A stretch of DNA of 64,000 nucleotides from positions 128,001 through 192,000 of the forward strand of contig JAWACY010000001.1 of the NCBI GenBank assembly GCA_038896535.1. The letters run 5' to 3'. Shown piece after piece: positions 1 through 64,000 of this stretch (position 1 is its first letter; each line of letters begins with the position of its first letter). Source of the DNA: Candidatus Anstonellales archaeon. Its GTDB lineage: Archaea; Micrarchaeota; Micrarchaeia; Anstonellales; J096. The notes below the pieces were generated by a model. The model was given only the letters and a program-made list of their open reading frames with translations. It did no database searches and was not told where the DNA came from. Both the position numbers and the translations under genes were made by a program.

Positions 1-80
1 AGAATGCTTACTTCACAGGCATTCGGCCCGCCTATAGGGGATTTGCGGTAAAGGGACCCCTAGCCCCAGCCTAGCCCGCC
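1..80 (-). ncRNA. ffs: Archaeal SRP (7S) RNA, 5' Alu-domain portion; runs off the window start
   Basis: Minus strand reads GGCGGGCTAGGCTGGGGCTAGGGGTCCCTTTACCGCAAATCCCCTATAGGCGGGCCGAA, matching the archaeal SRP RNA 5' pattern (GGCTAGGC...GTCCC...TA.C.G.AA..C.CC.ATA.GC.GGGCCGAA). GC-rich island with a TATA-like TTTAAAA about 25-30 nt upstream. Confidence 0.85.
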
Positions 81-165
81 ACATTAAATAAATATAAAAA
101 CAACTTTTAAATTTTATTGTAAAAAATTTTATTGTATAGAACATGACTAATAATTAAAAACATGA

Positions 166-837
166 CTAATAATTAAAAATAAGAAATAAAAAAATGGATA
201 AAAATGAATCTAAAATATAAGAAAGTATAAAGCTTAAACCTAAAATTAAAAATGATTTAAACATGCTAATATCATACAATCCTGATATACCTTTAGTTAA
301 ATAATAAAAGCATATAATGCTTGTTATTAAAGAAAACATGGGAAAAAGGATAAAGTTATATGGTAAAAAGGCAGATAAAAGTGATATATAATATAAAGAA
401 AAGCTAAAAACACATACTGCTAGAACTTCTGAAAATCTTATAGCAGGGATTGTTGAGCTTCTAATAATCGTTGTTTTTACTATTGTTATGACCTTTGTTA
501 TTATAAAAGCAAATATCAAGTTAAAAAGAATATTAAAAACAAATAGGAAAATTTCATTTATCATAGATAAGCTTAATTGCATCATTTCTTTTTGTAATGG
601 GGAGATATTACTTGCTAAATCTGAGTTTAAAACTGAGCTAAAATAAACATGGTTTGATAAAACATACAAAAGACTGAATATAAATAACGCAACAATAACG
701 TTATTTATCTTTTTATTACTCATTATTTTATAAGTTTCATTTCTTGGCATTAAAAATTCAAAATATTGGCTTGCTTCTATTTTTTTATCTTCTTCTATAT
801 TATTTAATGTTTTAACTTTCTTTTTATTCAGGCGCAT
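166..837 (-). CDS. Multi-pass membrane protein, possibly Yip1-like
   Basis: 223-aa ORF with about 5 hydrophobic segments; start uncertain; no clear motif. Confidence 0.55.
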   Translation of the reverse strand: MRLNKKKVKTLNNIEEDKKIEASQYFEFLMPRNETYKIMSNKKINNVIVALFIFSLLYVLSNHVYFSSVLNSDLASNISPLQKEMMQLSLSMINEIFLFVFNILFNLIFAFIITKVITIVKTTIIRSSTIPAIRFSEVLAVCVFSFSLYYISLLSAFLPYNFILFPMFSLITSIICFYYLTKGISGLYDISMFKSFLILGLSFILSYILDSFLSIFLFLIFNY

Positions 838-867
838 TAAATGAAGTGGAACATAGATTTTAAAATA

Positions 868-1353
868 CTATCTGGCCAGTGCATTTATCCTTTTAATCAT
901 TGCATGCCAATGAGTCGCCCTCCAATAAACTTTTTTGCATTTTTTGCATATATAAAATGTCCTTATGTTTTTTATTACATCTTTTGCCTGCTTTTTTTCT
1001 ACTTTCGTTAATTCATCAAATGTTTTTTTAATAAGAATGCTATTGCATTTTGGGCATCTTGTTTTTTTCTTAATAGTCAGCTTAAATGTTCTTATAAGCT
1101 TTTTTAAGCCATTAGAAAAACCATTCTTGTCTGGTTTTAATAAGAATGCTTTTGCGTATTTTCTCGCCCTATTATAAAGCTCCTTATCAGCAGTTATAAA
1201 AATTATTCTGTTACTTTTATTTTCCTCCCTTATTTTATTTATTATGTCATTATCATTCATATTCTTAATAAAAAAACAATCATAGCCCATTACTCTTAAA
1301 TATTGGGCTAAATTAAATAGCATCTCATCTATAAAAAATCTTATATTTTTCAT
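868..1353 (-). CDS. Mut7-C RNase (PIN-like) domain protein
   Basis: FFIDEML..LAQYLRVMGYD, FITADKEL, C-terminal RCPKCN...CKKCKKVYW.ATHW Zn ribbon; ATG at 1353 just after the uS10 stop. Confidence 0.85.
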   Translation of the reverse strand: MKNIRFFIDEMLFNLAQYLRVMGYDCFFIKNMNDNDIINKIREENKSNRIIFITADKELYNRARKYAKAFLLKPDKNGFSNGLKKLIRTFKLTIKKKTRCPKCNSILIKKTFDELTKVEKKQAKDVIKNIRTFYICKKCKKVYWRATHWHAMIKRINALAR

Positions 1354-1355
1354 TA

Positions 1356-1661
1356 TCAGCTTATTATAATTTTTGCATAGACATTCTCTGGTACTTTGAC
1401 CCTTAAAAGCTGCCTTAAAGCTTTCTCGTCTCCTTCTATATCTATAAACCAGGTATGTATAACTTTCCACCATCTTTCATAAGTATCGCTTCCATCTCCG
1501 CATGGAGTCCTTCTTGTAGCAACAATGAGGTTCTTTTTAGGCAATCTAACAATGCCTGATATTTTTATTCCAAGCACTCTCCCCATATTATTTATTTGCT
1601 CAACAACAAATTCAAGATCTTTGCTTGATTCCCCCTGGAGCCTCATTCTTGCTTTTGTCAT
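1356..1661 (-). CDS. rps10: 30S ribosomal protein uS10
   Basis: KARMRL..., RRTPCGDGSDTYERW archaeal S10 motif; follows EF-1alpha. Confidence 0.95.
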   Translation of the reverse strand: MTKARMRLQGESSKDLEFVVEQINNMGRVLGIKISGIVRLPKKNLIVATRRTPCGDGSDTYERWWKVIHTWFIDIEGDEKALRQLLRVKVPENVYAKIIIS

Positions 1662-1669
1662 TTTACCAC

Positions 1670-2938
1670 TCAATCTCTTCTTGCTACAATATCTAAAACA
1701 ACCCCTGCAGCAACTGTCATGTTCATATCTCTTATTGCAAACCTACCTAATGGTGGGAAATCTTGGAACCTTTCAACAACAACTGGCTTCAATGGCTGTA
1801 CTTTAACAACTCCAGCATCACCAGTTTTCAAGAAATCTGATTTGCCCAAACTTTGGCCTGTTTTAGGATCTTTTTTATCAACTATCTCAACAATTTTTGC
1901 AGGGAATGTTGCAGTATGAACATGGAAAACAGGAGTATAGCCAACACTTATTGCTGTTGGATGGTTAAGCACAATAATTTGTGCTGTGAATTCCTGCACT
2001 ACTGTTGGAGGATTAGATACTGGGCCTATTACATAACCTCTTGCTATGTCCTTCTTTTCAACGCCCTTTAAGTTAAATCCTATGTTATCTCCAGGAATTG
2101 CTTCTGGCAATTCTTGGTGATGCATTTCAATTCTTTTAACTTCTCCCTGTACTTTTGATGGCATTACAATAACTTTATCGTTTGTCTTTAATACTCCAGT
2201 CTCTACTCTACCAACAGCAACAAGACCATGGCCAGTTATAGAATAAACATCTTGGACCGGCAACCTTAATGGCTTATCAACTGGTTTTTTTGGAACGCTA
2301 AGCATATCCAATGCTTCAAAGAGAGTTGGTCCATTATACCAAGACATTTTATCGCTCTTCTTCATTAAATTATCTCCATGGTAAGAAGAAGCTGGTATTA
2401 TTGGTATTTTATCAACCTGATAGCCTATGCCTTTTAACAAGTTTTGCACTTCTGCTTTTACTTTTTCGAATGTAACCTTATCATAATTGACTGCATCAAT
2501 TTTTGATATTAAAACAATAAGCTGATTTATACCCAATACCTTTGCCAAAAACGCATGCTCTTTTGTTTGAGGCTGAACGCCATCTTTACCAGATACAACC
2601 AAAACAGCAGCATCTGCTTGACTTGCTCCTGTTATCATATTTTTAACAAAGTCCCTATGCCCTGGAGCATCAATAATAGTAAAGTAATATTTAGGGGTCT
2701 CAAAATCTTGGTGGCTTATTTCTATTGTAACTCCTCTTTCTCTCTCCTGTTTAAGCCTGTCCATTAAATATGCAAACTCGAATGTTGCTTTACCAAGCTT
2801 TTCTGCCTCTTCTCTTAATTTTTTTATTGTCTGCTCGTCTATTTTTCCGCTATCATACAATATCCTACCAACTGTTGTGCTCTTTCCGGCATCAACATGG
2901 CCTATAAAGACTACATTTAAGTGTTCTTTCTTTGCCAT
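1670..2938 (-). CDS. tuf: Translation elongation factor EF-1alpha
   Basis: GHVDAGKST, RGVTI, DAPGHRDFVKNMITGASQAD, GRFAIRDM. Confidence 0.98.
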   Translation of the reverse strand: MAKKEHLNVVFIGHVDAGKSTTVGRILYDSGKIDEQTIKKLREEAEKLGKATFEFAYLMDRLKQERERGVTIEISHQDFETPKYYFTIIDAPGHRDFVKNMITGASQADAAVLVVSGKDGVQPQTKEHAFLAKVLGINQLIVLISKIDAVNYDKVTFEKVKAEVQNLLKGIGYQVDKIPIIPASSYHGDNLMKKSDKMSWYNGPTLFEALDMLSVPKKPVDKPLRLPVQDVYSITGHGLVAVGRVETGVLKTNDKVIVMPSKVQGEVKRIEMHHQELPEAIPGDNIGFNLKGVEKKDIARGYVIGPVSNPPTVVQEFTAQIIVLNHPTAISVGYTPVFHVHTATFPAKIVEIVDKKDPKTGQSLGKSDFLKTGDAGVVKVQPLKPVVVERFQDFPPLGRFAIRDMNMTVAAGVVLDIVARRD

Positions 2939-3045
2939 AGAATCACCTTTTAGTATAAAGTTTATAATAGAAATATTTTTAAATCATAATCTCTGCACAT
3001 AATGCTTAGCAAATGCTTGGCAAATGCTTAGTGATGCTTGGCAAA

Positions 3046-3249
3046 TTATTCTACTTCAAATGCAATCTTTAGTCTAACTTTATATTCTTTTATTTGCCCT
3101 TTCTCATCTACCTTGCCTTTCATGTCAACAACATGGAAGCTTTTTATATGCCTTATTGTCTTTGCTGCTCTTTCAAGGCCTTTTTTTATTGCATCATCCC
3201 AGCTCTTGTTGCTATTGCTCATTATTTCTATAACTTTTGCTACGCTCAT
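3046..3249 (-). CDS. Dodecin family protein
   Basis: MSVAKVIEI..S..SWDDAI..GL.RA.KT.R...EYKV.LKIAF.VE; GGTGG RBS. Confidence 0.9.
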   Translation of the reverse strand: MSVAKVIEIMSNSNKSWDDAIKKGLERAAKTIRHIKSFHVVDMKGKVDEKGQIKEYKVRLKIAFEVE

Positions 3250-3266
3250 ATGCCCACCCAATATTT

Positions 3267-4895
3267 TTATGCTTGCCCATTTTTAATTGTTTGCTTTTCC
3301 CTTTTTATCTCTGCATTAAGCCTTTCAAGATTTATGCTGGCATTGTTAAGGAATTTAAACCTCCCTATTATTGGATGCACTTGTTTAATTTTATCAGCGA
3401 TTTTTATTGCAATTTTCCTATAATCAGCATGGCCTTGCTCAGAACTTCTTAATTCGCACATATGCAGGGCTTCTCTTAAATTTAATGATAACAGCCATCT
3501 TATTTTGTAAGCAAATGGCACAACATATTGGGCATTATAAGGAGATTTCTTTTCTATTTTCCTAAAAATATCATCTGCCATATGCATTGCATCATCCCAT
3601 TTCTGTTTTAATCCTGCATCTATAATTTCTTCTGGTGTATCATAGCCCAAATGCGTTGTTAAAAGCTGTCTGAATTGAGTATTTAACCTATGCCTCTGCA
3701 AATCTCTATATGCCCCAAAATTACATGTTATCTGGAATGTGTAGGAAACAAGCTCAAAAGCTCTGTTTGGTTTATGCCTTCTATTGTCCCTTGCTCTTTC
3801 ATAATCAAGCAAAAATTGGCTTTTTTGCAATGAGCTCATTTGCCTTGCATGAGCAATGGCTTTTTCAAAATCAAGGCCGGATTTCATAAATAATAAAGAA
3901 GCAAAAACATCTTCTTCTCTCCCATTTACATGAATAAGTTTAACATCTTCATCATTGTCATTAAAATGGGCCATGTTTTTATATGCTAATGCCAGATTTT
4001 CAATTGCTTCATTTAATTGGGATAAAAATGAAATATGTTTTTCCCCATAGCTTGATTTAAATCTCTTAATAAGGCTTGGCAAAACCTTTTTGAGCTCATT
4101 ATACATTTCATCAGCCAATGATTTAGCTTCATAAAGCTCGCTTGCTGCCATTTTTATAAGTAAATATTCAAAAGCCCTGGCATTTCCTGCTAGGCCAACA
4201 TTTGTTAATGTAGATGCTGGCAAAAGCCCTCTTGTTATGTCACATGCTTTTGCTTTTATTGCATTCTCGTATGCTCTTTCACTAATGTGTTCTTCTTTTT
4301 TATATCTCTTTCTCAAGTAATTTTTTATAGAATAAAGCATCTCAGCATATGTGTCAAAAAGTTTTTGCATAAGGCTGTTATATAAATCCCCATAATTTTT
4401 CATTATTGTTTGGTCTTCATAATATTTATATTTTCCATTGACTTTTTCATCAAATGCAACATATCTTGTACTTTTTTCTAATGGCGATATTCCTACCCTA
4501 GAATCTTCAAGAATTTTTGCCATTAATGAAGAACAATTTTCTACTGCTATATGGGCAAATGCCAGCTCAGCAACACTATCATCGCCATATCCTATAAATA
4601 CTCTATCAAAAAAATCTTCTGCTTTTTTAACATTTATATAGGAATGGCCCTTGCATTCTTTATCTGGCCCTTTTAATAGGCCTTCATTTATAAACTCGTC
4701 TAATAATATTCGCTTTAGGCTTTTATTGCTCCTGCTATAACGAGAAAAAAGGGCTGCTTTGACAATCTCTGGCATGTTCATTAAAGCAAAAACATTTCCA
4801 TTCACATTAGATATAAAATACTGTAATAGTGTTATTTCCTCTTCTGTAAATTCATTATTGCTGTATATGTTGCTTGGCACATTTATTATTATCAA
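3267..4895 (-). CDS. thyX: FAD-dependent thymidylate synthase, tandem-domain (long) form
   Basis: ALFSRYSRS, GYGDDSVAEL, EKSTRY, RDLQRHR, NLREA.H.CELRS..QGH..YR motifs; 542 aa. Confidence 0.9.
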   Translation of the reverse strand: MIIINVPSNIYSNNEFTEEEITLLQYFISNVNGNVFALMNMPEIVKAALFSRYSRSNKSLKRILLDEFINEGLLKGPDKECKGHSYINVKKAEDFFDRVFIGYGDDSVAELAFAHIAVENCSSLMAKILEDSRVGISPLEKSTRYVAFDEKVNGKYKYYEDQTIMKNYGDLYNSLMQKLFDTYAEMLYSIKNYLRKRYKKEEHISERAYENAIKAKACDITRGLLPASTLTNVGLAGNARAFEYLLIKMAASELYEAKSLADEMYNELKKVLPSLIKRFKSSYGEKHISFLSQLNEAIENLALAYKNMAHFNDNDEDVKLIHVNGREEDVFASLLFMKSGLDFEKAIAHARQMSSLQKSQFLLDYERARDNRRHKPNRAFELVSYTFQITCNFGAYRDLQRHRLNTQFRQLLTTHLGYDTPEEIIDAGLKQKWDDAMHMADDIFRKIEKKSPYNAQYVVPFAYKIRWLLSLNLREALHMCELRSSEQGHADYRKIAIKIADKIKQVHPIIGRFKFLNNASINLERLNAEIKREKQTIKNGQA

Positions 4896-4982
4896 AACAT
4901 ATTTAATTTCTTATGCTATGGCATTGCTATTTCATTCATTATAGCCCATTTTTTATTTAAAAACCTTTTCATAAATTATATT

Positions 4983-6008
4983 ATGGATGAATTAATGAAA
5001 AGGCTTTCAGAAGCAAATGGCATTGCTGGTTATGAAGATGAAATAAGCCAGATCATGGCTAATGAAATGAAAAAAGCTGGCCTGCACGTTGAAATAGATA
5101 ATTTTGGTAATTTATTGGCTTACAAAAAAATAACGAAAAGGCCACTTGTATTCGCTGCACATATGGATGAAATAGGGATGAGCGTAAAGTATATAGACAA
5201 GGATGGGTTTATAAGATTTATAAAAATAGGAGGTATAGATGATAAAACACTCATTAATCAAAGTGTCTTGATAAAGGGTGAGAAGGGTTATGTAAATGGG
5301 GTCATAGGCATAAGACCACCTCATGTTATGAGTAAAGAAGAATTAAAAACATTTATTGAATACAAAAACATGTTCATTGATATAGGAGCAAAATCAAAAA
5401 AAGAAGTTGAAAGGCTTGGCATATATCCAGGAAGCCCAATATTTTTCAAAGCAAGTTTTAGTGAAATGCTCAATAACAGATTTTGTGGGAAGGCACTTGA
5501 TAACAGGATAGGATGTTATTTATTAATAAAATTAGCAAAAACCTTGCCAGAAAATGTTGTGCTCGTTGGAACTGCACAAGAGGAGGTTTCAGTATTTGGG
5601 AAAGGTGCTACAATAGCATCTTATAATTTAGAGCCAAGAATATTTATTGCTGTTGATACTGCTGTTGCTGGGGACCATCCAGAAATAAAGGAGGATGAGG
5701 CTCCAATAAAATTGGAAAAAGGAGCAGTAATAACATTAATAGAGGCAAGCGGGCTTGGTAATATAGCAAGCAAGCATTTAGCAAAAAAAATTATTGATAT
5801 AGCAAAAAGAGCAAAAATTCCATATCAGCTAGAAACAATTGAAGGAGGAGCCACAGATGCAGCTTCAGTTTATAATGTAAAGGGCGGCATACCATCAATA
5901 GCAATTTGCGTTCCGACAAGATATATACACAGCAACGTTAGTGTAGCAAGCAAAAAAGATGTTGACATATGCTTAAAATTACTTGAAAGGATTGCAAAAG
6001 AGTTATAG
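4983..6008 (+). CDS. M42 family (TET-like) aminopeptidase
   Basis: AAHMDEIG, KALDNRIG, QEEV, GATDA, PTRYIHS. Confidence 0.93.
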   Translation: MDELMKRLSEANGIAGYEDEISQIMANEMKKAGLHVEIDNFGNLLAYKKITKRPLVFAAHMDEIGMSVKYIDKDGFIRFIKIGGIDDKTLINQSVLIKGEKGYVNGVIGIRPPHVMSKEELKTFIEYKNMFIDIGAKSKKEVERLGIYPGSPIFFKASFSEMLNNRFCGKALDNRIGCYLLIKLAKTLPENVVLVGTAQEEVSVFGKGATIASYNLEPRIFIAVDTAVAGDHPEIKEDEAPIKLEKGAVITLIEASGLGNIASKHLAKKIIDIAKRAKIPYQLETIEGGATDAASVYNVKGGIPSIAICVPTRYIHSNVSVASKKDVDICLKLLERIAKEL

Positions 6009-6041
6009 AGCTATTTATAGAGCTATAATCTTATGAATTTT

Positions 6042-6698
6042 TTATTTTTTAATAAATTTTTTTAATGATATATATGCCTTTTTTATGACTTTATCTAATA
6101 TGCTAGTTCTTTGCTCTAAAACTGGCATGCCTTTTCTTAATGCCATCAACAATTTTTCAGGAGTATTTATCTGAATATTATCATCAACAAATACATATGC
6201 CCTGCCAACTTCAAATGGACTATGGCTATCGCTTCCTGCTCCTTTTATTATATTATTTTCATCAGCGAATAATAGTGCCTCTTTATCAGCCTGTTCAGGG
6301 CTTTTTGCATTATAAACTTCTATAATATTGCATTCCTTCAATAGCTCTTTCTTATTTATTCCATGCCTCATAAAATCAAATGGATGCGGAGCATATGCAA
6401 TAGCTCCTTGACTTTTTATCTCATCTATGGTTTCATAAAAATCCATATATGGCCTTATCTCATCAAACAAAAAAAGGCCTATTAAATCCCCTTGTTTTGT
6501 TGTTATTTCTTCTCCAGGGATAACATAAATGCCTTGTTCCTTGCCAATTTTTTGTAATTCCTTTACTGCTCTCATTGTATTATGATCTGTTATTGCAATT
6601 GCATCTATGCCTTTTGCCTTTGCTCTTTTTATTAATTCACGCTTTGTTGTTAATGCATCTGGGCTAGCATCTGTATGGTTGTGCATATCAATCTTCAT
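6042..6698 (-). CDS. PHP-domain phosphoesterase
   Basis: DMHNHT, AITDHN, GEEI, HPF, GSDSH. Confidence 0.9.
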   Translation of the reverse strand: MKIDMHNHTDASPDALTTKRELIKRAKAKGIDAIAITDHNTMRAVKELQKIGKEQGIYVIPGEEITTKQGDLIGLFLFDEIRPYMDFYETIDEIKSQGAIAYAPHPFDFMRHGINKKELLKECNIIEVYNAKSPEQADKEALLFADENNIIKGAGSDSHSPFEVGRAYVFVDDNIQINTPEKLLMALRKGMPVLEQRTSILDKVIKKAYISLKKFIKK

Positions 6699-7299
6699 CT
6701 AATTTATTCACCTCAACATGATATTTATCTATATTTGATATGATTATTTCAGGAAATATTATTGCTGCATTGTTTTTTAAATATCTCATTACATTTGCAC
6801 ACGCAATGCTTGCCAAAAAAGCTGCTGTATATGCATTACTTCTCTCTTGCTTCTGCTTTTTTTTGAAAAAAATTGAAGAGAATTTATGAAAATGGCTGAC
6901 TTCCACTATTGTTGTCATTCCTATATTGCCAGATATTGAACAAAAAACATAAGGACATTTTATTTCTTCTGCTTTTTTTAATACCTTTTTTCTGCTCTGC
7001 AATGAATCTGTGCAATCTAATATTAAAGATGCATCAAATTTTGCTTGGGAAACATCAAATGGGATATATGCAATTTTTGTTAAGCCTTTCAATTCTTTCT
7101 CTGCAGCTTCAACTTTTTTCATCCCAATATAAGATGGCTTGCAAAATCTCTGGTTTATGTTCTTTTTCTTTATTATATCAAAATCTATGAGCAATAACTT
7201 TAGCTTTTCTCTTGCCAGCAATTCACTTACAAATGAGCCAAGCCCTCCAATGCCAACAATAGCTATTTGCCTATTTAATTTATCTTTCATCTTTATCAA
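6688..7299 (-). CDS. ThiF/MoeB (E1-like) adenylyltransferase, short form
   Basis: GIGGLGS, IDFD, N..QR, K.K, DCTDS..R; no Zn-binding CxxC pairs visible. Confidence 0.8.
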   Translation of the reverse strand: MIKMKDKLNRQIAIVGIGGLGSFVSELLAREKLKLLLIDFDIIKKKNINQRFCKPSYIGMKKVEAAEKELKGLTKIAYIPFDVSQAKFDASLILDCTDSLQSRKKVLKKAEEIKCPYVFCSISGNIGMTTIVEVSHFHKFSSIFFKKKQKQERSNAYTAAFLASIACANVMRYLKNNAAIIFPEIIISNIDKYHVEVNKLDED

Positions 7300-8516
7300 A
7301 TAATGATTCTCACGTTCTCTGGTTCTTTTGCTAATGTTCCCTTCCTTATGCCTACTATAAATTTAATGCCTTTCTCGCTTGCAACATCTATAAGCCTTTG
7401 TGTTATTACCCCATCAAAAACAACTGCTCTAATGTTATTCATTGATATTATGTTTTGCAGCATTTCTCTAACAGATATTTCTTTAATTGGCTCAAAATTC
7501 TCATCATAAAGCCTTGCCCTTAACCTCCCTTTTATGCCTTCAAGTTCATTTTTCAGCTTTGATATAATTTCATTTTCATCTCTCTGCTCATATTCCTTAT
7601 TAACAATTCTTTCTTCCCTTGGCGCATATGCCTTTACATGTCTTTCATTTTCATTTGCTCCATTTCCTTCTTGCTCTAATGGCTTTTCCCTCTTCTTTTC
7701 ATGTATTACTGGCTCTTTATTTCTCAATATCTTTATTATTTCTTTTCTTGTCAATTCCTCTACTTCCATGCCAGGCGGGGCTCTTGCAATAAAATCTATA
7801 TCAACGCCTGCATTCAACATTTCTCTCAATATTATATCCCCCCCTCTATCACCATCAAGAAATGCTGTTATCTCTTTTTTCTTTGATAACTCTATTATTG
7901 TTTTTGGCACTTTTGCTCCGCCTATAGCAATAACATTTGATATGTCATTCTTCAAAAGGTTAATGACATCTGCTCTGCCTTCAACAATTATTATCTTATC
8001 TTCTATATCAACGCTTGGCCCTGCTGGTAATCTCTCTGGCCCATATTCAACAAGACCGCTTACTTTAACTTCTTTCTTTACCATTTCTGTCAGCTCTCTG
8101 CTCTCTGGTATTTGTGTCTCTATAAGCTGCTTTAACAAATACTTCGCCTTGTCAATGATTTTCTTTCTTTTTTCATTTCTATTATCTTCAACTCTGCTAA
8201 CATTTATTGAAGCATCATAAGGCCCTACTCTATCAACTGTTTCGAGTGCTGCTCCTATTATTGCAGTCTCAACCATGTCAAGGCTAGAAGGTATTTTTAT
8301 CACTCCTTTCGTTTTTCCTCCTTCATTAGCAATTTCAACTTCTATCCTGCCTATTCTTCCATTCTTTTGCAATTCCCTTAAATCCAAGTCTTCTCCCAAA
8401 AGCCCTTCTGTCTGGCCAAAAATAGCCCCTACAACATCTGGCTTATCAACACTACCACTAACAGAAAAATGCGCATATATTGTATATTTTACAGTATCTA
8501 TATATGTTTTTGCCAT
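7296..8516 (-). CDS. dnaG: Archaeal DnaG (exosome-associated primase-like protein)
   Basis: KPDVVGAIFGQTEGLLG, VEGRADV, DGDRGG toprim motifs. Confidence 0.97.
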   Translation of the reverse strand: MAKTYIDTVKYTIYAHFSVSGSVDKPDVVGAIFGQTEGLLGEDLDLRELQKNGRIGRIEVEIANEGGKTKGVIKIPSSLDMVETAIIGAALETVDRVGPYDASINVSRVEDNRNEKRKKIIDKAKYLLKQLIETQIPESRELTEMVKKEVKVSGLVEYGPERLPAGPSVDIEDKIIIVEGRADVINLLKNDISNVIAIGGAKVPKTIIELSKKKEITAFLDGDRGGDIILREMLNAGVDIDFIARAPPGMEVEELTRKEIIKILRNKEPVIHEKKREKPLEQEGNGANENERHVKAYAPREERIVNKEYEQRDENEIISKLKNELEGIKGRLRARLYDENFEPIKEISVREMLQNIISMNNIRAVVFDGVITQRLIDVASEKGIKFIVGIRKGTLAKEPENVRIII

Positions 8517-8881
8517 AATTCCACCTCTTTTTTATAAGCATTAAAAACATTTTCAACACGCCTTGTATTGAATAAAAAAAGAAATTTCTTCCTGAATTGA
8601 GTATCAATATTGTTTATGCCATCGTGTTGAGATAAAAAAGATTCAAAAAAAGAAGCAATCCTGTCCCCATCTTCATCTAAATCAGTTAGTATAATAACAT
8701 TACCTTTAATACTTGATGGCTTATTTACAGCATTATTAAACGTTATAGCATTTATACCAAATTTCAAAAGAGATTCCCTATCTCTCTTTCCCTCTACTAT
8801 AACAGTAGATGATTTAAGTCTGTCTATGTATGAAATCATCAATTTCATTTTTTCTTCTTCTGATAAATGTGAGCATTTCAT
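8498..8881 (-). CDS. Small TOPRIM-domain protein (RNase M5-like)
   Basis: VIVEGKRD, LTDLDEDG; directly upstream of dnaG. Confidence 0.85.
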   Translation of the reverse strand: MKCSHLSEEEKMKLMISYIDRLKSSTVIVEGKRDRESLLKFGINAITFNNAVNKPSSIKGNVIILTDLDEDGDRIASFFESFLSQHDGINNIDTQFRKKFLFLFNTRRVENVFNAYKKEVELWQKHI

Positions 8882-8904
8882 GTTTATTACCCCATTTTAT
8901 GTAA

Positions 8905-8967
8905 TTTTGTGCCTGGTGCTGTTGACAAAGGCATTCACATATCATGCTTGCCATCCTGCACCAGGCA
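8905..8967 (-). ncRNA. Single-hairpin H/ACA guide sRNA with apical K-loop
   Basis: Minus strand GCCUGGUGC-AGGA-UGGCAA-GCAU-GA-UAUGU-GA-AUGC-CU-UUGUCA-ACA-GCACCAGGC-ACA: 9-bp basal stem, internal pocket, upper stem, tandem GA K-loop, ACA box right after the stem. Confidence 0.7.
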
Positions 8968-8985
8968 ATATTATGCTGAAGCATT

Positions 8986-9423
8986 TTATTCCTCCTTAAA
9001 AAATCCTGCTGCTGCCTTTTCTTCTATCAGATCAAGAACAGACGGTAAAAGCCTTAATATATCATTCTCTGTTATTATGCCAACAATATAACCTTTTTTA
9101 TCAATAACAGGCAATCTTCTAACATTGTTTTTCTTCATAATTTTTGCTGCAGTTTCTAATGAAACATCTGGAGCAGTAACAACTATTGGATGGCTCATTA
9201 TGTCTTTAACTTTAATGTTTGCTTGTTTTTCCTCTGCAACCATTTTTCTAACAATGTCCCTCTCTGTTAAAATGCCTTTAACCTCATTTTTCTCTATTAC
9301 AACAACAGAGCCTATATTGTGCCTTGCCATCAGTTTAGCTGCTTCTTTTACTGGAGCATCAGCATTTATCACTACAACATTTGTTTTCATAACATCTTTA
9401 ACTTTTAATCCTGAAGTTAACAT
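8986..9423 (-). CDS. CBS-domain pair protein
   Basis: Two CBS repeats (KVKDVM...GILTERD; KVKDIM...RLPV..GIITEND). Confidence 0.92.
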   Translation of the reverse strand: MLTSGLKVKDVMKTNVVVINADAPVKEAAKLMARHNIGSVVVIEKNEVKGILTERDIVRKMVAEEKQANIKVKDIMSHPIVVTAPDVSLETAAKIMKKNNVRRLPVIDKKGYIVGIITENDILRLLPSVLDLIEEKAAAGFFKEE

Positions 9424-9474
9424 AAATTATTTTTTATACAAAATGTTTAAAAAATGCTTGCTTTTCTCTTTATT

Positions 9475-9645
9475 ATGGGCGCATTAAAACCTGGCATGAC
9501 AGTTTTAATTAAAGTCGGGGCAGATAAAGGCAAGGAGGCAGTCATAAAAGAAATTATTGATGATAATTATGTAAAAATAAAGCTTATCAAAGGGAAAAAT
9601 GAAGTAGAGAGAAGGATAAATGTGAGGCATATAAAGATAAAATGA
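9475..9645 (+). CDS. rpl14e: 50S ribosomal protein eL14 (short KOW protein)
   Basis: PG..V.IK.G.DKGK..VI..IIDDNYV...RR.N.RH; immediately upstream of cbf5, a common archaeal gene order. Confidence 0.8.
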   Translation: MGALKPGMTVLIKVGADKGKEAVIKEIIDDNYVKIKLIKGKNEVERRINVRHIKIK

Positions 9646-10493
9646 ACATAATGGCAGAAACAGCAGAAAAAATCAAGAATGGTTTCATTGTTGTTGATAA
9701 GCCTGCGAATTTAAACAGCCATGAAGTATCTGCATACATAGGAAAATGGCTTAACATAAAAGCAGGCCATGCTGGAACGCTTGACCCAGATGTTACTGGC
9801 TTATTAATAGTCGGCTTGGGAAAGGCAACCAGGATGCTTAGATTTTTAGCAGAACAGGAAAAGGAATATATATGCTTGATGAAGTTGAACAAGGAAAAGA
9901 CAAGAGAAGAAATTGAAAGAATGTTCAAAGCTTATGAAAGGGATATCTGGCAAACCCCGCCAGAAAAAAGTGCTGTTGCAAAAAAGCCTAGGAAAAGAAA
10001 GGTGTATAATTTAAAGCTTATTGAAATACATGACAAACTCGTATTATTTAAAGCGCTTGTTGAAAAAGGCACTTATATGCGCGTATTATGCAAGCAAATG
10101 AATGGGGAAATGCTAGATTTAAGAAGGATAAGCTCTGCCTGTATTAACGAGAAATATGCTTTTATCATGCAAAAAATAAAGCATGCAATTGATAATTATA
10201 GAGGGGGAAATGCGGAAGAGCTTCATGAAATAATAAAGAGCCCAGAAGAGATTTTCAGTCTTAGCTGTATACAAAAAATATATGTTAATGAAAGGGCAGC
10301 ACAAAATATATTGAAAGGAGCCCCATTATATGCCCCTGGTATAATATGGGAAAAAACAGAAGAAAAAGGAAAAATAAAAAATGGTTATGCTGCAGTATTT
10401 TCTGGAGATAGGCTCATAGCAATAATGAATGTCATAAACGAGAATGCAAGAAAAAAAGGCGTGGTTGCAAAAATAGAAAGATTAAATATTTAA
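9642..10493 (+). CDS. cbf5: H/ACA RNA-guided pseudouridine synthase Cbf5
   Basis: DKP...SHEV, GHAGTLDP.VTG, IWQTPP..SAV, GTYMR, C-terminal PUA domain (GAPLYAPG). Confidence 0.93.
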   Translation: MNIMAETAEKIKNGFIVVDKPANLNSHEVSAYIGKWLNIKAGHAGTLDPDVTGLLIVGLGKATRMLRFLAEQEKEYICLMKLNKEKTREEIERMFKAYERDIWQTPPEKSAVAKKPRKRKVYNLKLIEIHDKLVLFKALVEKGTYMRVLCKQMNGEMLDLRRISSACINEKYAFIMQKIKHAIDNYRGGNAEELHEIIKSPEEIFSLSCIQKIYVNERAAQNILKGAPLYAPGIIWEKTEEKGKIKNGYAAVFSGDRLIAIMNVINENARKKGVVAKIERLNI

Positions 10494-10591
10494 TCATTTT
10501 AACATTGCCATACTAACATTGCCATACTCAAAGGCAATAAAAGCAATTAACAAAGCACAAGCAACTAATAAAGCAAAAATAAATAAATATA

Positions 10592-11842
10592 TTGGTTAAA
10601 TATAATGTGGATTTAATAGCAGATTTTCATCTACACACAAAGTATAGTGCAGCTACTTCAAAAAATATGGATATTGAAAATTTGGCATATGCTGCTAAAA
10701 TGAAAGGCATTTCATTATTGGGAAGTGGCGATTTTACACACCCATTGCAGTTCAGAGAAATAAAAGAAATGCTTGTTTTCAATGATGGAATAGCAATGTA
10801 TAATGGCATATATTTTATTTTGAGTGTTGAAGTCAGCAATGTTTTTAATATAGAAAACAAAACATATAAAGTGCATACAGTAATTTTAAGCCCATCATTG
10901 GACATAGCTGAACAAATTAATGAAACACTATCGAAACATGGCAATTTAAGTGAAGATGGGAGGCCAACATTAAATTACAGCACTTATGAAATGAATGAGG
11001 AATTGAAAGCTATAAGCAGGGATATTGCACTAATACCAGCCCATATATGGACGCCTTGGTTTTCTTTATTTGGCGCACATTTTGGGGCAGATGACATTAA
11101 TGAGCTATATCCAGATGACAGCCTTATAATTGCACTTGAAACTGGATTAAGTAGCGATCCTTTAATGAACTGGATGGTTTCAAAAATAGATAAATATACA
11201 CTTGTTTCAAATTCTGATGCTCATAGCCTTGAAAATCTTGGCAGAGAAGGAAATAAGATAAGGTTAAAGCAAATCACATATAAAGAAATAGTAAATGGCA
11301 TAAGGACTGGAAATGCAATGTTAAAGACATATGAATATTTCCCACAAGAAGGAAAATACTTTAATGACGGGCATAGAAAATGCAACATCAATCTTAGCCC
11401 AGAAGAAGCAGAAAAAATAAGGGGTATATGCCCAGTATGTAAAAGAAAGCTTACTATAGGGGTTATGCACAGAATAAAAAAAATGGCTGATAGAAAGTAT
11501 GGAGAAAAAAAGCCAAATTGGAAGGGATATCAGCACATAATACCATTAAAACAAGTCATAGCAAAGGTAAAAAATAAAACAAAAGAATCAAAAACAGTAC
11601 AAAGCATATATAATGATATGATATCATATTTTGGCAACGAGTTTGCTATTTATGAAGCAAATGAAAATGATTTACTCGCTTATACAGATAAAGACATAGC
11701 TAATGCACTTATAAAAATAAAAAAAGAACAAGTTTATTGGAAACCTGGTTATGATGGCGTTTTTGGAGAATTCTTTTTAAATGGGAATGTAGAAAATAAA
11801 AACAAACAAGAAATGCTTAAAAGGTGGTTTGATGAAGTATGA
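10592..11842 (+). CDS. endoQ: Endonuclease Q family (PHP domain plus Zn ribbon)
   Basis: DFHLHTKYS.ATSK, PAHIWTPWFS, ETGLSSD, SNSDAHS, GKY..DGHRKC...CPVC, PGYDG.FG; C-terminal PIP-like QEMLKRWF. Confidence 0.9.
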   Translation: MVKYNVDLIADFHLHTKYSAATSKNMDIENLAYAAKMKGISLLGSGDFTHPLQFREIKEMLVFNDGIAMYNGIYFILSVEVSNVFNIENKTYKVHTVILSPSLDIAEQINETLSKHGNLSEDGRPTLNYSTYEMNEELKAISRDIALIPAHIWTPWFSLFGAHFGADDINELYPDDSLIIALETGLSSDPLMNWMVSKIDKYTLVSNSDAHSLENLGREGNKIRLKQITYKEIVNGIRTGNAMLKTYEYFPQEGKYFNDGHRKCNINLSPEEAEKIRGICPVCKRKLTIGVMHRIKKMADRKYGEKKPNWKGYQHIIPLKQVIAKVKNKTKESKTVQSIYNDMISYFGNEFAIYEANENDLLAYTDKDIANALIKIKKEQVYWKPGYDGVFGEFFLNGNVENKNKQEMLKRWFDEV

Positions 11843-12479
11843 ATTAGCAAGCATTGAAAAAATAGGAGAATACAAAATATTCAGACTTTTTCCTCAAGAA
11901 AGCCCAATAACTTTTAAGCCGGGACAATTTATAAAATTAAGTTTTCCTGATGGCAATGGGAAGCCATATTCTATTGCAAGCTCACCATCATGGCCGTTCT
12001 TAGAATTTCTTATACATATAACTGGTGGGCCATTCACTTCATTGTTAGATAAGGTAGAAATTGGGCAGGTATTTGATATAAGCAAAGCAGCAGGCCATTT
12101 TACTTATGATGGGCAAAGAAATGCTGTTTTTATTGCAGGCGGGGCAGGAATTGCCCCAATCATGAGCATTATTAGATATATTGCAGAAAATAAAACAGAT
12201 GGAAATTTTAATGTTTTTTATAGCTCAAGAACTTTTTCCAACAGCCCATATATATCTGAGCTTATAGGTTATGAAAAGAGCGGTATAATAAAGCTTTGCC
12301 ATACATTAACAAGAGAAGAAAGAAAAAATTATTTGTGCGGTAGGATAAATGTAGACATGATAAGGCCTATCGTTAATAAAGAGACAAGTATATATTTATG
12401 CGGAAATAAGGCAATGGCAAATGACTTTATGCAATTAAAAGAGCTTGCAAAAGAAATGAAAATAGAGGCATGGGGTTAA
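11832..12479 (+). CDS. Ferredoxin-NAD(P) reductase-like FAD/NAD oxidoreductase
   Basis: FKPGQF, PYSIASSP, IAGGAGIAP, YLCG. Confidence 0.88.
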   Translation: MKYELASIEKIGEYKIFRLFPQESPITFKPGQFIKLSFPDGNGKPYSIASSPSWPFLEFLIHITGGPFTSLLDKVEIGQVFDISKAAGHFTYDGQRNAVFIAGGAGIAPIMSIIRYIAENKTDGNFNVFYSSRTFSNSPYISELIGYEKSGIIKLCHTLTREERKNYLCGRINVDMIRPIVNKETSIYLCGNKAMANDFMQLKELAKEMKIEAWG

Positions 12480-12517
12480 TTTAAGAGTCATTTTAAATTA
12501 ATTGTAATAAGTATTAA

Positions 12518-13393
12518 TTAATCGCTTATCAAAGGCTCACATCCATCTTTTGTTACAATAACAGTTTTCTCTGCTTGCGCAACTTGGCCTTTTTTCTGCT
12601 CTTCTAATATTGGATAGGCTTGTATTGATTTTAAAGACAGCATCTCTTTTAATGCCGCATGTAATAAAATTTTGTTATTAACCTTTTCATAAATCCATCT
12701 CTCTGCAAAAGGCAATATGCCATATTTATCTTTTATATAATCAGCTATTATTTTACTCTCCCTAAATCTAAACCTGCTGTGTTTTAAATAGCTATATATT
12801 TCAACTTCATTTTTTTCAACCACATAACCGCTTGCATCTTTTGATGTTACAAATGGTTCTATTGCAAAAACATCGCCTTCTTTTATTACATAAACATCAT
12901 TCACTGGAACGTTTGGCAATGTAATGCCTGAATGCAAATGCATACCTTCTATTTTATGTCCTGTAAGGTTTGATATTGGTTTAAAGTCATATTTTTTTAT
13001 TTCTCTATATATTACATTACTTATCTCCTTTATTGTTTTTCCTGGCTTTATTTCTTCAATCGCTTTTTGCAATGCCATCTCAGAACATTCAACTATTTTA
13101 TCAAAATTGCCGTTGAAATCAAGTGTTATTGCATTATCACTAATAATTCCATCAAGGGCAATGCCAAAATCAACCTTTACAAGCTCATTGCCAATTATTG
13201 CATTATCATTTATTGCTGGCGTAGCATGAGCAGCAATATGGCCAATGCTTATATTTAAAGGAAATGCTGGCTTGGCGCCATATTCAAAAATTGCATTCTC
13301 TATTCCATTTGCTATATCAATTAACTTAACTCCTGGTTTTACATCTTTTATTATCTTATCTCTTATCCTTTTTGCTATGTCTTTTATTAGCAT
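12518..13393 (-). CDS. map: Type II methionine aminopeptidase
   Basis: PAFP.NIS....AAH.TP, KVDFG..DG.ISD.A.T, NLTGH, AIEPF, AQAE.TV. Confidence 0.93.
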   Translation of the reverse strand: MLIKDIAKRIRDKIIKDVKPGVKLIDIANGIENAIFEYGAKPAFPLNISIGHIAAHATPAINDNAIIGNELVKVDFGIALDGIISDNAITLDFNGNFDKIVECSEMALQKAIEEIKPGKTIKEISNVIYREIKKYDFKPISNLTGHKIEGMHLHSGITLPNVPVNDVYVIKEGDVFAIEPFVTSKDASGYVVEKNEVEIYSYLKHSRFRFRESKIIADYIKDKYGILPFAERWIYEKVNNKILLHAALKEMLSLKSIQAYPILEEQKKGQVAQAEKTVIVTKDGCEPLISD

Positions 13394-13428
13394 AAGTGCA
13401 TATAAATGCAAAAGTTTTTTATTATATT

Positions 13429-14670
13429 ATGACAAATACATTTATGCTTATAAAAAGTGTAAGCGCAACATGGATCATTGATTCAAGGGCCATGCCAACA
13501 ATAAAGGCAATTGTAAAAACAGAAAATGCAACAGGCATTGGCCACGCTCCATCTGGTGCATCAAAAGGCCAGCATGAGGCCATTGAATTAAGAGATAACA
13601 AAAATGATTTTCATGGGATGGGCGTTTATAATGCAATTAAAAATATAAAAGCACATATAGCAAAAGCAATTGTTGGGAAAAATGTTAGTGAGCAAGAAGA
13701 TATAGATAATAGCATGATAAAGATAGATGGAACAAAAAATAAAAGCAAGCTTGGTGCAAATGCAACAATTGCATGTTCAATTGCGTGTTTAGATGCTGCG
13801 GCTAAAGAGAACAATATGGAATTATTTGAATACATTGCAAAAAAATATAAAAGAAAGCCAAAAATACCATATTGCATGTTCAACATAATAAACGGGGGCA
13901 AACATGCAGGAAATAAGCTATCAATTCAAGAATTTCTCATTGTGCCCATAATAAAAGATGTGAGGCAAGCAGTAAAAGCAAGCATGGAAATTTATCAAGA
14001 ATTAAAAGAAGAAATAAAAAAGGCATATGGGAGGCATTCGATAAATGTTGGCGATGAGGGTGGTTTTTCTCCAAATATGCAGAGGAACTGGCAGGCAATA
14101 GAAATAATAAAAAAGGCCATAGAAAAAACTGGTTATGAAAAAGAAATTAAAATAAGCATTGATGCTGCTGCTGATTCATTTTATAATAGCAATGCTGATA
14201 AATATGAGGTTGATGAAAAAATGCTTGATAAAGAAGAATTGCTAGATTATTATAAAGAGCTTGTAAAAACATATGGCATACTAAGCATAGAGGACCCATT
14301 TTATGAAAAACACGGCCAGCAATTCAAATTACTTAAAAGATATGTTAAAGTAATTGGTGATGACCTAACAGTAACAAACATTGAACTTGTTAAGAAAAAT
14401 AAGGACTTCATAAATGGTATTATAATAAAGCCAAACCAGATAGGAACAATAAGCGAGACAATAAAGGCGTTTGACTATGCAATTAAGCATGTGCCCTTTA
14501 TTATAACAAGCCACCGTTCTGGGGAAACTGAAAGCAGCTTTATAGCTGATTTTGCTGTTGGAATAGCAAGCCCGTATGTTAAATTTGGCGCTCCAGCAAG
14601 AGGGGAAAGGACTGTTAAATATAACAGGCTTATGGATATAGGTGATGAACTTGGCATGGCAGGGAATTAA
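13429..14670 (+). CDS. eno: Enolase
   Basis: DSR..PT, PSGAS.G.HEA.ELRD, NGGKHA, GDEGG, SHRSGETE, K.GAPARGER..KYN. Confidence 0.96.
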   Translation: MTNTFMLIKSVSATWIIDSRAMPTIKAIVKTENATGIGHAPSGASKGQHEAIELRDNKNDFHGMGVYNAIKNIKAHIAKAIVGKNVSEQEDIDNSMIKIDGTKNKSKLGANATIACSIACLDAAAKENNMELFEYIAKKYKRKPKIPYCMFNIINGGKHAGNKLSIQEFLIVPIIKDVRQAVKASMEIYQELKEEIKKAYGRHSINVGDEGGFSPNMQRNWQAIEIIKKAIEKTGYEKEIKISIDAAADSFYNSNADKYEVDEKMLDKEELLDYYKELVKTYGILSIEDPFYEKHGQQFKLLKRYVKVIGDDLTVTNIELVKKNKDFINGIIIKPNQIGTISETIKAFDYAIKHVPFIITSHRSGETESSFIADFAVGIASPYVKFGAPARGERTVKYNRLMDIGDELGMAGN

Positions 14671-14674
14671 TTTA

Positions 14675-15019
14675 ATGAAAAAACAAGCATTAAATGAAAA
14701 TAAAGCAAAGGATATAATTATTATAGAATTAGCAATAAAAGTATTTGAATTTCTTCTATTCTTTTTTGCTCTTATATTAGTTTCTGTTAACCTGTCAATA
14801 ATATCTATGATGACACTTGCAATGCTCTATTATGTTGGTTACCAGAAAAATATTTTTGAAAAAGAGAACATTGGCATAACTGATATGGTAAATAAGTATT
14901 TTTCATTTCCAATACTCTTATTGCTTCTAATGTTGCTTATTGGTGATACATCATTAAAGCTTTCTATAATTGCATTTTCAGCACAAGGAGCAATGAAGGC
15001 AATAGCAACAAATGCTTAA
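14675..15019 (+). CDS. Small membrane protein, hypothetical
   Basis: Hydrophobic ORF continuing the enolase operon. Confidence 0.6.
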   Translation: MKKQALNENKAKDIIIIELAIKVFEFLLFFFALILVSVNLSIISMMTLAMLYYVGYQKNIFEKENIGITDMVNKYFSFPILLLLLMLLIGDTSLKLSIIAFSAQGAMKAIATNA

Positions 15020-15137
15020 ATTGATAAATAAAATGTGAAGTTAAAATTTAATTAAAAGCCAAATTTAAATATTTATATATAGCTAATGATATAGCCTAAT
15101 AAATATAGCATAATGATATAGCTTAATTTCACATAAA

Positions 15138-15716
15138 CTAATCAGTATTCAGCATAGCAATAAAATGGTTTATCTTGTCTTTAAATGTATTTATATCATT
15201 ATTATTCTCTATAACAATATCAGCCATTAATAATGCCTTTTCTATGCCAGCTTGTTTTTCTTTTTCTTCTTGTTTTAAAAACTGCTCATAATTAATTGGT
15301 TCAGCTATCTTTTTTCTTTCTTTGACCCTATTAAACCTTATATTATCATCTGCCCTTATCTCAATTATAAGGGCATTCTTAATAAATTTTGAAAAATAAT
15401 TTATTTCTTCAACGCTTCTTATGCCTACTATAATGATTAATTCATGCCCTTTTAATTTTCCAGCAAGCATATCCCCATTTATATTATCAATAACATATTT
15501 AGCAAAAACATCCCAGCCATGCATTTCTCTCTCTTTTATCATAAATGCTCTTAAGTTCTCATTTGTTAATTCTATGTCTTTTTCTTTCATGCTTTTTTTT
15601 ACTATCTCCCCCATCTCATAAACAATAAAACCTTTTGCCTTTAAATGCTCAGCAAACACAGTTTTACCGCTTCCCTTTTTGCCCAAAACAAGCAAAGCTT
15701 TATTTATGATTGCCAT
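15138..15716 (-). CDS. P-loop kinase, dephospho-CoA kinase-like (COG0237/UPF0200)
   Basis: GKKGSGKT Walker A, MGEIV, GIRS.EE, RF.R...R, AD.VI.N. Confidence 0.8.
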   Translation of the reverse strand: MAIINKALLVLGKKGSGKTVFAEHLKAKGFIVYEMGEIVKKSMKEKDIELTNENLRAFMIKEREMHGWDVFAKYVIDNINGDMLAGKLKGHELIIIVGIRSVEEINYFSKFIKNALIIEIRADDNIRFNRVKERKKIAEPINYEQFLKQEEKEKQAGIEKALLMADIVIENNNDINTFKDKINHFIAMLNTD

Positions 15717-15771
15717 ATTAATACGCCTTTTCATTTTAAAGCGTTTTACAGCAAGTAAAGAAATTAATAAT

Positions 15772-15826
15772 CAATTCAGCGCTCCAGATATTCATCACAA
15801 ATCAGAAAACCTGCATATCATCATAA
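15772..15826 (-). ncRNA. Box C/D 2'-O-methylation guide sRNA
   Basis: Minus strand: box C ATGATGA (15824-15818), 12-nt guide, box D' CTGA, TTT, box C' GTGATGA, 12-nt guide, box D CTGA (15779-15776); all four boxes match consensus and the site is intergenic. Confidence 0.92.
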
Positions 15827-15963
15827 AAGAAAATTGCAACAAAAATTTAAAATATTATTGTAATAAAATGTTCATAAATATCATATAAGGTCAGATAAAA
15901 TAACAAAAAACAATAATATTTAAATACTTGTAATAATTAATAATTATTACTAATTTCTTCTGT

Positions 15964-16016
15964 GGGGGACTGGTACCTTGCCAGCGTCGGGCTGTTGCCT
16001 GATGCTGGCCTCTTCC
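15964..16016 (+). ncRNA. Candidate structured RNA (GC-rich hairpin), function unknown
   Basis: 13-bp stem GCCAGCGTCGGGC/GCCTGATGCTGGC with a TGTT loop, closed by GGGGGA/TCTTCC; G-U pairs favour the + strand; AT-rich flanks. Confidence 0.4.
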
Positions 16017-16336
16017 TTTATCAAGAGCATTATATCAAGCCTTTACAAGCTTTTACCAAGACTTTATCACGCTTTTTTATCAGGCATTTTATGTCCTTTA
16101 CCCTTTATTACTTTTAACTTTATATACTCCTTTTATTGCTCTTTTTCTTTTTCTCTTTTTATATCGCTCTTTGTTCTTTATTATCCCTACTCTTATTCCC
16201 ATTCTTTTTTGCCTGAAGATATAAGATATAAAGAGATGGTATATAGAATAAAGATAAAAAAACTAAAATAAACTAAAGCGAAAGATAAAAAATAAAGTTG
16301 TTGTTCCTTGCTTGTTTTTCTTGTTTTTATTTTAAT

Positions 16337-16714
16337 TTAATCCTTTGTTAATTCATATAGATTCCTTAATGCAACAAGTGCTGCCCCTGATGCAAGGAAG
16401 ACTGTTAAATAACTTAACATAGAAGCCAATGTCTTGCCAACATCTGGCAATGCCTCAAACAAGTTGTTCAGGAATGACACTCCTGAAAGCAAGGCAAGCA
16501 CTGATACCAAATAGAGCAAAGCTTCTTTGTCTGTTACATTAAACCAACCAACAACAACGCCCAATACTAAAAGCAGGTAGTAAAGCCCTGGTATTTGCTG
16601 TCCTGTTGAACCTGCCCAAGCCCCAATAATAATTGCTAATACAAAACCTGCAATAAATAACTTAGGGGCTAAACTCTTCATTGTTGCTCCCATACTTTGT
16701 TCAGCCTTAGGCAT
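16337..16714 (-). CDS. Four-helix membrane protein, hypothetical
   Basis: Hydrophobic 125-aa ORF with a GAGGTGA RBS. Confidence 0.8.
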   Translation of the reverse strand: MPKAEQSMGATMKSLAPKLFIAGFVLAIIIGAWAGSTGQQIPGLYYLLLVLGVVVGWFNVTDKEALLYLVSVLALLSGVSFLNNLFEALPDVGKTLASMLSYLTVFLASGAALVALRNLYELTKD

Positions 16715-16796
16715 CTATATCACCTCATTTTAAAATTATTGAGTAACCTTTTTAAATATTACTAACAAATTTTAACATTTCTTAATAGGTGGAAAT

Positions 16797-17255
16797 TTGG
16801 GGTTTTGTGATATTTGCGGAAAGCAAGGTATAACAAGAGCTGTTTTTATAGAAGGAGCAGAGCTACAAGCATGCTATAAATGTTATAAAGAAGATAGCAA
16901 AAAAGAGAAAGTTGAAATTAAAAGTGATGTTAAGCAGGAGAAATCAAAAGAGGTAAGGGAAATTGAACAAATAATAATAGAAAACTGGCCAGAAGAAATA
17001 AAAAGGGGCATGAATGCAATAAACATTGAGGAAAAAGAACTTGCTAAAAAAATTGGCATTTCAGAAAGTTATATGAGGCATATATTAAAAGGGGAGATAA
17101 AACCAGATATAAAAACAGCTAAAAAAATTGAGCATGTGTTGAAAATAAAACTTATTGAACATGTTATAATAGAAGGCAATAAAAGTGAAGAAAAAATTGG
17201 CAATAAAACATTGGCAGATAATATAGATTGGGAGAGTGCAAATAATGGGGGTTAA
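16797..17255 (+). CDS. Archaeal MBF1-like protein (Zn ribbon plus HTH)
   Basis: CDICG...IEGA....C..C, then HTH ELAKKIG.SES...I..G..KPD...AKKIE..L.IKL. Confidence 0.85.
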   Translation: MGFCDICGKQGITRAVFIEGAELQACYKCYKEDSKKEKVEIKSDVKQEKSKEVREIEQIIIENWPEEIKRGMNAINIEEKELAKKIGISESYMRHILKGEIKPDIKTAKKIEHVLKIKLIEHVIIEGNKSEEKIGNKTLADNIDWESANNGG

Positions 17256-18279
17256 TATATCTCCTTTACTTGATGAAATAAGGCATGAAAGAGAAATCTA
17301 TTATTTTTCAAAAAAGACTATTGCATTTGATGCTTATAATACAATATATCAATTTTTAGCATCAATAAGGCAACCAGATGGCACACCTTTAATGGATTTG
17401 AAGGGAAATGTAACAAGTCATTTATCTGGTTTATTTTATAGGACAATTAAAATTATTTCTGCTGGTATAAAACCAATATATGTATTTGATGGCAAGCCAC
17501 CAAAATTTAAATTAGCCATAGTAGAAAGGGAAAGGGCAAAAATGCAAGCAAAGGCACTGCTTGAAAAGGCAAAAGAATATGAAGAGCAGGAGCAGGAATT
17601 ATTATATGCTAAAGAATCATTAAAACTAACAAAAGATATGGTTAAAGAAAGTATAGATTTGCTTACTGCCCTTGGTGTTTATTGCATCACTGCTCCATCA
17701 GAAGGAGAGGCACAAGCTGCTTATATGACAAAAACTGGCAAAGTTGATTACTCAGCAAGTCAAGATTATGATTCTTTGTTGTTTGGTTCTATTGCCCTTG
17801 TCAGAAATTTATCAATAAGTGAGAGGAGAAAAATGCCAAGGAGGGATGAATACATAACAGTAAAACCAGAAGAAATCATTTTAGAGGAGGTATTAAATAA
17901 GCTAGGCATAAACAGAGGGCAATTAATACTAATAGGCATGCTTGTTGGCAGCGATTTCAATGAAGGCATAAAGGGCATAGGCCCAAAAACTGCACTTAAA
18001 ATTGTCAAAGAATATAAAACAAAGGAAAAGGCTTTTAATTATATAAAAGAGCATTATGGAAAGGAAATAGAAAATGCAGAAGAGATATATGAATTTTTCA
18101 ATAACCCGCCAGTAAGAGATTTTGAAATAAAAGACATTGAGATGAATGAAAATAAAATATATTCCCTGCTTGTTGATGAGCATGATTTCTCAGAAGAAAG
18201 AATAAAGAATGCATTGCAAGAATTAAAAGAAGCAAAAGAAAAAGAAAGGCAAAGGTCAATAAAAGAATGGTTTAAATAA
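17245..18279 (+). CDS. fen: Flap endonuclease 1
   Basis: DAYN.IYQFLASIRQPDGTPLMD, FDG.PP, APSEGEAQAA, SQDYD, GIGPK; C-terminal PIP box QRSIKEWF. Confidence 0.97.
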   Translation: MGVNISPLLDEIRHEREIYYFSKKTIAFDAYNTIYQFLASIRQPDGTPLMDLKGNVTSHLSGLFYRTIKIISAGIKPIYVFDGKPPKFKLAIVERERAKMQAKALLEKAKEYEEQEQELLYAKESLKLTKDMVKESIDLLTALGVYCITAPSEGEAQAAYMTKTGKVDYSASQDYDSLLFGSIALVRNLSISERRKMPRRDEYITVKPEEIILEEVLNKLGINRGQLILIGMLVGSDFNEGIKGIGPKTALKIVKEYKTKEKAFNYIKEHYGKEIENAEEIYEFFNNPPVRDFEIKDIEMNENKIYSLLVDEHDFSEERIKNALQELKEAKEKERQRSIKEWFK

Positions 18280-18304
18280 AAAATAAAATACTGATTAATA
18301 AAAA

Positions 18305-18832
18305 TCAGCCAACAAAAACAAAGAAATTAAATGGATTAAGCAAATCCATAATTATTGATACACCTTGCCTTATAATGAAGCCAATAGCTATTAATATTGC
18401 TGCCAATGTTATTGCAACTGCCACATTGCCTTTTTTCAATTGCTCAAATTTCTTCATGCCATGGCTTAATGCATCTATTAAATGCAGGGCAATATACAAT
18501 ACCAAGGCAGATATTATTATCGTTATTACCAAAGCCAATAAGTCAAAAACAAAGAATATTAAGACTGCAATTGAAAGTTTATCTATTATATTAGCTATAT
18601 CGAGTGATAATTTTCCTAATGATGGCTCTATTATAAGTGAAACAGTAAATATAAAAGCAGCTAGGTATATTGAAACTGCTATATTGCCCTTTGCTATTTC
18701 TTTCCATTCATCTATCCCTTTTGTCAAATAATCGAAGAACCTTATTGCAAAATAAACTGCTGCAACTGAAAACAGCAATGAAAGCACTATCTTTAAAACT
18801 GACAAAACAAGGGCTAAAACAAAAAATGTCAT
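18305..18832 (-). CDS. DUF350-like membrane protein with internal duplication
   Basis: Two repeats: D.LTKGIDEW.EI.KGN.AV.I and D.LSHG...EQL.KGNVAVAI. Confidence 0.8.
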   Translation of the reverse strand: MTFFVLALVLSVLKIVLSLLFSVAAVYFAIRFFDYLTKGIDEWKEIAKGNIAVSIYLAAFIFTVSLIIEPSLGKLSLDIANIIDKLSIAVLIFFVFDLLALVITIIISALVLYIALHLIDALSHGMKKFEQLKKGNVAVAITLAAILIAIGFIIRQGVSIIMDLLNPFNFFVFVG

Positions 18833-19054
18833 TTTTCCACCTTATAGAGATTTAATAGTTATATTTTTAAAGCTTATTATTGTTCATTTAAATCTTATTA
18901 TTGCTTGGTTTTGACTTTTATTATATAAATAAACCATTTGTTGCAATCATTTCAATCATTTGTTGCATAAATTAAAGAAGTTTTAAAAAATTATGCTAGG
19001 ACTTATAACCTTATAACATTATAAATAATAAAACATAAAAATAAACATAACATC

Positions 19055-19142
19055 GCCCGGGTGGCAGAGCGGCCATGCGGCCGGCTGCAGCTCCAGAAAA
19101 AGTAGAAACCGGCATAGGGGGGTTCGACTCCCTCCCCGGGCT
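19055..19142 (+). tRNA. tRNA-Cys(GCA) with a 17-nt intron at 37/38 (19091-19107)
   Basis: Acceptor GCCCGGG/CCCGGGC, U73 discriminator, anticodon stem GCCGG/CCGGC, CT-GCA-G|intron|A, TTCGA T-loop; central helix CUGC/GUAG. Confidence 0.93.
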
Positions 19143-19211
19143 TAAAAATCATATATTTAATAAATCATATATTTGCCATTGCTAAATTGAATTTGCTATG
19201 GTTTTAGGCCA

Positions 19212-20612
19212 TTATAAATATCTTATTTTAGTCTCATTTCCTTCATCATATATTTCTATATCAATATCCTTTAATTTTTTCCTTATCTCATCGCTCAATT
19301 CATAAAATCCTTTTTGCCTTAGAACAGACCTTAAATTTATTATCATATCAACAAGTTTCTTTTCCCTCTCTTTATTATAAAGCTTATCAAATTTAATGCC
19401 TGTTATGAAGCTGAATTCTCTGAAAAACAGCATACAAATTTCTGCTGTTGTTCTGTCAATATAATTTATGTTTGCATTTATTAATTTCAAAAATGCATAA
19501 AAATGACTTAAGGCTGTTGGGGTATTTAAGTTATCTTCTAATGATTTTATGAATTCCCTCCTTATATTTATTATTTCCTTTCTTATTCTTGCTACTTCCT
19601 TGTATTTTTTCATTGTTGTTTCATCTTGTTTTATTGCATTTATTATTGTTTCAATGCTTTTATATGCTTCTTCTATATTTCTCATGTTTGCCTCAGCCAG
19701 CTTCATGTTTTTTTCATCAAAATCTATTGGCGAATTTATTGAAGATGTGATGAAAAAAAGCCTCATGACATTTGGGCTATATTTTGATAAAGCATCTTTT
19801 ATTGTTATATAATTGCCCAAACTCTTGCTCATTTTTTGTCCATTTATTGTTAAAGGTCCTGTATGCACCCATATTTTAGCAAACTGCTTTCCTGTAAGAG
19901 CCTCTGATTGAGCTATTTCATTCTCATGATGTGGAAATATTAAATCTCTCCCCCCGCCATGTATTGTCAACGTTCCTTTTGCATATTTTAATGCCATTGC
20001 ACTGCATTCTATATGCCATCCAGGCCTGCCATTGCCAAATTCACTATGCCAGCATGGCCTTTCATCTGTTTTCTTCCATAGAGCAAAATCTGCCTCATGT
20101 TTTTTTGTTTCATCTGGTTCTATTCTATGCTTTTTTATTTCCTCCATTGATTGGGATGAGAGTTTTCCATAATTATTAAACTTGCTGACAGAAAAATAAA
20201 CTCCAGTTTTTGTCTCATATGCAATGCCTTTTTCAACAAGTGCCTTTATGATTTTTATCATATCGCCTATATGCTCTGTTGCTTTTGGATAAACATCTGC
20301 TCTTAATATATTAAGTTTATCAAACAATTCCATTGCTTCATCATTAAAGGCATGTGCCATTTTTATTGGCTCTTGGCCAGTTTCCTTTGCCTTCTTTAAT
20401 ATTTTATCATCAACATCAGTTACATTTTGTATATGGAAAACATTCATGCCTGAAAAAATAAGAAATCTCTTAAGCACATCAAATAATACATATGTCCTTG
20501 CATGGCCTATATGAGCATGGTCATATGGGGTTATGCCACAAACATAAAGTTTTACGTTTTTGCCTACTTTTTTGAGGGTTCTTGAATAAGAATCATATAA
20601 CATTATTGCCAT
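19212..20612 (-). CDS. cysS: Cysteinyl-tRNA synthetase
   Basis: YVCG.T.YD..HIGH, DFALWK, GRPGWHIECS, HGGG.DL.FPHHENE, KMSKS. Confidence 0.97.
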   Translation of the reverse strand: MAIMLYDSYSRTLKKVGKNVKLYVCGITPYDHAHIGHARTYVLFDVLKRFLIFSGMNVFHIQNVTDVDDKILKKAKETGQEPIKMAHAFNDEAMELFDKLNILRADVYPKATEHIGDMIKIIKALVEKGIAYETKTGVYFSVSKFNNYGKLSSQSMEEIKKHRIEPDETKKHEADFALWKKTDERPCWHSEFGNGRPGWHIECSAMALKYAKGTLTIHGGGRDLIFPHHENEIAQSEALTGKQFAKIWVHTGPLTINGQKMSKSLGNYITIKDALSKYSPNVMRLFFITSSINSPIDFDEKNMKLAEANMRNIEEAYKSIETIINAIKQDETTMKKYKEVARIRKEIINIRREFIKSLEDNLNTPTALSHFYAFLKLINANINYIDRTTAEICMLFFREFSFITGIKFDKLYNKEREKKLVDMIINLRSVLRQKGFYELSDEIRKKLKDIDIEIYDEGNETKIRYL

Positions 20613-20660
20613 GATATATTGATATAATAACATTTTAAACACTTTCTTGTAAAATATCGT

Positions 20661-22550
20661 ATGCGCTTATTATTTTTACATGCAGATAGTATATATGTAA
20701 AACCAACTCAAAAAGCATTGCCAGATGCAGAAGACAAAGCAGAGCAAATAAGAGCAAATGAGCCTTTAGTTGTTTTTATTGCAGTAGAAGAAAATGACGA
20801 AAATATAGAAGAAAGGGTAGTAAATGAAATAATTGATGTAGTAAATAAAGTAAAGGCAAAAAATGTTGTTTTATACCCATATGTACATTTAACATCAAAA
20901 CCAGCAAAACCAAGGAAAGCATTTGATATATTAAAAAATATAGAAAAAATGCTTGCAAAAAATATAGAGGTAAAAAGAGCTCCTTTTGGTTGGTATAAGG
21001 CATTTACAATAAGCGTTAAGGGACATCCACTAAGTGAATTAAGTAAAGAAATAAGTAGTGAAAAAACGATGATTAAGGAAGGGCATATAAAAGAGGGAAA
21101 GGCAAGTGTTGAGCAAGAAGAAGTATCGCAATCTCTCCAACAAGAGAGCAAGGTTAAGAGCTCATTTTACATATTAGATAATGATAAAAAATTAATTAGC
21201 ATTAATGAATTCAATTTTAAAAGTCATGCTGGACTTAAAAAGCTTGTTGATTATGAAATAAAAAAATCAAGGGCATATGAAAAAGAGCCACCACACATTA
21301 AAATAATGCAAGAGCATGAGTTTGTAGATTATGAGCCTGGCAGTGATCCAGGGAATTTTAGATATTACCCAAAAGGGAGGTTAATAAAAAAGATATTGGA
21401 GAAATATATAAGTGATATATGCATATCTTATGGAGCAAATGAGGTAGAAACGCCAATAATGTATGATTTTCAACATCCTGCATTGAAGAAATATTTACAT
21501 AGATTTCCAGCAAGGCAGTATTTATTATTAAGTGATGAAAAGAAATATTTCCTGAGATTTGCTGCTTGTTTTGGCCAGTTTTTAATAGCTCATGATGCAA
21601 CAATAAGCTATAAGCATTTGCCATTTAAAATTTATGAATTAACAAGATATAGTTTTAGAAGGGAGCAAAGTGGAGAATTGGCAGGGCTTAAAAGGCTCAG
21701 GGCCTTTACTATGCCAGATATGCATACAATTGTAAAAGACATGGAAATGGCAAAACAAGAGTTTAAAAATCAGCTTAATGTTTGTATATCATTCTTAAAA
21801 AGTGTAGGGCTTTTTGATTATACTGAAGTTGCTTTTAGGGCAGAGGAAAACTTTTTTAATGAAAATAGAGATTGGTATAATGAACTTGTTGATATAATAG
21901 GCAAGCCAATAATGATAGAATTATTTAATGAAAGATATGCATATTTCATAACGAAATTTGAATTTAATTTTATTGATTCCATGGATAAAGCCAGTGCACT
22001 TAGCACTGTGCAGATAGATGTTGAGAATGCTGAAAGATTTGATATATCATTTAATGATGAAAATGGAAAGAAAAAAAGGCCATTTATTTTACATGCTTCA
22101 TTTAGTGGGGCTGTTGAAAGGGTTATATATGCTATACTAGAAAAGCAAGCAATGATAATGCAAAAAAATGGAAAGGCAAATTTGCCTTTATGGCTTGCTC
22201 CAATACAAGTTAGAGTTATACCGATCAATAATAGTTATAATGACATAGCAATAGAAATAGCAAAAAAACTTGCAGATAATATGATAAGGGTTGATGTAGA
22301 TGATAGGGATGATACGTTAAACAATAAAATAAGGCTTGCGCAAAGGGAGTGGATACCATATATTATTGTTATTGGTGAGAAGGAGAAGCAAAATAAAACA
22401 ATATCTGTTAATGTAAGAGAAAAAGATGAGAAAAGAGATATGAGATTAAATGAGCTTATAGATGAGATAAATGGACAACTAATGATAAAGGAAAGGCTTA
22501 ATATGCCAATGTTAATGAGCAAAAGGCCGATATTTAGGCAAGTACTTTAA
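20661..22550 (+). CDS. thrS: Threonyl-tRNA synthetase, archaeal type with N-terminal editing domain
   Basis: YPYVHL, RAPFGWYK.F...KGHPLSELS editing domain; RFAACFGQF, RLRAFTMPDMH. Confidence 0.96.
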   Translation: MRLLFLHADSIYVKPTQKALPDAEDKAEQIRANEPLVVFIAVEENDENIEERVVNEIIDVVNKVKAKNVVLYPYVHLTSKPAKPRKAFDILKNIEKMLAKNIEVKRAPFGWYKAFTISVKGHPLSELSKEISSEKTMIKEGHIKEGKASVEQEEVSQSLQQESKVKSSFYILDNDKKLISINEFNFKSHAGLKKLVDYEIKKSRAYEKEPPHIKIMQEHEFVDYEPGSDPGNFRYYPKGRLIKKILEKYISDICISYGANEVETPIMYDFQHPALKKYLHRFPARQYLLLSDEKKYFLRFAACFGQFLIAHDATISYKHLPFKIYELTRYSFRREQSGELAGLKRLRAFTMPDMHTIVKDMEMAKQEFKNQLNVCISFLKSVGLFDYTEVAFRAEENFFNENRDWYNELVDIIGKPIMIELFNERYAYFITKFEFNFIDSMDKASALSTVQIDVENAERFDISFNDENGKKKRPFILHASFSGAVERVIYAILEKQAMIMQKNGKANLPLWLAPIQVRVIPINNSYNDIAIEIAKKLADNMIRVDVDDRDDTLNNKIRLAQREWIPYIIVIGEKEKQNKTISVNVREKDEKRDMRLNELIDEINGQLMIKERLNMPMLMSKRPIFRQVL

Positions 22551-22561
22551 TTTGTGATATA

Positions 22562-22810
22562 ATGCTTTTTATAAAAGAAAAACCTGCTTCTGTAATGCTT
22601 GCATTAAGGCAACATCAAAGACTTTATTTATCAGAGCTAGCAAAAAAATCGAATGTGACATTTGCATATATAAAAAAATTCATCCCTCTGCTTGAACAAT
22701 TAGGCATTGTAACAATATCAAAGGAAAGAAAAAAAACTTATGTTGCATTAACTGAGAAAGGAAAAGAGATAGCAAAATTGTTATATGAATTATCGATACA
22801 AAACGCTTAG
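22562..22810 (+). CDS. Winged-helix DNA-binding protein
   Basis: YLSELAK...T..Y....L...G.V...R...LTEKG.EIA. Confidence 0.8.
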   Translation: MLFIKEKPASVMLALRQHQRLYLSELAKKSNVTFAYIKKFIPLLEQLGIVTISKERKKTYVALTEKGKEIAKLLYELSIQNA

Positions 22811-22832
22811 GAAATGATTATGAAATTCTATA

Positions 22833-23519
22833 TTAATCAATTAATGAGAAAACATCTTTTTGGGTCTCATATACCTCCCCCCTCTCAGCCATTAACCTCA
22901 AAGTAACAATAACTGCTGTTGGGTCAATTTTTAATAGAGATGCAATTTCTTGATAGTGTAAAGGCTTTTTCAATATCTTTCTTATAGTTTTTGATGTCTG
23001 TTCAAAAAATGTTTTTTTGGCTATATAAACTTTATTATCAAAATGCTTCAAGGCAAGATACATGTTTGGGCTTGAGCTTATCACATTTTTTGCTTCCTGC
23101 TCTTCTAATATTGCATAATTTACATCTAAAATGCTAACATGTTCTTTTTGCTTTTGATATTCTTGTTTCATTTTTTCATATTTTTGCTTTTTTAAATCAT
23201 TAAAAATACTTTTTGATATTGCAATGTGCATCTTCCCTTTTCCTTTAGCTATGAATACCTTGCCCTCTTTTATTAAATCATTCAATATTGCCTTTTCTTT
23301 TTCACTGAGTTTTATATTCTTTATTTCTCTTTCATCATATGTCATGTTATAAAGCTTAAGCAACAATTTACTTTTCTCCTCATCTGAAATACTTTTATCA
23401 TCTTTAACATCCGCTTTTTTTCCTTCTATTATTATCAACAACCCAGGCTTTATCTCATATATCTCATCTTCTTTATCAAGCTCAATTATGATCTTTCCCT
23501 GCTTATTTAATTTCATCAT
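22833..23519 (-). CDS. Hypothetical protein with probable C-terminal winged helix
   Basis: EIAS.L.ID...V...LRLM.E.GEVYE at the C-terminus. Confidence 0.65.
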   Translation of the reverse strand: MMKLNKQGKIIIELDKEDEIYEIKPGLLIIIEGKKADVKDDKSISDEEKSKLLLKLYNMTYDEREIKNIKLSEKEKAILNDLIKEGKVFIAKGKGKMHIAISKSIFNDLKKQKYEKMKQEYQKQKEHVSILDVNYAILEEQEAKNVISSSPNMYLALKHFDNKVYIAKKTFFEQTSKTIRKILKKPLHYQEIASLLKIDPTAVIVTLRLMAERGEVYETQKDVFSLID

Positions 23520-23567
23520 AATATATGTTTGTTTAATGTTTATAAATAAATATCTGCATATAAAAAC

Positions 23568-24089
23568 ATGGCCGGAATGAAAAATAATAAATTGCAAGCT
23601 AACAATTTATCAATTAGTGCTGTAAAACTACCATTACCAGATAATACAAATGTTATAATAGGGAAGACACACTTCATAAAAAGTGTAGAAGATATTTATG
23701 AAGCAGTTATACAAAGTGTGCCAGGCATAAAGTTTGGGCTTGCATTTAATGAAGCGAGTGGGGATAGGCTTATTAGATATGAAGGCAATGATGATGAGCT
23801 AATAAAAACAGCGTTAGAAGCTGCTAAGATGTGTGCATGCGGGCATACTTTCTATATTTACATAAAAAATGCTTGGCCAATAAACATTATAGACAGAATA
23901 AGGGCTGTGCCAGAAGTAATAGAAATTGTTGCCTGCACTGCTAATCCAATATACGCAATAATAGCAGAGAATGAACAAGGCAGGGGCATAATAGGGGTAA
24001 TTGATGGTTTCCCGCCTTTAGGCATTGAAAGCAAGGAGAAAAAACAGGAAAGGCATAACTTTTTAAGAAAAATAGGATATAAGATATAA
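23568..24089 (+). CDS. Adenosine-specific kinase / DUF355 family protein
   Basis: NVIIG..HFIKSVED, FG.AF.EASG.RL.R, GH.F, CATANP-like motif, GRGI.GV.DG, GYK C-terminus. Confidence 0.88.
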   Translation: MAGMKNNKLQANNLSISAVKLPLPDNTNVIIGKTHFIKSVEDIYEAVIQSVPGIKFGLAFNEASGDRLIRYEGNDDELIKTALEAAKMCACGHTFYIYIKNAWPINIIDRIRAVPEVIEIVACTANPIYAIIAENEQGRGIIGVIDGFPPLGIESKEKKQERHNFLRKIGYKI

Positions 24090-24090
24090 C

Positions 24091-24429
24091 ATGGCAGAAA
24101 CAATATTTAAAGGTCCAAGAAGAGGGACTTTTACAGAAGAAGAGGAAGAAGAGCTTGCAAAGAGCAGGGGCAAGGCAGTAGCTGACTTTAACAGGTTTAT
24201 AAAAGAAAACAAAGAAGAAATAGAAAAGCTAAAAAAGGAATTTCCACAAGCAACAAAAGCAGGAATAAAGGACTTGGTTTTTCTATTATGGCTACTCGAC
24301 ATAACAAGAACAGAAGAGAAAAAAACAATATTCTCAAAGGCAAGGGGATTGTTGAGAACACTGTTTGTTTCAGGATGGGTTGGTATGCTATCAGCATTTA
24401 AAATTGCTGGAGATGTGCTTAAAAAATGA
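24091..24429 (+). CDS. Hypothetical protein
   Basis: Operon-coupled ORF of 112 aa. Confidence 0.7.
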   Translation: MAETIFKGPRRGTFTEEEEEELAKSRGKAVADFNRFIKENKEEIEKLKKEFPQATKAGIKDLVFLLWLLDITRTEEKKTIFSKARGLLRTLFVSGWVGMLSAFKIAGDVLKK

Positions 24430-24896
24430 TTGTAGAAGGCATTGGAATTGCAATAATATTTTTTATTGCTGGCTATTTAACAGACAAAATAGATTTCATA
24501 ATTGATGATTTAAAAAAAATGCCAAATCTTGGCTTGCAACTACTATTCCTTTTATTTGTAGGAATAACTGCAGTTATTGGTTATTATTATTTTCCATCTC
24601 TTTACATAGGCGTTGTAATTGGGCTTATGTTATCTGGAAAAGTTGATAAATTAATATTTGTCATTGCAGCTCTGTTTTTTATACCATACATATTCCTTAA
24701 TATTGATTATAAAATAGCTGCAATGTTTGGCCTTGCCTCTTTTTTAGATGAAAAGCCATTATTCAGCAAAACAAGACCTTTTTTAAAAATATTGAGCATA
24801 GGATATGGGCTTTTTTATAACCCCCTAGTTATTGCTGCTTTTGGAGCTTTTGATTTGGGCTATGAATATAATACACATAAAATAAATAAAAAATAA
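24426..24896 (+). CDS. Membrane protein, hypothetical
   Basis: ATGA overlap with the previous gene; multiple hydrophobic segments. Confidence 0.75.
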   Translation: MIVEGIGIAIIFFIAGYLTDKIDFIIDDLKKMPNLGLQLLFLLFVGITAVIGYYYFPSLYIGVVIGLMLSGKVDKLIFVIAALFFIPYIFLNIDYKIAAMFGLASFLDEKPLFSKTRPFLKILSIGYGLFYNPLVIAAFGAFDLGYEYNTHKINKK

Positions 24897-24961
24897 AGGA
24901 AATTGAGAGTAAGAAGGAAATTAATCATAATTAGAAATGATCAAAAATAAATGCTCAAATA

Positions 24962-25033
24962 GCCCTAGTAGCTCAGCGGAAGAGCGTTCGCCTCGTAAGC
25001 GAAAGGTCGGGGGTTCAAATCCCCCCTAGGGCT
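24962..25033 (+). tRNA. tRNA-Thr(CGU)
   Basis: GCCCTAG/CTAGGGC acceptor, TTCGC-CTCGTAA-GCGAA anticodon arm, GGTTCAAATCC T-arm, U73. Confidence 0.96.
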
Positions 25034-25037
25034 CTTG

Positions 25038-25435
25038 GTAAGAAGGCAAATTAACTTATACACACGCCTTCTTACAAACATCCCGCCCCTATTATACGCT
25101 TGTGGAAGAAGGCGCTAACCCTTATACACACGCCTTCTTACAATCTTCCAGGTAAGAAGGCAAATTAACTTATACACATGCCTTCTTACAATCTTCCAAC
25201 CCCTATTATTCCCTGTGGTAAGAAGGCAAATTGACTGATAAACATGCCTTCTTACAAACATCCCACCCCTATTATTCCCTGTGGTAAGAAGGCGCTAACC
25301 CTTATACACACGCCTTCTTACAATCTTCCAGGTAAGAAGGCAAATTGACTGATAAACATGCCTTCTTACAAACATCCCACCCCTATTATTCCCTGTGGTA
25401 AGAAGGCGCTAACCCTTATACACACGCCTTCTTAC
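25038..25435 (+). repeat. Hairpin array 1: seven 38-nt units GTAAGAAGGC-N18-GCCTTCTTAC with 28- or 10-nt linkers
   Basis: Units start at 25038, 25104, 25152, 25218, 25284, 25332 and 25398; begins 4 nt after tRNA-Thr. Confidence 0.97.
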
Positions 25436-25645
25436 AAATATACAACTACTATTATCACCTCGATTTATTATAAACACGGCCAGAGTTGAGGATTAATAAT
25501 ATAAGCAAATAGTCAAAGAAAAGATAGAAATTATGGCCTTAACTATTTTGATATTATTTTAAGCGCCTGCTTTCTGCCCTTCAAGTCAGAGAAAAAATAA
25601 AAAAGAAAAAATTTTAGCCTTAGTCAGCAATATTTTAAACTGCTA

Positions 25646-26119
25646 TTATGGACATACAACTCTTAAAGGTGTTGTGCCAACTATTGTGTAATTCACTGTA
25701 CTTGGTGGGTAACCATATGTCAAAACCATTTGGAACTCTTTTAATTGCCCTGAATCTGCTGCTGCGCAAACTGTTGATGTAAAGTTCACATTAACATCTG
25801 CCGTATTTCCGGCAGTTATGTTTTTTGGCAATCCTGCGCTGTTTGCTGTTCCATCTAAGCTTACTGCTCTTAATTCTATTTTCTTAACATCTTTGTTTTG
25901 TATGCTCATTGTCAAGTTATTTGTGCCAACTGGAGAATAAGCAACTATGCCCAATGGAACTTGTCCACTCCAATAGCCCTTACTCTGATCAACCAAGCTC
26001 TTTGTACCAAATCCAGAGAAGTTTCCTAACAAGAAAATCACTAACAAAGCTACAACTAATACTGCTGCAAAGATTACTAAATACTCTGTAGAACCTTGTC
26101 CTTTCATACTCTCACCCAT
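25646..26119 (-). CDS. Type IV pilin with class III signal peptide, probable major pilin
   Basis: MKG|QGSTEYL followed by a hydrophobic helix; Asn/Thr-rich body with a Cys pair; divergent from the pilus operon. Confidence 0.85.
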   Translation of the reverse strand: MGESMKGQGSTEYLVIFAAVLVVALLVIFLLGNFSGFGTKSLVDQSKGYWSGQVPLGIVAYSPVGTNNLTMSIQNKDVKKIELRAVSLDGTANSAGLPKNITAGNTADVNVNFTSTVCAAADSGQLKEFQMVLTYGYPPSTVNYTIVGTTPLRVVCP

Positions 26120-26273
26120 GAAAGAAAATTATAGTAAACATTTAAAAATTTTTTCATTTTTGGTATAAAAAAAATAAATAAATGCTTATTATATTCCAGC
26201 AAGCATAACCTTTAACAACTCTTATAGTTTGATAAAAAGGAAAAGTTTAAATATAAATTTGCGGTATTTAAAC

Positions 26274-27062
26274 ATGCAAAAAAAGAAGAAAAAAAAGGAA
26301 GCAACATTAGAAGAAAAAGTAAAAAGCCTAGAAAGCCTTAAGGAGTTATTCAAACCTTCTTTAAAACTTCCAAATGTAAAAAGAGTAAAAAGCTATTTAT
26401 CTGGATTGGATGAAATGCTTTATGGAGGCCTTGTCGATGGATCAACAATAATTGTTGTTGGTGGCCCTGGAAGTGGAAAAACCATAATGATGCTTCAATA
26501 TTGTTATGCTGCTGCTATGAATGGAGAAAAAGCCCTGTTCATATCGACAAATGAACCAATAAGTAAACTAAAAAAACATGCTGAGCTATTCGGCTGGAAA
26601 GACAATAAAAATGTTAAATTTCTATTTTACAGTCCATATGAGATAAAAGAAATTATAAAAGAGGGAGGGACATCTTTACTTGATTTAATAACTAGTGAGG
26701 GCATAACAAAAATTGCACTTGACTCATTGACTGCTATAAAAATATCATTTAATACACAGCAAGAAGAAAATGAATTTATATACAAATTTTTCGACTTATT
26801 CTATAGAATGCCAGTAACATCAATATTGACAATGGAGAAAACTGATAATGAATCTTTTACAAGATGGGAGTTTATGGCTGATGGAATAATAAAACTTAGA
26901 GTCTATGCTCTTGAGGATTATAGAATTAGGGGCTTAGAAATAATAAAGATGAGGGACACACCATTTTACGAGCATCTTGTTCCATATTATATTACTTCAA
27001 AAGGCATACAGATTTTGCCACAAGGAAGGGTATTCAGGCCAAAGGAGGAAATACTTTTATGA
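26274..27062 (+). CDS. KaiC/RecA-like ATPase (ArlH/FlaH-like)
   Basis: GLDEML.GG, GGPGSGKT, DSLT, ADGII.L, R.LEI.KMR.T. Confidence 0.9.
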   Translation: MQKKKKKKEATLEEKVKSLESLKELFKPSLKLPNVKRVKSYLSGLDEMLYGGLVDGSTIIVVGGPGSGKTIMMLQYCYAAAMNGEKALFISTNEPISKLKKHAELFGWKDNKNVKFLFYSPYEIKEIIKEGGTSLLDLITSEGITKIALDSLTAIKISFNTQQEENEFIYKFFDLFYRMPVTSILTMEKTDNESFTRWEFMADGIIKLRVYALEDYRIRGLEIIKMRDTPFYEHLVPYYITSKGIQILPQGRVFRPKEEILL

Positions 27063-27448
27063 AAGCCCAAGCATCTGTTGAAAGTATGGCTATGCTATCT
27101 TTATCTTTAATGATAATTCTTTCCTTATCTGGAATAGCATTTTTACTGTTAGGAACATTAAACGAAAACTTAGAGAAGCAGAGGGCTTTAGTTTTTATTG
27201 ATAAACTTCAAACAAACTCTTTATCTGTTTATATGCAGGGCCAAGGAGCTAGTAAAAAAGTATTATTATATTTCCCAAATGAAGCAAATATTACAACAAA
27301 CAACACAATTGTAATATTAAATATAAAAAATAGTACAATTGCAAGGGATTTTGGATTTAACATCACTATTGCCCAGCCTTCATCATCTGGTTATGTTGAA
27401 TTTATAATAAACAATTCTGGAACAAGCGTGGGGGTTTATCCTCAATGA
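27059..27448 (+). CDS. Minor pilin-like protein (class III signal peptide)
   Basis: MKA|QASVE followed by a hydrophobic helix. Confidence 0.8.
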   Translation: MKAQASVESMAMLSLSLMIILSLSGIAFLLLGTLNENLEKQRALVFIDKLQTNSLSVYMQGQGASKKVLLYFPNEANITTNNTIVILNIKNSTIARDFGFNITIAQPSSSGYVEFIINNSGTSVGVYPQ

Positions 27449-27813
27449 GTAACAGTATAGAAACAATTGTGATTTTTGGTTTTCTTTTAAGCATTGTAAT
27501 GCTATCTATAGTCATTGGACAGGGCAATATGCAAGTAATGGCATTAAAAAAAGACAAGAGCGATTTAATGTATGCAAATTCTGTATTGAATAATGCAATA
27601 ACCCAACTTGTTTCATGCTCTGATAATTGTAGCATTAATGTAAGCTTTCCTTCTTACATCATAATAAATAAGAGCTCAGATACATGTATTTTAAGCAATG
27701 GCAATAACTTTTTGAATTGCTTTATACCATTTAACAAAACATTCTATGTTAATGGGACTGTTTTTAGAATGAAAATAAATAATACAAATTTTGGGGTTGA
27801 TGTAATTGAATAG
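27445..27813 (+). CDS. Pilin-like protein
   Basis: N-terminal SIE plus hydrophobic helix; Asn-rich; overlaps both neighbours. Confidence 0.65.
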   Translation: MSNSIETIVIFGFLLSIVMLSIVIGQGNMQVMALKKDKSDLMYANSVLNNAITQLVSCSDNCSINVSFPSYIIINKSSDTCILSNGNNFLNCFIPFNKTFYVNGTVFRMKINNTNFGVDVIE

Positions 27814-28255
27814 CATCGATGCCTTAATGTCCTTTTTCATATTTATTTCCTTATTTCTCTTCATAAACGGCATTGTGAATAATACAAACATAGAGATATC
27901 TTTACATGAGAAAAGCATAAATTTTGATCCAATAAGAGCGTTTTGTTTTCCTGGAGATGGCGCTTTATGGGATATAAATACTGGTTATGCTGGCTTTGGC
28001 AAATATTATAATTTTTGCACATTAGAAAAAAGGAAACTTGATTATTATATATCATTGCTTTCAACAAATAATGAAAATGCAAAAGAAATGCTTGGCATAG
28101 CAGGAAAAAACATTACATTAACAATAAGTGATATAAATGGCACATTATACTACAATTATGCAGAAACATTATCTAATGACAGAGATATTTATACAATATA
28201 TGGAACTTTTAATAACAGGCCAGTAAAAATAAAAATACAAATAAGCAGTGGTTAA
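27806..28255 (+). CDS. Pilin-like protein
   Basis: N-terminal SID plus hydrophobic helix; lies in the pilus operon. Confidence 0.65.
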   Translation: MNSIDALMSFFIFISLFLFINGIVNNTNIEISLHEKSINFDPIRAFCFPGDGALWDINTGYAGFGKYYNFCTLEKRKLDYYISLLSTNNENAKEMLGIAGKNITLTISDINGTLYYNYAETLSNDRDIYTIYGTFNNRPVKIKIQISSG

Positions 28256-28672
28256 ATGAAAAAGGGCCTTTATTTTTCTCTTGATGGTCTTATTGCAATA
28301 ATAATATTATCTTTATTCATATCAAATGTTATAATGCTTGACCAAAATAATGGAGATAAAAGCATTGAAGCATATTCATTAAGCCTTGCAGCAATGATGG
28401 AAAAAAACATGCCATTGAGTAATTTATCAAATAATACAACAATGTTAAACTTCTTTAACAGCTTAGATAGCCAATATTGTTTTTATTATGAATTCTATGG
28501 CTTCCCGCCCCCTCAGAATAACCCAAGGCTTTTATTCAATGTTACAAGAACTGGCTGCAATATTTCAGCAAATTATTACCAGTTGTTCAGGAGCATATTG
28601 AATGATCAAGATTTAAGAGTAAGAGATTTATCTTATGGCTTTAGGATGAGAGTATGGCAAAAGCTTTCATAA
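28256..28672 (+). CDS. Minor pilin-like protein (class III signal peptide)
   Basis: MKKG|LYFSLD followed by a hydrophobic helix. Confidence 0.75.
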   Translation: MKKGLYFSLDGLIAIIILSLFISNVIMLDQNNGDKSIEAYSLSLAAMMEKNMPLSNLSNNTTMLNFFNSLDSQYCFYYEFYGFPPPQNNPRLLFNVTRTGCNISANYYQLFRSILNDQDLRVRDLSYGFRMRVWQKLS

Positions 28673-29544
28673 ATCATCTGTACTTAATATTTTATGTCTT
28701 GCCAATGCTTGCTTTGATATATGCTATTAATTTAAATATGCAAAGGGCACAAGAATCAAGTTATACAACATTAAATTATATAACAGATGATATTATAGAA
28801 GATTTGAAAACAATTTTATATGCAAATACAGATAAAAAAATAACAATACAAAGGCAGGGAAACCTTGCCATTATAAGTGTATTTGATATAATGAATGATT
28901 CAAAACTTGAAGGTATGAGTTTAAATCAAAATATAAATAAATACACTTCAAAGGTTTTGCCAAAATTTATAGTTTTTTATGGACTAACCACATATGCCTT
29001 TTCAATTAATTGGCAAAATGAGCCAACACTATTTTTTACAAATGGAATGAGCCAGAGAACTTATACGCCAGGGAATAATGTTAGATATGATTTTTTTGGA
29101 AATGCAAATACAAGCATGATAAACCTTACAATAAATTATACAAATGGCATAATGCCTTTTGTAAAAATTTGCACATTTAATGGCTTGCCAATATCATGTA
29201 ATGGCGGCACATATGGGGCAGGGACATTTAATGTAACGCTAAATTATACAGATAATATAGGCAATGCATTATTTATATTCAGAATAAATCCTAATGTTGC
29301 GAATACATTTCAAATAACTTATATAGGAGCCCAGACAAGGACAACAACATTAAACATGGGCTTAGTTGGTTCAAATCAAAGATCTATAAGATATAATATA
29401 AATCAGCAAGCGTTTGCCATAATAAATGCAACATTTATAAATAATGAGCAAAATTACATTATGGCATATCTTCCAGGAAGTATTAATTTAACACAAGCAA
29501 CATTTTCAAAAAGCATTAATATTATTCCTATAGAGGAGGGGTAG
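28654..29544 (+). CDS. Membrane-anchored extracellular pilus-associated protein
   Basis: N-terminal TM segment; Asn/Thr-rich beta body with many N-x-S/T sequons. Confidence 0.65.
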   Translation: MAKAFINHLYLIFYVLPMLALIYAINLNMQRAQESSYTTLNYITDDIIEDLKTILYANTDKKITIQRQGNLAIISVFDIMNDSKLEGMSLNQNINKYTSKVLPKFIVFYGLTTYAFSINWQNEPTLFFTNGMSQRTYTPGNNVRYDFFGNANTSMINLTINYTNGIMPFVKICTFNGLPISCNGGTYGAGTFNVTLNYTDNIGNALFIFRINPNVANTFQITYIGAQTRTTTLNMGLVGSNQRSIRYNINQQAFAIINATFINNEQNYIMAYLPGSINLTQATFSKSINIIPIEEG

Positions 29545-29550
29545 AAATAA

Positions 29551-31257
29551 ATGATGATTAAAACTAAGATTGATAAACTTTTTGAAATGCAGGAAAAGGC
29601 CATTACATTGAAAAATGCAATAGAGCTAACTGATATAAGCAAGAAAGAACTTGAAGACATATTAGAAGCATTAGAAAATGTTGGGGCCATTGAGCTTTAT
29701 TATTTGCCATTACCATTTACGCAACCAAGAATAAAAATAAAGCCATTTTATTATGAATATGAGAAACAGAAAATAGGGAAAGAAAAAGAAAAATATGAAA
29801 TAAAGAGCAATGATGGGCTTTATAAAGCTGAGATAAGCATAATGGAAAGCAAAGATGGTTTAACTTATAACATTGATTATCCAATACCAGGGCCTTTAAC
29901 TTCACAGTATTTAAATGCAATAGCAGATAAAATTTTTGCAACATTGCCAGCTGAAACATTTCTTATAAGTGAAGAAGAGAGAAAACAAAAACTTTATGAA
30001 AAGCAAGTAGAGGAGGCATTAAAATTTTTTAAGGATATAACATACAATGAGGAAGATGCATTATTGCTTGCTGGAATATTAAAAAGTCAAAGTTTTGGCA
30101 TAGGGAAAATAGATTACATACTAGCAGATCCAGAAATAGAGGAGGTAGTAATAAATAATGCCTTTACTCCCCTCATAGTATATCATAGAAGGTATGGATG
30201 GCTAAAAACAAATATAAAAATTGGCAGTGAAGAAGAAATTGTAAATATATCATCAAAGATAGCAAGAAGGTCTGGCAGGCAGATAACAATTTTAACCCCA
30301 TTACTTGATGCACATCTCATAAAAGGGGAGAGAGTTAATGCTACTTTATATCCTATAAGCATAAGAGGGAATACTATAACAATAAGGAAATTCTCAGAAG
30401 AGCCATATACAATACCATTCTTAATAAAAAATGGCACTTTGAATGTTGATATGGCCTCTTTATTATGGCAAGCAATAGAACTTGAAATGAACATGCTCAT
30501 TATAGGTGGAACTGCAACTGGTAAAACAACATTGCTAAATGCATTATTGATGCTTATAAATAATAAGCAAAGGCTCATAACGATTGAAGATACAAAAGAA
30601 CTTAATTTACCAGAAACATTTGAAAACTATGTTTCATTGCTAACAAGAGAACCAAATCCAGAAGGGCTTGGACAAGTAACACTGCTTGATTTAATGATAA
30701 ATGCTTTGAGGATGAGGCCAGATAGAATTATTGTAGGAGAAATTAGAAGAAAAGAGGAAGCAATAGTTTTGTTTGAGGCAATGCATACAGGGCATAGTGT
30801 CTATTCAACATTCCATGCTGATACAGCTTATATAGCAGTAAAGAGATTAACAGAAGAGCCTATTGCTCTTCCTTATCAAGAACTCGAAGTTTTAGATTTC
30901 TTTGTTACATTAAGGAGGGATAAAAAAACTGGATTAAGAAGAATATTTGAAATAGGCCAATTTTTAAGTAAAGAAGCAAGCACAGTAACTGAGAGGGTTT
31001 ATGTACATAGAGCAAGAACAGACACTTTTGACTATCTTGGCCTGCCAGTAAAGTACATAGAAAAAATTGCATTATATACTGGCATGACAAATGAAGAAAT
31101 AGAAGAGGATATAAAACAAAAATCAGAAATATTGAAATATGCTGTAAAACATAATTTTATAAGCCCATTAGCATTTAGCAATTTTATACAAAATTATTAT
31201 GAAGACAATACATTTTATGACAAAATTAAAAAAGGCCTAATTAAAGTGAGAAAATGA
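29551..31257 (+). CDS. Type IV pilus assembly ATPase (VirB11/TadA family)
   Basis: GGTATGKTT, TIEDT.EL, LRMRPDRIIVGE.R, AMHTGH...STFHA. Confidence 0.95.
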   Translation: MMIKTKIDKLFEMQEKAITLKNAIELTDISKKELEDILEALENVGAIELYYLPLPFTQPRIKIKPFYYEYEKQKIGKEKEKYEIKSNDGLYKAEISIMESKDGLTYNIDYPIPGPLTSQYLNAIADKIFATLPAETFLISEEERKQKLYEKQVEEALKFFKDITYNEEDALLLAGILKSQSFGIGKIDYILADPEIEEVVINNAFTPLIVYHRRYGWLKTNIKIGSEEEIVNISSKIARRSGRQITILTPLLDAHLIKGERVNATLYPISIRGNTITIRKFSEEPYTIPFLIKNGTLNVDMASLLWQAIELEMNMLIIGGTATGKTTLLNALLMLINNKQRLITIEDTKELNLPETFENYVSLLTREPNPEGLGQVTLLDLMINALRMRPDRIIVGEIRRKEEAIVLFEAMHTGHSVYSTFHADTAYIAVKRLTEEPIALPYQELEVLDFFVTLRRDKKTGLRRIFEIGQFLSKEASTVTERVYVHRARTDTFDYLGLPVKYIEKIALYTGMTNEEIEEDIKQKSEILKYAVKHNFISPLAFSNFIQNYYEDNTFYDKIKKGLIKVRK

Positions 31258-32102
31258 TATTTAACGCTGAAAAACACAAATTTTTGAGGAGGTTTGAATT
31301 TATAGGTAACCTTCTTATCAGAATATTTCCATTCGTTAAGCATGACTTATTAGTATCGGGAGAAAAAGTGAAGCCATCACTTTTTATGACTGCTCTGTTC
31401 TTGAATGCCCTCTTTATCCCTCTATTTATATCAATATCCATATATTTATATTTTGGCCCTCAATCTATATTTATAACAATTATTTCATTCTTTTATTTAT
31501 TTCTCTTTGTTTTTATATTTGGACTTGCTTACCCTAGAGCTAAAATAGTAGATTTGAGTAAAAGTATTGATAAGGATTTAAGCATTTTATTAAGTGATAT
31601 TATTATACAATTAAAAAGCGGCGTATTGCTTTATGATGCATTAGTAAGTGCTGGCACAGCAAATTATGGGCTCGCAAGCAAAAAAATAAATGAGATGATA
31701 AGAAAGATTAGCCAAGGTTATTCAGAAAGAGCTGCAATGCAAGAACTGGCATTAACAATTAGGAGCGAGTTTATGAAAACAACTATGTGGAGGATTGTAT
31801 CTTCTTTAAGAATAGGGGGAAATGTTGTTTATTTGCTTGATGCTATAACAAAAACTGTGAAAGAATATAATGAAAGAGAAATGAAAATGTATATAGATTT
31901 AATAAATATCGGCCTTATGTTTTTTTTACTTTTAGGGGTCGTGCTGCCATCAATAGCGATAATATCAGGCTTAATAATATTATCTGCTAGTGGGATACCA
32001 TTTTCAGTCCATTTATTAATTGCTATATATGCATCCTCTTTAGTATTGCAATTATTTATAATAGGCTATATAAGCGTATCTAAACCAGTTGTGATGAGAT
32101 GA
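31254..32102 (+). CDS. TadB/TadC-like pilus platform membrane protein
   Basis: TM pair, cytoplasmic T2SSF-like domain (LKSG..L.DAL...YG..S), TM pair. Confidence 0.85.
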   Translation: MIFNAEKHKFLRRFEFIGNLLIRIFPFVKHDLLVSGEKVKPSLFMTALFLNALFIPLFISISIYLYFGPQSIFITIISFFYLFLFVFIFGLAYPRAKIVDLSKSIDKDLSILLSDIIIQLKSGVLLYDALVSAGTANYGLASKKINEMIRKISQGYSERAAMQELALTIRSEFMKTTMWRIVSSLRIGGNVVYLLDAITKTVKEYNEREMKMYIDLINIGLMFFLLLGVVLPSIAIISGLIILSASGIPFSVHLLIAIYASSLVLQLFIIGYISVSKPVVMR

Positions 32103-33088
32103 GCTTTTATTCAACAATAGGAAGTATTATTCCTGAAAGTTTATTAAAAAATGTTAAAAGAATGCTTGTATACGCTGGTATTAAAGAAGATCCAGAAACA
32201 TATATAGGGAGGATATTATTTCTAATGTTATTATTGCTTTTAATACCGCCATTATTAAAGCTTGTATTAGACCTTTATGGCCTTTATTTCCTTAATAATG
32301 CAATAGTATTAATATTAGAGCTTTTTTTATTGGTTTTAACTCCTTTTGCTTTTTATGCACATCTCTCTTTTATAATATCTTCAAGAGCAGAAAGAGCAGA
32401 AGAAGTTTTTCCAGATTTTTTATATGATTTAGGAGCAAACCTTAATAGTGGCATGCCTGTTTTCCAAGCTTTCTTGGCAAGTGCATTGAAAAAAGAATTT
32501 GGCGTTTTATCAGATGAAGCAAAGGATGTGTATGAGAAATACCAGACAGAAAATTTAAACAAAATGTTTGATGAGTTAGCATTACGCTTTGATTCAAGGC
32601 ATATTGAAAATTTTGTAAGATTTTTTGAGAGATCCATTGCATTAGGTGGAAGCATGTCAGATCTATTGCAAAGCTATGCTGAGGAAATGAAATATATATT
32701 AAACATGAGACAAGAATTGAAGCAAAGAACATTAAATTATGTTGTTTTTATAGCAATAATAACGGTATTTATTTTTCCATTCTTGCTTTCAATTGCCTAT
32801 ACTTATATAACTATGATGAGCTCATTATATGGGAATGTTAAAGTGCAATCATCAGTTGGAATTTCTATTTTAACACCAATTATATCAATAACAAAAGAAG
32901 AGATGTACATACTAAGCATTATTTTTATATTTCTATCAGGGCTTCTTACAAGCTTTTTGATATCTGTTTTGAGAAAAGGAAAAGTGATCTTTTTCTTGAA
33001 ATATGTTTTTATAATATGGCTTATAACTTATACAATATTTTTCCTTTCATTAAATGTACTTGCAAAAATTCTCATTTTAAAAACCTAA
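32099..33088 (+). CDS. TadC-like pilus platform membrane protein
   Basis: E..FPDFL.....L.SGM...A....EFG.LS.E, GG....L. Confidence 0.88.
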   Translation: MSFYSTIGSIIPESLLKNVKRMLVYAGIKEDPETYIGRILFLMLLLLLIPPLLKLVLDLYGLYFLNNAIVLILELFLLVLTPFAFYAHLSFIISSRAERAEEVFPDFLYDLGANLNSGMPVFQAFLASALKKEFGVLSDEAKDVYEKYQTENLNKMFDELALRFDSRHIENFVRFFERSIALGGSMSDLLQSYAEEMKYILNMRQELKQRTLNYVVFIAIITVFIFPFLLSIAYTYITMMSSLYGNVKVQSSVGISILTPIISITKEEMYILSIIFIFLSGLLTSFLISVLRKGKVIFFLKYVFIIWLITYTIFFLSLNVLAKILILKT

Positions 33089-33322
33089 AGCTCTCTCAGG
33101 GCATTTTGCCACTAATTTGCTATTAATTAATATGCTGTTGCTATAAATATGCTGTCGATAATTAATATGCTGGTGATGTTGATAATTAGCGTAATTATAG
33201 ACAATTATACAATTATAATCATGAGTAAGCATAGTTATAGGTAATTGTAAGAATAATTATAGGTAATTTATAGGTAATTTATTTTAATTATGATAGTAGA
33301 ATAGCAGTAAATAGAAACAAAT

Positions 33323-33571
33323 TCAAATCTTTTCTATAATGAAACTTCCTTTTATAACATATGCGGAAATAGAATCATCTCCATATTTATTTTTTATTGT
33401 CTTTATTAAATTTATTACATTGCCAGCTTTTTCTTCATTATCTATTATTATTGCAGATTTTAACAACCTTTCTTCTTTTATCCCATACTTTTTTAGGTTG
33501 TAATAAAAAACTCGCTTTACATTTATATAAAACGCATTTTTATTTATGTCATATAATATCAATGTATCCAT
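33323..33571 (-). CDS. Small stand-alone Cas2/VapD-like ferredoxin-fold protein
   Basis: N-terminal LILYDI, helix KRVFYYNLKKYG, then RLLKSAIII resembling the Cas2 R.QKSVF strand; 82 aa. Confidence 0.5.
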   Translation of the reverse strand: MDTLILYDINKNAFYINVKRVFYYNLKKYGIKEERLLKSAIIIDNEEKAGNVINLIKTIKNKYGDDSISAYVIKGSFIIEKI

Positions 33572-33764
33572 AGCTACACTATTACCAATCCTTTTTTAAA
33601 TCTTTTTCTTCTTGCCTTCTTCCTACCTTCTATACAATGGTTGAATAGTGGCAAAATGGGGGGTCTGAGGATTGCTGTTTTTTATTGTTTTTGGCTGTGA
33701 TTCTTTCTGATAAGAGCTTTGTTTTTTGAGATACTGTTTTTAATTATTTTCTCTAAAATTCATT

Positions 33765-36398
33765 ATGGTAAACAAAGAAGAACTAAAAAAAGCTTTCAAC
33801 AAAGATTGGGAAAAACATTATAAGTTAGATATATTAATAAAAAAGGGATTTAAAAGGCAGCAATGTATGAAATGCAAAAGAATGTTCTGGGCACTTGATA
33901 ATAGGCAATATTGTGCTGACCCTTCATGTATAGGCTATGAGTTTATAGGTAATCCTCCATCTAATTTAAAGCTTGATTATGTTGAAACATGGAAAAAAAT
34001 AGAGAAATATTTTGTCCAGACAGGGCATACAAGCATAAAGCCATTTCCAACAGTTGCCAGATGGAGAGATGATTTATATTTCACAATAGCAAGCATTAAT
34101 GATTTTCAGCCATATGTTGTTAATGGTGAGCTTGACCCAATTGCAAATCCTTTGATTGTACCCCAGCCTTGTATAAGATTTAGTGATATATCAAATGTTG
34201 GCATAACTGGCAGGCATTATACAAACTTTGTTATGATAGGGCAGCATGCATTTAATAATGACAGAACAGGACTTTTTTACTGGAAAGAACAAGCGATTGA
34301 ACATGACATAAATTATTTAAAATCACTTGGCATAAATGAGCAAGACCTTGTTTTTCATGAAGATGTATGGGCTGGCGGAGGAAATTTTGGGCCTAGCATA
34401 GAATATTTTTCAAGAGGCCTAGAATTAGGAAATTGCGTTTTTATGCAATATGAAGAACTTGCAAATGGTGAATCAAGGGAATTAAAAACAAAAGTCATTG
34501 ATATGGGCGCAGGGCTGAGCAGGCTGTGTTGGATTACACATGGAAGTTATACAAGTTATGAAATTGTCCTTGGTAAGCCAGTATACTATCTAAAAGATGC
34601 ATTTGATATACATGTTGAACAAGAACTTTTTGCAAAATACAGCAAATATGCTGGTTATTTAAATGTTGATGAAGTTGAAGACATAGAAAAGGCAAGAGAA
34701 GATGTTGCGAAAGCATTGAATATAGATAAAAACTTACTTTTTGACCAACTTGAGCCATTGCAAGCAATTTATGCAATAGCAGACCATACATTAACGCTGC
34801 TATTTACTATAACAGATGGCATGATGCCTTCAAATTCTGGGGGAGGTTATAACTTAAGAATACTTGCGAGAAGAATATTTGCTTTTGAAGATAGATATGG
34901 CTTTAATATAGATTATGGCAAAGTGCTTGAACTTCATATGGAACATTTGAAAGGATTATTTGATCAATATAAAGAGAGCATAGACACGGTTGCAAATGTA
35001 ATAACTGATGAAAGGAAAAAATATGTTGAAACAAAAAATAGAGCAAAGGCCAGAGTAATAAATATAATAAAAAAGGCAGAAAACAAGGCAATAACAACTC
35101 AAGATCTTATAACACTTTACAAAAGCGATGGAATACCGCCAGAATATATAAAAAACCTAGGGAAAGAGCACAATGTAAATATACAGATGCCTGGAAACTT
35201 TTATGAACTTGTAAGAGAACCAGATTCAGCAAAGAAACAGCAAGATGAAATAAACATAGATGTATCTAAATATGACCAAACATATAAAATGTATTATGAT
35301 TATGATATGCTGGAAGAATTTGAAGCAACTGTTATAGGGGTTGAAGGCAATTGGGTGATATTAGATAAAACAATGTTCTATCCAGAAGGAGGAGGCCAAA
35401 TAGGAGATACTGGCTGGCTTGATGATATTAAGGTTGTTGATACGAAAAAGATAGGTAATGTAATAATACACAAGGTTGAAAGGCCGGCATTTAAAAAAGG
35501 GCAAAAGGTAATAGGCAAAGTTGATTGGGAGAGAAGAATAAAGATAACAAGGCATCATACAGCAACGCATCTCATTACAGCGGCAGCCAGGCTTTTATTT
35601 GGAAAACATATCTGGCAGGCTGGGGCAAAAAAAGAAGAAGATAAAGCACATATAGATTTAACGCATTATGAAAGGTTTAGCCAAGAACAAATTTTTGAAA
35701 TTGAAAAAAAAGTTAATGAGTGGGTCATGCAAGATATAGACATAAATGCTGAAACAATGCCAAGAACAATAGCAGAAGAGAAATATGGCTTTACTATATA
35801 TCAAGGAGGAGCTGTGCCTGGCAAGGAATTGAGGATAATATCAATAAAGGGCATAGATGCAGAAGCATGCGGCGGAACACATCACATGTTAAAAAGAACA
35901 GGGCAGATAGGATTTATAAAAATAATAAAAAGAGAAACAATAAAAGATGGTGTTGAAAGGCTTGTATTTAAAGTTGGGCAAGCTGCCCTTGATTACCTAA
36001 ATGATAGGGAACAAATTATAAGAGATGCTAGTAATGTATTTAAAGTTCCTTCAAATGAGCTTGTTAAAACTTGTGAAAGGTTCTTCAATGAATGGAAAAA
36101 AAGTAATAAAAAAATCGAAAAGCTTGAGCAAATGCTAATAAAAACAATTGCTGAAAAACAAAATATTATTGAGCTAGATTTCGAGCCTAGCATAGTGCCA
36201 GAAATTGACAATGATATATTTATAATAACTGAAGAAAATTTATACATTGTTGGCAAGAATGCAAGCATAATATGGGATAAATTAAAAGATAGGTTAATGC
36301 TTAAAGGAGGCGGAAAGGGCAATTTATTTAAAGCAAAAATTGACAACAAGGCATTACTAAAAAAGCACATAATGGAAATGATGGAAAGCATGCAATAG
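33765..36398 (+). CDS. alaS: Alanyl-tRNA synthetase, archaeal type
   Basis: N-terminal CxxC...C, VARWRDD..FTIASI, QPCIR, HH.A.H and EACGGTH editing motifs. Confidence 0.97.
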   Translation: MVNKEELKKAFNKDWEKHYKLDILIKKGFKRQQCMKCKRMFWALDNRQYCADPSCIGYEFIGNPPSNLKLDYVETWKKIEKYFVQTGHTSIKPFPTVARWRDDLYFTIASINDFQPYVVNGELDPIANPLIVPQPCIRFSDISNVGITGRHYTNFVMIGQHAFNNDRTGLFYWKEQAIEHDINYLKSLGINEQDLVFHEDVWAGGGNFGPSIEYFSRGLELGNCVFMQYEELANGESRELKTKVIDMGAGLSRLCWITHGSYTSYEIVLGKPVYYLKDAFDIHVEQELFAKYSKYAGYLNVDEVEDIEKAREDVAKALNIDKNLLFDQLEPLQAIYAIADHTLTLLFTITDGMMPSNSGGGYNLRILARRIFAFEDRYGFNIDYGKVLELHMEHLKGLFDQYKESIDTVANVITDERKKYVETKNRAKARVINIIKKAENKAITTQDLITLYKSDGIPPEYIKNLGKEHNVNIQMPGNFYELVREPDSAKKQQDEINIDVSKYDQTYKMYYDYDMLEEFEATVIGVEGNWVILDKTMFYPEGGGQIGDTGWLDDIKVVDTKKIGNVIIHKVERPAFKKGQKVIGKVDWERRIKITRHHTATHLITAAARLLFGKHIWQAGAKKEEDKAHIDLTHYERFSQEQIFEIEKKVNEWVMQDIDINAETMPRTIAEEKYGFTIYQGGAVPGKELRIISIKGIDAEACGGTHHMLKRTGQIGFIKIIKRETIKDGVERLVFKVGQAALDYLNDREQIIRDASNVFKVPSNELVKTCERFFNEWKKSNKKIEKLEQMLIKTIAEKQNIIELDFEPSIVPEIDNDIFIITEENLYIVGKNASIIWDKLKDRLMLKGGGKGNLFKAKIDNKALLKKHIMEMMESMQ

Positions 36399-36412
36399 CT
36401 TATCAGTAAAGT

Positions 36413-36865
36413 TCAAATGGTTAAATTTAATTTCTTATAATCTTTTATAAACCTTAAAAATGCGCTGCTTTTTATAATATATACACTACGCCCCTTTAAT
36501 TCGTGTATAAAATTAAGTTTTGTCAATATAAAACTATCTACCTCATCGCAATTGCATAACTTTACTGCATTATTATTAATGCTACCACAACAATCAAACC
36601 ATCCTGCAAAATAGTTTGCTGAATAATCATTTATTGCAATAAACCTGTATTGCCTTTCTTTACTAAATTTTTCAAGTCTTTTCTTTATTCTGTAATTATA
36701 AAAATATATTGCATCTTTTGAATAAAGGAATTTTTCGCTTAATTTTAATTTTTGGCATATGTCAAAAAATATGTGTTTCGCCCTTCCTTTTATGCCAACT
36801 CCTTTTTCATATTTGCAATGTTGCCATAATCCAAGCAAATAAGCTAAATCTTGTGAGAATTCCAT
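36413..36865 (-). CDS. Degenerate LAGLIDADG-fold protein
   Basis: Two motif-like helices: LAYLLGLW (acidic residue lost) and YFAGWFDCCGSI. Confidence 0.6.
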   Translation of the reverse strand: MEFSQDLAYLLGLWQHCKYEKGVGIKGRAKHIFFDICQKLKLSEKFLYSKDAIYFYNYRIKKRLEKFSKERQYRFIAINDYSANYFAGWFDCCGSINNNAVKLCNCDEVDSFILTKLNFIHELKGRSVYIIKSSAFLRFIKDYKKLNLTI

Positions 36866-36872
36866 ATTTTTT

Positions 36873-37373
36873 CTATCCTGTCAATTTTTCTTCCTTTTTC
36901 TTTTCTTCAGTTTTCTCCTCTTTTTTTAAGGTTGCCGTTAAAGTCGGCGTTAAAACCTCCTGCTCCTTTTCCTTTTCTTTTAATTTATCAAGCTGTTCAT
37001 TTAATGCCATGCCAAAAACAATATTAAAATTTGTCATGTATGATATAGCAACTTTATTTCCCTCAAACCCAAGTTTTTCAAATACATCAATAAGATTTGT
37101 TTTATCATATTCTGAAAATGGTTCCTTTCCTTCTAATGCCCTGTTCAATGCAGAGCTTGTTATTGCCTGCAATTTTAAATAAGCTTCTTTTCCTTCTGGT
37201 TTTTTATGAAGGGCAAGATTTGAATAAGCATGTAATATTGCCTTTGCGAATATTGCCCCATTCACATAACCATTTTTTATACTATCTTTTATGAGTGCTA
37301 TTTCATCTTTACTCAAAGGCTTTGCTTTTTGGATTTTTTCCATTATGCTATTAAGAAACTCAAATAATGCCAT
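36873..37373 (-). CDS. Hypothetical protein
   Basis: 166-aa ORF in an operon; charged C-terminal tail. Confidence 0.7.
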   Translation of the reverse strand: MALFEFLNSIMEKIQKAKPLSKDEIALIKDSIKNGYVNGAIFAKAILHAYSNLALHKKPEGKEAYLKLQAITSSALNRALEGKEPFSEYDKTNLIDVFEKLGFEGNKVAISYMTNFNIVFGMALNEQLDKLKEKEKEQEVLTPTLTATLKKEEKTEEKKKEEKLTG

Positions 37374-37377
37374 ATAA

Positions 37378-37785
37378 TCATCCTGATAACAAACTTTTTA
37401 TTTTACTATTATTATCACTGCTTATAGCAACTTCTGTTATTTTGTCTGCTCTTAAGATGTATATAGCATTTAAATCTATGCCAGCCTTATATATGACTTC
37501 AGTTAATTTTGCCAGCTCCCCTGGTTTATTTTCCAATTTTACAACAATAATGTCATTCTCATTTACTTCTATATTTATTGGAGCCCTTTTTAACATTTGA
37601 CTTGCTGTCTTATAGTCGTTTGTTACAATCCTGAATATTGCTGTTTTTTCATTAATTGCAAATGCAGTAATTGCCTCTATATTTATTCCAGCATTTCCAA
37701 GTAAGCTTGCTATTTGAAACAAAGTGCCTGGGTTATTCTGTGTTTTTATGATGAACTCTTTTTCTATGCTAAAATTCCACTTCAT
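37378..37785 (-). CDS. Tandem ACT-domain protein
   Basis: N.PG.L..I...L..AGINI and NKPGELA.L...I..AGI.L. Confidence 0.9.
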   Translation of the reverse strand: MKWNFSIEKEFIIKTQNNPGTLFQIASLLGNAGINIEAITAFAINEKTAIFRIVTNDYKTASQMLKRAPINIEVNENDIIVVKLENKPGELAKLTEVIYKAGIDLNAIYILRADKITEVAISSDNNSKIKSLLSG

Positions 37786-37846
37786 ATTCTCACCAATGTG
37801 AAAATATGCTATAAGGGATTTTAAATATTTTCTGTTATTTTATTTT

Positions 37847-38812
37847 ATGGATTTAATAGCAGAAATTAAAGAACAAGTTGAAAAAAACATCAAGGATTAC
37901 ATAGAAAAATTTGAGACGAGGAAAGACATAATAGATGTTATTTATGAATATATATCAAGAGATGCAAAGAGGATAAGGCCCGTAATAATGATCTTGAGTG
38001 CCAAGGCAATTGATAAGCAAAGGTTAAAAATATTTGAAAAAACTGCAATAGCTATTGAGCTTTTTCATAATTTTACACTAATACATGATGATATAGAGGA
38101 TGGCTCATATTATAGAAGAGGTAAGCCGACATTACATGTTTTATATGGTGAGCCACTAGCAATAAATTTTGGAGATGCCTTATTTAATGTTGTTTGGCAT
38201 TCTATTATAGAATCAGGATTAACAAAAAATGAAATGCTTTTAATAAATAAAACATTCCAGGAAGTTGTTGAAGGCCAGCATATAGAGATAAGTGCAGTAC
38301 ATGAAGAAAGGTTTGATCTGGCTTATGAGGATTATTATGAGATAGCAAGCAAAAAAACAGGAGCTCTTATTGCTTTATGCATAGCTTTACCATTTTATAA
38401 AAAAAGCAAAAAAACGTTTAAAAAGGTTTATAAAAGCGTTAAAGAGCTTGGAATAGCATTCCAGATTTTGGATGATGTTCTGAATCTAACAGGAGATTTT
38501 GAGAAATATAAGAAAAAAATAGGTGATGACATAACAGAAGGCAAAAGAACGCTTATGGTTATATACACAATGAAAAACTCAAAAGATAAAGATGAATTAA
38601 AAGCAATATTGTCAAGCCATACAAAAGATGAAGAAAAAATAAAGAGGGCAATACAAATTATAAAAGAAAGCGGGGCAATAGAATTTGCAAAGAATAAGGC
38701 AAAAGAACTTGTTGATAAAAACCTGCCTATCTTAAAGCAAGCTTTTCCTGATTGCGAAGAAAAAGAAGCCCTGATGTCAATAGTTAACATGTTCATAAAT
38801 AGAGAAAAATAA
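37847..38812 (+). CDS. idsA: Polyprenyl (GGPP-type) diphosphate synthase
   Basis: KRIRP, LIHDDIED...RRG, GQ, KTG, FQI.DD..N, GDDITEGK. Confidence 0.93.
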   Translation: MDLIAEIKEQVEKNIKDYIEKFETRKDIIDVIYEYISRDAKRIRPVIMILSAKAIDKQRLKIFEKTAIAIELFHNFTLIHDDIEDGSYYRRGKPTLHVLYGEPLAINFGDALFNVVWHSIIESGLTKNEMLLINKTFQEVVEGQHIEISAVHEERFDLAYEDYYEIASKKTGALIALCIALPFYKKSKKTFKKVYKSVKELGIAFQILDDVLNLTGDFEKYKKKIGDDITEGKRTLMVIYTMKNSKDKDELKAILSSHTKDEEKIKRAIQIIKESGAIEFAKNKAKELVDKNLPILKQAFPDCEEKEALMSIVNMFINREK

Positions 38813-38818
38813 CTGTAA

Positions 38819-38988
38819 GTAAGAAGGCAAATTAACTTATACACATGCCTTCTTACAATCATCCAACCCCTATTAAGCCCTGTAGTAAGAAGGCGCTTAC
38901 CCTTATACACACGCCTTCTTACAATCATCCAACCCCTATTATACGCTTTGGGAAGAAGACACTAACCCTGATAAACTTGCTTTCTTAA
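38819..38988 (+). repeat. Hairpin array 2: three units, the last degenerate
   Basis: Units at 38819, 38885 and 38951 with 28-nt linkers; begins 6 nt after the idsA stop codon. Confidence 0.95.
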
Positions 38989-39048
38989 TGGTCTAAGACT
39001 TATTGATGTGATAAGTTTAAAAACATTTTGGAACACTATAAATAACAT

Positions 39049-39831
39049 ATGTCAAAATCAACAAAAAAAATATTTAAAACAGCAGCACTATCAGCTGCTC
39101 TTTTACTTACTCCGTTCATTAATCAAAAACCACTTTTGGAGAGAAAGCAGAAAGAAGCATTATATTATAGTAGACAAGAGCTTAGTTATATTACTGAACC
39201 TGTTCTATTTTTTTATGAAGGCCATGGTGAAGCATTTTATTCTATTGAAGCATCAAAGGCCATACCAATTATAAAGAAATATGGTTTTGACTTACTTTTT
39301 TTAGAATGTTTAGATGAACACGAAGGCAAAGTAAAAGCTGCACATAAAGCATTTGCAGAAAACAAAGCTGATGAAAGTGATGAAAGAATAGATAAACTTA
39401 GAAAACTACTTGAGAATAACTATGTTATGGGCACAGCTGATGCTTACTTAAGACTTATAAAAGCAGCAGCAGAATCACAAATGGAAGTTGCCTGCATAGA
39501 TGTAAAATTAGATGTAGCTAATAAAAATGGAAAGCTAATGTTTAAAGATGAAAAAGAAGCTGTTGATACTACGCAAAGAATTCTTTTTTCAAGAGAACTT
39601 CATATGCTAGATAAGGTAATGGAAGAAATTAAGAAGGGCAGAAAAGTGGCAATATTTATAGGATTTTTACATGCTACTTCAGATTACGGAGGAGCTGTAG
39701 TAAAGTACTTTTTAAATGAAAAAGAATACAAAAAATATATAGAGCATCCGACAATAAAGAAAATGTTATTAGATAAAGGGATATCAGTAGCTATATATTC
39801 ATATCAAAATAATGAGACAAACCCTAACTAA
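39049..39831 (+). CDS. Secreted ChaN/TraB/EreA-fold-like protein
   Basis: Signal-like N-terminus; VLFFYEGH, LLFLE, ACID, RE..M and IFIGFLHA resemble the metal-ligand pattern of that superfamily. Confidence 0.55.
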   Translation: MSKSTKKIFKTAALSAALLLTPFINQKPLLERKQKEALYYSRQELSYITEPVLFFYEGHGEAFYSIEASKAIPIIKKYGFDLLFLECLDEHEGKVKAAHKAFAENKADESDERIDKLRKLLENNYVMGTADAYLRLIKAAAESQMEVACIDVKLDVANKNGKLMFKDEKEAVDTTQRILFSRELHMLDKVMEEIKKGRKVAIFIGFLHATSDYGGAVVKYFLNEKEYKKYIEHPTIKKMLLDKGISVAIYSYQNNETNPN

Positions 39832-40229
39832 GCTTGCATTTTTTCTCTTTTTTCTACTTTCGCACTCTTTTGCTCCTTAAGCTTTCCTTCTATTTCATAT
39901 CTCATATCAGGTCCTTGAATACTTCCTCCCTGCTGAATAAAATCCCTAGCAGTACTCATGTAGCCAGGTGCGTATGAAAATTGAAATGAGAAAAGGTATG
40001 CTGCTAAATCTATATTTGGTTTTCCAAGCTCAAGCTCTTTTCTTAGTAACTCTGCCTGTTTGTTATTCATACTAGCCCTATATTCATTTTCTCCCACCCC
40101 TCTTATAATTATCTCATTTCTTTGAAGATTAATTTCGATTTTAGCATATGGCTGTTTTGGTTCTTTATCAGAAACAGTAAGTTTGCCATCTTCTCCTGTA
40201 TAGGCATACATTGTTTTTATTTCAGCCAT
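39828..40229 (-). CDS. Hypothetical protein
   Basis: ORF convergent with 39049-39831; TATA-like TTTAAAA upstream. Confidence 0.65.
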   Translation of the reverse strand: MAEIKTMYAYTGEDGKLTVSDKEPKQPYAKIEINLQRNEIIIRGVGENEYRASMNNKQAELLRKELELGKPNIDLAAYLFSFQFSYAPGYMSTARDFIQQGGSIQGPDMRYEIEGKLKEQKSAKVEKREKMQA

Positions 40230-40282
40230 ATATATTTTGAGAATAAAAAGATTTTTAAATAGGTCCAATATTAAAATGGGCT

Positions 40283-40318
40283 AGGCAAATTACTATTAAA
40301 CATGCTTCTTACAAACAT
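40283..40318 (+). repeat. Degenerate solo copy of the hairpin-array unit
   Basis: AGGC-AAATTACTATTAAACAT-GC-TTCTTAC-AAACA matches the array loop, right arm and linker start. Confidence 0.7.
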
Positions 40319-40433
40319 AATTACTTACTACATTTTACTACTTACTACCTTTACTAATTACTACCTAATTCCACTGCATTTTACTATCATATAAATTTAT
40401 AAAAAGGTATAAAGTAGAGAAGGAAAGTGGCAG

Positions 40434-40748
40434 CTAGAATTCTATATAAACTTGATCTTTTTCTGCTGTTATTTTAAAAGCCCTTACTGGTTTTATTTTT
40501 TCTCCTGTTAAAGGATTTGATATGACTTCTCCAGTTTTTATATTAAAGACAGCAGCATGGCATGCGCACATTATTGCATAATCTTTTAAAAAACCTGTTG
40601 ACAATGGGCAGTTTGCATGTGTACAAACATCCTGTAATGCATAAAACTCCTCATTTTTCCTAATAATGCAGAATCTAAACCCATATGCATAAGCTACATT
40701 TATTCCATTAACGAAATCATTTATATTTCCTATTTTTACTTTTGCCAT
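40434..40748 (-). CDS. Rieske [2Fe-2S] ferredoxin
   Basis: CTH...L and CACH...F...TG. Confidence 0.92.
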   Translation of the reverse strand: MAKVKIGNINDFVNGINVAYAYGFRFCIIRKNEEFYALQDVCTHANCPLSTGFLKDYAIMCACHAAVFNIKTGEVISNPLTGEKIKPVRAFKITAEKDQVYIEF

Positions 40749-42070
40749 TTTCCATCCTCTATTATTTTCTTTGTTTTCTTTGGGTCTGCTCTACCTTTTG
40801 TTAGTGCCATAACTTTTCCAACAAGAAATGATAGCGCCTTTTCTTCGCCTTTTTTGTAATCTTCGAATGCTTTTATGTTTTCTTTAATAACCTTTTTTAT
40901 TATTTCAATTAATTCTTCATCACTTATTTTTTTATACTTATTTATAGCACTGCTGATTTTTTCTCCTTTGTCAATATAATTTATTAATAACATCTCCATA
41001 GCATCATCACTAATGAACATGTTGAAAAAATGTTCAAGCAATACTTTAATTTCATTTTCTTCTAGATTTGCTTTTCTAAATTGCATATGCCTGTAATTGA
41101 GTTGTTTCTTTAATGGGCCCTTTATCCAATTTGCTAATGCAACTTTATCGAAGTATTTTGATAAGTTTTCATAAAAATCGGCAATCTCCTTTTCTTCTAT
41201 TAAAACATGTGCAACTTCTTTATTTATCCCATTTTTTATAAATCTTTCAGCCCTTTCATATGGCAGCTCGCCAAAATCTTTTGTAAATGATAAATCTATT
41301 GTTAATGGCATTAAATCTGGCTCTGGCATATATCTATAATCTTCCTCTGTTTCTTTTTTCCTTAAACTTATTGTTTTCCCTCCTGCTTCATCAAAGTGTC
41401 TTGTTTCCCTTTCAACTTCTAAGCCCCTCTCAATCAACGATTTTTGCCTCTTTATTTCATATTCTAATGCTATACCAACATTTTCAAATGAATTTATATT
41501 TTTAACCTCCACTCTATTGTGCCCCTTTATGCTTATATTAGCATCAACTTTAACTGTGCCGTTTTCTTTTATTATATTATAATATCTCAACCCAAGTTCC
41601 AGCTTTTTTAAAATCTGTTTTGCATGCTCACTTCCTTTAATATCAGGTTTAGTCACAATTTCTATTAATGGAACCCCTGCTCTATTATAATCAACAAGGC
41701 CTTTTTTTAATTCATACCTCCCAGGATCTTCTTCTATGTGCACTTCTTTTATAGCAACATCATCCAAAAAGCCTTCAACTGCTAAAGGTGTGCTTGTTCT
41801 TTGATAACCTGCTGGAAGATCGGGATAGAAGTAGTGCTTCCTTAATAAATAAAATTTATCAAGCAATTTACATTTTAGCAAATAGCCAGCATTGTAAGCT
41901 AAATGAACTGCATATGAATTTATTGGTTTTGGTTTTGCTCCAGGCTGTGCTGTACATATCTCACATATCAATGTATTTGGCTCTTGTTCTTGCTCATTTT
42001 TACATTCACAAAAAAGCTTGCTTTGAGTATTTAACTGCACGTGTATTTCAAGCCCTATAAGTACATCCAT
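40736..42070 (-). CDS. gatB: Asp/Glu-tRNA amidotransferase subunit B
   Basis: IGLEIHVQLNT.SKLFC, RKHYFYPDLP, NRAG.PLIEIVT.P, RVEVKN.NS, DYRY.PEPDL. Confidence 0.96.
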   Translation of the reverse strand: MDVLIGLEIHVQLNTQSKLFCECKNEQEQEPNTLICEICTAQPGAKPKPINSYAVHLAYNAGYLLKCKLLDKFYLLRKHYFYPDLPAGYQRTSTPLAVEGFLDDVAIKEVHIEEDPGRYELKKGLVDYNRAGVPLIEIVTKPDIKGSEHAKQILKKLELGLRYYNIIKENGTVKVDANISIKGHNRVEVKNINSFENVGIALEYEIKRQKSLIERGLEVERETRHFDEAGGKTISLRKKETEEDYRYMPEPDLMPLTIDLSFTKDFGELPYERAERFIKNGINKEVAHVLIEEKEIADFYENLSKYFDKVALANWIKGPLKKQLNYRHMQFRKANLEENEIKVLLEHFFNMFISDDAMEMLLINYIDKGEKISSAINKYKKISDEELIEIIKKVIKENIKAFEDYKKGEEKALSFLVGKVMALTKGRADPKKTKKIIEDGKWQK

Positions 42071-42118
42071 AAATTAAAATGAAGGATTGTTTTTAAATAT
42101 TTGACTTAAAATATATTG

Positions 42119-42976
42119 ATGATTGCAATTATAGGAAAATCAATTTTGGGGCAAGAGATATATAATTATTTACCAGTTAAAAATAAGATCATTATATCAA
42201 GGTCTGACGGAATTCAATATATAAGAGAAGATTTTGTAAAAAAATTAAAAACTGCAAAGGCCATAATATGGGCAGCAGGCAGCTACAATGCAAAAGATAT
42301 GCAGAGGGAACACATAAAGCCAATAGAGGAGTTAGTAAGTGCATTAAAAAGGCAGCAGAAGCTTATATATACATCAAGTATATCTGTTTATGGAAAATCA
42401 ATTAAAAGAGAGATAGATGAGAATATTGAGATAAATCCAGATACAAAATATGCGATGGCAAAGGCAAAAGCAGAACAAATAGCAAAAGAGCATGAGAATA
42501 CAATAATTTTTAGGCTTGGAGTTTTGTATAGTCATAAATATAAAGCATATTCAACAATATTCAAGCTCATATCTCTTGGCATATGCCCATATTTTGGGAA
42601 TGGGCAAAACAATGTGCCTTTTACTTATATAAAAGATGTATTGCCATGTTATAAAAATGCTTTATCATTACAAGGAAATGACATTTATAATGTATCTGGA
42701 AAAGGCTGTAAGCAGATGTATGCAATAAAAATTGCTTCACAAGCAATTGGCAAAAAACCAATTTTGTTTAAAATGCCAATGAATATAGCAGTTATTTGCG
42801 ACATATTTGGATGCTTTTTAAATACTGAAGCTGTAAAGAGCATATCATCAGATAGGAATATAAATAATAAAAAAGCTATTGACTACCTTGGATTTAATGA
42901 AACGCCGATAGATAAAGGCATAAAAAAAGAGGTAATGCTATGGAAGAAAAAACAAATGAAAATGAAGGAGAAGTAA
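42119..42976 (+). CDS. NAD-dependent epimerase/dehydratase (extended SDR)
   Basis: YTSSISVYG, Y...K..AE, R.G..Y; degenerate glycine-rich loop. Confidence 0.8.
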   Translation: MIAIIGKSILGQEIYNYLPVKNKIIISRSDGIQYIREDFVKKLKTAKAIIWAAGSYNAKDMQREHIKPIEELVSALKRQQKLIYTSSISVYGKSIKREIDENIEINPDTKYAMAKAKAEQIAKEHENTIIFRLGVLYSHKYKAYSTIFKLISLGICPYFGNGQNNVPFTYIKDVLPCYKNALSLQGNDIYNVSGKGCKQMYAIKIASQAIGKKPILFKMPMNIAVICDIFGCFLNTEAVKSISSDRNINNKKAIDYLGFNETPIDKGIKKEVMLWKKKQMKMKEK

Positions 42977-43692
42977 TTAAGCTATTTTATGACATGAATG
43001 CTTATGAAAATGCTAATTATTATTTTCAACTAGCAAAGAAATATGCAAAGAAAGCAGAACAAGCAAGGAAAGCGATAGAAGAAATGAAAAAGAAAAACTT
43101 AAAAAAAGAAGAAAAAACAAAGCAAAACATTGTAATAAGCATGCCATATTTTTATACATCTGTAAAAAACCTTTACTGCACTGCAGGAAGAAATGCAGAA
43201 GAAAATGAAAAACTACTTAGGAAAAGCACTGAAAATGATTTGCTTTTTCATGCTGATATTCAAGGAGCAAGCACTGTATTGCTCAGAGATGGAATAAATG
43301 CTGAAATAGATGACAAGCTTGATGCTGCTTGTTATGCTGCATGCTATAGCAAAGCATGGGTTTTTGGCTATAGTTCAATAGATGTTTATGCTTTCAAAAA
43401 ACAACAAGTATATAAAGAACAGCAAAAAGCAGGCGCATTTAATATAAGCGGAGAAAGGGAATGGTTTAAGAACATGCCTTTGAGATTGAAAGTTGCCTTA
43501 ATAGGCAATGAAATTTTCATTCTCCCATACAGATGGCATGGGAATAAAGAAATTACCAAGCAAGTTGAAATAAGGCCAGGCAATATTGATAAAAATCAAG
43601 TATCAAAAAAGCTTAGTGAAATATTTAAGTGTGATGAGAATTATATAAAAAGCATTTTACCGCAAGGCAAGTTTGTCATTAAAAAAGAGTGA
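42940..43692 (+). CDS. NFACT-R (DUF814) protein; C-terminal half of a split Rqc2/RqcH homolog
   Basis: ENA..YF..AKK...K, GRNAEENE, FHADIQGA, A.YSKAW, GAF.I.GER. Confidence 0.85.
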   Translation: MEEKTNENEGEVIKLFYDMNAYENANYYFQLAKKYAKKAEQARKAIEEMKKKNLKKEEKTKQNIVISMPYFYTSVKNLYCTAGRNAEENEKLLRKSTENDLLFHADIQGASTVLLRDGINAEIDDKLDAACYAACYSKAWVFGYSSIDVYAFKKQQVYKEQQKAGAFNISGEREWFKNMPLRLKVALIGNEIFILPYRWHGNKEITKQVEIRPGNIDKNQVSKKLSEIFKCDENYIKSILPQGKFVIKKE

Positions 43693-43696
43693 TAGA

Positions 43697-44686
43697 ATGG
43701 CTGGAAAAAGAGAGCAAACAGAGCATTTAGATGGAAGAATATGCATTTTGCCTCAGTTAAAGGGCATAAACCCAAATGTTTTATATGAAGTTGGTTTGGC
43801 CCATATAGGTTTAATATTGCTCATCAACAATAAGGAGAAGATTGTTTTTTCTGACTCATTAAGCAAGGGGTCAATAGAGCAAGAAACAAAAGGAAAAAGC
43901 ATTGCTGTATATGACATTAAAGAATTTGAAAAATATATAAGAAATGAAAGCATAATGCTTGATTTCTCAAATTGTCCTTTGAACTTTTATTTATCATTAA
44001 AGAAGATTGCAAGAAAAATACAGAACTGCTCTGAGATGTTTATGAAAAAAAGGATGAAGAAAAGGCAGGATGAAATTGAAAAAATGAGAAAAGCAAGCAA
44101 AATAGCATTAAATGCATTGAATGAGCTTAAAGATAAGATAAGGGGTAAAACAGAGAGGGATTTGAAGTTTAAAATTATAGAATATTTTGCAGAACAAAAA
44201 GCATATGAAGCATTTCCTACAATTATTGCATCTGGGAAAAATGCTAGTTTCCCACACCACATGCCTTCAAATAAGAAGTTGAGTAAAAATATATTAGTAG
44301 ATAGGGGATGTTCTTATATGCATTATTGTTCTGACTTAACTGATGTTATTAATGTGGAAAGCAGGGCAGCTAAGGAAGACTATGAATCTATAAAGCAAGT
44401 TTTTTATTCCATTCTTGATGACTTGCCAAACATTGAAAAAGCAAATGAATTGCATGAGCTTTATATCGAACTTTATAAAAAATACAGATTAAAGGAAATG
44501 CCACATTTAATAGGGCATGGCATAGGATTGCAAGTTCATGAGTGGCCAATAATTAATGGTAAATCAGATCATGAAATCATTGGCACGACAATAACAATAG
44601 AGCCAAGCATATATAAAAAGAACTATGGCCTTAGATTTGAAAGAGTCATATATATAGGAAAAAGAAAAGCACGTATATTACTTTAA
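43697..44686 (+). CDS. M24B Xaa-Pro peptidase-like protein
   Basis: AFPTIIASG.N...PHH, D.G.....Y.SD.T, H..GHGIGL.VHE, TIEP.IY...G.R.E. Confidence 0.88.
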   Translation: MAGKREQTEHLDGRICILPQLKGINPNVLYEVGLAHIGLILLINNKEKIVFSDSLSKGSIEQETKGKSIAVYDIKEFEKYIRNESIMLDFSNCPLNFYLSLKKIARKIQNCSEMFMKKRMKKRQDEIEKMRKASKIALNALNELKDKIRGKTERDLKFKIIEYFAEQKAYEAFPTIIASGKNASFPHHMPSNKKLSKNILVDRGCSYMHYCSDLTDVINVESRAAKEDYESIKQVFYSILDDLPNIEKANELHELYIELYKKYRLKEMPHLIGHGIGLQVHEWPIINGKSDHEIIGTTITIEPSIYKKNYGLRFERVIYIGKRKARILL

Positions 44687-44687
44687 T

Positions 44688-45737
44688 TCATTTCATGTTT
44701 ACCCAATTTATCTCATAATATATGTTATCGCTGTTTTCAAGTTTTATCCTTTCTGCCTTATAAAATGTTACTGCTGCTTCTCTATCTACCAAGCATAATA
44801 GTAAAGGCAGATTGTTTTTTATGCAATAATCTAGAGCACTAGCAAGCATGGACCCTCTGACAAAATCTTGCTGTTTCAATATTTTTAATACATAAATTTC
44901 ATTATTTCTCTTTATCAGCCCATCTGGTTTAAATTTCACAATCTTTTCCTTTGATTTTGGTATTGCTATTATATAACTCTTTTTTACACCATGACAAACC
45001 CTTATTGCTCTGCTCCATTGTTCAGCATCAAGGAAAAGGCCTTTAGGAAAAACATGAATTATATGCTTTGAATGCATGCCTTTATCTGGTTGTGCATTTG
45101 GTTCATATATTCTGAAATCGCCACCAAATTTGAACCCAGTTTTTAATACATAACCTTTGCTCCTCCAGTCTTTATAAATACTATAAATATCATCAAAAAA
45201 TCTGTAATAAGGTCTAAAGCTGCCTGATAAAACATTTAATTCTTTCAAAAATTGGCATTCATAAAAATCAAGTAAAAAAAGGTTCCCATAATGTTTCTTA
45301 TAACTTCCATATTGTCCAAACCAATATTTATAATAAAGATCCTTATCCCCTTTTATAATTGCAAACTGCTTATCCTGGCCCAAAACAACAGCTTTTGCAT
45401 CTATATTAAAATCATGCGATTTATAAATTTTTATTACCCCATCAGTGATGCTCGCTTTTATGTCTCTTTCTTGAATGTCTTTTATATATTTAAAACCTTT
45501 CATAAAAAGTTCTCTGAATACAACGTAGTTAGATATATCAAAACTTGGCATTTCATTTAATTCAAAGTCAATTGAAAATACTTCATTTAATAAGAAAGCC
45601 TCGTTAATATTAAGTATTAATTCATCTTTATGAAATGTTCCTATGCCTCTAGCATATATTCTATTTTTTTCACTTTCTGTGCCTTTATATGAAAATAGCC
45701 CATTGCCCTTAATAGAGATTTTTCCTTTTAATTGCAT
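44688..45737 (-). CDS. endA: tRNA-splicing endonuclease, three-unit epsilon2-type
   Basis: Catalytic unit in the middle (G.KFGGDFRIY, HS, RVCHGVKK), extra N-terminal unit, C-terminal beta unit with VDRE...TFY, and a GQYGSYK loop. Confidence 0.88.
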   Translation of the reverse strand: MQLKGKISIKGNGLFSYKGTESEKNRIYARGIGTFHKDELILNINEAFLLNEVFSIDFELNEMPSFDISNYVVFRELFMKGFKYIKDIQERDIKASITDGVIKIYKSHDFNIDAKAVVLGQDKQFAIIKGDKDLYYKYWFGQYGSYKKHYGNLFLLDFYECQFLKELNVLSGSFRPYYRFFDDIYSIYKDWRSKGYVLKTGFKFGGDFRIYEPNAQPDKGMHSKHIIHVFPKGLFLDAEQWSRAIRVCHGVKKSYIIAIPKSKEKIVKFKPDGLIKRNNEIYVLKILKQQDFVRGSMLASALDYCIKNNLPLLLCLVDREAAVTFYKAERIKLENSDNIYYEINWVNMK

Positions 45738-45741
45738 TCTA

Positions 45742-46308
45742 TCACTTTTTAGCAAAAAGCAAATATGCTGTATGCACTATCCCTTTATTTTCAGGTCTTG
45801 TTGAATTTTCATCTATTTTATAATCAATATGCAATGTTGATAAAACAAAAATGTGTTTAAATATTGCTCTTGCCTTTTTGCATGTTTCTTTTACTTGCTC
45901 TATATTTGGCAAAAAGCAAACAAAAAAACCACCAGCTTTCAAGTTTTCAAAAGCCCTCAATGCCATATTATGGGCATCTGGAATATCAGCAATGACAACA
46001 TCTACATCTTTTTCATCAAAATATTTGCCATCCTGATTTTTTAATATTACATTATTTGCCTTTATCAATTTCATATTATATTTTAAAATTTCAAATGCAT
46101 CCTCTCTTATTTCATATGCATAAACCCTATTTGCAATTCTTGACAGATAATAGGTTAGAAAACCATTCCCTGCTCCTACTTCAACAACAATGCTTTCTTT
46201 TCCAATATCAGCATAAGCAATAATTGCTCCTACATCTTTTGGCAGTATTACTGCCATTTTTCTTTTGAATTTCTTTAATGCATCTGGCATATGAAAATCA
46301 AATTTCAT
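45742..46308 (-). CDS. trmI: tRNA (adenine-57/58-N1) methyltransferase TrmI-like, lacking the N-terminal domain
   Basis: VILPKD...I, VEVGAGNG.LT, YE.RED, D.PD, P..EQV, TRP....HT.YL. Confidence 0.85.
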   Translation of the reverse strand: MKFDFHMPDALKKFKRKMAVILPKDVGAIIAYADIGKESIVVEVGAGNGFLTYYLSRIANRVYAYEIREDAFEILKYNMKLIKANNVILKNQDGKYFDEKDVDVVIADIPDAHNMALRAFENLKAGGFFVCFLPNIEQVKETCKKARAIFKHIFVLSTLHIDYKIDENSTRPENKGIVHTAYLLFAKK

Positions 46309-48971
46309 TTTCTTTCCCCATACTCTTTTATGAATTTTTCATATACAAATAATAAATCTTTTGTTATTGATGGCTTTCTTCCTGCAAGTAATGAAGATAA
46401 TTCCTGTTTTGTTAGTGTATCTATCTTCTTGCCTGTTTGCATACTTTTTTGAAATAATTTTAGTTTTATTTCCTCACACAATGCCTTTATATCAGCACTT
46501 GAATAACCTTCTGTTGCATTTGCTAAATAATCAAGATCAAATGATGAAGAGAACTTCCCGAGGTGGATTGCAAATATCTGTTTTCTCACTTCCTTAGATG
46601 GTGGAGGTATGTATATAATTCTATCAAACCTGCCAGGCCTTAATAAAGCCGGGTCAAGTGTTTGCGGTAAATTTGTCGCGCCCACAACAATGACATTTTT
46701 AAGATTCTTCAATCCATCCATTTCTTGTAATAACTGCCCCATCAATGGGTTTGACATGCCAGTTCTTGCAGGAGCAACTGTTTCTATTTCATCTATAAAT
46801 ATGATTGATGGTGCATTGTCCTTTGCCCTGTTAAATGCTTCTTTTAGCACTGTTGCTGCTTCATAATAACCTTTTTTCAGCAATTCAGCTCCACTCAAAA
46901 ATATTATCGGCACTTTAAACTCTCCTGCTGCTGCCTTCATTATGTATGTTTTTCCAGTTCCAGGAGGGCCAAATAAAAGCAATCCTTTTGGCGGCCTGAG
47001 TTGAAACTCCTCAATAAGCTGTCCATATTTTAATGGCAATTCAATTGCTTCTTTTAATGTTTTCTTAACATCTTCCATATCAGCAACATCACTAAATGTC
47101 AATTCTGGTGGTTTTTCTTCTTTTTCTTTTGATGTCTTCCTTTCAAATTCAAGCTTAAACTGCTCATGTTCTTCAAGTAAGCTTGCACTGACAGAAGGTT
47201 TTGTTATTTTTATTATTCCTTCTAAATCATTCATTGTTATTGGCTCTATATTCCCTGTCTTGCTCGCTCTTTTTGCAGCAATGCGCTTTGCTTCCTGCAC
47301 GACATTTGATATGTCTGCTGGAGTATATCTTTCAGTCATTTTTGCAAGCTTTTTAAAATCTATATTTTCATTCGGTACTTGGTTTATATAATATTTAAAT
47401 AATAACTCCCTCCCCCTTTCATCTGGTACACCCATGTATATAACTTTATCTATCCTCCCTGGCCTTAATAAAGCAGGATCAATCATGTTTGGCACATTTG
47501 TAGCAGCAACAAATATTATTGGCTTCTTTGATACAACCCCCTCAAGTTCTTGTAATAAAGTGTTTAGAACTCTTGGAGTTACTTCATCTAAGCCGCCACC
47601 TGCCCTTTTTTTTGCTATTGCATCAATTTCGTCAAAAAATAAAACAACTGGCGCCTTTTTTCTTGCTAGCTCAAATATTTGGCTTACGTTTTTCTCGCTT
47701 TCCCCATAATATGGAGACAAAAGCTGAGATGTTTTTACATAAAGAAATGGAAAGTTCAATTCTTTTGCAAGCGCCTTCATTAAGTATGTTTTTCCAGTTC
47801 CAGGAGGGCCAAATAAAAGCAATCCTTTTGGCGGTTTTAGCCCATAAGCATATGCAATCTTAGGATTTTCCAAAGGTGTTTTTATCGATTCTATTAATTC
47901 AGCTTTTAATTCGTCATAATTTGCTACATCTTCAAAGCCTTTTAAATTGCTCTCAACGCTTAAATCCTGTACACCAAAAACAGAGAATGGCTGAACCTCC
48001 TTTAATCTCCTCTCTATCCTTTCTCTGCTAAATGTATAGCCTTGCTTGTTAAGGAATATGACAAGCCAGTAAGATAATAGGCTATAAAAAATGATCTCAA
48101 TTTTATAGGCAAATCCAAATACGCGATAAAATAAGAAGTAAAATACTGGTATTGTTAGTAAAACCATTGCTGCTCTTGCCTCTGCTTCTTTATCTCTATA
48201 AAAGCCAGTATAGAATGCTGAGACATAGAGCAACGCTGTCCAGTATATGATTTGCAATATTCCCCCCTGATCTATTAATATTGAAGACAGGTTAAAGAAT
48301 GCTATCTCAAATGTCTTCATCACAGAACCAGCAGCCCTAAAATCAAACAAATTTGAGAATGCTTGTTGAAGTGCATCATAAAATTTGAATATGTCTATTG
48401 CTTGTTGTCTCTGCAATATTTGATCTGTAATGACCCTCTGGTGGTTTATTGGCAGGTATGCGCTATTATCAATTTGCCAGAATGAAGAAAGCAATAATAT
48501 GAATATCACAGACGGCATTGATAGGAGTATGGCCCTAAATGAACCGAGATGCAAGCCAGCAATGAAAAGTGCAAAGTAAATCAAACCGCCAAGATAAGAA
48601 AATGGAAATTGAGCAAAAGGCATTAAAATGACGATGTGCAAAAATGCAATCTCTTTCCAGGAAGTCCATACTCTGAATAGTATGAGAGAAAAAATGATGA
48701 GATAAAACCATCCAAAAACAGTGCTTTGGTACATTGTTGTTAGAACATTTATTCCTGCAAGTGCAATAATACCATATTCTGGTTTTTTATTATATGCAAA
48801 ATATGCTGGTATAAGTGCAATGAACGGGGCAATGAGTAAAGGAAATAATGGCAAAGCAGTGAATGATGCTAATGAGGCAAGATAAACAATGATGGCATTA
48901 ACAAGTCTGTCATTCGCAAGCAAAGCACTTGTATATGCTTTTATTGTTACTTGACTTAATGCAGTTGCCAT
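46305..48971 (-). CDS. Polytopic membrane protein fused to two AAA+ ATPase modules
   Basis: About 310-aa hydrophobic N-terminus, then two modules each with [11 protein letters not shown] and ALLRPGR. Confidence 0.9.
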   Translation of the reverse strand: MATALSQVTIKAYTSALLANDRLVNAIIVYLASLASFTALPLFPLLIAPFIALIPAYFAYNKKPEYGIIALAGINVLTTMYQSTVFGWFYLIIFSLILFRVWTSWKEIAFLHIVILMPFAQFPFSYLGGLIYFALFIAGLHLGSFRAILLSMPSVIFILLLSSFWQIDNSAYLPINHQRVITDQILQRQQAIDIFKFYDALQQAFSNLFDFRAAGSVMKTFEIAFFNLSSILIDQGGILQIIYWTALLYVSAFYTGFYRDKEAEARAAMVLLTIPVFYFLFYRVFGFAYKIEIIFYSLLSYWLVIFLNKQGYTFSRERIERRLKEVQPFSVFGVQDLSVESNLKGFEDVANYDELKAELIESIKTPLENPKIAYAYGLKPPKGLLLFGPPGTGKTYLMKALAKELNFPFLYVKTSQLLSPYYGESEKNVSQIFELARKKAPVVLFFDEIDAIAKKRAGGGLDEVTPRVLNTLLQELEGVVSKKPIIFVAATNVPNMIDPALLRPGRIDKVIYMGVPDERGRELLFKYYINQVPNENIDFKKLAKMTERYTPADISNVVQEAKRIAAKRASKTGNIEPITMNDLEGIIKITKPSVSASLLEEHEQFKLEFERKTSKEKEEKPPELTFSDVADMEDVKKTLKEAIELPLKYGQLIEEFQLRPPKGLLLFGPPGTGKTYIMKAAAGEFKVPIIFLSGAELLKKGYYEAATVLKEAFNRAKDNAPSIIFIDEIETVAPARTGMSNPLMGQLLQEMDGLKNLKNVIVVGATNLPQTLDPALLRPGRFDRIIYIPPPSKEVRKQIFAIHLGKFSSSFDLDYLANATEGYSSADIKALCEEIKLKLFQKSMQTGKKIDTLTKQELSSLLAGRKPSITKDLLFVYEKFIKEYGERK

Positions 48972-49029
48972 AAAACCATATATGTAAAATCTTTATAAAT
49001 ATCTGTGCATAAATATTTCTGGTGGGAAA

Positions 49030-49557
49030 ATGACAAAAGAAAGAAAAAAGAAGAGATTTTTTGGAATGGATGATATGGACAAAGACATATTCAGCCCGTT
49101 TTTTCATGATGATATAGAAAAAATCATGGAAGAAATGAGAAGAATGATGCTAAAGCTTATGGAAGATATTGGAGAGGAAGCAGAAGAAAAGAAAAATGTA
49201 AAAAGCAAAGTTTATGGCATTAATATAACAATTGGTCCAGAAGGAGAAGTAGATATAAAACAGTTTGGCGATTTTCCGACAAAGGTTAAAGAGAAGTCAT
49301 TAAGGGATACTGATATAAGACAACCGCTTGTTGAAGTGCATAGAGGAGAAAAAGAGTTAAGGGTAGTAGCTGAATTGCCCGGCGTTGAAGAAAAAGATAT
49401 AAATACAGAAATAAAAGAAAAGAAGCTTATTATAAAAGCAAAAAATAAAATAACGGGAAGAGATTATTATAGGGAAATTGACCTGCCTTATAATGCAACC
49501 ATAAAAAAGAAAACGTACAAAAATGGCATTCTTGAAATAGATTTAGATAGGCAATAA
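49030..49557 (+). CDS. hsp20: Small heat shock protein (archaeal Hsp20)
   Basis: VYG..I.IGP.G...I..FG, PLVEV, VVAELPGV...DI, YKNGILEI. Confidence 0.92.
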   Translation: MTKERKKKRFFGMDDMDKDIFSPFFHDDIEKIMEEMRRMMLKLMEDIGEEAEEKKNVKSKVYGINITIGPEGEVDIKQFGDFPTKVKEKSLRDTDIRQPLVEVHRGEKELRVVAELPGVEEKDINTEIKEKKLIIKAKNKITGRDYYREIDLPYNATIKKKTYKNGILEIDLDRQ

Positions 49558-49578
49558 TAAAATTTATCTGGTGATTTT

Positions 49579-51324
49579 GTGGATATAAGAAGCCCGATCA
49601 TTACAGTGTTAGGACACGTTGACCATGGTAAAACAAGTTTGTTAGATGCAATAAGGGGTTCAAGAGTAGCAGCAAAGGAATCTGGCGGTATAACTCAGAT
49701 GATTGGAGCAAGTTTAGTAACAAAAGAAAGGATAATTGAACTTAGCAAAGATCTTAAAGACAGATTTAAGTTTGAATTAGTTATCCCTGGGCTTCTTTTT
49801 ATTGACACTCCGGGGCACGAAGTTTTTACTAATTTAAGATATAGGGGAGGAGCAATTGCTGATATGGCAATAGTTGTTATAGATATTAAACAAGGAGTAC
49901 AACCACAAACAATAGAGAGCATAAATGTGTTAAAAGATAATAAGACACCATTTGTAATAGCAGCTAATAAAATAGACCTAATTACTAGCTGGCACAATAC
50001 TGGAGAAACAAGTTTCATAAAAGCTTTAGAAAAACAAAAGGAAATAACAAAACAAGAATTGGATAACCTAATTTATACTTTAATTGGCCAGCTTAGTTAT
50101 GAAGGATTTGATGCTGAGAGAGTTGACAGAATAAACGATTTTACAAAACAGCTTTGTCTCTTGCCAATATCAGCGAGGACAAAAGAGGGCATAGCAGAGC
50201 TTTTACTAATTGTTTCAGGCCTATCGCAAAAATATTTGAAAGATAGGTTATATGTAAAAAGCAAGGATGTTAAAGGCAGTGTTATGGAGATAAAAGAAGA
50301 GAAGGGCATAGGCACAACGCTTGATTGCATTATACATGACGGCATAGTCGAAGAAGGGCAGGAGCTATATTTTCTTACAAAGAACGGTGTGATAAAAAGA
50401 AAAATAAAGGCAATATTAATGCCAAATGTTTCATCTAATTATGCAAAAGAGAAATATAGACGAGTAGAAAGAGTAGTTGCTGCTGCTGGGATAAAAATAC
50501 TTGCATCTGATATAGAAGATGTATTGCCAGGAAGCCCCGTATTTTCTAATTACTCAGAAGAAATAGTAGAAATTGAAAAGATGCTAAAAAAATTCATATT
50601 TGAATCGGAGCAGGATGGAATTGTAGTTAAAGCAGATTCATTAGGTAGTATAGAAGCACTTTATAACCTATTAAATAAAAACAATATAAAAATAGCAAAG
50701 CTTGACATAGGGCCAGTGAATAAAGACGATATTATTTTTGCTTCTTCAATGGCAAAAAAGAACAGGATGCTTGGAATAATAATAAATTTTAATCTTCCAT
50801 TATCAAAAAATATTGAAGAGGAAGCAAGAAATAATGACGTAAGGATAATAAGTTCTGATATCATATATAAGATTCCGGAAGTTTTTTTTGAAGTACAAAA
50901 GCAAATAAAAGATGAATTAGAAAAAGAAATAGGGACAAAAGCACCAAGGCCATGTATAATAAAAGCATTAAAAGGATTCTTTTTCAGAATAAGCAAGCCA
51001 GCAATATTTGGTGTAGAGGTTGTTGAAGGAACATTAAAAGTTGGCACTACTTTAATGGATGAAAAAGGCAATATTATTGGACAAGTAAAATCAATACAGC
51101 AAGAAAAAACATCCTTGAAAGAGGCATTAAAGGGCAGCAAGGTTGCAATAAGCGTTGAAGAGGCAGTTTTAGGAAAAGATGTTTTTGAACAACAAGTTCT
51201 CTATTCATATTTGGATAAATCTGTTATTGAGGCTTGGGAAAATAGCAATATATTAAGTGAAGAAGAGAAAGCATTACTTGAAGTAATAAAGGATATAATG
51301 AGAAAATATAAATTAACAAGATGA
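49579..51324 (+). CDS. infB: Translation initiation factor aIF5B
   Basis: RSPI..VLGHVDHGKTSLLD, GGITQ.IGA, DTPGHE.F, NKID, KAD.LGS.EAL. Confidence 0.97.
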   Translation: MDIRSPIITVLGHVDHGKTSLLDAIRGSRVAAKESGGITQMIGASLVTKERIIELSKDLKDRFKFELVIPGLLFIDTPGHEVFTNLRYRGGAIADMAIVVIDIKQGVQPQTIESINVLKDNKTPFVIAANKIDLITSWHNTGETSFIKALEKQKEITKQELDNLIYTLIGQLSYEGFDAERVDRINDFTKQLCLLPISARTKEGIAELLLIVSGLSQKYLKDRLYVKSKDVKGSVMEIKEEKGIGTTLDCIIHDGIVEEGQELYFLTKNGVIKRKIKAILMPNVSSNYAKEKYRRVERVVAAAGIKILASDIEDVLPGSPVFSNYSEEIVEIEKMLKKFIFESEQDGIVVKADSLGSIEALYNLLNKNNIKIAKLDIGPVNKDDIIFASSMAKKNRMLGIIINFNLPLSKNIEEEARNNDVRIISSDIIYKIPEVFFEVQKQIKDELEKEIGTKAPRPCIIKALKGFFFRISKPAIFGVEVVEGTLKVGTTLMDEKGNIIGQVKSIQQEKTSLKEALKGSKVAISVEEAVLGKDVFEQQVLYSYLDKSVIEAWENSNILSEEEKALLEVIKDIMRKYKLTR

Positions 51325-51328
51325 GTAT

Positions 51329-51718
51329 ATGAAAGTAAAATTCATTGATAAAGAAACAAAAAACAAAATTGCAGAAGTTGATGTGAAAACAAAAGCTGCC
51401 ATTAAATTTGCAAAAATAGGAAATAATAATATTATTGCTTATGAAAAAGGTGAAAAAACATTTATTGCTGGCTCATTTTGCAGTGCAATTTATGGCAGCG
51501 ATGAGCATATATATTGTGTTGATAGAGCCATTTTTGGCAAAGATAAATTAGCAGCAAGAGATATAGGGGAATGTATAAATTTTCTTGAATTCATGATTTT
51601 TTTATTTCCAAATGAAGAGTACTTTAAGCTAATAAAATTAGTATTTGAATTAGATAAATATTACTTAGAGAATATGCTAATAATAAATGGACTAAAGGGC
51701 CCTTTTGAATATTTATAA
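51329..51718 (+). CDS. Hypothetical protein
   Basis: ORF immediately downstream of infB. Confidence 0.65.
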   Translation: MKVKFIDKETKNKIAEVDVKTKAAIKFAKIGNNNIIAYEKGEKTFIAGSFCSAIYGSDEHIYCVDRAIFGKDKLAARDIGECINFLEFMIFLFPNEEYFKLIKLVFELDKYYLENMLIINGLKGPFEYL

Positions 51719-51768
51719 TTTATTAATTTATAAACTCAACAACCATGCAACACATAATTCGAAATATA

Positions 51769-52175
51769 CCAAGAAGGCGTGTTTATAAGCCAATTTGCCT
51801 TCTTCAACAAAGCTTATAATAGAGGTTGGAAGATTGTAAGAAGGCGCATATATAAGGGCATTGCCTTCTTACCACAGGGAATAATAATAGGGGTTGGATG
51901 TTTGTAAGAAGGCACGTATAATAGGGTTAGTGCCTTCTTACTACATGGAATAATAATAGGGGTTGGATGTTTGTAAGAAGGCACGTATAATAGGGTTAGT
52001 GCCTTCTTACCTGGAAGATTGTAAGAAGGCGTGTTTAATAGGGTAAGCGCCTTCTTACCACAGGGAATAATAATAGGGGCTGGATGTTTGTAAGAAGGCA
52101 CGTATAATAGGGTTAGTGCCTTCTTACCTGGAAGATTGTAAGAAGGCGTGTTTAATAGGGTTAGTGCCTTCTTAC
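51769..52175 (-). repeat. Hairpin array 3: seven units, the two distal ones degenerate, with 31-, 29- or 10-nt linkers
   Basis: Units at + coordinates 52138, 52090, 52021, 51973, 51904, 51836 and 51769; begins 2 nt after the tRNA-Leu 3' end. Confidence 0.97.
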
Positions 52176-52177
52176 TA

Positions 52178-52287
52178 TGCAGGGGGTGGGATTTGAACCC
52201 ACGAACCCATATGGGACCGGATAACTCACTTAGTTATATAATTAGGCCTTGAGTCCGGCGCCGTTGACCAGGCTGGGCGACCCCTGC
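52178..52287 (-). tRNA. tRNA-Leu(CAA) with a 25-nt intron at 37/38 (52223-52247)
   Basis: GCAGGGG/CCCCTGC acceptor, A73, CCGGA-CTCAAG|intron|A-TCCGG, long variable arm CCCATATGGG, GGTTCAAATCC; central helix CUCA/UGAG. Confidence 0.94.
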
Positions 52288-52325
52288 TAATAATGAATTT
52301 ATAATAATAGAATTATAGTAATATT

Positions 52326-55300
52326 TTAATTTTGTTTCTCTTGTTCTTCTTTTTCTATATCTTCATAACTTCTAATGATCTTTTTAGGTTTTTCTCCTCT
52401 TTTTATGAATTTCTTTATCTGATCTCTATAAAGATATAGAGCAGAACCAAAAGCAACAGCAGCAAAAGCAATATATGGCAGCCAATTTATATTTTGATTA
52501 ATTTTTGGTTTTGATGAATAAACGTAATCCTTCATTTGCTTTGCTGCAGATAATACAGACATGTAATCTCCATTTTCAAATGCCCTTTTTGCCTTTTCTA
52601 AGCTATTTTTATAAAATTCATAATTTATATTACTATTGGCCAAAAGTTGCTCTGCTTCGCTTAATTCTTTTTCAGCTATAGCAGCAATATTACCTATTGT
52701 TTCATTTATGTTTTCATTCAGCATTTTTAAATCATTCATTGCATTTTGTTTTTGTCTTGGTGTTTTTAGCTTTTCAAAGGCATTCAATTTTTCTTTATAA
52801 TAAGAATATGAAAAAGGCAGGTAAGAAGTTAATTTAAGCTCTTTTGCTTTCTTTTCTATAGCCCCATAATAATCAACGAGCTTTTGGGTATTTTTATAAA
52901 TCTCATCAAAGTCTGATGTGTTTATGCTTGCATTCTTTATTTTAGCATTTATTTCATCAAGTTTCTTAGCCGCATTTGATAAATCTTCTAAATTGTATGA
53001 TATTTTGCTTTTTCTATGCAATGATTCAAATTCAGAAAAATCACTGTCTAATGAATCTATATTCATTGAATTGTTGTAATAATCTTTTTGTGCATTTGTA
53101 AACTTTGTCCAAAGCAATTTAAGTTCATCTATTAAAAATGTTTTCTTTGCACTTTCAATTTTATCTGGATCTTTTATATCATTTATGCTGTTATTAAAAG
53201 CAATAAGATCATCTTTTATTGAGCTGTTTACAGATAATGCCCTATCTAATTGTGCATAAAATTCAAGTGTTTTATTAACCAATTTTACGTTATCTTCCTG
53301 CTCTTTTTCTTTTTTTGTTATTGTTTCGTTCAGATTAAGCGCTTTTATGATTCCTTCATTATAAAACCCAGACCTGTTAATTGCTTTTATTTCATCTAAT
53401 GCCTCTTTATCCTTTCCTGTCAGGTTTTTCTTTTCCAATTCTGCTATTATGTTGTTCAAATAGGAAGATGCATTTTGTATTAAATAAGAAACTTCGAGCC
53501 TGACATTTTCATTCTTCTTTAAATTCTCAAGTGTTATTATGTTATTTTTTGCCTTTATTTGTTGCATATTCATATCAGTAATTGTAGCATTGTTCTCAAC
53601 TTGTATCTCAAGCTTATCTATATTTTCTAAAGCATTTATATCTAAGCTATATTTACATAAGCTTCCTTGCTGAATATTAACGCAAGATTTTGCTTCCTTA
53701 TTTATTCTTACTGGCTTAATGTCATTTATTATTGATAAATTATACCTACCCTTCCTCATATCAATGACTTGTTTTTTACCGGCATAAAAAGAGCCTATAT
53801 AAATATTGCATTCGCAACCTATATCAAGCAGCATGTCAGCTGATATATCAACACTCATGTTCGTTATTTCCTTGCCTTCTTCACCTTTTGAGTATATATA
53901 AGTTATTTTATTAAGAGATATGGCAAACACATCAAGTTTACTTATCTTCCCTGATAGAGTTTCAAAGCTCTCTATGTATGGAATGATCCAACTTATGTTC
54001 TTGCCATTAGTTGTTATATGCCCTCTGTCTAATGAATAATCAGAACTGTATAAATCTATAGATAAAGGCAGTTGTTTTTCTACATTCTCAAATTTATATT
54101 GATATGGGTTTGATAAGAAGAAATGTGCTTCTAGCAATAATTGCTCATCTACTTTCCCCCTTGGTTTTGAGACATAAAAATTTAAAGGCACTGAATTAAA
54201 TAATGTTTTAGCATCCTTTGTTATTCTAGCTATGCTTGACTTGTAAAAATTTTCTAACTCATTTAAATTTCCGAGCCCCTTTTCATAGTTAATTATGCCG
54301 TTATAAAAAATATCTCCCTCAATTGCCTTCTTTTCAAGCGCGATTTCTGAAAATTGATATGGAAATGCTCTTAATAAAGAGTCAAGCTCATTCTTAAGTT
54401 GTTGAATAGAAGAAAATCTTTGTTTTACATTAAGCATAAGGTTTTGCTTGAGTTCATTAAGCTCGTTATATTTATTGAAATACGAGTCTTCGCTATTATG
54501 TATATTAGATAGCATACTTTCATAGCTAGTTGTTTCTATTCCATCTTCCTTTGCCTTTCTTATTAAATCAAGCATTGCATAATAAAGCCTTTCGTAATCA
54601 TCCTTTTTTTCTGGCTCTTTGGCTTGAAGGAGAACTGCTTTATTCAAAATACTAACATATAATGCATATTTATCACCAAGTGCTTGTTTTGTATCTGCTT
54701 GATAAATTATATTTCTTAATTCCTTTGTCTCATATCCTTGTCTATTTAATTCGTTAATTTTTTCATTTGCTCTTGCCCTGACTTCATCAACAGTTTGTTT
54801 GGCAATTAGCATAATGTCAGGAATATTACTATATTTATCAGCTTGCTTTGTTATAAGGTAAGCGTTCAACAAGTAATTTTCTGGTTTGCTATTCATAAAA
54901 TAATAAACATTACTCAAATCAGAAGATAATTGTTGTTTTATTAATTTTATGTCTTCAAGCAGCAGGTTTACATTTTTTGTATTTTCCACATTACCAGTTA
55001 TGAATACTGCATCTATCAAATAAAGTTTTTCTTGCTCTGCCCTGCTTATTATTGCAGATATTTCTTCATTCTTGTTTTGCATAAAAAATATTTTTTCATT
55101 TATTGTACTCTTTGCCTTTTCTTGTGCTTTTGAGGTGTTAAATATTAATGAATCTGCCCTATCAGAAAAACTTTTCACATTAGAGGAGATATAGAAAATA
55201 TTCTCTGGCCTTGGCGTATCTGCATATTTTAAGTCAGTGATATTACTTTTTATGAAATACAGCTCTTTCCCATTACTGCTCAATGCTAATATTTCCTCTT

Positions 55301-56210
55301 TTAGTGCAATGCATTCATTTAAACCATAAAAAGTATAATTTGTATTGCACATGCCTGCAAATGATGCATTCTCATATGCAGATATTAGCTCGAGCCTTTT
55401 TTGTTCTGCTTTATCAATATCTGATAGCAAAGCATCATATAGATAAGACCACATTTCATAGTAATAATTTCCATAATCCTTGCATGCCTGTGATGCTTCA
55501 TTCAATGTATCTGCAGTTAAAAGTGTTGCCCCTGCAATAGTAATTGGAGGAGAAAGATAAAGTAATGATAAACCTAAATTAATTAATGACCCAGAATCCC
55601 CATTATTTACATAGCCAGCATTCCCAGTTTTTGATAAGCTGTAATCAACAGAAGTTCTTGTAATTTCATTTCCTTCTTCATCTGTTGTGGTGTATGTATG
55701 CTCATCTCTATTTATTCTATATCCAAAAGATGCAGTCAATATATCATTGTATCCAAATAAATAACTAAGCCCTGACTCACCCAATGATAATATTACATTA
55801 GAAAATGCAGATATTATACTATCAATGAAATTTATGTTCCCATATTTGTCAAATTTATAAACTGCAGTGCATTTCTCATATGCATTATAAGCAAGCCTTG
55901 CTTTTTCCCTAGCATTATATAAATTATAATAATTTTGTGTTTCTGGTATATCCATATTTATTATTTTATTTAAGCTCTGCCCTGTATATGTTGGATTTAC
56001 TGTTTTTTCATTATCAAACAATATGTTATATGCCCAAGAATCATCAAATGGCTGTGGAGAATAAAATATATCAATCTGTTCTGGATAACTAATATCGGAA
56101 GCGAAAGAAGCGCAAAGAAATGTAAAAAATGATATCACTAATAATAAAAATTTATTACATGTGTAATAATCAATCTCCCTAATTATTTTCATTTTTATTA
56201 TTTCCCCCAC
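52326..56210 (-). CDS. Large membrane-anchored surface protein (helical/coiled-coil plus beta domain)
   Basis: Signal peptide, long helical regions, a central beta-rich block, C-terminal TM segment (WLPYIAFAAVAFGSALYLY) and charged tail. Confidence 0.75.
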   Translation of the reverse strand: MGEIIKMKIIREIDYYTCNKFLLLVISFFTFLCASFASDISYPEQIDIFYSPQPFDDSWAYNILFDNEKTVNPTYTGQSLNKIINMDIPETQNYYNLYNAREKARLAYNAYEKCTAVYKFDKYGNINFIDSIISAFSNVILSLGESGLSYLFGYNDILTASFGYRINRDEHTYTTTDEEGNEITRTSVDYSLSKTGNAGYVNNGDSGSLINLGLSLLYLSPPITIAGATLLTADTLNEASQACKDYGNYYYEMWSYLYDALLSDIDKAEQKRLELISAYENASFAGMCNTNYTFYGLNECIALKEEILALSSNGKELYFIKSNITDLKYADTPRPENIFYISSNVKSFSDRADSLIFNTSKAQEKAKSTINEKIFFMQNKNEEISAIISRAEQEKLYLIDAVFITGNVENTKNVNLLLEDIKLIKQQLSSDLSNVYYFMNSKPENYLLNAYLITKQADKYSNIPDIMLIAKQTVDEVRARANEKINELNRQGYETKELRNIIYQADTKQALGDKYALYVSILNKAVLLQAKEPEKKDDYERLYYAMLDLIRKAKEDGIETTSYESMLSNIHNSEDSYFNKYNELNELKQNLMLNVKQRFSSIQQLKNELDSLLRAFPYQFSEIALEKKAIEGDIFYNGIINYEKGLGNLNELENFYKSSIARITKDAKTLFNSVPLNFYVSKPRGKVDEQLLLEAHFFLSNPYQYKFENVEKQLPLSIDLYSSDYSLDRGHITTNGKNISWIIPYIESFETLSGKISKLDVFAISLNKITYIYSKGEEGKEITNMSVDISADMLLDIGCECNIYIGSFYAGKKQVIDMRKGRYNLSIINDIKPVRINKEAKSCVNIQQGSLCKYSLDINALENIDKLEIQVENNATITDMNMQQIKAKNNIITLENLKKNENVRLEVSYLIQNASSYLNNIIAELEKKNLTGKDKEALDEIKAINRSGFYNEGIIKALNLNETITKKEKEQEDNVKLVNKTLEFYAQLDRALSVNSSIKDDLIAFNNSINDIKDPDKIESAKKTFLIDELKLLWTKFTNAQKDYYNNSMNIDSLDSDFSEFESLHRKSKISYNLEDLSNAAKKLDEINAKIKNASINTSDFDEIYKNTQKLVDYYGAIEKKAKELKLTSYLPFSYSYYKEKLNAFEKLKTPRQKQNAMNDLKMLNENINETIGNIAAIAEKELSEAEQLLANSNINYEFYKNSLEKAKRAFENGDYMSVLSAAKQMKDYVYSSKPKINQNINWLPYIAFAAVAFGSALYLYRDQIKKFIKRGEKPKKIIRSYEDIEKEEQEKQN

Positions 56211-56304
56211 AATATTTATTATAAAGAAACTTTTTTATAACTTGTCTTTGCTTGGCTTTTAAATACTTAAATAAATATTTGAGATCAAATTGAGATCAGA
56301 AATA

Positions 56305-57267
56305 TTAAAATTTAACATGTTCATTGCTGAACATTGACTCTATTATGATGTTATTTTTTCCCTTTTCTATTGTGCCTATAATATCAGATTCAAAACCGCT
56401 ATGCCTTAAGAAATTTACTACTTTCTTTGCTTCTTCTTTTTTTGCAGATATTATATAACCAATCCCGCAGTTAAATGTTTTGTACATCTCCTCGTCTGTC
56501 AAGCCTTTTTTATAGAGCATTGCAAATATTTTTTGAGGTTTTAAAGAATGGTCTCTATTAATTATTGCATCTGCATTTCTTGGCAATAATGCTTTTAGCT
56601 TTGTATATGCCCCTCCGGTAATATGCATAGCCCCATTTATGTTAAATTTTTTATATACATCAATAAGTATGCTATAATACAACCTTGTTGGTAAAACAAG
56701 TTCATCCATATGCTTTTCAATGTCCTTTTTACTTAATGCCTCTCTTATTTTTGTAAAGCCATTTGAATGTAAACCGCTGCTTTTGACCCCTATAATTGAA
56801 TCACCAATTTCAAATTTATTTTTCTTGTAATCTTCTATGAATCCAGAAACTGTTATACTTATATCAAGCCCATTAATATTATTCTGTATTGATGTTTCTC
56901 CACCAGTAATTGCAATCCCAAGCTTCTTACATTCTTTGACCAAATTTGACATTATTGATAAAATTGCTTCAACATCATCTTCTGGAATTATTATATGGCA
57001 TTGTAATTTATAGGCTTTTGCTCTTTCCAATGCAAGATCATTTAGGTTCATTGCCAATGCATCTAAAACAGCATTTCTAAAGGCCCTTTTCTCCCAATGG
57101 TATATGCCCTTTGTTCCAATGCCATCTGTGTGGTCAATTTCAATATATGAAAATTTTTTGCTAAACAACGGGTATAATGATTGATTTATATTAATATATT
57201 TACTTTTCCATGTTTGCCTGATCATTTTTATTATCTTATCTTTATATGGTTTTTCTGGGTTATACAT
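56305..57267 (-). CDS. purM: AIR synthase (PurM) family protein
   Basis: HTDGIGTK, AMN.ND, GGET, SSGLHSNGF, HITGG, EM..TFN.GIG. Confidence 0.85.
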   Translation of the reverse strand: MYNPEKPYKDKIIKMIRQTWKSKYININQSLYPLFSKKFSYIEIDHTDGIGTKGIYHWEKRAFRNAVLDALAMNLNDLALERAKAYKLQCHIIIPEDDVEAILSIMSNLVKECKKLGIAITGGETSIQNNINGLDISITVSGFIEDYKKNKFEIGDSIIGVKSSGLHSNGFTKIREALSKKDIEKHMDELVLPTRLYYSILIDVYKKFNINGAMHITGGAYTKLKALLPRNADAIINRDHSLKPQKIFAMLYKKGLTDEEMYKTFNCGIGYIISAKKEEAKKVVNFLRHSGFESDIIGTIEKGKNNIIIESMFSNEHVKF

Positions 57268-57317
57268 AATATTGGAATAAAAGAAAAATTTATATACCCC
57301 AATTAACAATTTATATT

Positions 57318-57686
57318 ATGCTTGATACTTACAAAAAACAGGCAGAAGCTCTTGCAAAACTTCCACTTGAAGAATTAATAGACATGGAGGAGCAGTTTGA
57401 GGTTGAACTTGAAAGAACAAATAGAGAAGCAGAAAGATTGGAAAAAAAGTTAAGAGTTGTAAAACAAGAATTAAAAGAATACAAAGAAGCAAGCAAGAAA
57501 CTCAATAAGCCATTTGAAGATACACCATTTTATGAGCATTTAGTAAATTTTTTAGAAGAAACAGAGAAATTTTTAGAGAATGTAAAGATTAAGAATGGCG
57601 AGCTTATTTCTCTTCTATATGCTATAGCAATAAGAATTAAAAAAGATAAGAAAGGTAAGGAAGTCGGGAGGTTTAAGCCAGAATGA
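57318..57686 (+). CDS. Coiled-coil hypothetical protein
   Basis: E/K/L heptad-rich 122-aa ORF. Confidence 0.7.
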   Translation: MLDTYKKQAEALAKLPLEELIDMEEQFEVELERTNREAERLEKKLRVVKQELKEYKEASKKLNKPFEDTPFYEHLVNFLEETEKFLENVKIKNGELISLLYAIAIRIKKDKKGKEVGRFKPE

Positions 57687-58282
57687 TTGTTATAAAGGAG
57701 CCGAAGCTTGAGATAAAGGGCCTTTTTGTTTTTCTTGAAGAGCAGCTTTTAGAACCAAAAATATTTAGGTATAATGAAATGCCTTTTCATATTGGCATGG
57801 AAAACAGCACAAGAGTTGTTTTTTCTTATACCCCTGTAAAAAGATATGGAATTTATGAATACGGCATACTAAACATAACGCATGGGCTTAATGATGAAAT
57901 GCCTGCATTCGCATGCCATAAAGCGAATGATGAAATAATAATGAATTTGCAGGGCAATACTTATTGTTATTGTTTCGATTATGCAAGAAATGATATGGTG
58001 AGAATAAGCGAGGCAAGACCAAAAAAATGGCAGAATTTAAAGGCAAACGGGTTTTTAACGATAATAAATACTGGCAATATAAATGCCATATTTTTAATGA
58101 AAATAAAACCACCACTAGCAAATACTGATGAGTTCAAAAAAAATAAAGGCCCACCAATAATGCTTACAAAAAAAGAAAAAATAAAAAATTACAATTATCT
58201 TGTTTGGGGCTCGCAAGAAATGCAGGAATCAAAAGCAAATATTTTAGAAGAGCTATATGGCTTATTAAATAAAAAATTTTAG
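57683..58282 (+). CDS. Cupin-fold protein, possibly related to cupin-type glucose-6-phosphate isomerase
   Basis: Y.I..I..G..., H....EI.....G, IINTG...., F.K.KG.P pattern; the metal ligand set looks incomplete. Confidence 0.4.
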   Translation: MIVIKEPKLEIKGLFVFLEEQLLEPKIFRYNEMPFHIGMENSTRVVFSYTPVKRYGIYEYGILNITHGLNDEMPAFACHKANDEIIMNLQGNTYCYCFDYARNDMVRISEARPKKWQNLKANGFLTIINTGNINAIFLMKIKPPLANTDEFKKNKGPPIMLTKKEKIKNYNYLVWGSQEMQESKANILEELYGLLNKKF

Positions 58283-59233
58283 CTAATCGGATAAAAGCAT
58301 ATATTTTTGTATTTCAAATGTTCTATCTTTTTTATTTATTATAATGCCTTTTTTTTCAACCTCTTCTTTGCTTAATTTATCATCTTTTATCTTATATATG
58401 AGTTCATTTAAAATCCCTGCATTTTTTAATATAAACTCTGCTGTTCTTTTGTAATAATCCGCCTTCTTTTGATATTCTATGATATTCTCTTCTTGTATCT
58501 TTATGGCCTTTTCAATTTTATTCTCTTTTTTTTCTTTTTCAACATAATACATATCCATTGCTTCACTCAACGATTCTGTTTTTTTCCATTCCAGTAAATT
58601 ATCAGCAGGTTTTAATTCATAATCATTATTGAATGCTGGTTTAAAATTTTCTATAATATTATTAACTTCCATTTCTATATCTTTAATTTTATCAACAACT
58701 TCTATTGCTTGATTTTTCTCATTTATTTTCAGCTTATTTAATATGTATGGCATATATCTTTTTCCAACATACCTCACAAGAACAGCGCCAATAGGCTTGT
58801 CTTTATACTTTTCAATAAGGGCAGTTAAATCATGGTTTTCAATCCTTATCTCCTCTTTTGTCAAGCAAGCGATCTTTTCTTCATTTTTGTAAAGACATAT
58901 ATTTCCTTTTCCGTATAAGCTAACTATTAATTTATAGTTATCAAATTCAAATACAAAAATCCTGTCCCCATTTAGCATATAAATACTATTTAAAACTTTA
59001 TTTTCGAGCTCTTTCCTGATCTTTTTTGTAAACCAATGCTCTATGTAATCATTCCTCTCTTTTGTTAATATATTTATCCTCTTTCCTAAAGTTATTATCA
59101 AGTTTGCCTTTTGAAATGCTATTTTTATCTCATTATTGCTGAGCATATAAAGCTTTTTCAATCTTGACCCAACTATTGCCCTTAGTTCATTTAACATGTA
59201 TAAGCATTCTAACCTTTCCATTTGCCTGAGCAT
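58283..59233 (-). CDS. NFACT-N (FbpA/Rqc2) protein; N-terminal half of a split RqcH homolog
   Basis: EL....G.RL.K.Y, F...IRK.L, DRI..FEF, L.V.LYGKGN..L, SLSEA.D.YY, then a coiled coil. Confidence 0.82.
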   Translation of the reverse strand: MLRQMERLECLYMLNELRAIVGSRLKKLYMLSNNEIKIAFQKANLIITLGKRINILTKERNDYIEHWFTKKIRKELENKVLNSIYMLNGDRIFVFEFDNYKLIVSLYGKGNICLYKNEEKIACLTKEEIRIENHDLTALIEKYKDKPIGAVLVRYVGKRYMPYILNKLKINEKNQAIEVVDKIKDIEMEVNNIIENFKPAFNNDYELKPADNLLEWKKTESLSEAMDMYYVEKEKKENKIEKAIKIQEENIIEYQKKADYYKRTAEFILKNAGILNELIYKIKDDKLSKEEVEKKGIIINKKDRTFEIQKYMLLSD

Positions 59234-59281
59234 AAAATTATTAGCATGCATGTTTTTATTAACTTTATTTAAAATGATTTT

Positions 59282-60550
59282 ATGCAAGTTATGGAAAAGC
59301 ATATAAAAAGGCAGATTGATAAAATAAAAGATTTGATAAGGCCAACAGAAGCAGAAAGGAAAAGCATTATAGAAAATTTTAATTATGTAAGAAACAAAGT
59401 AAAAGACATTGGGAATGTTCTATTAATGGGCTCTGTTGCAAAAGACACATTCTTAAGGAATTCAAATGAAATTGATGTCTTTGTTTTCATAGAAAAGAAT
59501 AAAAGTATAAAGACTGCCTTGAATGAATTGAAAGCTGCCTTGAAAAATATGAAAACTGAAATTGCTTATGCACAACATCCATATATAAGGGTTTATAGAG
59601 GTAAAATAAGAATTGATATTGTCCCGGCTTATTATATAATGAAAGGCGAAGAAATTATTTCTCAAGTTGATAGGACAAGGCTGCATTTAGAATATGTAAA
59701 AAATCATATGAGAGAAGAGCAAAAAGATGAAGTTAGATTGTTAAAGCAATTCTTGAAAAACATAAATTGTTATGGAGCAGAGATAAAGATAAGGGGTCTT
59801 TCTGGATATTTTTGCGAATGCCTTATAATAAAGAAGGGCAATTTTGTAAATGCATTGAAATATTTCTCAAATATGGAATTTGACATAAAAGATGGCTTTA
59901 TACATTTCCCTGATCCAGTTGATGAGAGAAGGAATATAGCAGCATCAATAAGTAATGAAAACCTAGCCAAAATTGTTTGCGCTTCGAATGCATTTTTTAG
60001 AAAGGGCAATATAAATGCAATGGATTTCTTTTTTTTCAACCTTGACAGTAAAAAAAGAAAGGCGATAAATAATAATATGAAGAAACATATTTTTTCAATA
60101 GCATTTAACAAGCCAGATGTGGTAGATGATATAAGATATGGTGTATTAAGAAAAACAGCAGAAGTATTGATAAAGCATTTTGAGCAGGAAGGCATAAATG
60201 TCATTAATTATTATATTGATACAGTTGGAAAGCACGATATAATGTCATTTATTGTTGCGAATAAAAATATAAATAGCTTTAAAATTTTAAACGGGCCAAA
60301 CATAATGTTTAAGCAGCATTTCAATGAATTTCTAAAAAAACACAGAAAAGAAAGCAAGGGCCTATTTTTATCATCAAGGGGCATTTTGTTAATGAAAAAA
60401 AGGCAATACAGCGATATAAAAGGCTTATTAAAAAATGCGATATTGCAATTTAACATGAAGTTTTATAAAAATGATTATAAAATAATTAATAAGATACCAA
60501 ATTTTGTTACAAGGGAGCTCGGATTAAGAGATTTGATATTTGGTGATTAA
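59282..60550 (+). CDS. cca: Archaeal class I CCA-adding enzyme
   Basis: GS.AKDT.L....EIDVF, YAQHPY, DIVP, VDRT..H, YGAE....G.SGY..E.L, DPVD.RRN.AA. Confidence 0.93.
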   Translation: MQVMEKHIKRQIDKIKDLIRPTEAERKSIIENFNYVRNKVKDIGNVLLMGSVAKDTFLRNSNEIDVFVFIEKNKSIKTALNELKAALKNMKTEIAYAQHPYIRVYRGKIRIDIVPAYYIMKGEEIISQVDRTRLHLEYVKNHMREEQKDEVRLLKQFLKNINCYGAEIKIRGLSGYFCECLIIKKGNFVNALKYFSNMEFDIKDGFIHFPDPVDERRNIAASISNENLAKIVCASNAFFRKGNINAMDFFFFNLDSKKRKAINNNMKKHIFSIAFNKPDVVDDIRYGVLRKTAEVLIKHFEQEGINVINYYIDTVGKHDIMSFIVANKNINSFKILNGPNIMFKQHFNEFLKKHRKESKGLFLSSRGILLMKKRQYSDIKGLLKNAILQFNMKFYKNDYKIINKIPNFVTRELGLRDLIFGD

Positions 60551-62686
<2,136 letters not shown>

Positions 62687-62773
62687 ATTAAGTAAATTAA
62701 GGTCTTTTATATCAAGATCTCTTTTATGTTAAAGTAATTTAATGTTAAAGTCATTTAATGATTTTTAATGACT

Positions 62774-63211
62774 TCAGTCCTTGTAAATGATAAGCTTTGC
62801 TTTATAACCTTCCTTTTTTATTTCTTTTCCAGCATATTTTTCAGGCATTAGTTCTATGAATTTTATTGTATATTGGCCTATTTTTTTATTATTCTCATTT
62901 TGCATTGTTGATATAGAAATGTAATAACTGCCATTTGATGTTTGGATGCTTAATGATATTATTGCCCTGCCTTGCCATATGCACTGAACATCTTTTGCAC
63001 ATCTTGAATCTTCTATGATATTAAGAAAAGTTATGCTTTTTATGTTTTTATCAACGCTTTCATTCATATAAAGAGTTTCATTAAGGCCTATTATAAATTC
63101 ATCACCTAAATTTATAATTTTTTTATCTGATTTTTCTTTTGTGCAACCAGCAGAAATGAAAAACAGGGCAAGTAAAATAAATGGTAAAATAAAGAGTAAA
63201 AATTTCTTCAT
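62774..63211 (-). CDS. Lipoprotein, hypothetical
   Basis: Lipobox ISAG|C; DSRC..DVQCIWQG motif. Confidence 0.8.
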   Translation of the reverse strand: MKKFLLFILPFILLALFFISAGCTKEKSDKKIINLGDEFIIGLNETLYMNESVDKNIKSITFLNIIEDSRCAKDVQCIWQGRAIISLSIQTSNGSYYISISTMQNENNKKIGQYTIKFIELMPEKYAGKEIKKEGYKAKLIIYKD

Positions 63212-63276
63212 AAAAAATATTAGTATAAATGTTTAAAAAAACTTAATGTTTAAAAAACTTAAATCATAATTATATT

Positions 63277-63651
63277 ATGATGCTCAAGAAATTTTTTGCA
63301 TTACTTGGTTTTCTTATTGCTATAAGCTTATTAGCCTATGGCTTTTTTGGCCTTGGTTTTGACTTCTTATTAAGGGCGATTGCGATATCAGTCGGTTTTA
63401 GTATAATTTTCCTTATTTTCTACCCAAGGATAAGGGGAGTCAGAAAAGGCGATGAGGTTGTTGTAGTTGCATATAGCTTTATGCCATCATTTTTAGGCAG
63501 AAGGGGAAGAGTTATAAGAATACATAAGAATAATGTTGTAGTTAGATTAGATGAGGATGGTAGGGAGGTAACTGGCATTCTAGAAACATATGAAGAACTC
63601 TTATCACCTCCAAGAGTTAGGTTAATATATGAAGAACAAGCACTGAAATAA
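63277..63651 (+). CDS. Membrane protein with a C-terminal beta domain
   Basis: Two TM segments, then GVRKGDEV...V.V.L. Confidence 0.7.
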   Translation: MMLKKFFALLGFLIAISLLAYGFFGLGFDFLLRAIAISVGFSIIFLIFYPRIRGVRKGDEVVVVAYSFMPSFLGRRGRVIRIHKNNVVVRLDEDGREVTGILETYEELLSPPRVRLIYEEQALK

Positions 63652-63660
63652 GGGAAAACG

Positions 63661-64000
63661 ATGAAATTTTATAAAAAAGAAGTGGAAGATATATTAATAG
63701 CTAGCTTTGTCCTTGCCCTTTCATTTTCAATAGCTACTGGCATGGCAAACTTAAATGGCTTTTTGCTTGTTTCTTTAATAGTCCTGCCATCTTTTCTCTT
63801 ACATGAACTGGCCCATAAATTTGTTGCACAATATTATGGCTATTTAGCAGCTTTTCTTAGATTTGATTTAGGCCTTTTACTTGCTTTGGTTTCAAGCTTA
63901 TTTGGTTTTGTTTTTGCCGCTCCAGGAGCAGTCTTTATTCAAGATGTAAGGAAAAAAGAGCATTTATTAAAAATATCAATAGCAGGGCCTTTAACAAACA
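63661..64000 (+). CDS. Site-2 protease (M50) family; truncated by the window end
   Basis: Manual translation: MKFYKKEVEDILIA...FLLHELAHKFVA...FAAPGAV...ISIAGPLTN. Confidence 0.88.
   Translation, partial: MKFYKKEVEDILIASFVLALSFSIATGMANLNGFLLVSLIVLPSFLLHELAHKFVAQYYGYLAAFLRFDLGLLLALVSSLFGFVFAAPGAVFIQDVRKKEHLLKISIAGPLTN

Follow-up and report, generated by a model that had tools for sequence, protein, structure and literature searches.

Our analysis of the window, i.e. the whole stretch of 64,000 nucleotides under study, revealed 17 hairpin units in three arrays of seven, three and seven, together with one decayed copy. Fourteen of these units match the pattern GTAAGAAGGC-N16-20-GCCTTCTTAC exactly, compared to 0.00 expected from 100 dinucleotide-preserving shuffles, and three further units with one to two mismatches per arm are located at 25104-25141, 38951-38988 and 51769-51806. 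Array 1 (25038-25435, plus strand; six exact units and one with one mismatch, with decayed linker beyond it to about 25462) starts 4 nt past the discriminator base of a tRNA-Thr(CGU) gene at 24962-25034 on the plus strand (ARAGORN; Rfam RF00005, 73 bits). Upstream of this tRNA, a left-arm-like 10-mer with one mismatch (24909-24918) followed by a loop-like start is possibly an orphan half-unit (24909-24930, plus strand), a weak likeness that might have arisen by chance. Array 3 (51769-52175, minus strand) runs away from a tRNA-Leu(CAA) gene with a 25-nt intron (52178-52287, minus strand; RF00005, 41.3 bits), starts 2 nt past its end and is decayed in its most distal unit, 51769-51806. This tRNA was missed by ARAGORN with default settings on the window and was found by an intron search on the genome (C1:180178-180287, complement). 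Array 2, detected with the arm pattern (38819-38988, plus strand; three units, the third decayed), has no tRNA beside it and begins 6 nt past the stop codon of an ORF at 37847-38812. The decayed copy (40283-40318, plus strand), found in a BLAST search of the genome with its arrays masked and used as query, lies between two minus-strand ORFs and retains a partial left arm, a 17-nt loop, the right arm minus one base and the start of a linker.

The loop measures 18 nt in 16 of the 17 units and 17 nt in the remaining one (51836-51872). Successive linkers are 28, 10, 28, 28, 10 and 28 nt long in array 1, 28 and 28 nt in array 2, and 10, 31, 10, 31, 31 and 29 nt in array 3. Polarity is uniform inside each array, with arrays 1 and 2 being the reverse complement of array 3. 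A preliminary description of the window had already given the 17 units at these array positions, a remnant near 40283, the 18-nt loop in 16 units and linkers of 10, 28, 29 or 31 nt, and our reading of all three arrays bears out each of these points.

tRNA anchoring and unit variants shared between loci

Throughout the genome carrying the window (G000) we counted 46 exact units, compared to none with a reversed control pattern, and in total about 16 arrays with about 67 units (17 clusters if a fragment on contig C4 is counted), which supports the earlier view of a real, dispersed and polarised hairpin-repeat family. Twelve arrays directly adjoin the 3′ end of a tRNA, all in the same polarity, their first arm lying 0-4 nt past the tRNA end at every junction; one is found 84 nt downstream of tRNA-Leu(UAA), and three lie elsewhere. 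By arm pattern, 12 of the 43 tRNA genes have a first arm within about 20 nt of their end. The 13 host tRNAs belong to five amino-acid families (Leu 5/5, Ile 2/2, Arg 3/4, Thr 2/3 and Lys 1/2), a clustering with a permutation p of 2e-5. The arrays had been described as sharing one orientation relative to an upstream gene. This is true for the three arrays in the window but not for two of the three arrays genome-wide that are not beside a tRNA. It had also been missed that the gene next to arrays 1 and 3 is a tRNA, as it is for 12 of about 16 arrays. Away from tRNAs, copies are found in both orientations with respect to the genes beside them, and some are antisense to neighbouring genes or inside a divergent promoter region.

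Arrays hold between one and seven units. The arrays contain recent tandem duplications, and some unit variants recur unchanged at more than one tRNA locus. Among the 67 units there are 44 distinct loops, six of which are common, in identical form, to different arrays, two of them to four arrays each. In array 1 a 114-nt period has 100% identity across 25217-25437 (TRF). Since this block is identical and since the end of contig C2 and the start of contig C4 both fall inside arrays, the number of units may be incorrect wherever an array consists of identical ones.

With respect to termination, tRNAs without arrays mostly show a run of at least four T within about 40 nt of the tRNA end. GTAAG-type arrays are free of any such run and the first one occurs beyond the array (at 511 and 540 nt for two arrays in the window). 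The first oligo-T terminator thus follows these arrays, which makes their transcription probable.

Unit anatomy, predicted fold and candidate proteins

Each unit consists of a 38-nt hairpin with 10-bp arms and a 17-18-nt loop and of a linker of either 10 or about 28 nt, resulting in 48-69 nt including the linker. Information content reaches 1.8-2.0 bits at most arm positions; four loop positions (CT..TA) are invariant and the other loop positions hold 0.5-1.2 bits. The long linker form contains a conserved C-rich box, TCTTCCA-N-CCCCTAT. A second, CCCTATTA-like motif is present in both the loop and the long linker and recurs about every 33 bp in a single orientation; TRF also reported a 34-nt sub-period. 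The uneven conservation of sites within units, together with a box that is identical at 14 of 15 nt in two genera (see below), indicates a sequence-specific constraint, which a functional RNA and a protein-binding site would explain equally well. For tRNA-Thr plus array 1 one 10-11-bp RNA hairpin per unit is predicted (z = -9.55, 100 shuffles). On the tRNA-sense strand of G000, non-Watson-Crick arm pairs are G.T or T.G in 11 cases vs A.C in two, an excess that weakly favours pairing at the RNA level, with only about six of the events being independent.

Loops and linkers showed no complementarity to the rest of the genome beyond chance, and a search of Rfam assigned the hairpin repeat to no family. 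G000 linkers resemble tRNA 3′ ends over 10-11 nt, with a mean best score of 14.9 vs 12.85 ± 0.37 in shuffles, the linkers not being mutually independent. No 18-19-nt copy of a host tRNA end was found in G000 units (best identity 10-11 nt), nor was a target-site duplication found at the arrays. With a likeness this weak, homology for a recombination-driven spread is thin in G000.

A cognate protein of the HUH/RAYT or tyrosine recombinase type, or a Cas6, had been suggested. Y1_Tnp and Phage_integrase were found in none of four genomes of the genus and are absent also from a relative in another genus of the same family (G006), and TnpB (Cas12f1-like_TNB) and RVT_1 (reverse transcriptase) were likewise found in none of the four genomes. 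Cas1 and the only Cas6 are encoded in a type III CRISPR-Cas operon of the ordinary kind, located on a contig other than that of the window, and Cas1 is absent from the congener G002, although G002 has arrays. As the suggested proteins were not found, there is no gene that could be flanked by copies. Like CRISPR, the arrays are polarised and end in a decayed distal unit, and their repeats are partly palindromic and evenly spaced. Unlike in CRISPR, the would-be spacers (loops and linkers) share homology with one another, and the real CRISPR array of the genome, on another contig, has an unrelated 37-nt repeat in seven copies. We therefore rejected a CRISPR identity, as the preliminary description had done. 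On the whole, the interpretation in that description is partly supported: the repeat family, its non-CRISPR layout and its REP-like character stand, whereas the tRNA anchoring had been missed and the cognate protein was not found.

Relatives and known systems

The repeat family is patchy among relatives and is present in two of 151 genomes of the order. A scan with the arm pattern gave no match to the G000 hairpin motif in 40 relatives. The congeners G001 and G002 carry unrelated hairpins with 10-13-bp stems and 3-4-nt loops that start 0-2 nt past tRNA-Ala/Pro in G001 (4 of 33 tRNA flanks examined occupied) and past tRNA-Ala/Val/Ile/Pro in G002 (7 of 34); matches to the hairpin pattern are directly downstream of tRNAs in 8 of 15 and 17 of 28 cases, respectively. 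Their arms vary in sequence and only complementarity is kept. As near-perfect Watson-Crick palindromes with two G.T vs four A.C pairs, these hairpins show no G.U bias. Host tRNA sets are wholly different between congeners, and in G009 arrays were found at none of 32 tRNA flanks.

G006 contains homologous cassettes sharing the 15-nt box, 14 of 15 nt being identical to the box of G000. Allowing at most one mismatch, box matches number 18 vs 0 in the control for G000 and 22 vs 9 for G006, whereas the remaining 17 genomes of the family are close to control level. Exact matches to the 15-mer are present in four of the 151 genomes of the order (two matches in G000, 12 in G006 and single matches in two others). 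The G006 cassettes are gene-less, 50-120 nt long and stacked in series. An exact copy of the last 18 nt of the tRNA is found at the ends of three tRNA-Ala(CGC) cassettes and two tRNA-Thr(GGU) cassettes, and an end copy of the Ala(CGC) type inside the Ala(GGC) array indicates that a cassette moved between isoacceptor genes. Viral contigs gave no hairpin matches and only single matches to the box.

Bacterial REP/BIME sequences are short, species-specific extragenic palindromes that occur in clusters, mostly 3′ of transcription units and in tens of copies per genome. REPINs are mobilised by RAYT (Y1 HUH) transposases, and BIME units alternate in orientation. The repeats in G000 are likewise short, species-specific, clustered extragenic palindromes, with tens of copies mostly at 3′ ends, so that the resemblance proposed earlier is fair as far as architecture is concerned. 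They differ in that units are arranged head-to-tail and not alternating, no RAYT/Y1 transposase was found in five genomes, arrays are anchored 0-4 nt behind tRNAs, and the hairpin has a large, partly conserved loop and is followed by a conserved box. Integrative elements that target tRNAs and integron attC cassettes also occupy the tRNA 3′ end, the former with attL/attR duplication. The serially stacked G006 cassettes, each followed by a duplicated tRNA 3′ end, are similar in this respect; no integrase was found, however, the cassettes are gene-less and only 50-120 nt long, and G000 units lack a duplicated tRNA end. In the archaeon Methanopyrus kandleri, roughly half of the tRNA genes are followed, at a distance of about 10 bp, by a palindrome CGTTA(N)9TAACG, for which the authors guessed at a role in 3′ maturation (PMC5217627). 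Both cases concern genome-specific archaeal palindromes right behind a subset of tRNA genes, but in M. kandleri one short palindrome stands alone instead of an array of 38-nt hairpins with linkers, and neither a box nor dispersal to non-tRNA sites is described there. The E. coli tRNA-linked repeats (TLRs; Egan and Landy 1978; Stenum et al. 2021, PMC8144298) are non-coding repeats that directly follow tRNA or rRNA genes and share their transcription unit. They occur at about ten loci, each holding one to several units, and most have no assigned function; three are transcribed, processed and bind Hfq and CsrA. G000 arrays resemble them in placement, unit number and number of loci, and G006 cassettes share the TLR hallmark of an exact tRNA 3′-end copy at the cassette end. 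G000 units differ from TLRs by their archaeal host, the lack of sequence similarity, the perfect 10-bp hairpin, the much shorter unit (48-69 nt) and a host tRNA-end likeness of 10-11 nt at best instead of an 18-19-nt copy.

Origin of the arrays

The arrays seem to be a so far undescribed equivalent, in an archaeon, of the REP elements and tRNA-linked repeats of bacteria. We give an even chance to the explanation that they consist of a palindromic DNA cassette that contains no gene, is specific to its lineage and is anchored to the 3′ ends of tRNA genes, with the form of a REP/BIME and the location of a TLR. Such a cassette would grow by tandem duplication, pass from one tRNA gene to another and be carried along passively in transcription as a pre-tRNA trailer. 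Arrays would grow and shrink via unequal recombination or slippage between identical arms, and copying from tRNA to tRNA might proceed by recombination or template switching from in or beside the conserved 3′ part of the tRNA, which would make it easiest between isoacceptors. Arms and box would stay constant because they serve as cis sites for a host factor that copies or binds them. Judging from their sequence, GTAAG-type arrays probably become, on transcription, a long and structured 3′ trailer of the pre-tRNA that RNase Z then removes; the RNA of such a DNA cassette would be a by-product, acting at most as a 3′ protection or insulation element and not as a dedicated small-RNA gene. Several points count against this explanation: neutrality alone does not account for a start 0-4 nt behind the tRNA, arms, loop and box are under sequence-specific constraint, the G.T excess in G000 weakly favours RNA-level pairing, homology for a recombination-driven spread is thin in G000, and no enzyme or mechanism of spread was identified among the known transposase and integrase families screened.

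A less likely but serious alternative is that the arrays are functional small-RNA genes, i.e. a tRNA-hairpin polycistron driven by a strong tRNA promoter, from which RNase Z, cutting behind the tRNA and perhaps behind each helix, would release putative hairpin RNAs of about 48-66 nt, to be bound by a sequence-specific protein via the arms, CT..TA and the C-rich box. In that case they would correspond, in an archaeon, to those E. coli TLR RNAs that are expressed. The adjoining tRNA processing site, the lack of T runs in GTAAG-type arrays, the stable predicted hairpins, the strong conservation of arm and loop positions, a box kept between genera and the G.T excess in G000 all fit such RNAs, as do the transcription, processing and Hfq and CsrA binding of three E. 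coli TLRs (PMC8144298). Conserved RNA genes are harder to reconcile with the entirely different host tRNA sets of congeners, the replacement of the sequence family in G001 and G002, where a G.U bias is missing, and its presence in only two of 151 genomes. Unit number varies from one to seven, copies occur antisense to neighbours or in a divergent promoter region, and neither complementarity beyond chance elsewhere in the genome nor an Rfam match was found. The precise, polar junctions at tRNAs with unrelated acceptor sequence, the conserved cis motifs and a patchy distribution that includes two genera but not their congeners would also suit a non-autonomous mobile element inserted site-specifically behind tRNAs by an unrecognised enzyme of the genome, of a virus or plasmid, or of a host cell. 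Arms and box would be its recognition sites, and the G006 cassettes, bounded by exact tRNA 3′-end copies reminiscent of att duplication, would have been inserted one after another at a tRNA attachment site. We consider this unlikely, given that Y1_Tnp, Phage_integrase, TnpB and RVT_1 were found in none of four genomes of the genus, that G006 lacks Y1_Tnp and Phage_integrase, that Cas1 is a standard CRISPR operon member missing in array-bearing G002, that G000 shows neither target-site duplication nor tRNA-end copy, and that viral contigs gave no hairpin match and only single box matches.

Invariant inverted 10-bp half-sites at a fixed 18-bp spacing, and the CCCTATTA-like motif with its 33-bp recurrence and 34-nt sub-period, are what one would expect of tandem double-stranded sites for a dimeric DNA-binding protein, e.g. 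in chromosome organisation, at a boundary beside highly transcribed tRNAs or in replication and segregation. Such a role seems improbable, as congener arrays keep complementarity with varying arm sequences, nearly all relatives lack the repeat family, no candidate protein was found, and protein binding leaves the start 0-4 nt past tRNA ends unexplained. It is barely credible that the arrays were produced by misassembly or are low-complexity sequence that arose by chance. A contig end and a contig start do lie inside arrays, and an assembler could collapse or expand blocks of identical units; against this stand about 16 independent loci with unique flanks, diverged units and 44 distinct loops, and the absence of matches in shuffles. 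Moreover, 76-99% of sampled words of a 10-kb stretch including array 1 were found in contigs of six other runs from two studies, a word match over the stretch that is no proof of the array itself, and analogous arrays occur in three other assemblies.

Hairpin arrays in the window and across the genome

Our search of the window revealed 14 matches to the pattern GTAAGAAGGC-N16-20-GCCTTCTTAC (mean 0.00 in 100 shuffles) and 3 further units with 1-2 mismatches per arm. The units are organized in array 1 (25038-25435, plus strand, 7 units), array 2 (38819-38988, plus strand, 3 units) and array 3 (51769-52175, minus strand, 7 units), the latter being the reverse complement of arrays 1 and 2, while a single decayed unit (40283-40318, plus strand) lies antisense to both of its neighbours. 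Within each array the units are ordered head-to-tail in a single orientation. The loop is 18 nt long in 16 of the 17 units and linkers measure 10, 28, 29 or 31 nt; unit numbers, loop and linker lengths and the remnant thus agree with the preliminary description. Array 1 contains a 114-nt block that is repeated with 100% identity, and when tRNA-Thr and array 1 are folded together as RNA, every unit is predicted to form a hairpin of 10-11 bp (z = -9.55). Arrays 1 and 3 are mutually inverted and bracket about 26 kb (25038-52175), each adjoining an inward-facing tRNA.

In the genome assembly that contains the window (G000, 751,790 bp) we identified 46 exact units, with 0 matches for the reversed control pattern. 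Allowing up to 2 mismatches per arm resulted in 68 matches in 18 clusters, one of which is an unrelated single hairpin. In total, G000 contains about 67 units, distributed over some 16 intergenic loci, a count in which a contig-start fragment is joined to an array at a contig end; this join is probable, and a contig end does fall within an array.

Of 70 candidate units, 53 show Watson-Crick pairing along the full 10-bp arms. Among 57 units (40 distinct) whose loop is 18 nt long, arm conservation reaches 1.8-2.0 bits at most positions; the loop contains four invariant positions (CT..TA), the remaining ones showing 0.5-1.2 bits. A C-rich core, hereafter the box (TCTTCCA-N-CCCCTAT), is common to the long linkers, of which there are 41 (36 distinct). 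Among the 67 units we counted 44 different loop sequences. Six of these appear unchanged in more than one array, including two that are each present in four arrays, and further loops are duplicated inside one array; units have therefore been duplicated locally in tandem and also exchanged between loci. A sub-family in three neighbouring arrays has its outermost pair changed from G-C to A-T. Non-Watson-Crick arm pairs, read on the tRNA-sense strand of G000, comprise G.T/T.G (11), A.C (2) and G.A (12), but since many of these are copies of one variant, the apparent G.U bias is weak evidence.

Position of the arrays behind tRNA genes

Array 1 begins 4 nt past the discriminator base of tRNA-Thr(CGU) (24962-25034, plus strand), and array 3 begins 2 nt behind tRNA-Leu(CAA) (52178-52287, minus strand), a gene with a 25-nt intron that was overlooked by default ARAGORN and recovered by ARAGORN with intron search and by Rfam. 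An upstream gene had been noted for the arrays before, but for arrays 1 and 3 its tRNA nature had been missed. Throughout G000, 12 arrays of 1-7 units each start 0-4 nt from a tRNA 3′ end and all of them read away from the tRNA. One further array is located 84 nt behind tRNA-Leu(UAA), and three arrays have no adjoining tRNA. Chance placement at tRNA ends is excluded, because, by our own arithmetic, the first 5 nt behind each of the 43 tRNA genes together make up only about 3e-4 of the genome. The 13 host tRNAs (Leu 5/5, Ile 2/2, Arg 3/4, Thr 2/3, Lys 1/2) fall within only five amino-acid families (permutation p = 2e-5).

The three arrays away from tRNAs occur in diverse contexts. Array 2 begins 6 nt past the stop codon of a co-oriented ORF; of the other two, both outside the window, one lies in a divergent promoter region and one antisense between two co-directional genes. 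Orientation with respect to protein genes is thus not fixed, and the constant orientation to the upstream gene that had been described for the arrays holds for the three window arrays but, genome-wide, not for two of the three arrays without an adjoining tRNA.

A run of at least 4 T is usually found within about 40 nt of tRNAs without arrays, and for the GTAAG-type arrays the first such run comes past the array. Because of this position of the T-run, the arrays are probably part of the tRNA transcription unit. A promoter-like (TATA) role of the loops was considered and dropped, as the upstream regions of the 43 tRNAs showed no clear local consensus.

The 84-nt insert separating tRNA-Leu(UAA) from its array (G000:C1:207430-207512) terminates in a small palindrome, formed by a T-arm-like segment and its inverted copy, which resembles an inverted T-arm copy in the cassettes of G006, a genome of another genus. 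Besides tRNA-Leu(CAA), the window contains a second intron-bearing tRNA gene, tRNA-Cys(GCA) (19055-19142, plus strand), which was mislabelled by default ARAGORN and likewise recovered by intron search and Rfam.

Hairpins and cassettes in related genomes

The G000 motif had no match in any of 40 relatives. G001 and G002, which belong to the same genus, nevertheless encode different hairpin arrays, in which near-perfect stems of 10-13 bp enclose loops of 3-4 nt and complementarity is kept across many arm sequences. They are located 0-2 nt behind tRNA-Ala/Pro in G001 (4 of 33 flanks) and behind tRNA-Ala/Val/Ile/Pro in G002 (7 of 34). The pattern CTTCTT-N2-9-AAGAAG lies directly downstream of tRNAs in 8 of its 15 matches in G001 (5 tRNA genes) and in 17 of 28 in G002 (8 tRNA genes). 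No G.U bias is seen in these hairpins (G.T 2 vs. A.C 4). In G009, from another genus, arrays were present at 0 of 32 tRNA flanks. Similar short-loop hairpin arrays, mostly away from tRNAs, occur in another family (G120 and G266), where they were found through CTTCTT-N2-14-AAGAAG; as a map of the phenomenon this wider pattern was rejected, being too unspecific over 301 genomes, and none of our conclusions depends on the unpublished genomes in that sample. At G120:C21:7899-8040 a CTTCTT/AAGAAG hairpin lies within an intron-bearing tRNA match, with a second hairpin 16 nt downstream, and may represent a hairpin repeat inside a tRNA intron.

In G006 we identified cassettes at 5 of 10 tRNA flanks examined. 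Each consists of a hairpin with G/C arms and a loop of 17 nt, and of a box behind it that is identical to the G000 linker at 14 of 15 nt. At the end of each of three cassettes behind tRNA-Ala(CGC) and two behind tRNA-Thr(GGU), the terminal 18 nt of the tRNA are reproduced exactly. The array at tRNA-Ala(GGC) bears a tRNA-end copy of the Ala(CGC) type; a cassette has therefore moved between isoacceptor genes. G006 (loci L350-L359; genome 93% complete) yielded no more than 22 tRNA matches, with several weak ones among them, and one of its arrays contains an N stretch. Comparison with G006 shows that the conserved part of the linker is a cassette box and that the tRNA-end copy is a separate element. 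A derivation of the linker from a decayed tRNA 3′ end was rejected for G000, where the match extends over only 10-11 nt and scores slightly above shuffled sequence.

Matches to the box, one mismatch being tolerated, number 18 in G000 (control 0) and 22 in G006 (control 9); the remaining 17 genomes of the family stay at background. The exact 15-mer is present in 4 of 151 genomes of the order, with 2 matches in G000, 12 in G006 and two single matches. The window-array family is therefore patchy, occurring in two genera and not in congeners; since G000 and G006 units are not in register in MAFFT alignments, their homology is based on the shared box counts and the cassette reading. On viral contigs the hairpin had 0 matches and the box only single matches per contig. 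A search of public genomes and metagenomes with the 9+9-nt arm pattern gave, among the matches listed, only chance ones (single hairpins in unrelated bacteria and one metagenome repeat). The latter is a multi-copy inverted-repeat element in eukaryote-looking DNA of one metagenome (loci L125, L131, L133, L136, L139, L150, L173 and L225), accompanied by microsatellites and telomere-like repeats; it has the 9-nt arm in common with the archaeal arrays by chance and is unrelated to them.

Known repeat systems and the possible nature of the arrays

REPs are short extragenic imperfect palindromes whose cognate RAYT (Y1 HUH transposase) gene is typically REP-flanked, and in BIMEs they are clustered in alternating orientation. 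The G000 units are likewise short extragenic palindromes present in many copies, and to this extent the resemblance to REP/BIME clusters seen in the preliminary description is borne out. They are, however, arranged head-to-tail, and Y1_Tnp (PF01797) had no match in the four genomes of the genus or in G006 (completeness of the screened genomes 84-93%). Lacking a RAYT and the alternating layout, the arrays are not members of the REP/RAYT system. A gene tightly flanked by copies, as envisaged in the preliminary description, was not found, and no pair of arrays is less than about 7 kb apart. MITEs and IS ends are characterized by terminal inverted repeats, target-site duplication and a related autonomous IS. 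No junction duplication is visible at the arrays, and a screen of the four genomes of the genus for Y1_Tnp, the TnpB zinc-ribbon domain and reverse transcriptase (RVT_1) gave no match to any of the three. The att scar of an integrative element is recognized by direct repetition of the tRNA 3′ end at the borders of the insert, together with an integrase gene. The tRNA-end repeats in G006 are similar to this, whereas G000 has no such repeat, and Phage_integrase (PF00589) had no match in the genomes of the genus (0/4) or in G006 (0/1). This profile, which covers tyrosine recombinases including the Xer type, matched 14 of 14 controls vs. 0 of the 5 genomes G000-G003 and G006.

The tRNA-linked repeats (TLRs) of E. 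coli number 22 and are spread over ten loci, where one to five units directly follow a tRNA or rRNA gene and every unit closes with 18-19 bp that match the 3′ end of this gene identically; they mostly lack a known function, but for three of them expression and binding to Hfq and CsrA are described (PMC8144298). G000 arrays share the position directly downstream of the tRNA and a similar number of units (1-7 each), and the G006 cassettes behind tRNA-Ala(CGC) and tRNA-Thr(GGU) carry tRNA-end copies as TLRs do. In contrast, identity between linker and tRNA in G000 is 10-11 nt at best, and without a tRNA-end copy the G000 arrays are not strict TLRs. By analogy, the arrays would work most like REP/RAYT elements and TLRs. 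In the full-text literature we found no description of equivalent archaeal arrays, the nearest case in archaea being Methanopyrus kandleri, in which roughly half of the tRNA genes are followed by a palindrome at a distance of about 10 bp (PMC5217627).

Rfam searches gave no family for the arrays, including C/D and H/ACA sRNAs: tRNA alone reaches the gathering threshold across the window, and in the segment 24950-25480 nothing was hit inside array 1 at E values up to 1. A guide RNA function was rejected, since BLAST of the arrays against the array-masked genome returned nothing above chance except the window remnant.

The reading we favour, at about even odds, is that the arrays represent a repeat at the level of DNA, a palindromic cassette without genes that is tied to tRNA 3′ ends. 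Arrays would grow by unequal recombination or slippage, and cassettes would be copied between tRNA genes, chiefly isoacceptors, via the tRNA 3′ region; the arrays would be passively transcribed as a structured pre-tRNA trailer and removed by RNase Z. This reading is favoured by fast turnover and patchy occurrence among relatives, by host tRNA sets that vary between species, by non-tRNA copies in any orientation, by recent duplications, and by the perfect palindromes of the sister families, which show no G.U bias. The uneven conservation of arms, four loop positions and box, together with the exact junctions, shows that the unit sequences are read by some factor, and rival explanations therefore stay in play. 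The foremost of these, functional hairpin RNAs processed from the transcript, is consistent with the predicted fold of array 1, but set against the turnover and the perfect sister palindromes it appears a minor possibility. Mobilization by an unrecognized enzyme might fit the exact junctions; beside the negative profile searches, we consider it quite unlikely. Conserved arms and box could equally be binding sites on double-stranded DNA, a reading we hold to be improbable in view of the same patchy occurrence. An artefact, with a contig end inside one array on one side and the empty shuffled controls on the other, is hardly credible.

In a further, unlikely reading, DPANN archaea of this family might carry palindromic mini-cassettes without genes that home to the exact tRNA 3′ processing site without a known transposase or integrase. 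Homing could rely on tRNA-linked host machinery, e.g. an RNase Z-cut pre-tRNA in an R-loop priming template switching, or fold-back copying at tRNA ends. In a second route a tRNA-hairpin polycistron would yield abundant hairpin small RNAs, with a dedicated protein binding the invariant arms and the C-rich box. Either route, if true, would amount to a novel type of archaeal genetic element coupled to tRNA genes.

The 3′ ends of tRNA genes are landing sites of gene-carrying integrative elements, and bacteria contain REP elements and unexplained tRNA-linked repeats. G000, with 0.75 Mb and about 92% coding density (crude greedy ORF call), keeps about 16 arrays, chiefly at tRNA ends. Different hairpin families at the same tRNA position in sister species and tRNA-end-duplicating cassettes in a related genus point to a general, fast-evolving process in DPANN archaea that is coupled to tRNA genes. 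The arrays offer a tractable case for the spread of gene-less repeats without a transposase, are a candidate source of abundant structured trailer RNAs, and in practice cause breaks in the assembly of these genomes and may cause rearrangements.

CRISPR arrays consist of identical repeats with unique spacers between them, a leader and cas genes, whereas loops and linkers of the G000 arrays are homologous between units. The earlier statement that the layout is not CRISPR is supported by this homology and by a true CRISPR array and cas operon with a different, unrelated repeat on G000:C2 (about 37.5-48 kb). Cas1 is present in G000 and G001; in G000 it belongs to a type III operon with Cas2, Cas10, RAMP proteins and Cas6 next to a 7-repeat CRISPR array. 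A casposase or Cas1 origin of the arrays was rejected, because Cas1 sits in this operon and is absent from G002. The region G000:C2:36000-54000 (L319) thereby encodes a complete-looking type III CRISPR-Cas system, including a Cas10 with HD domain and seven copies of a 37-nt repeat, in a DPANN genome of 0.75 Mb.
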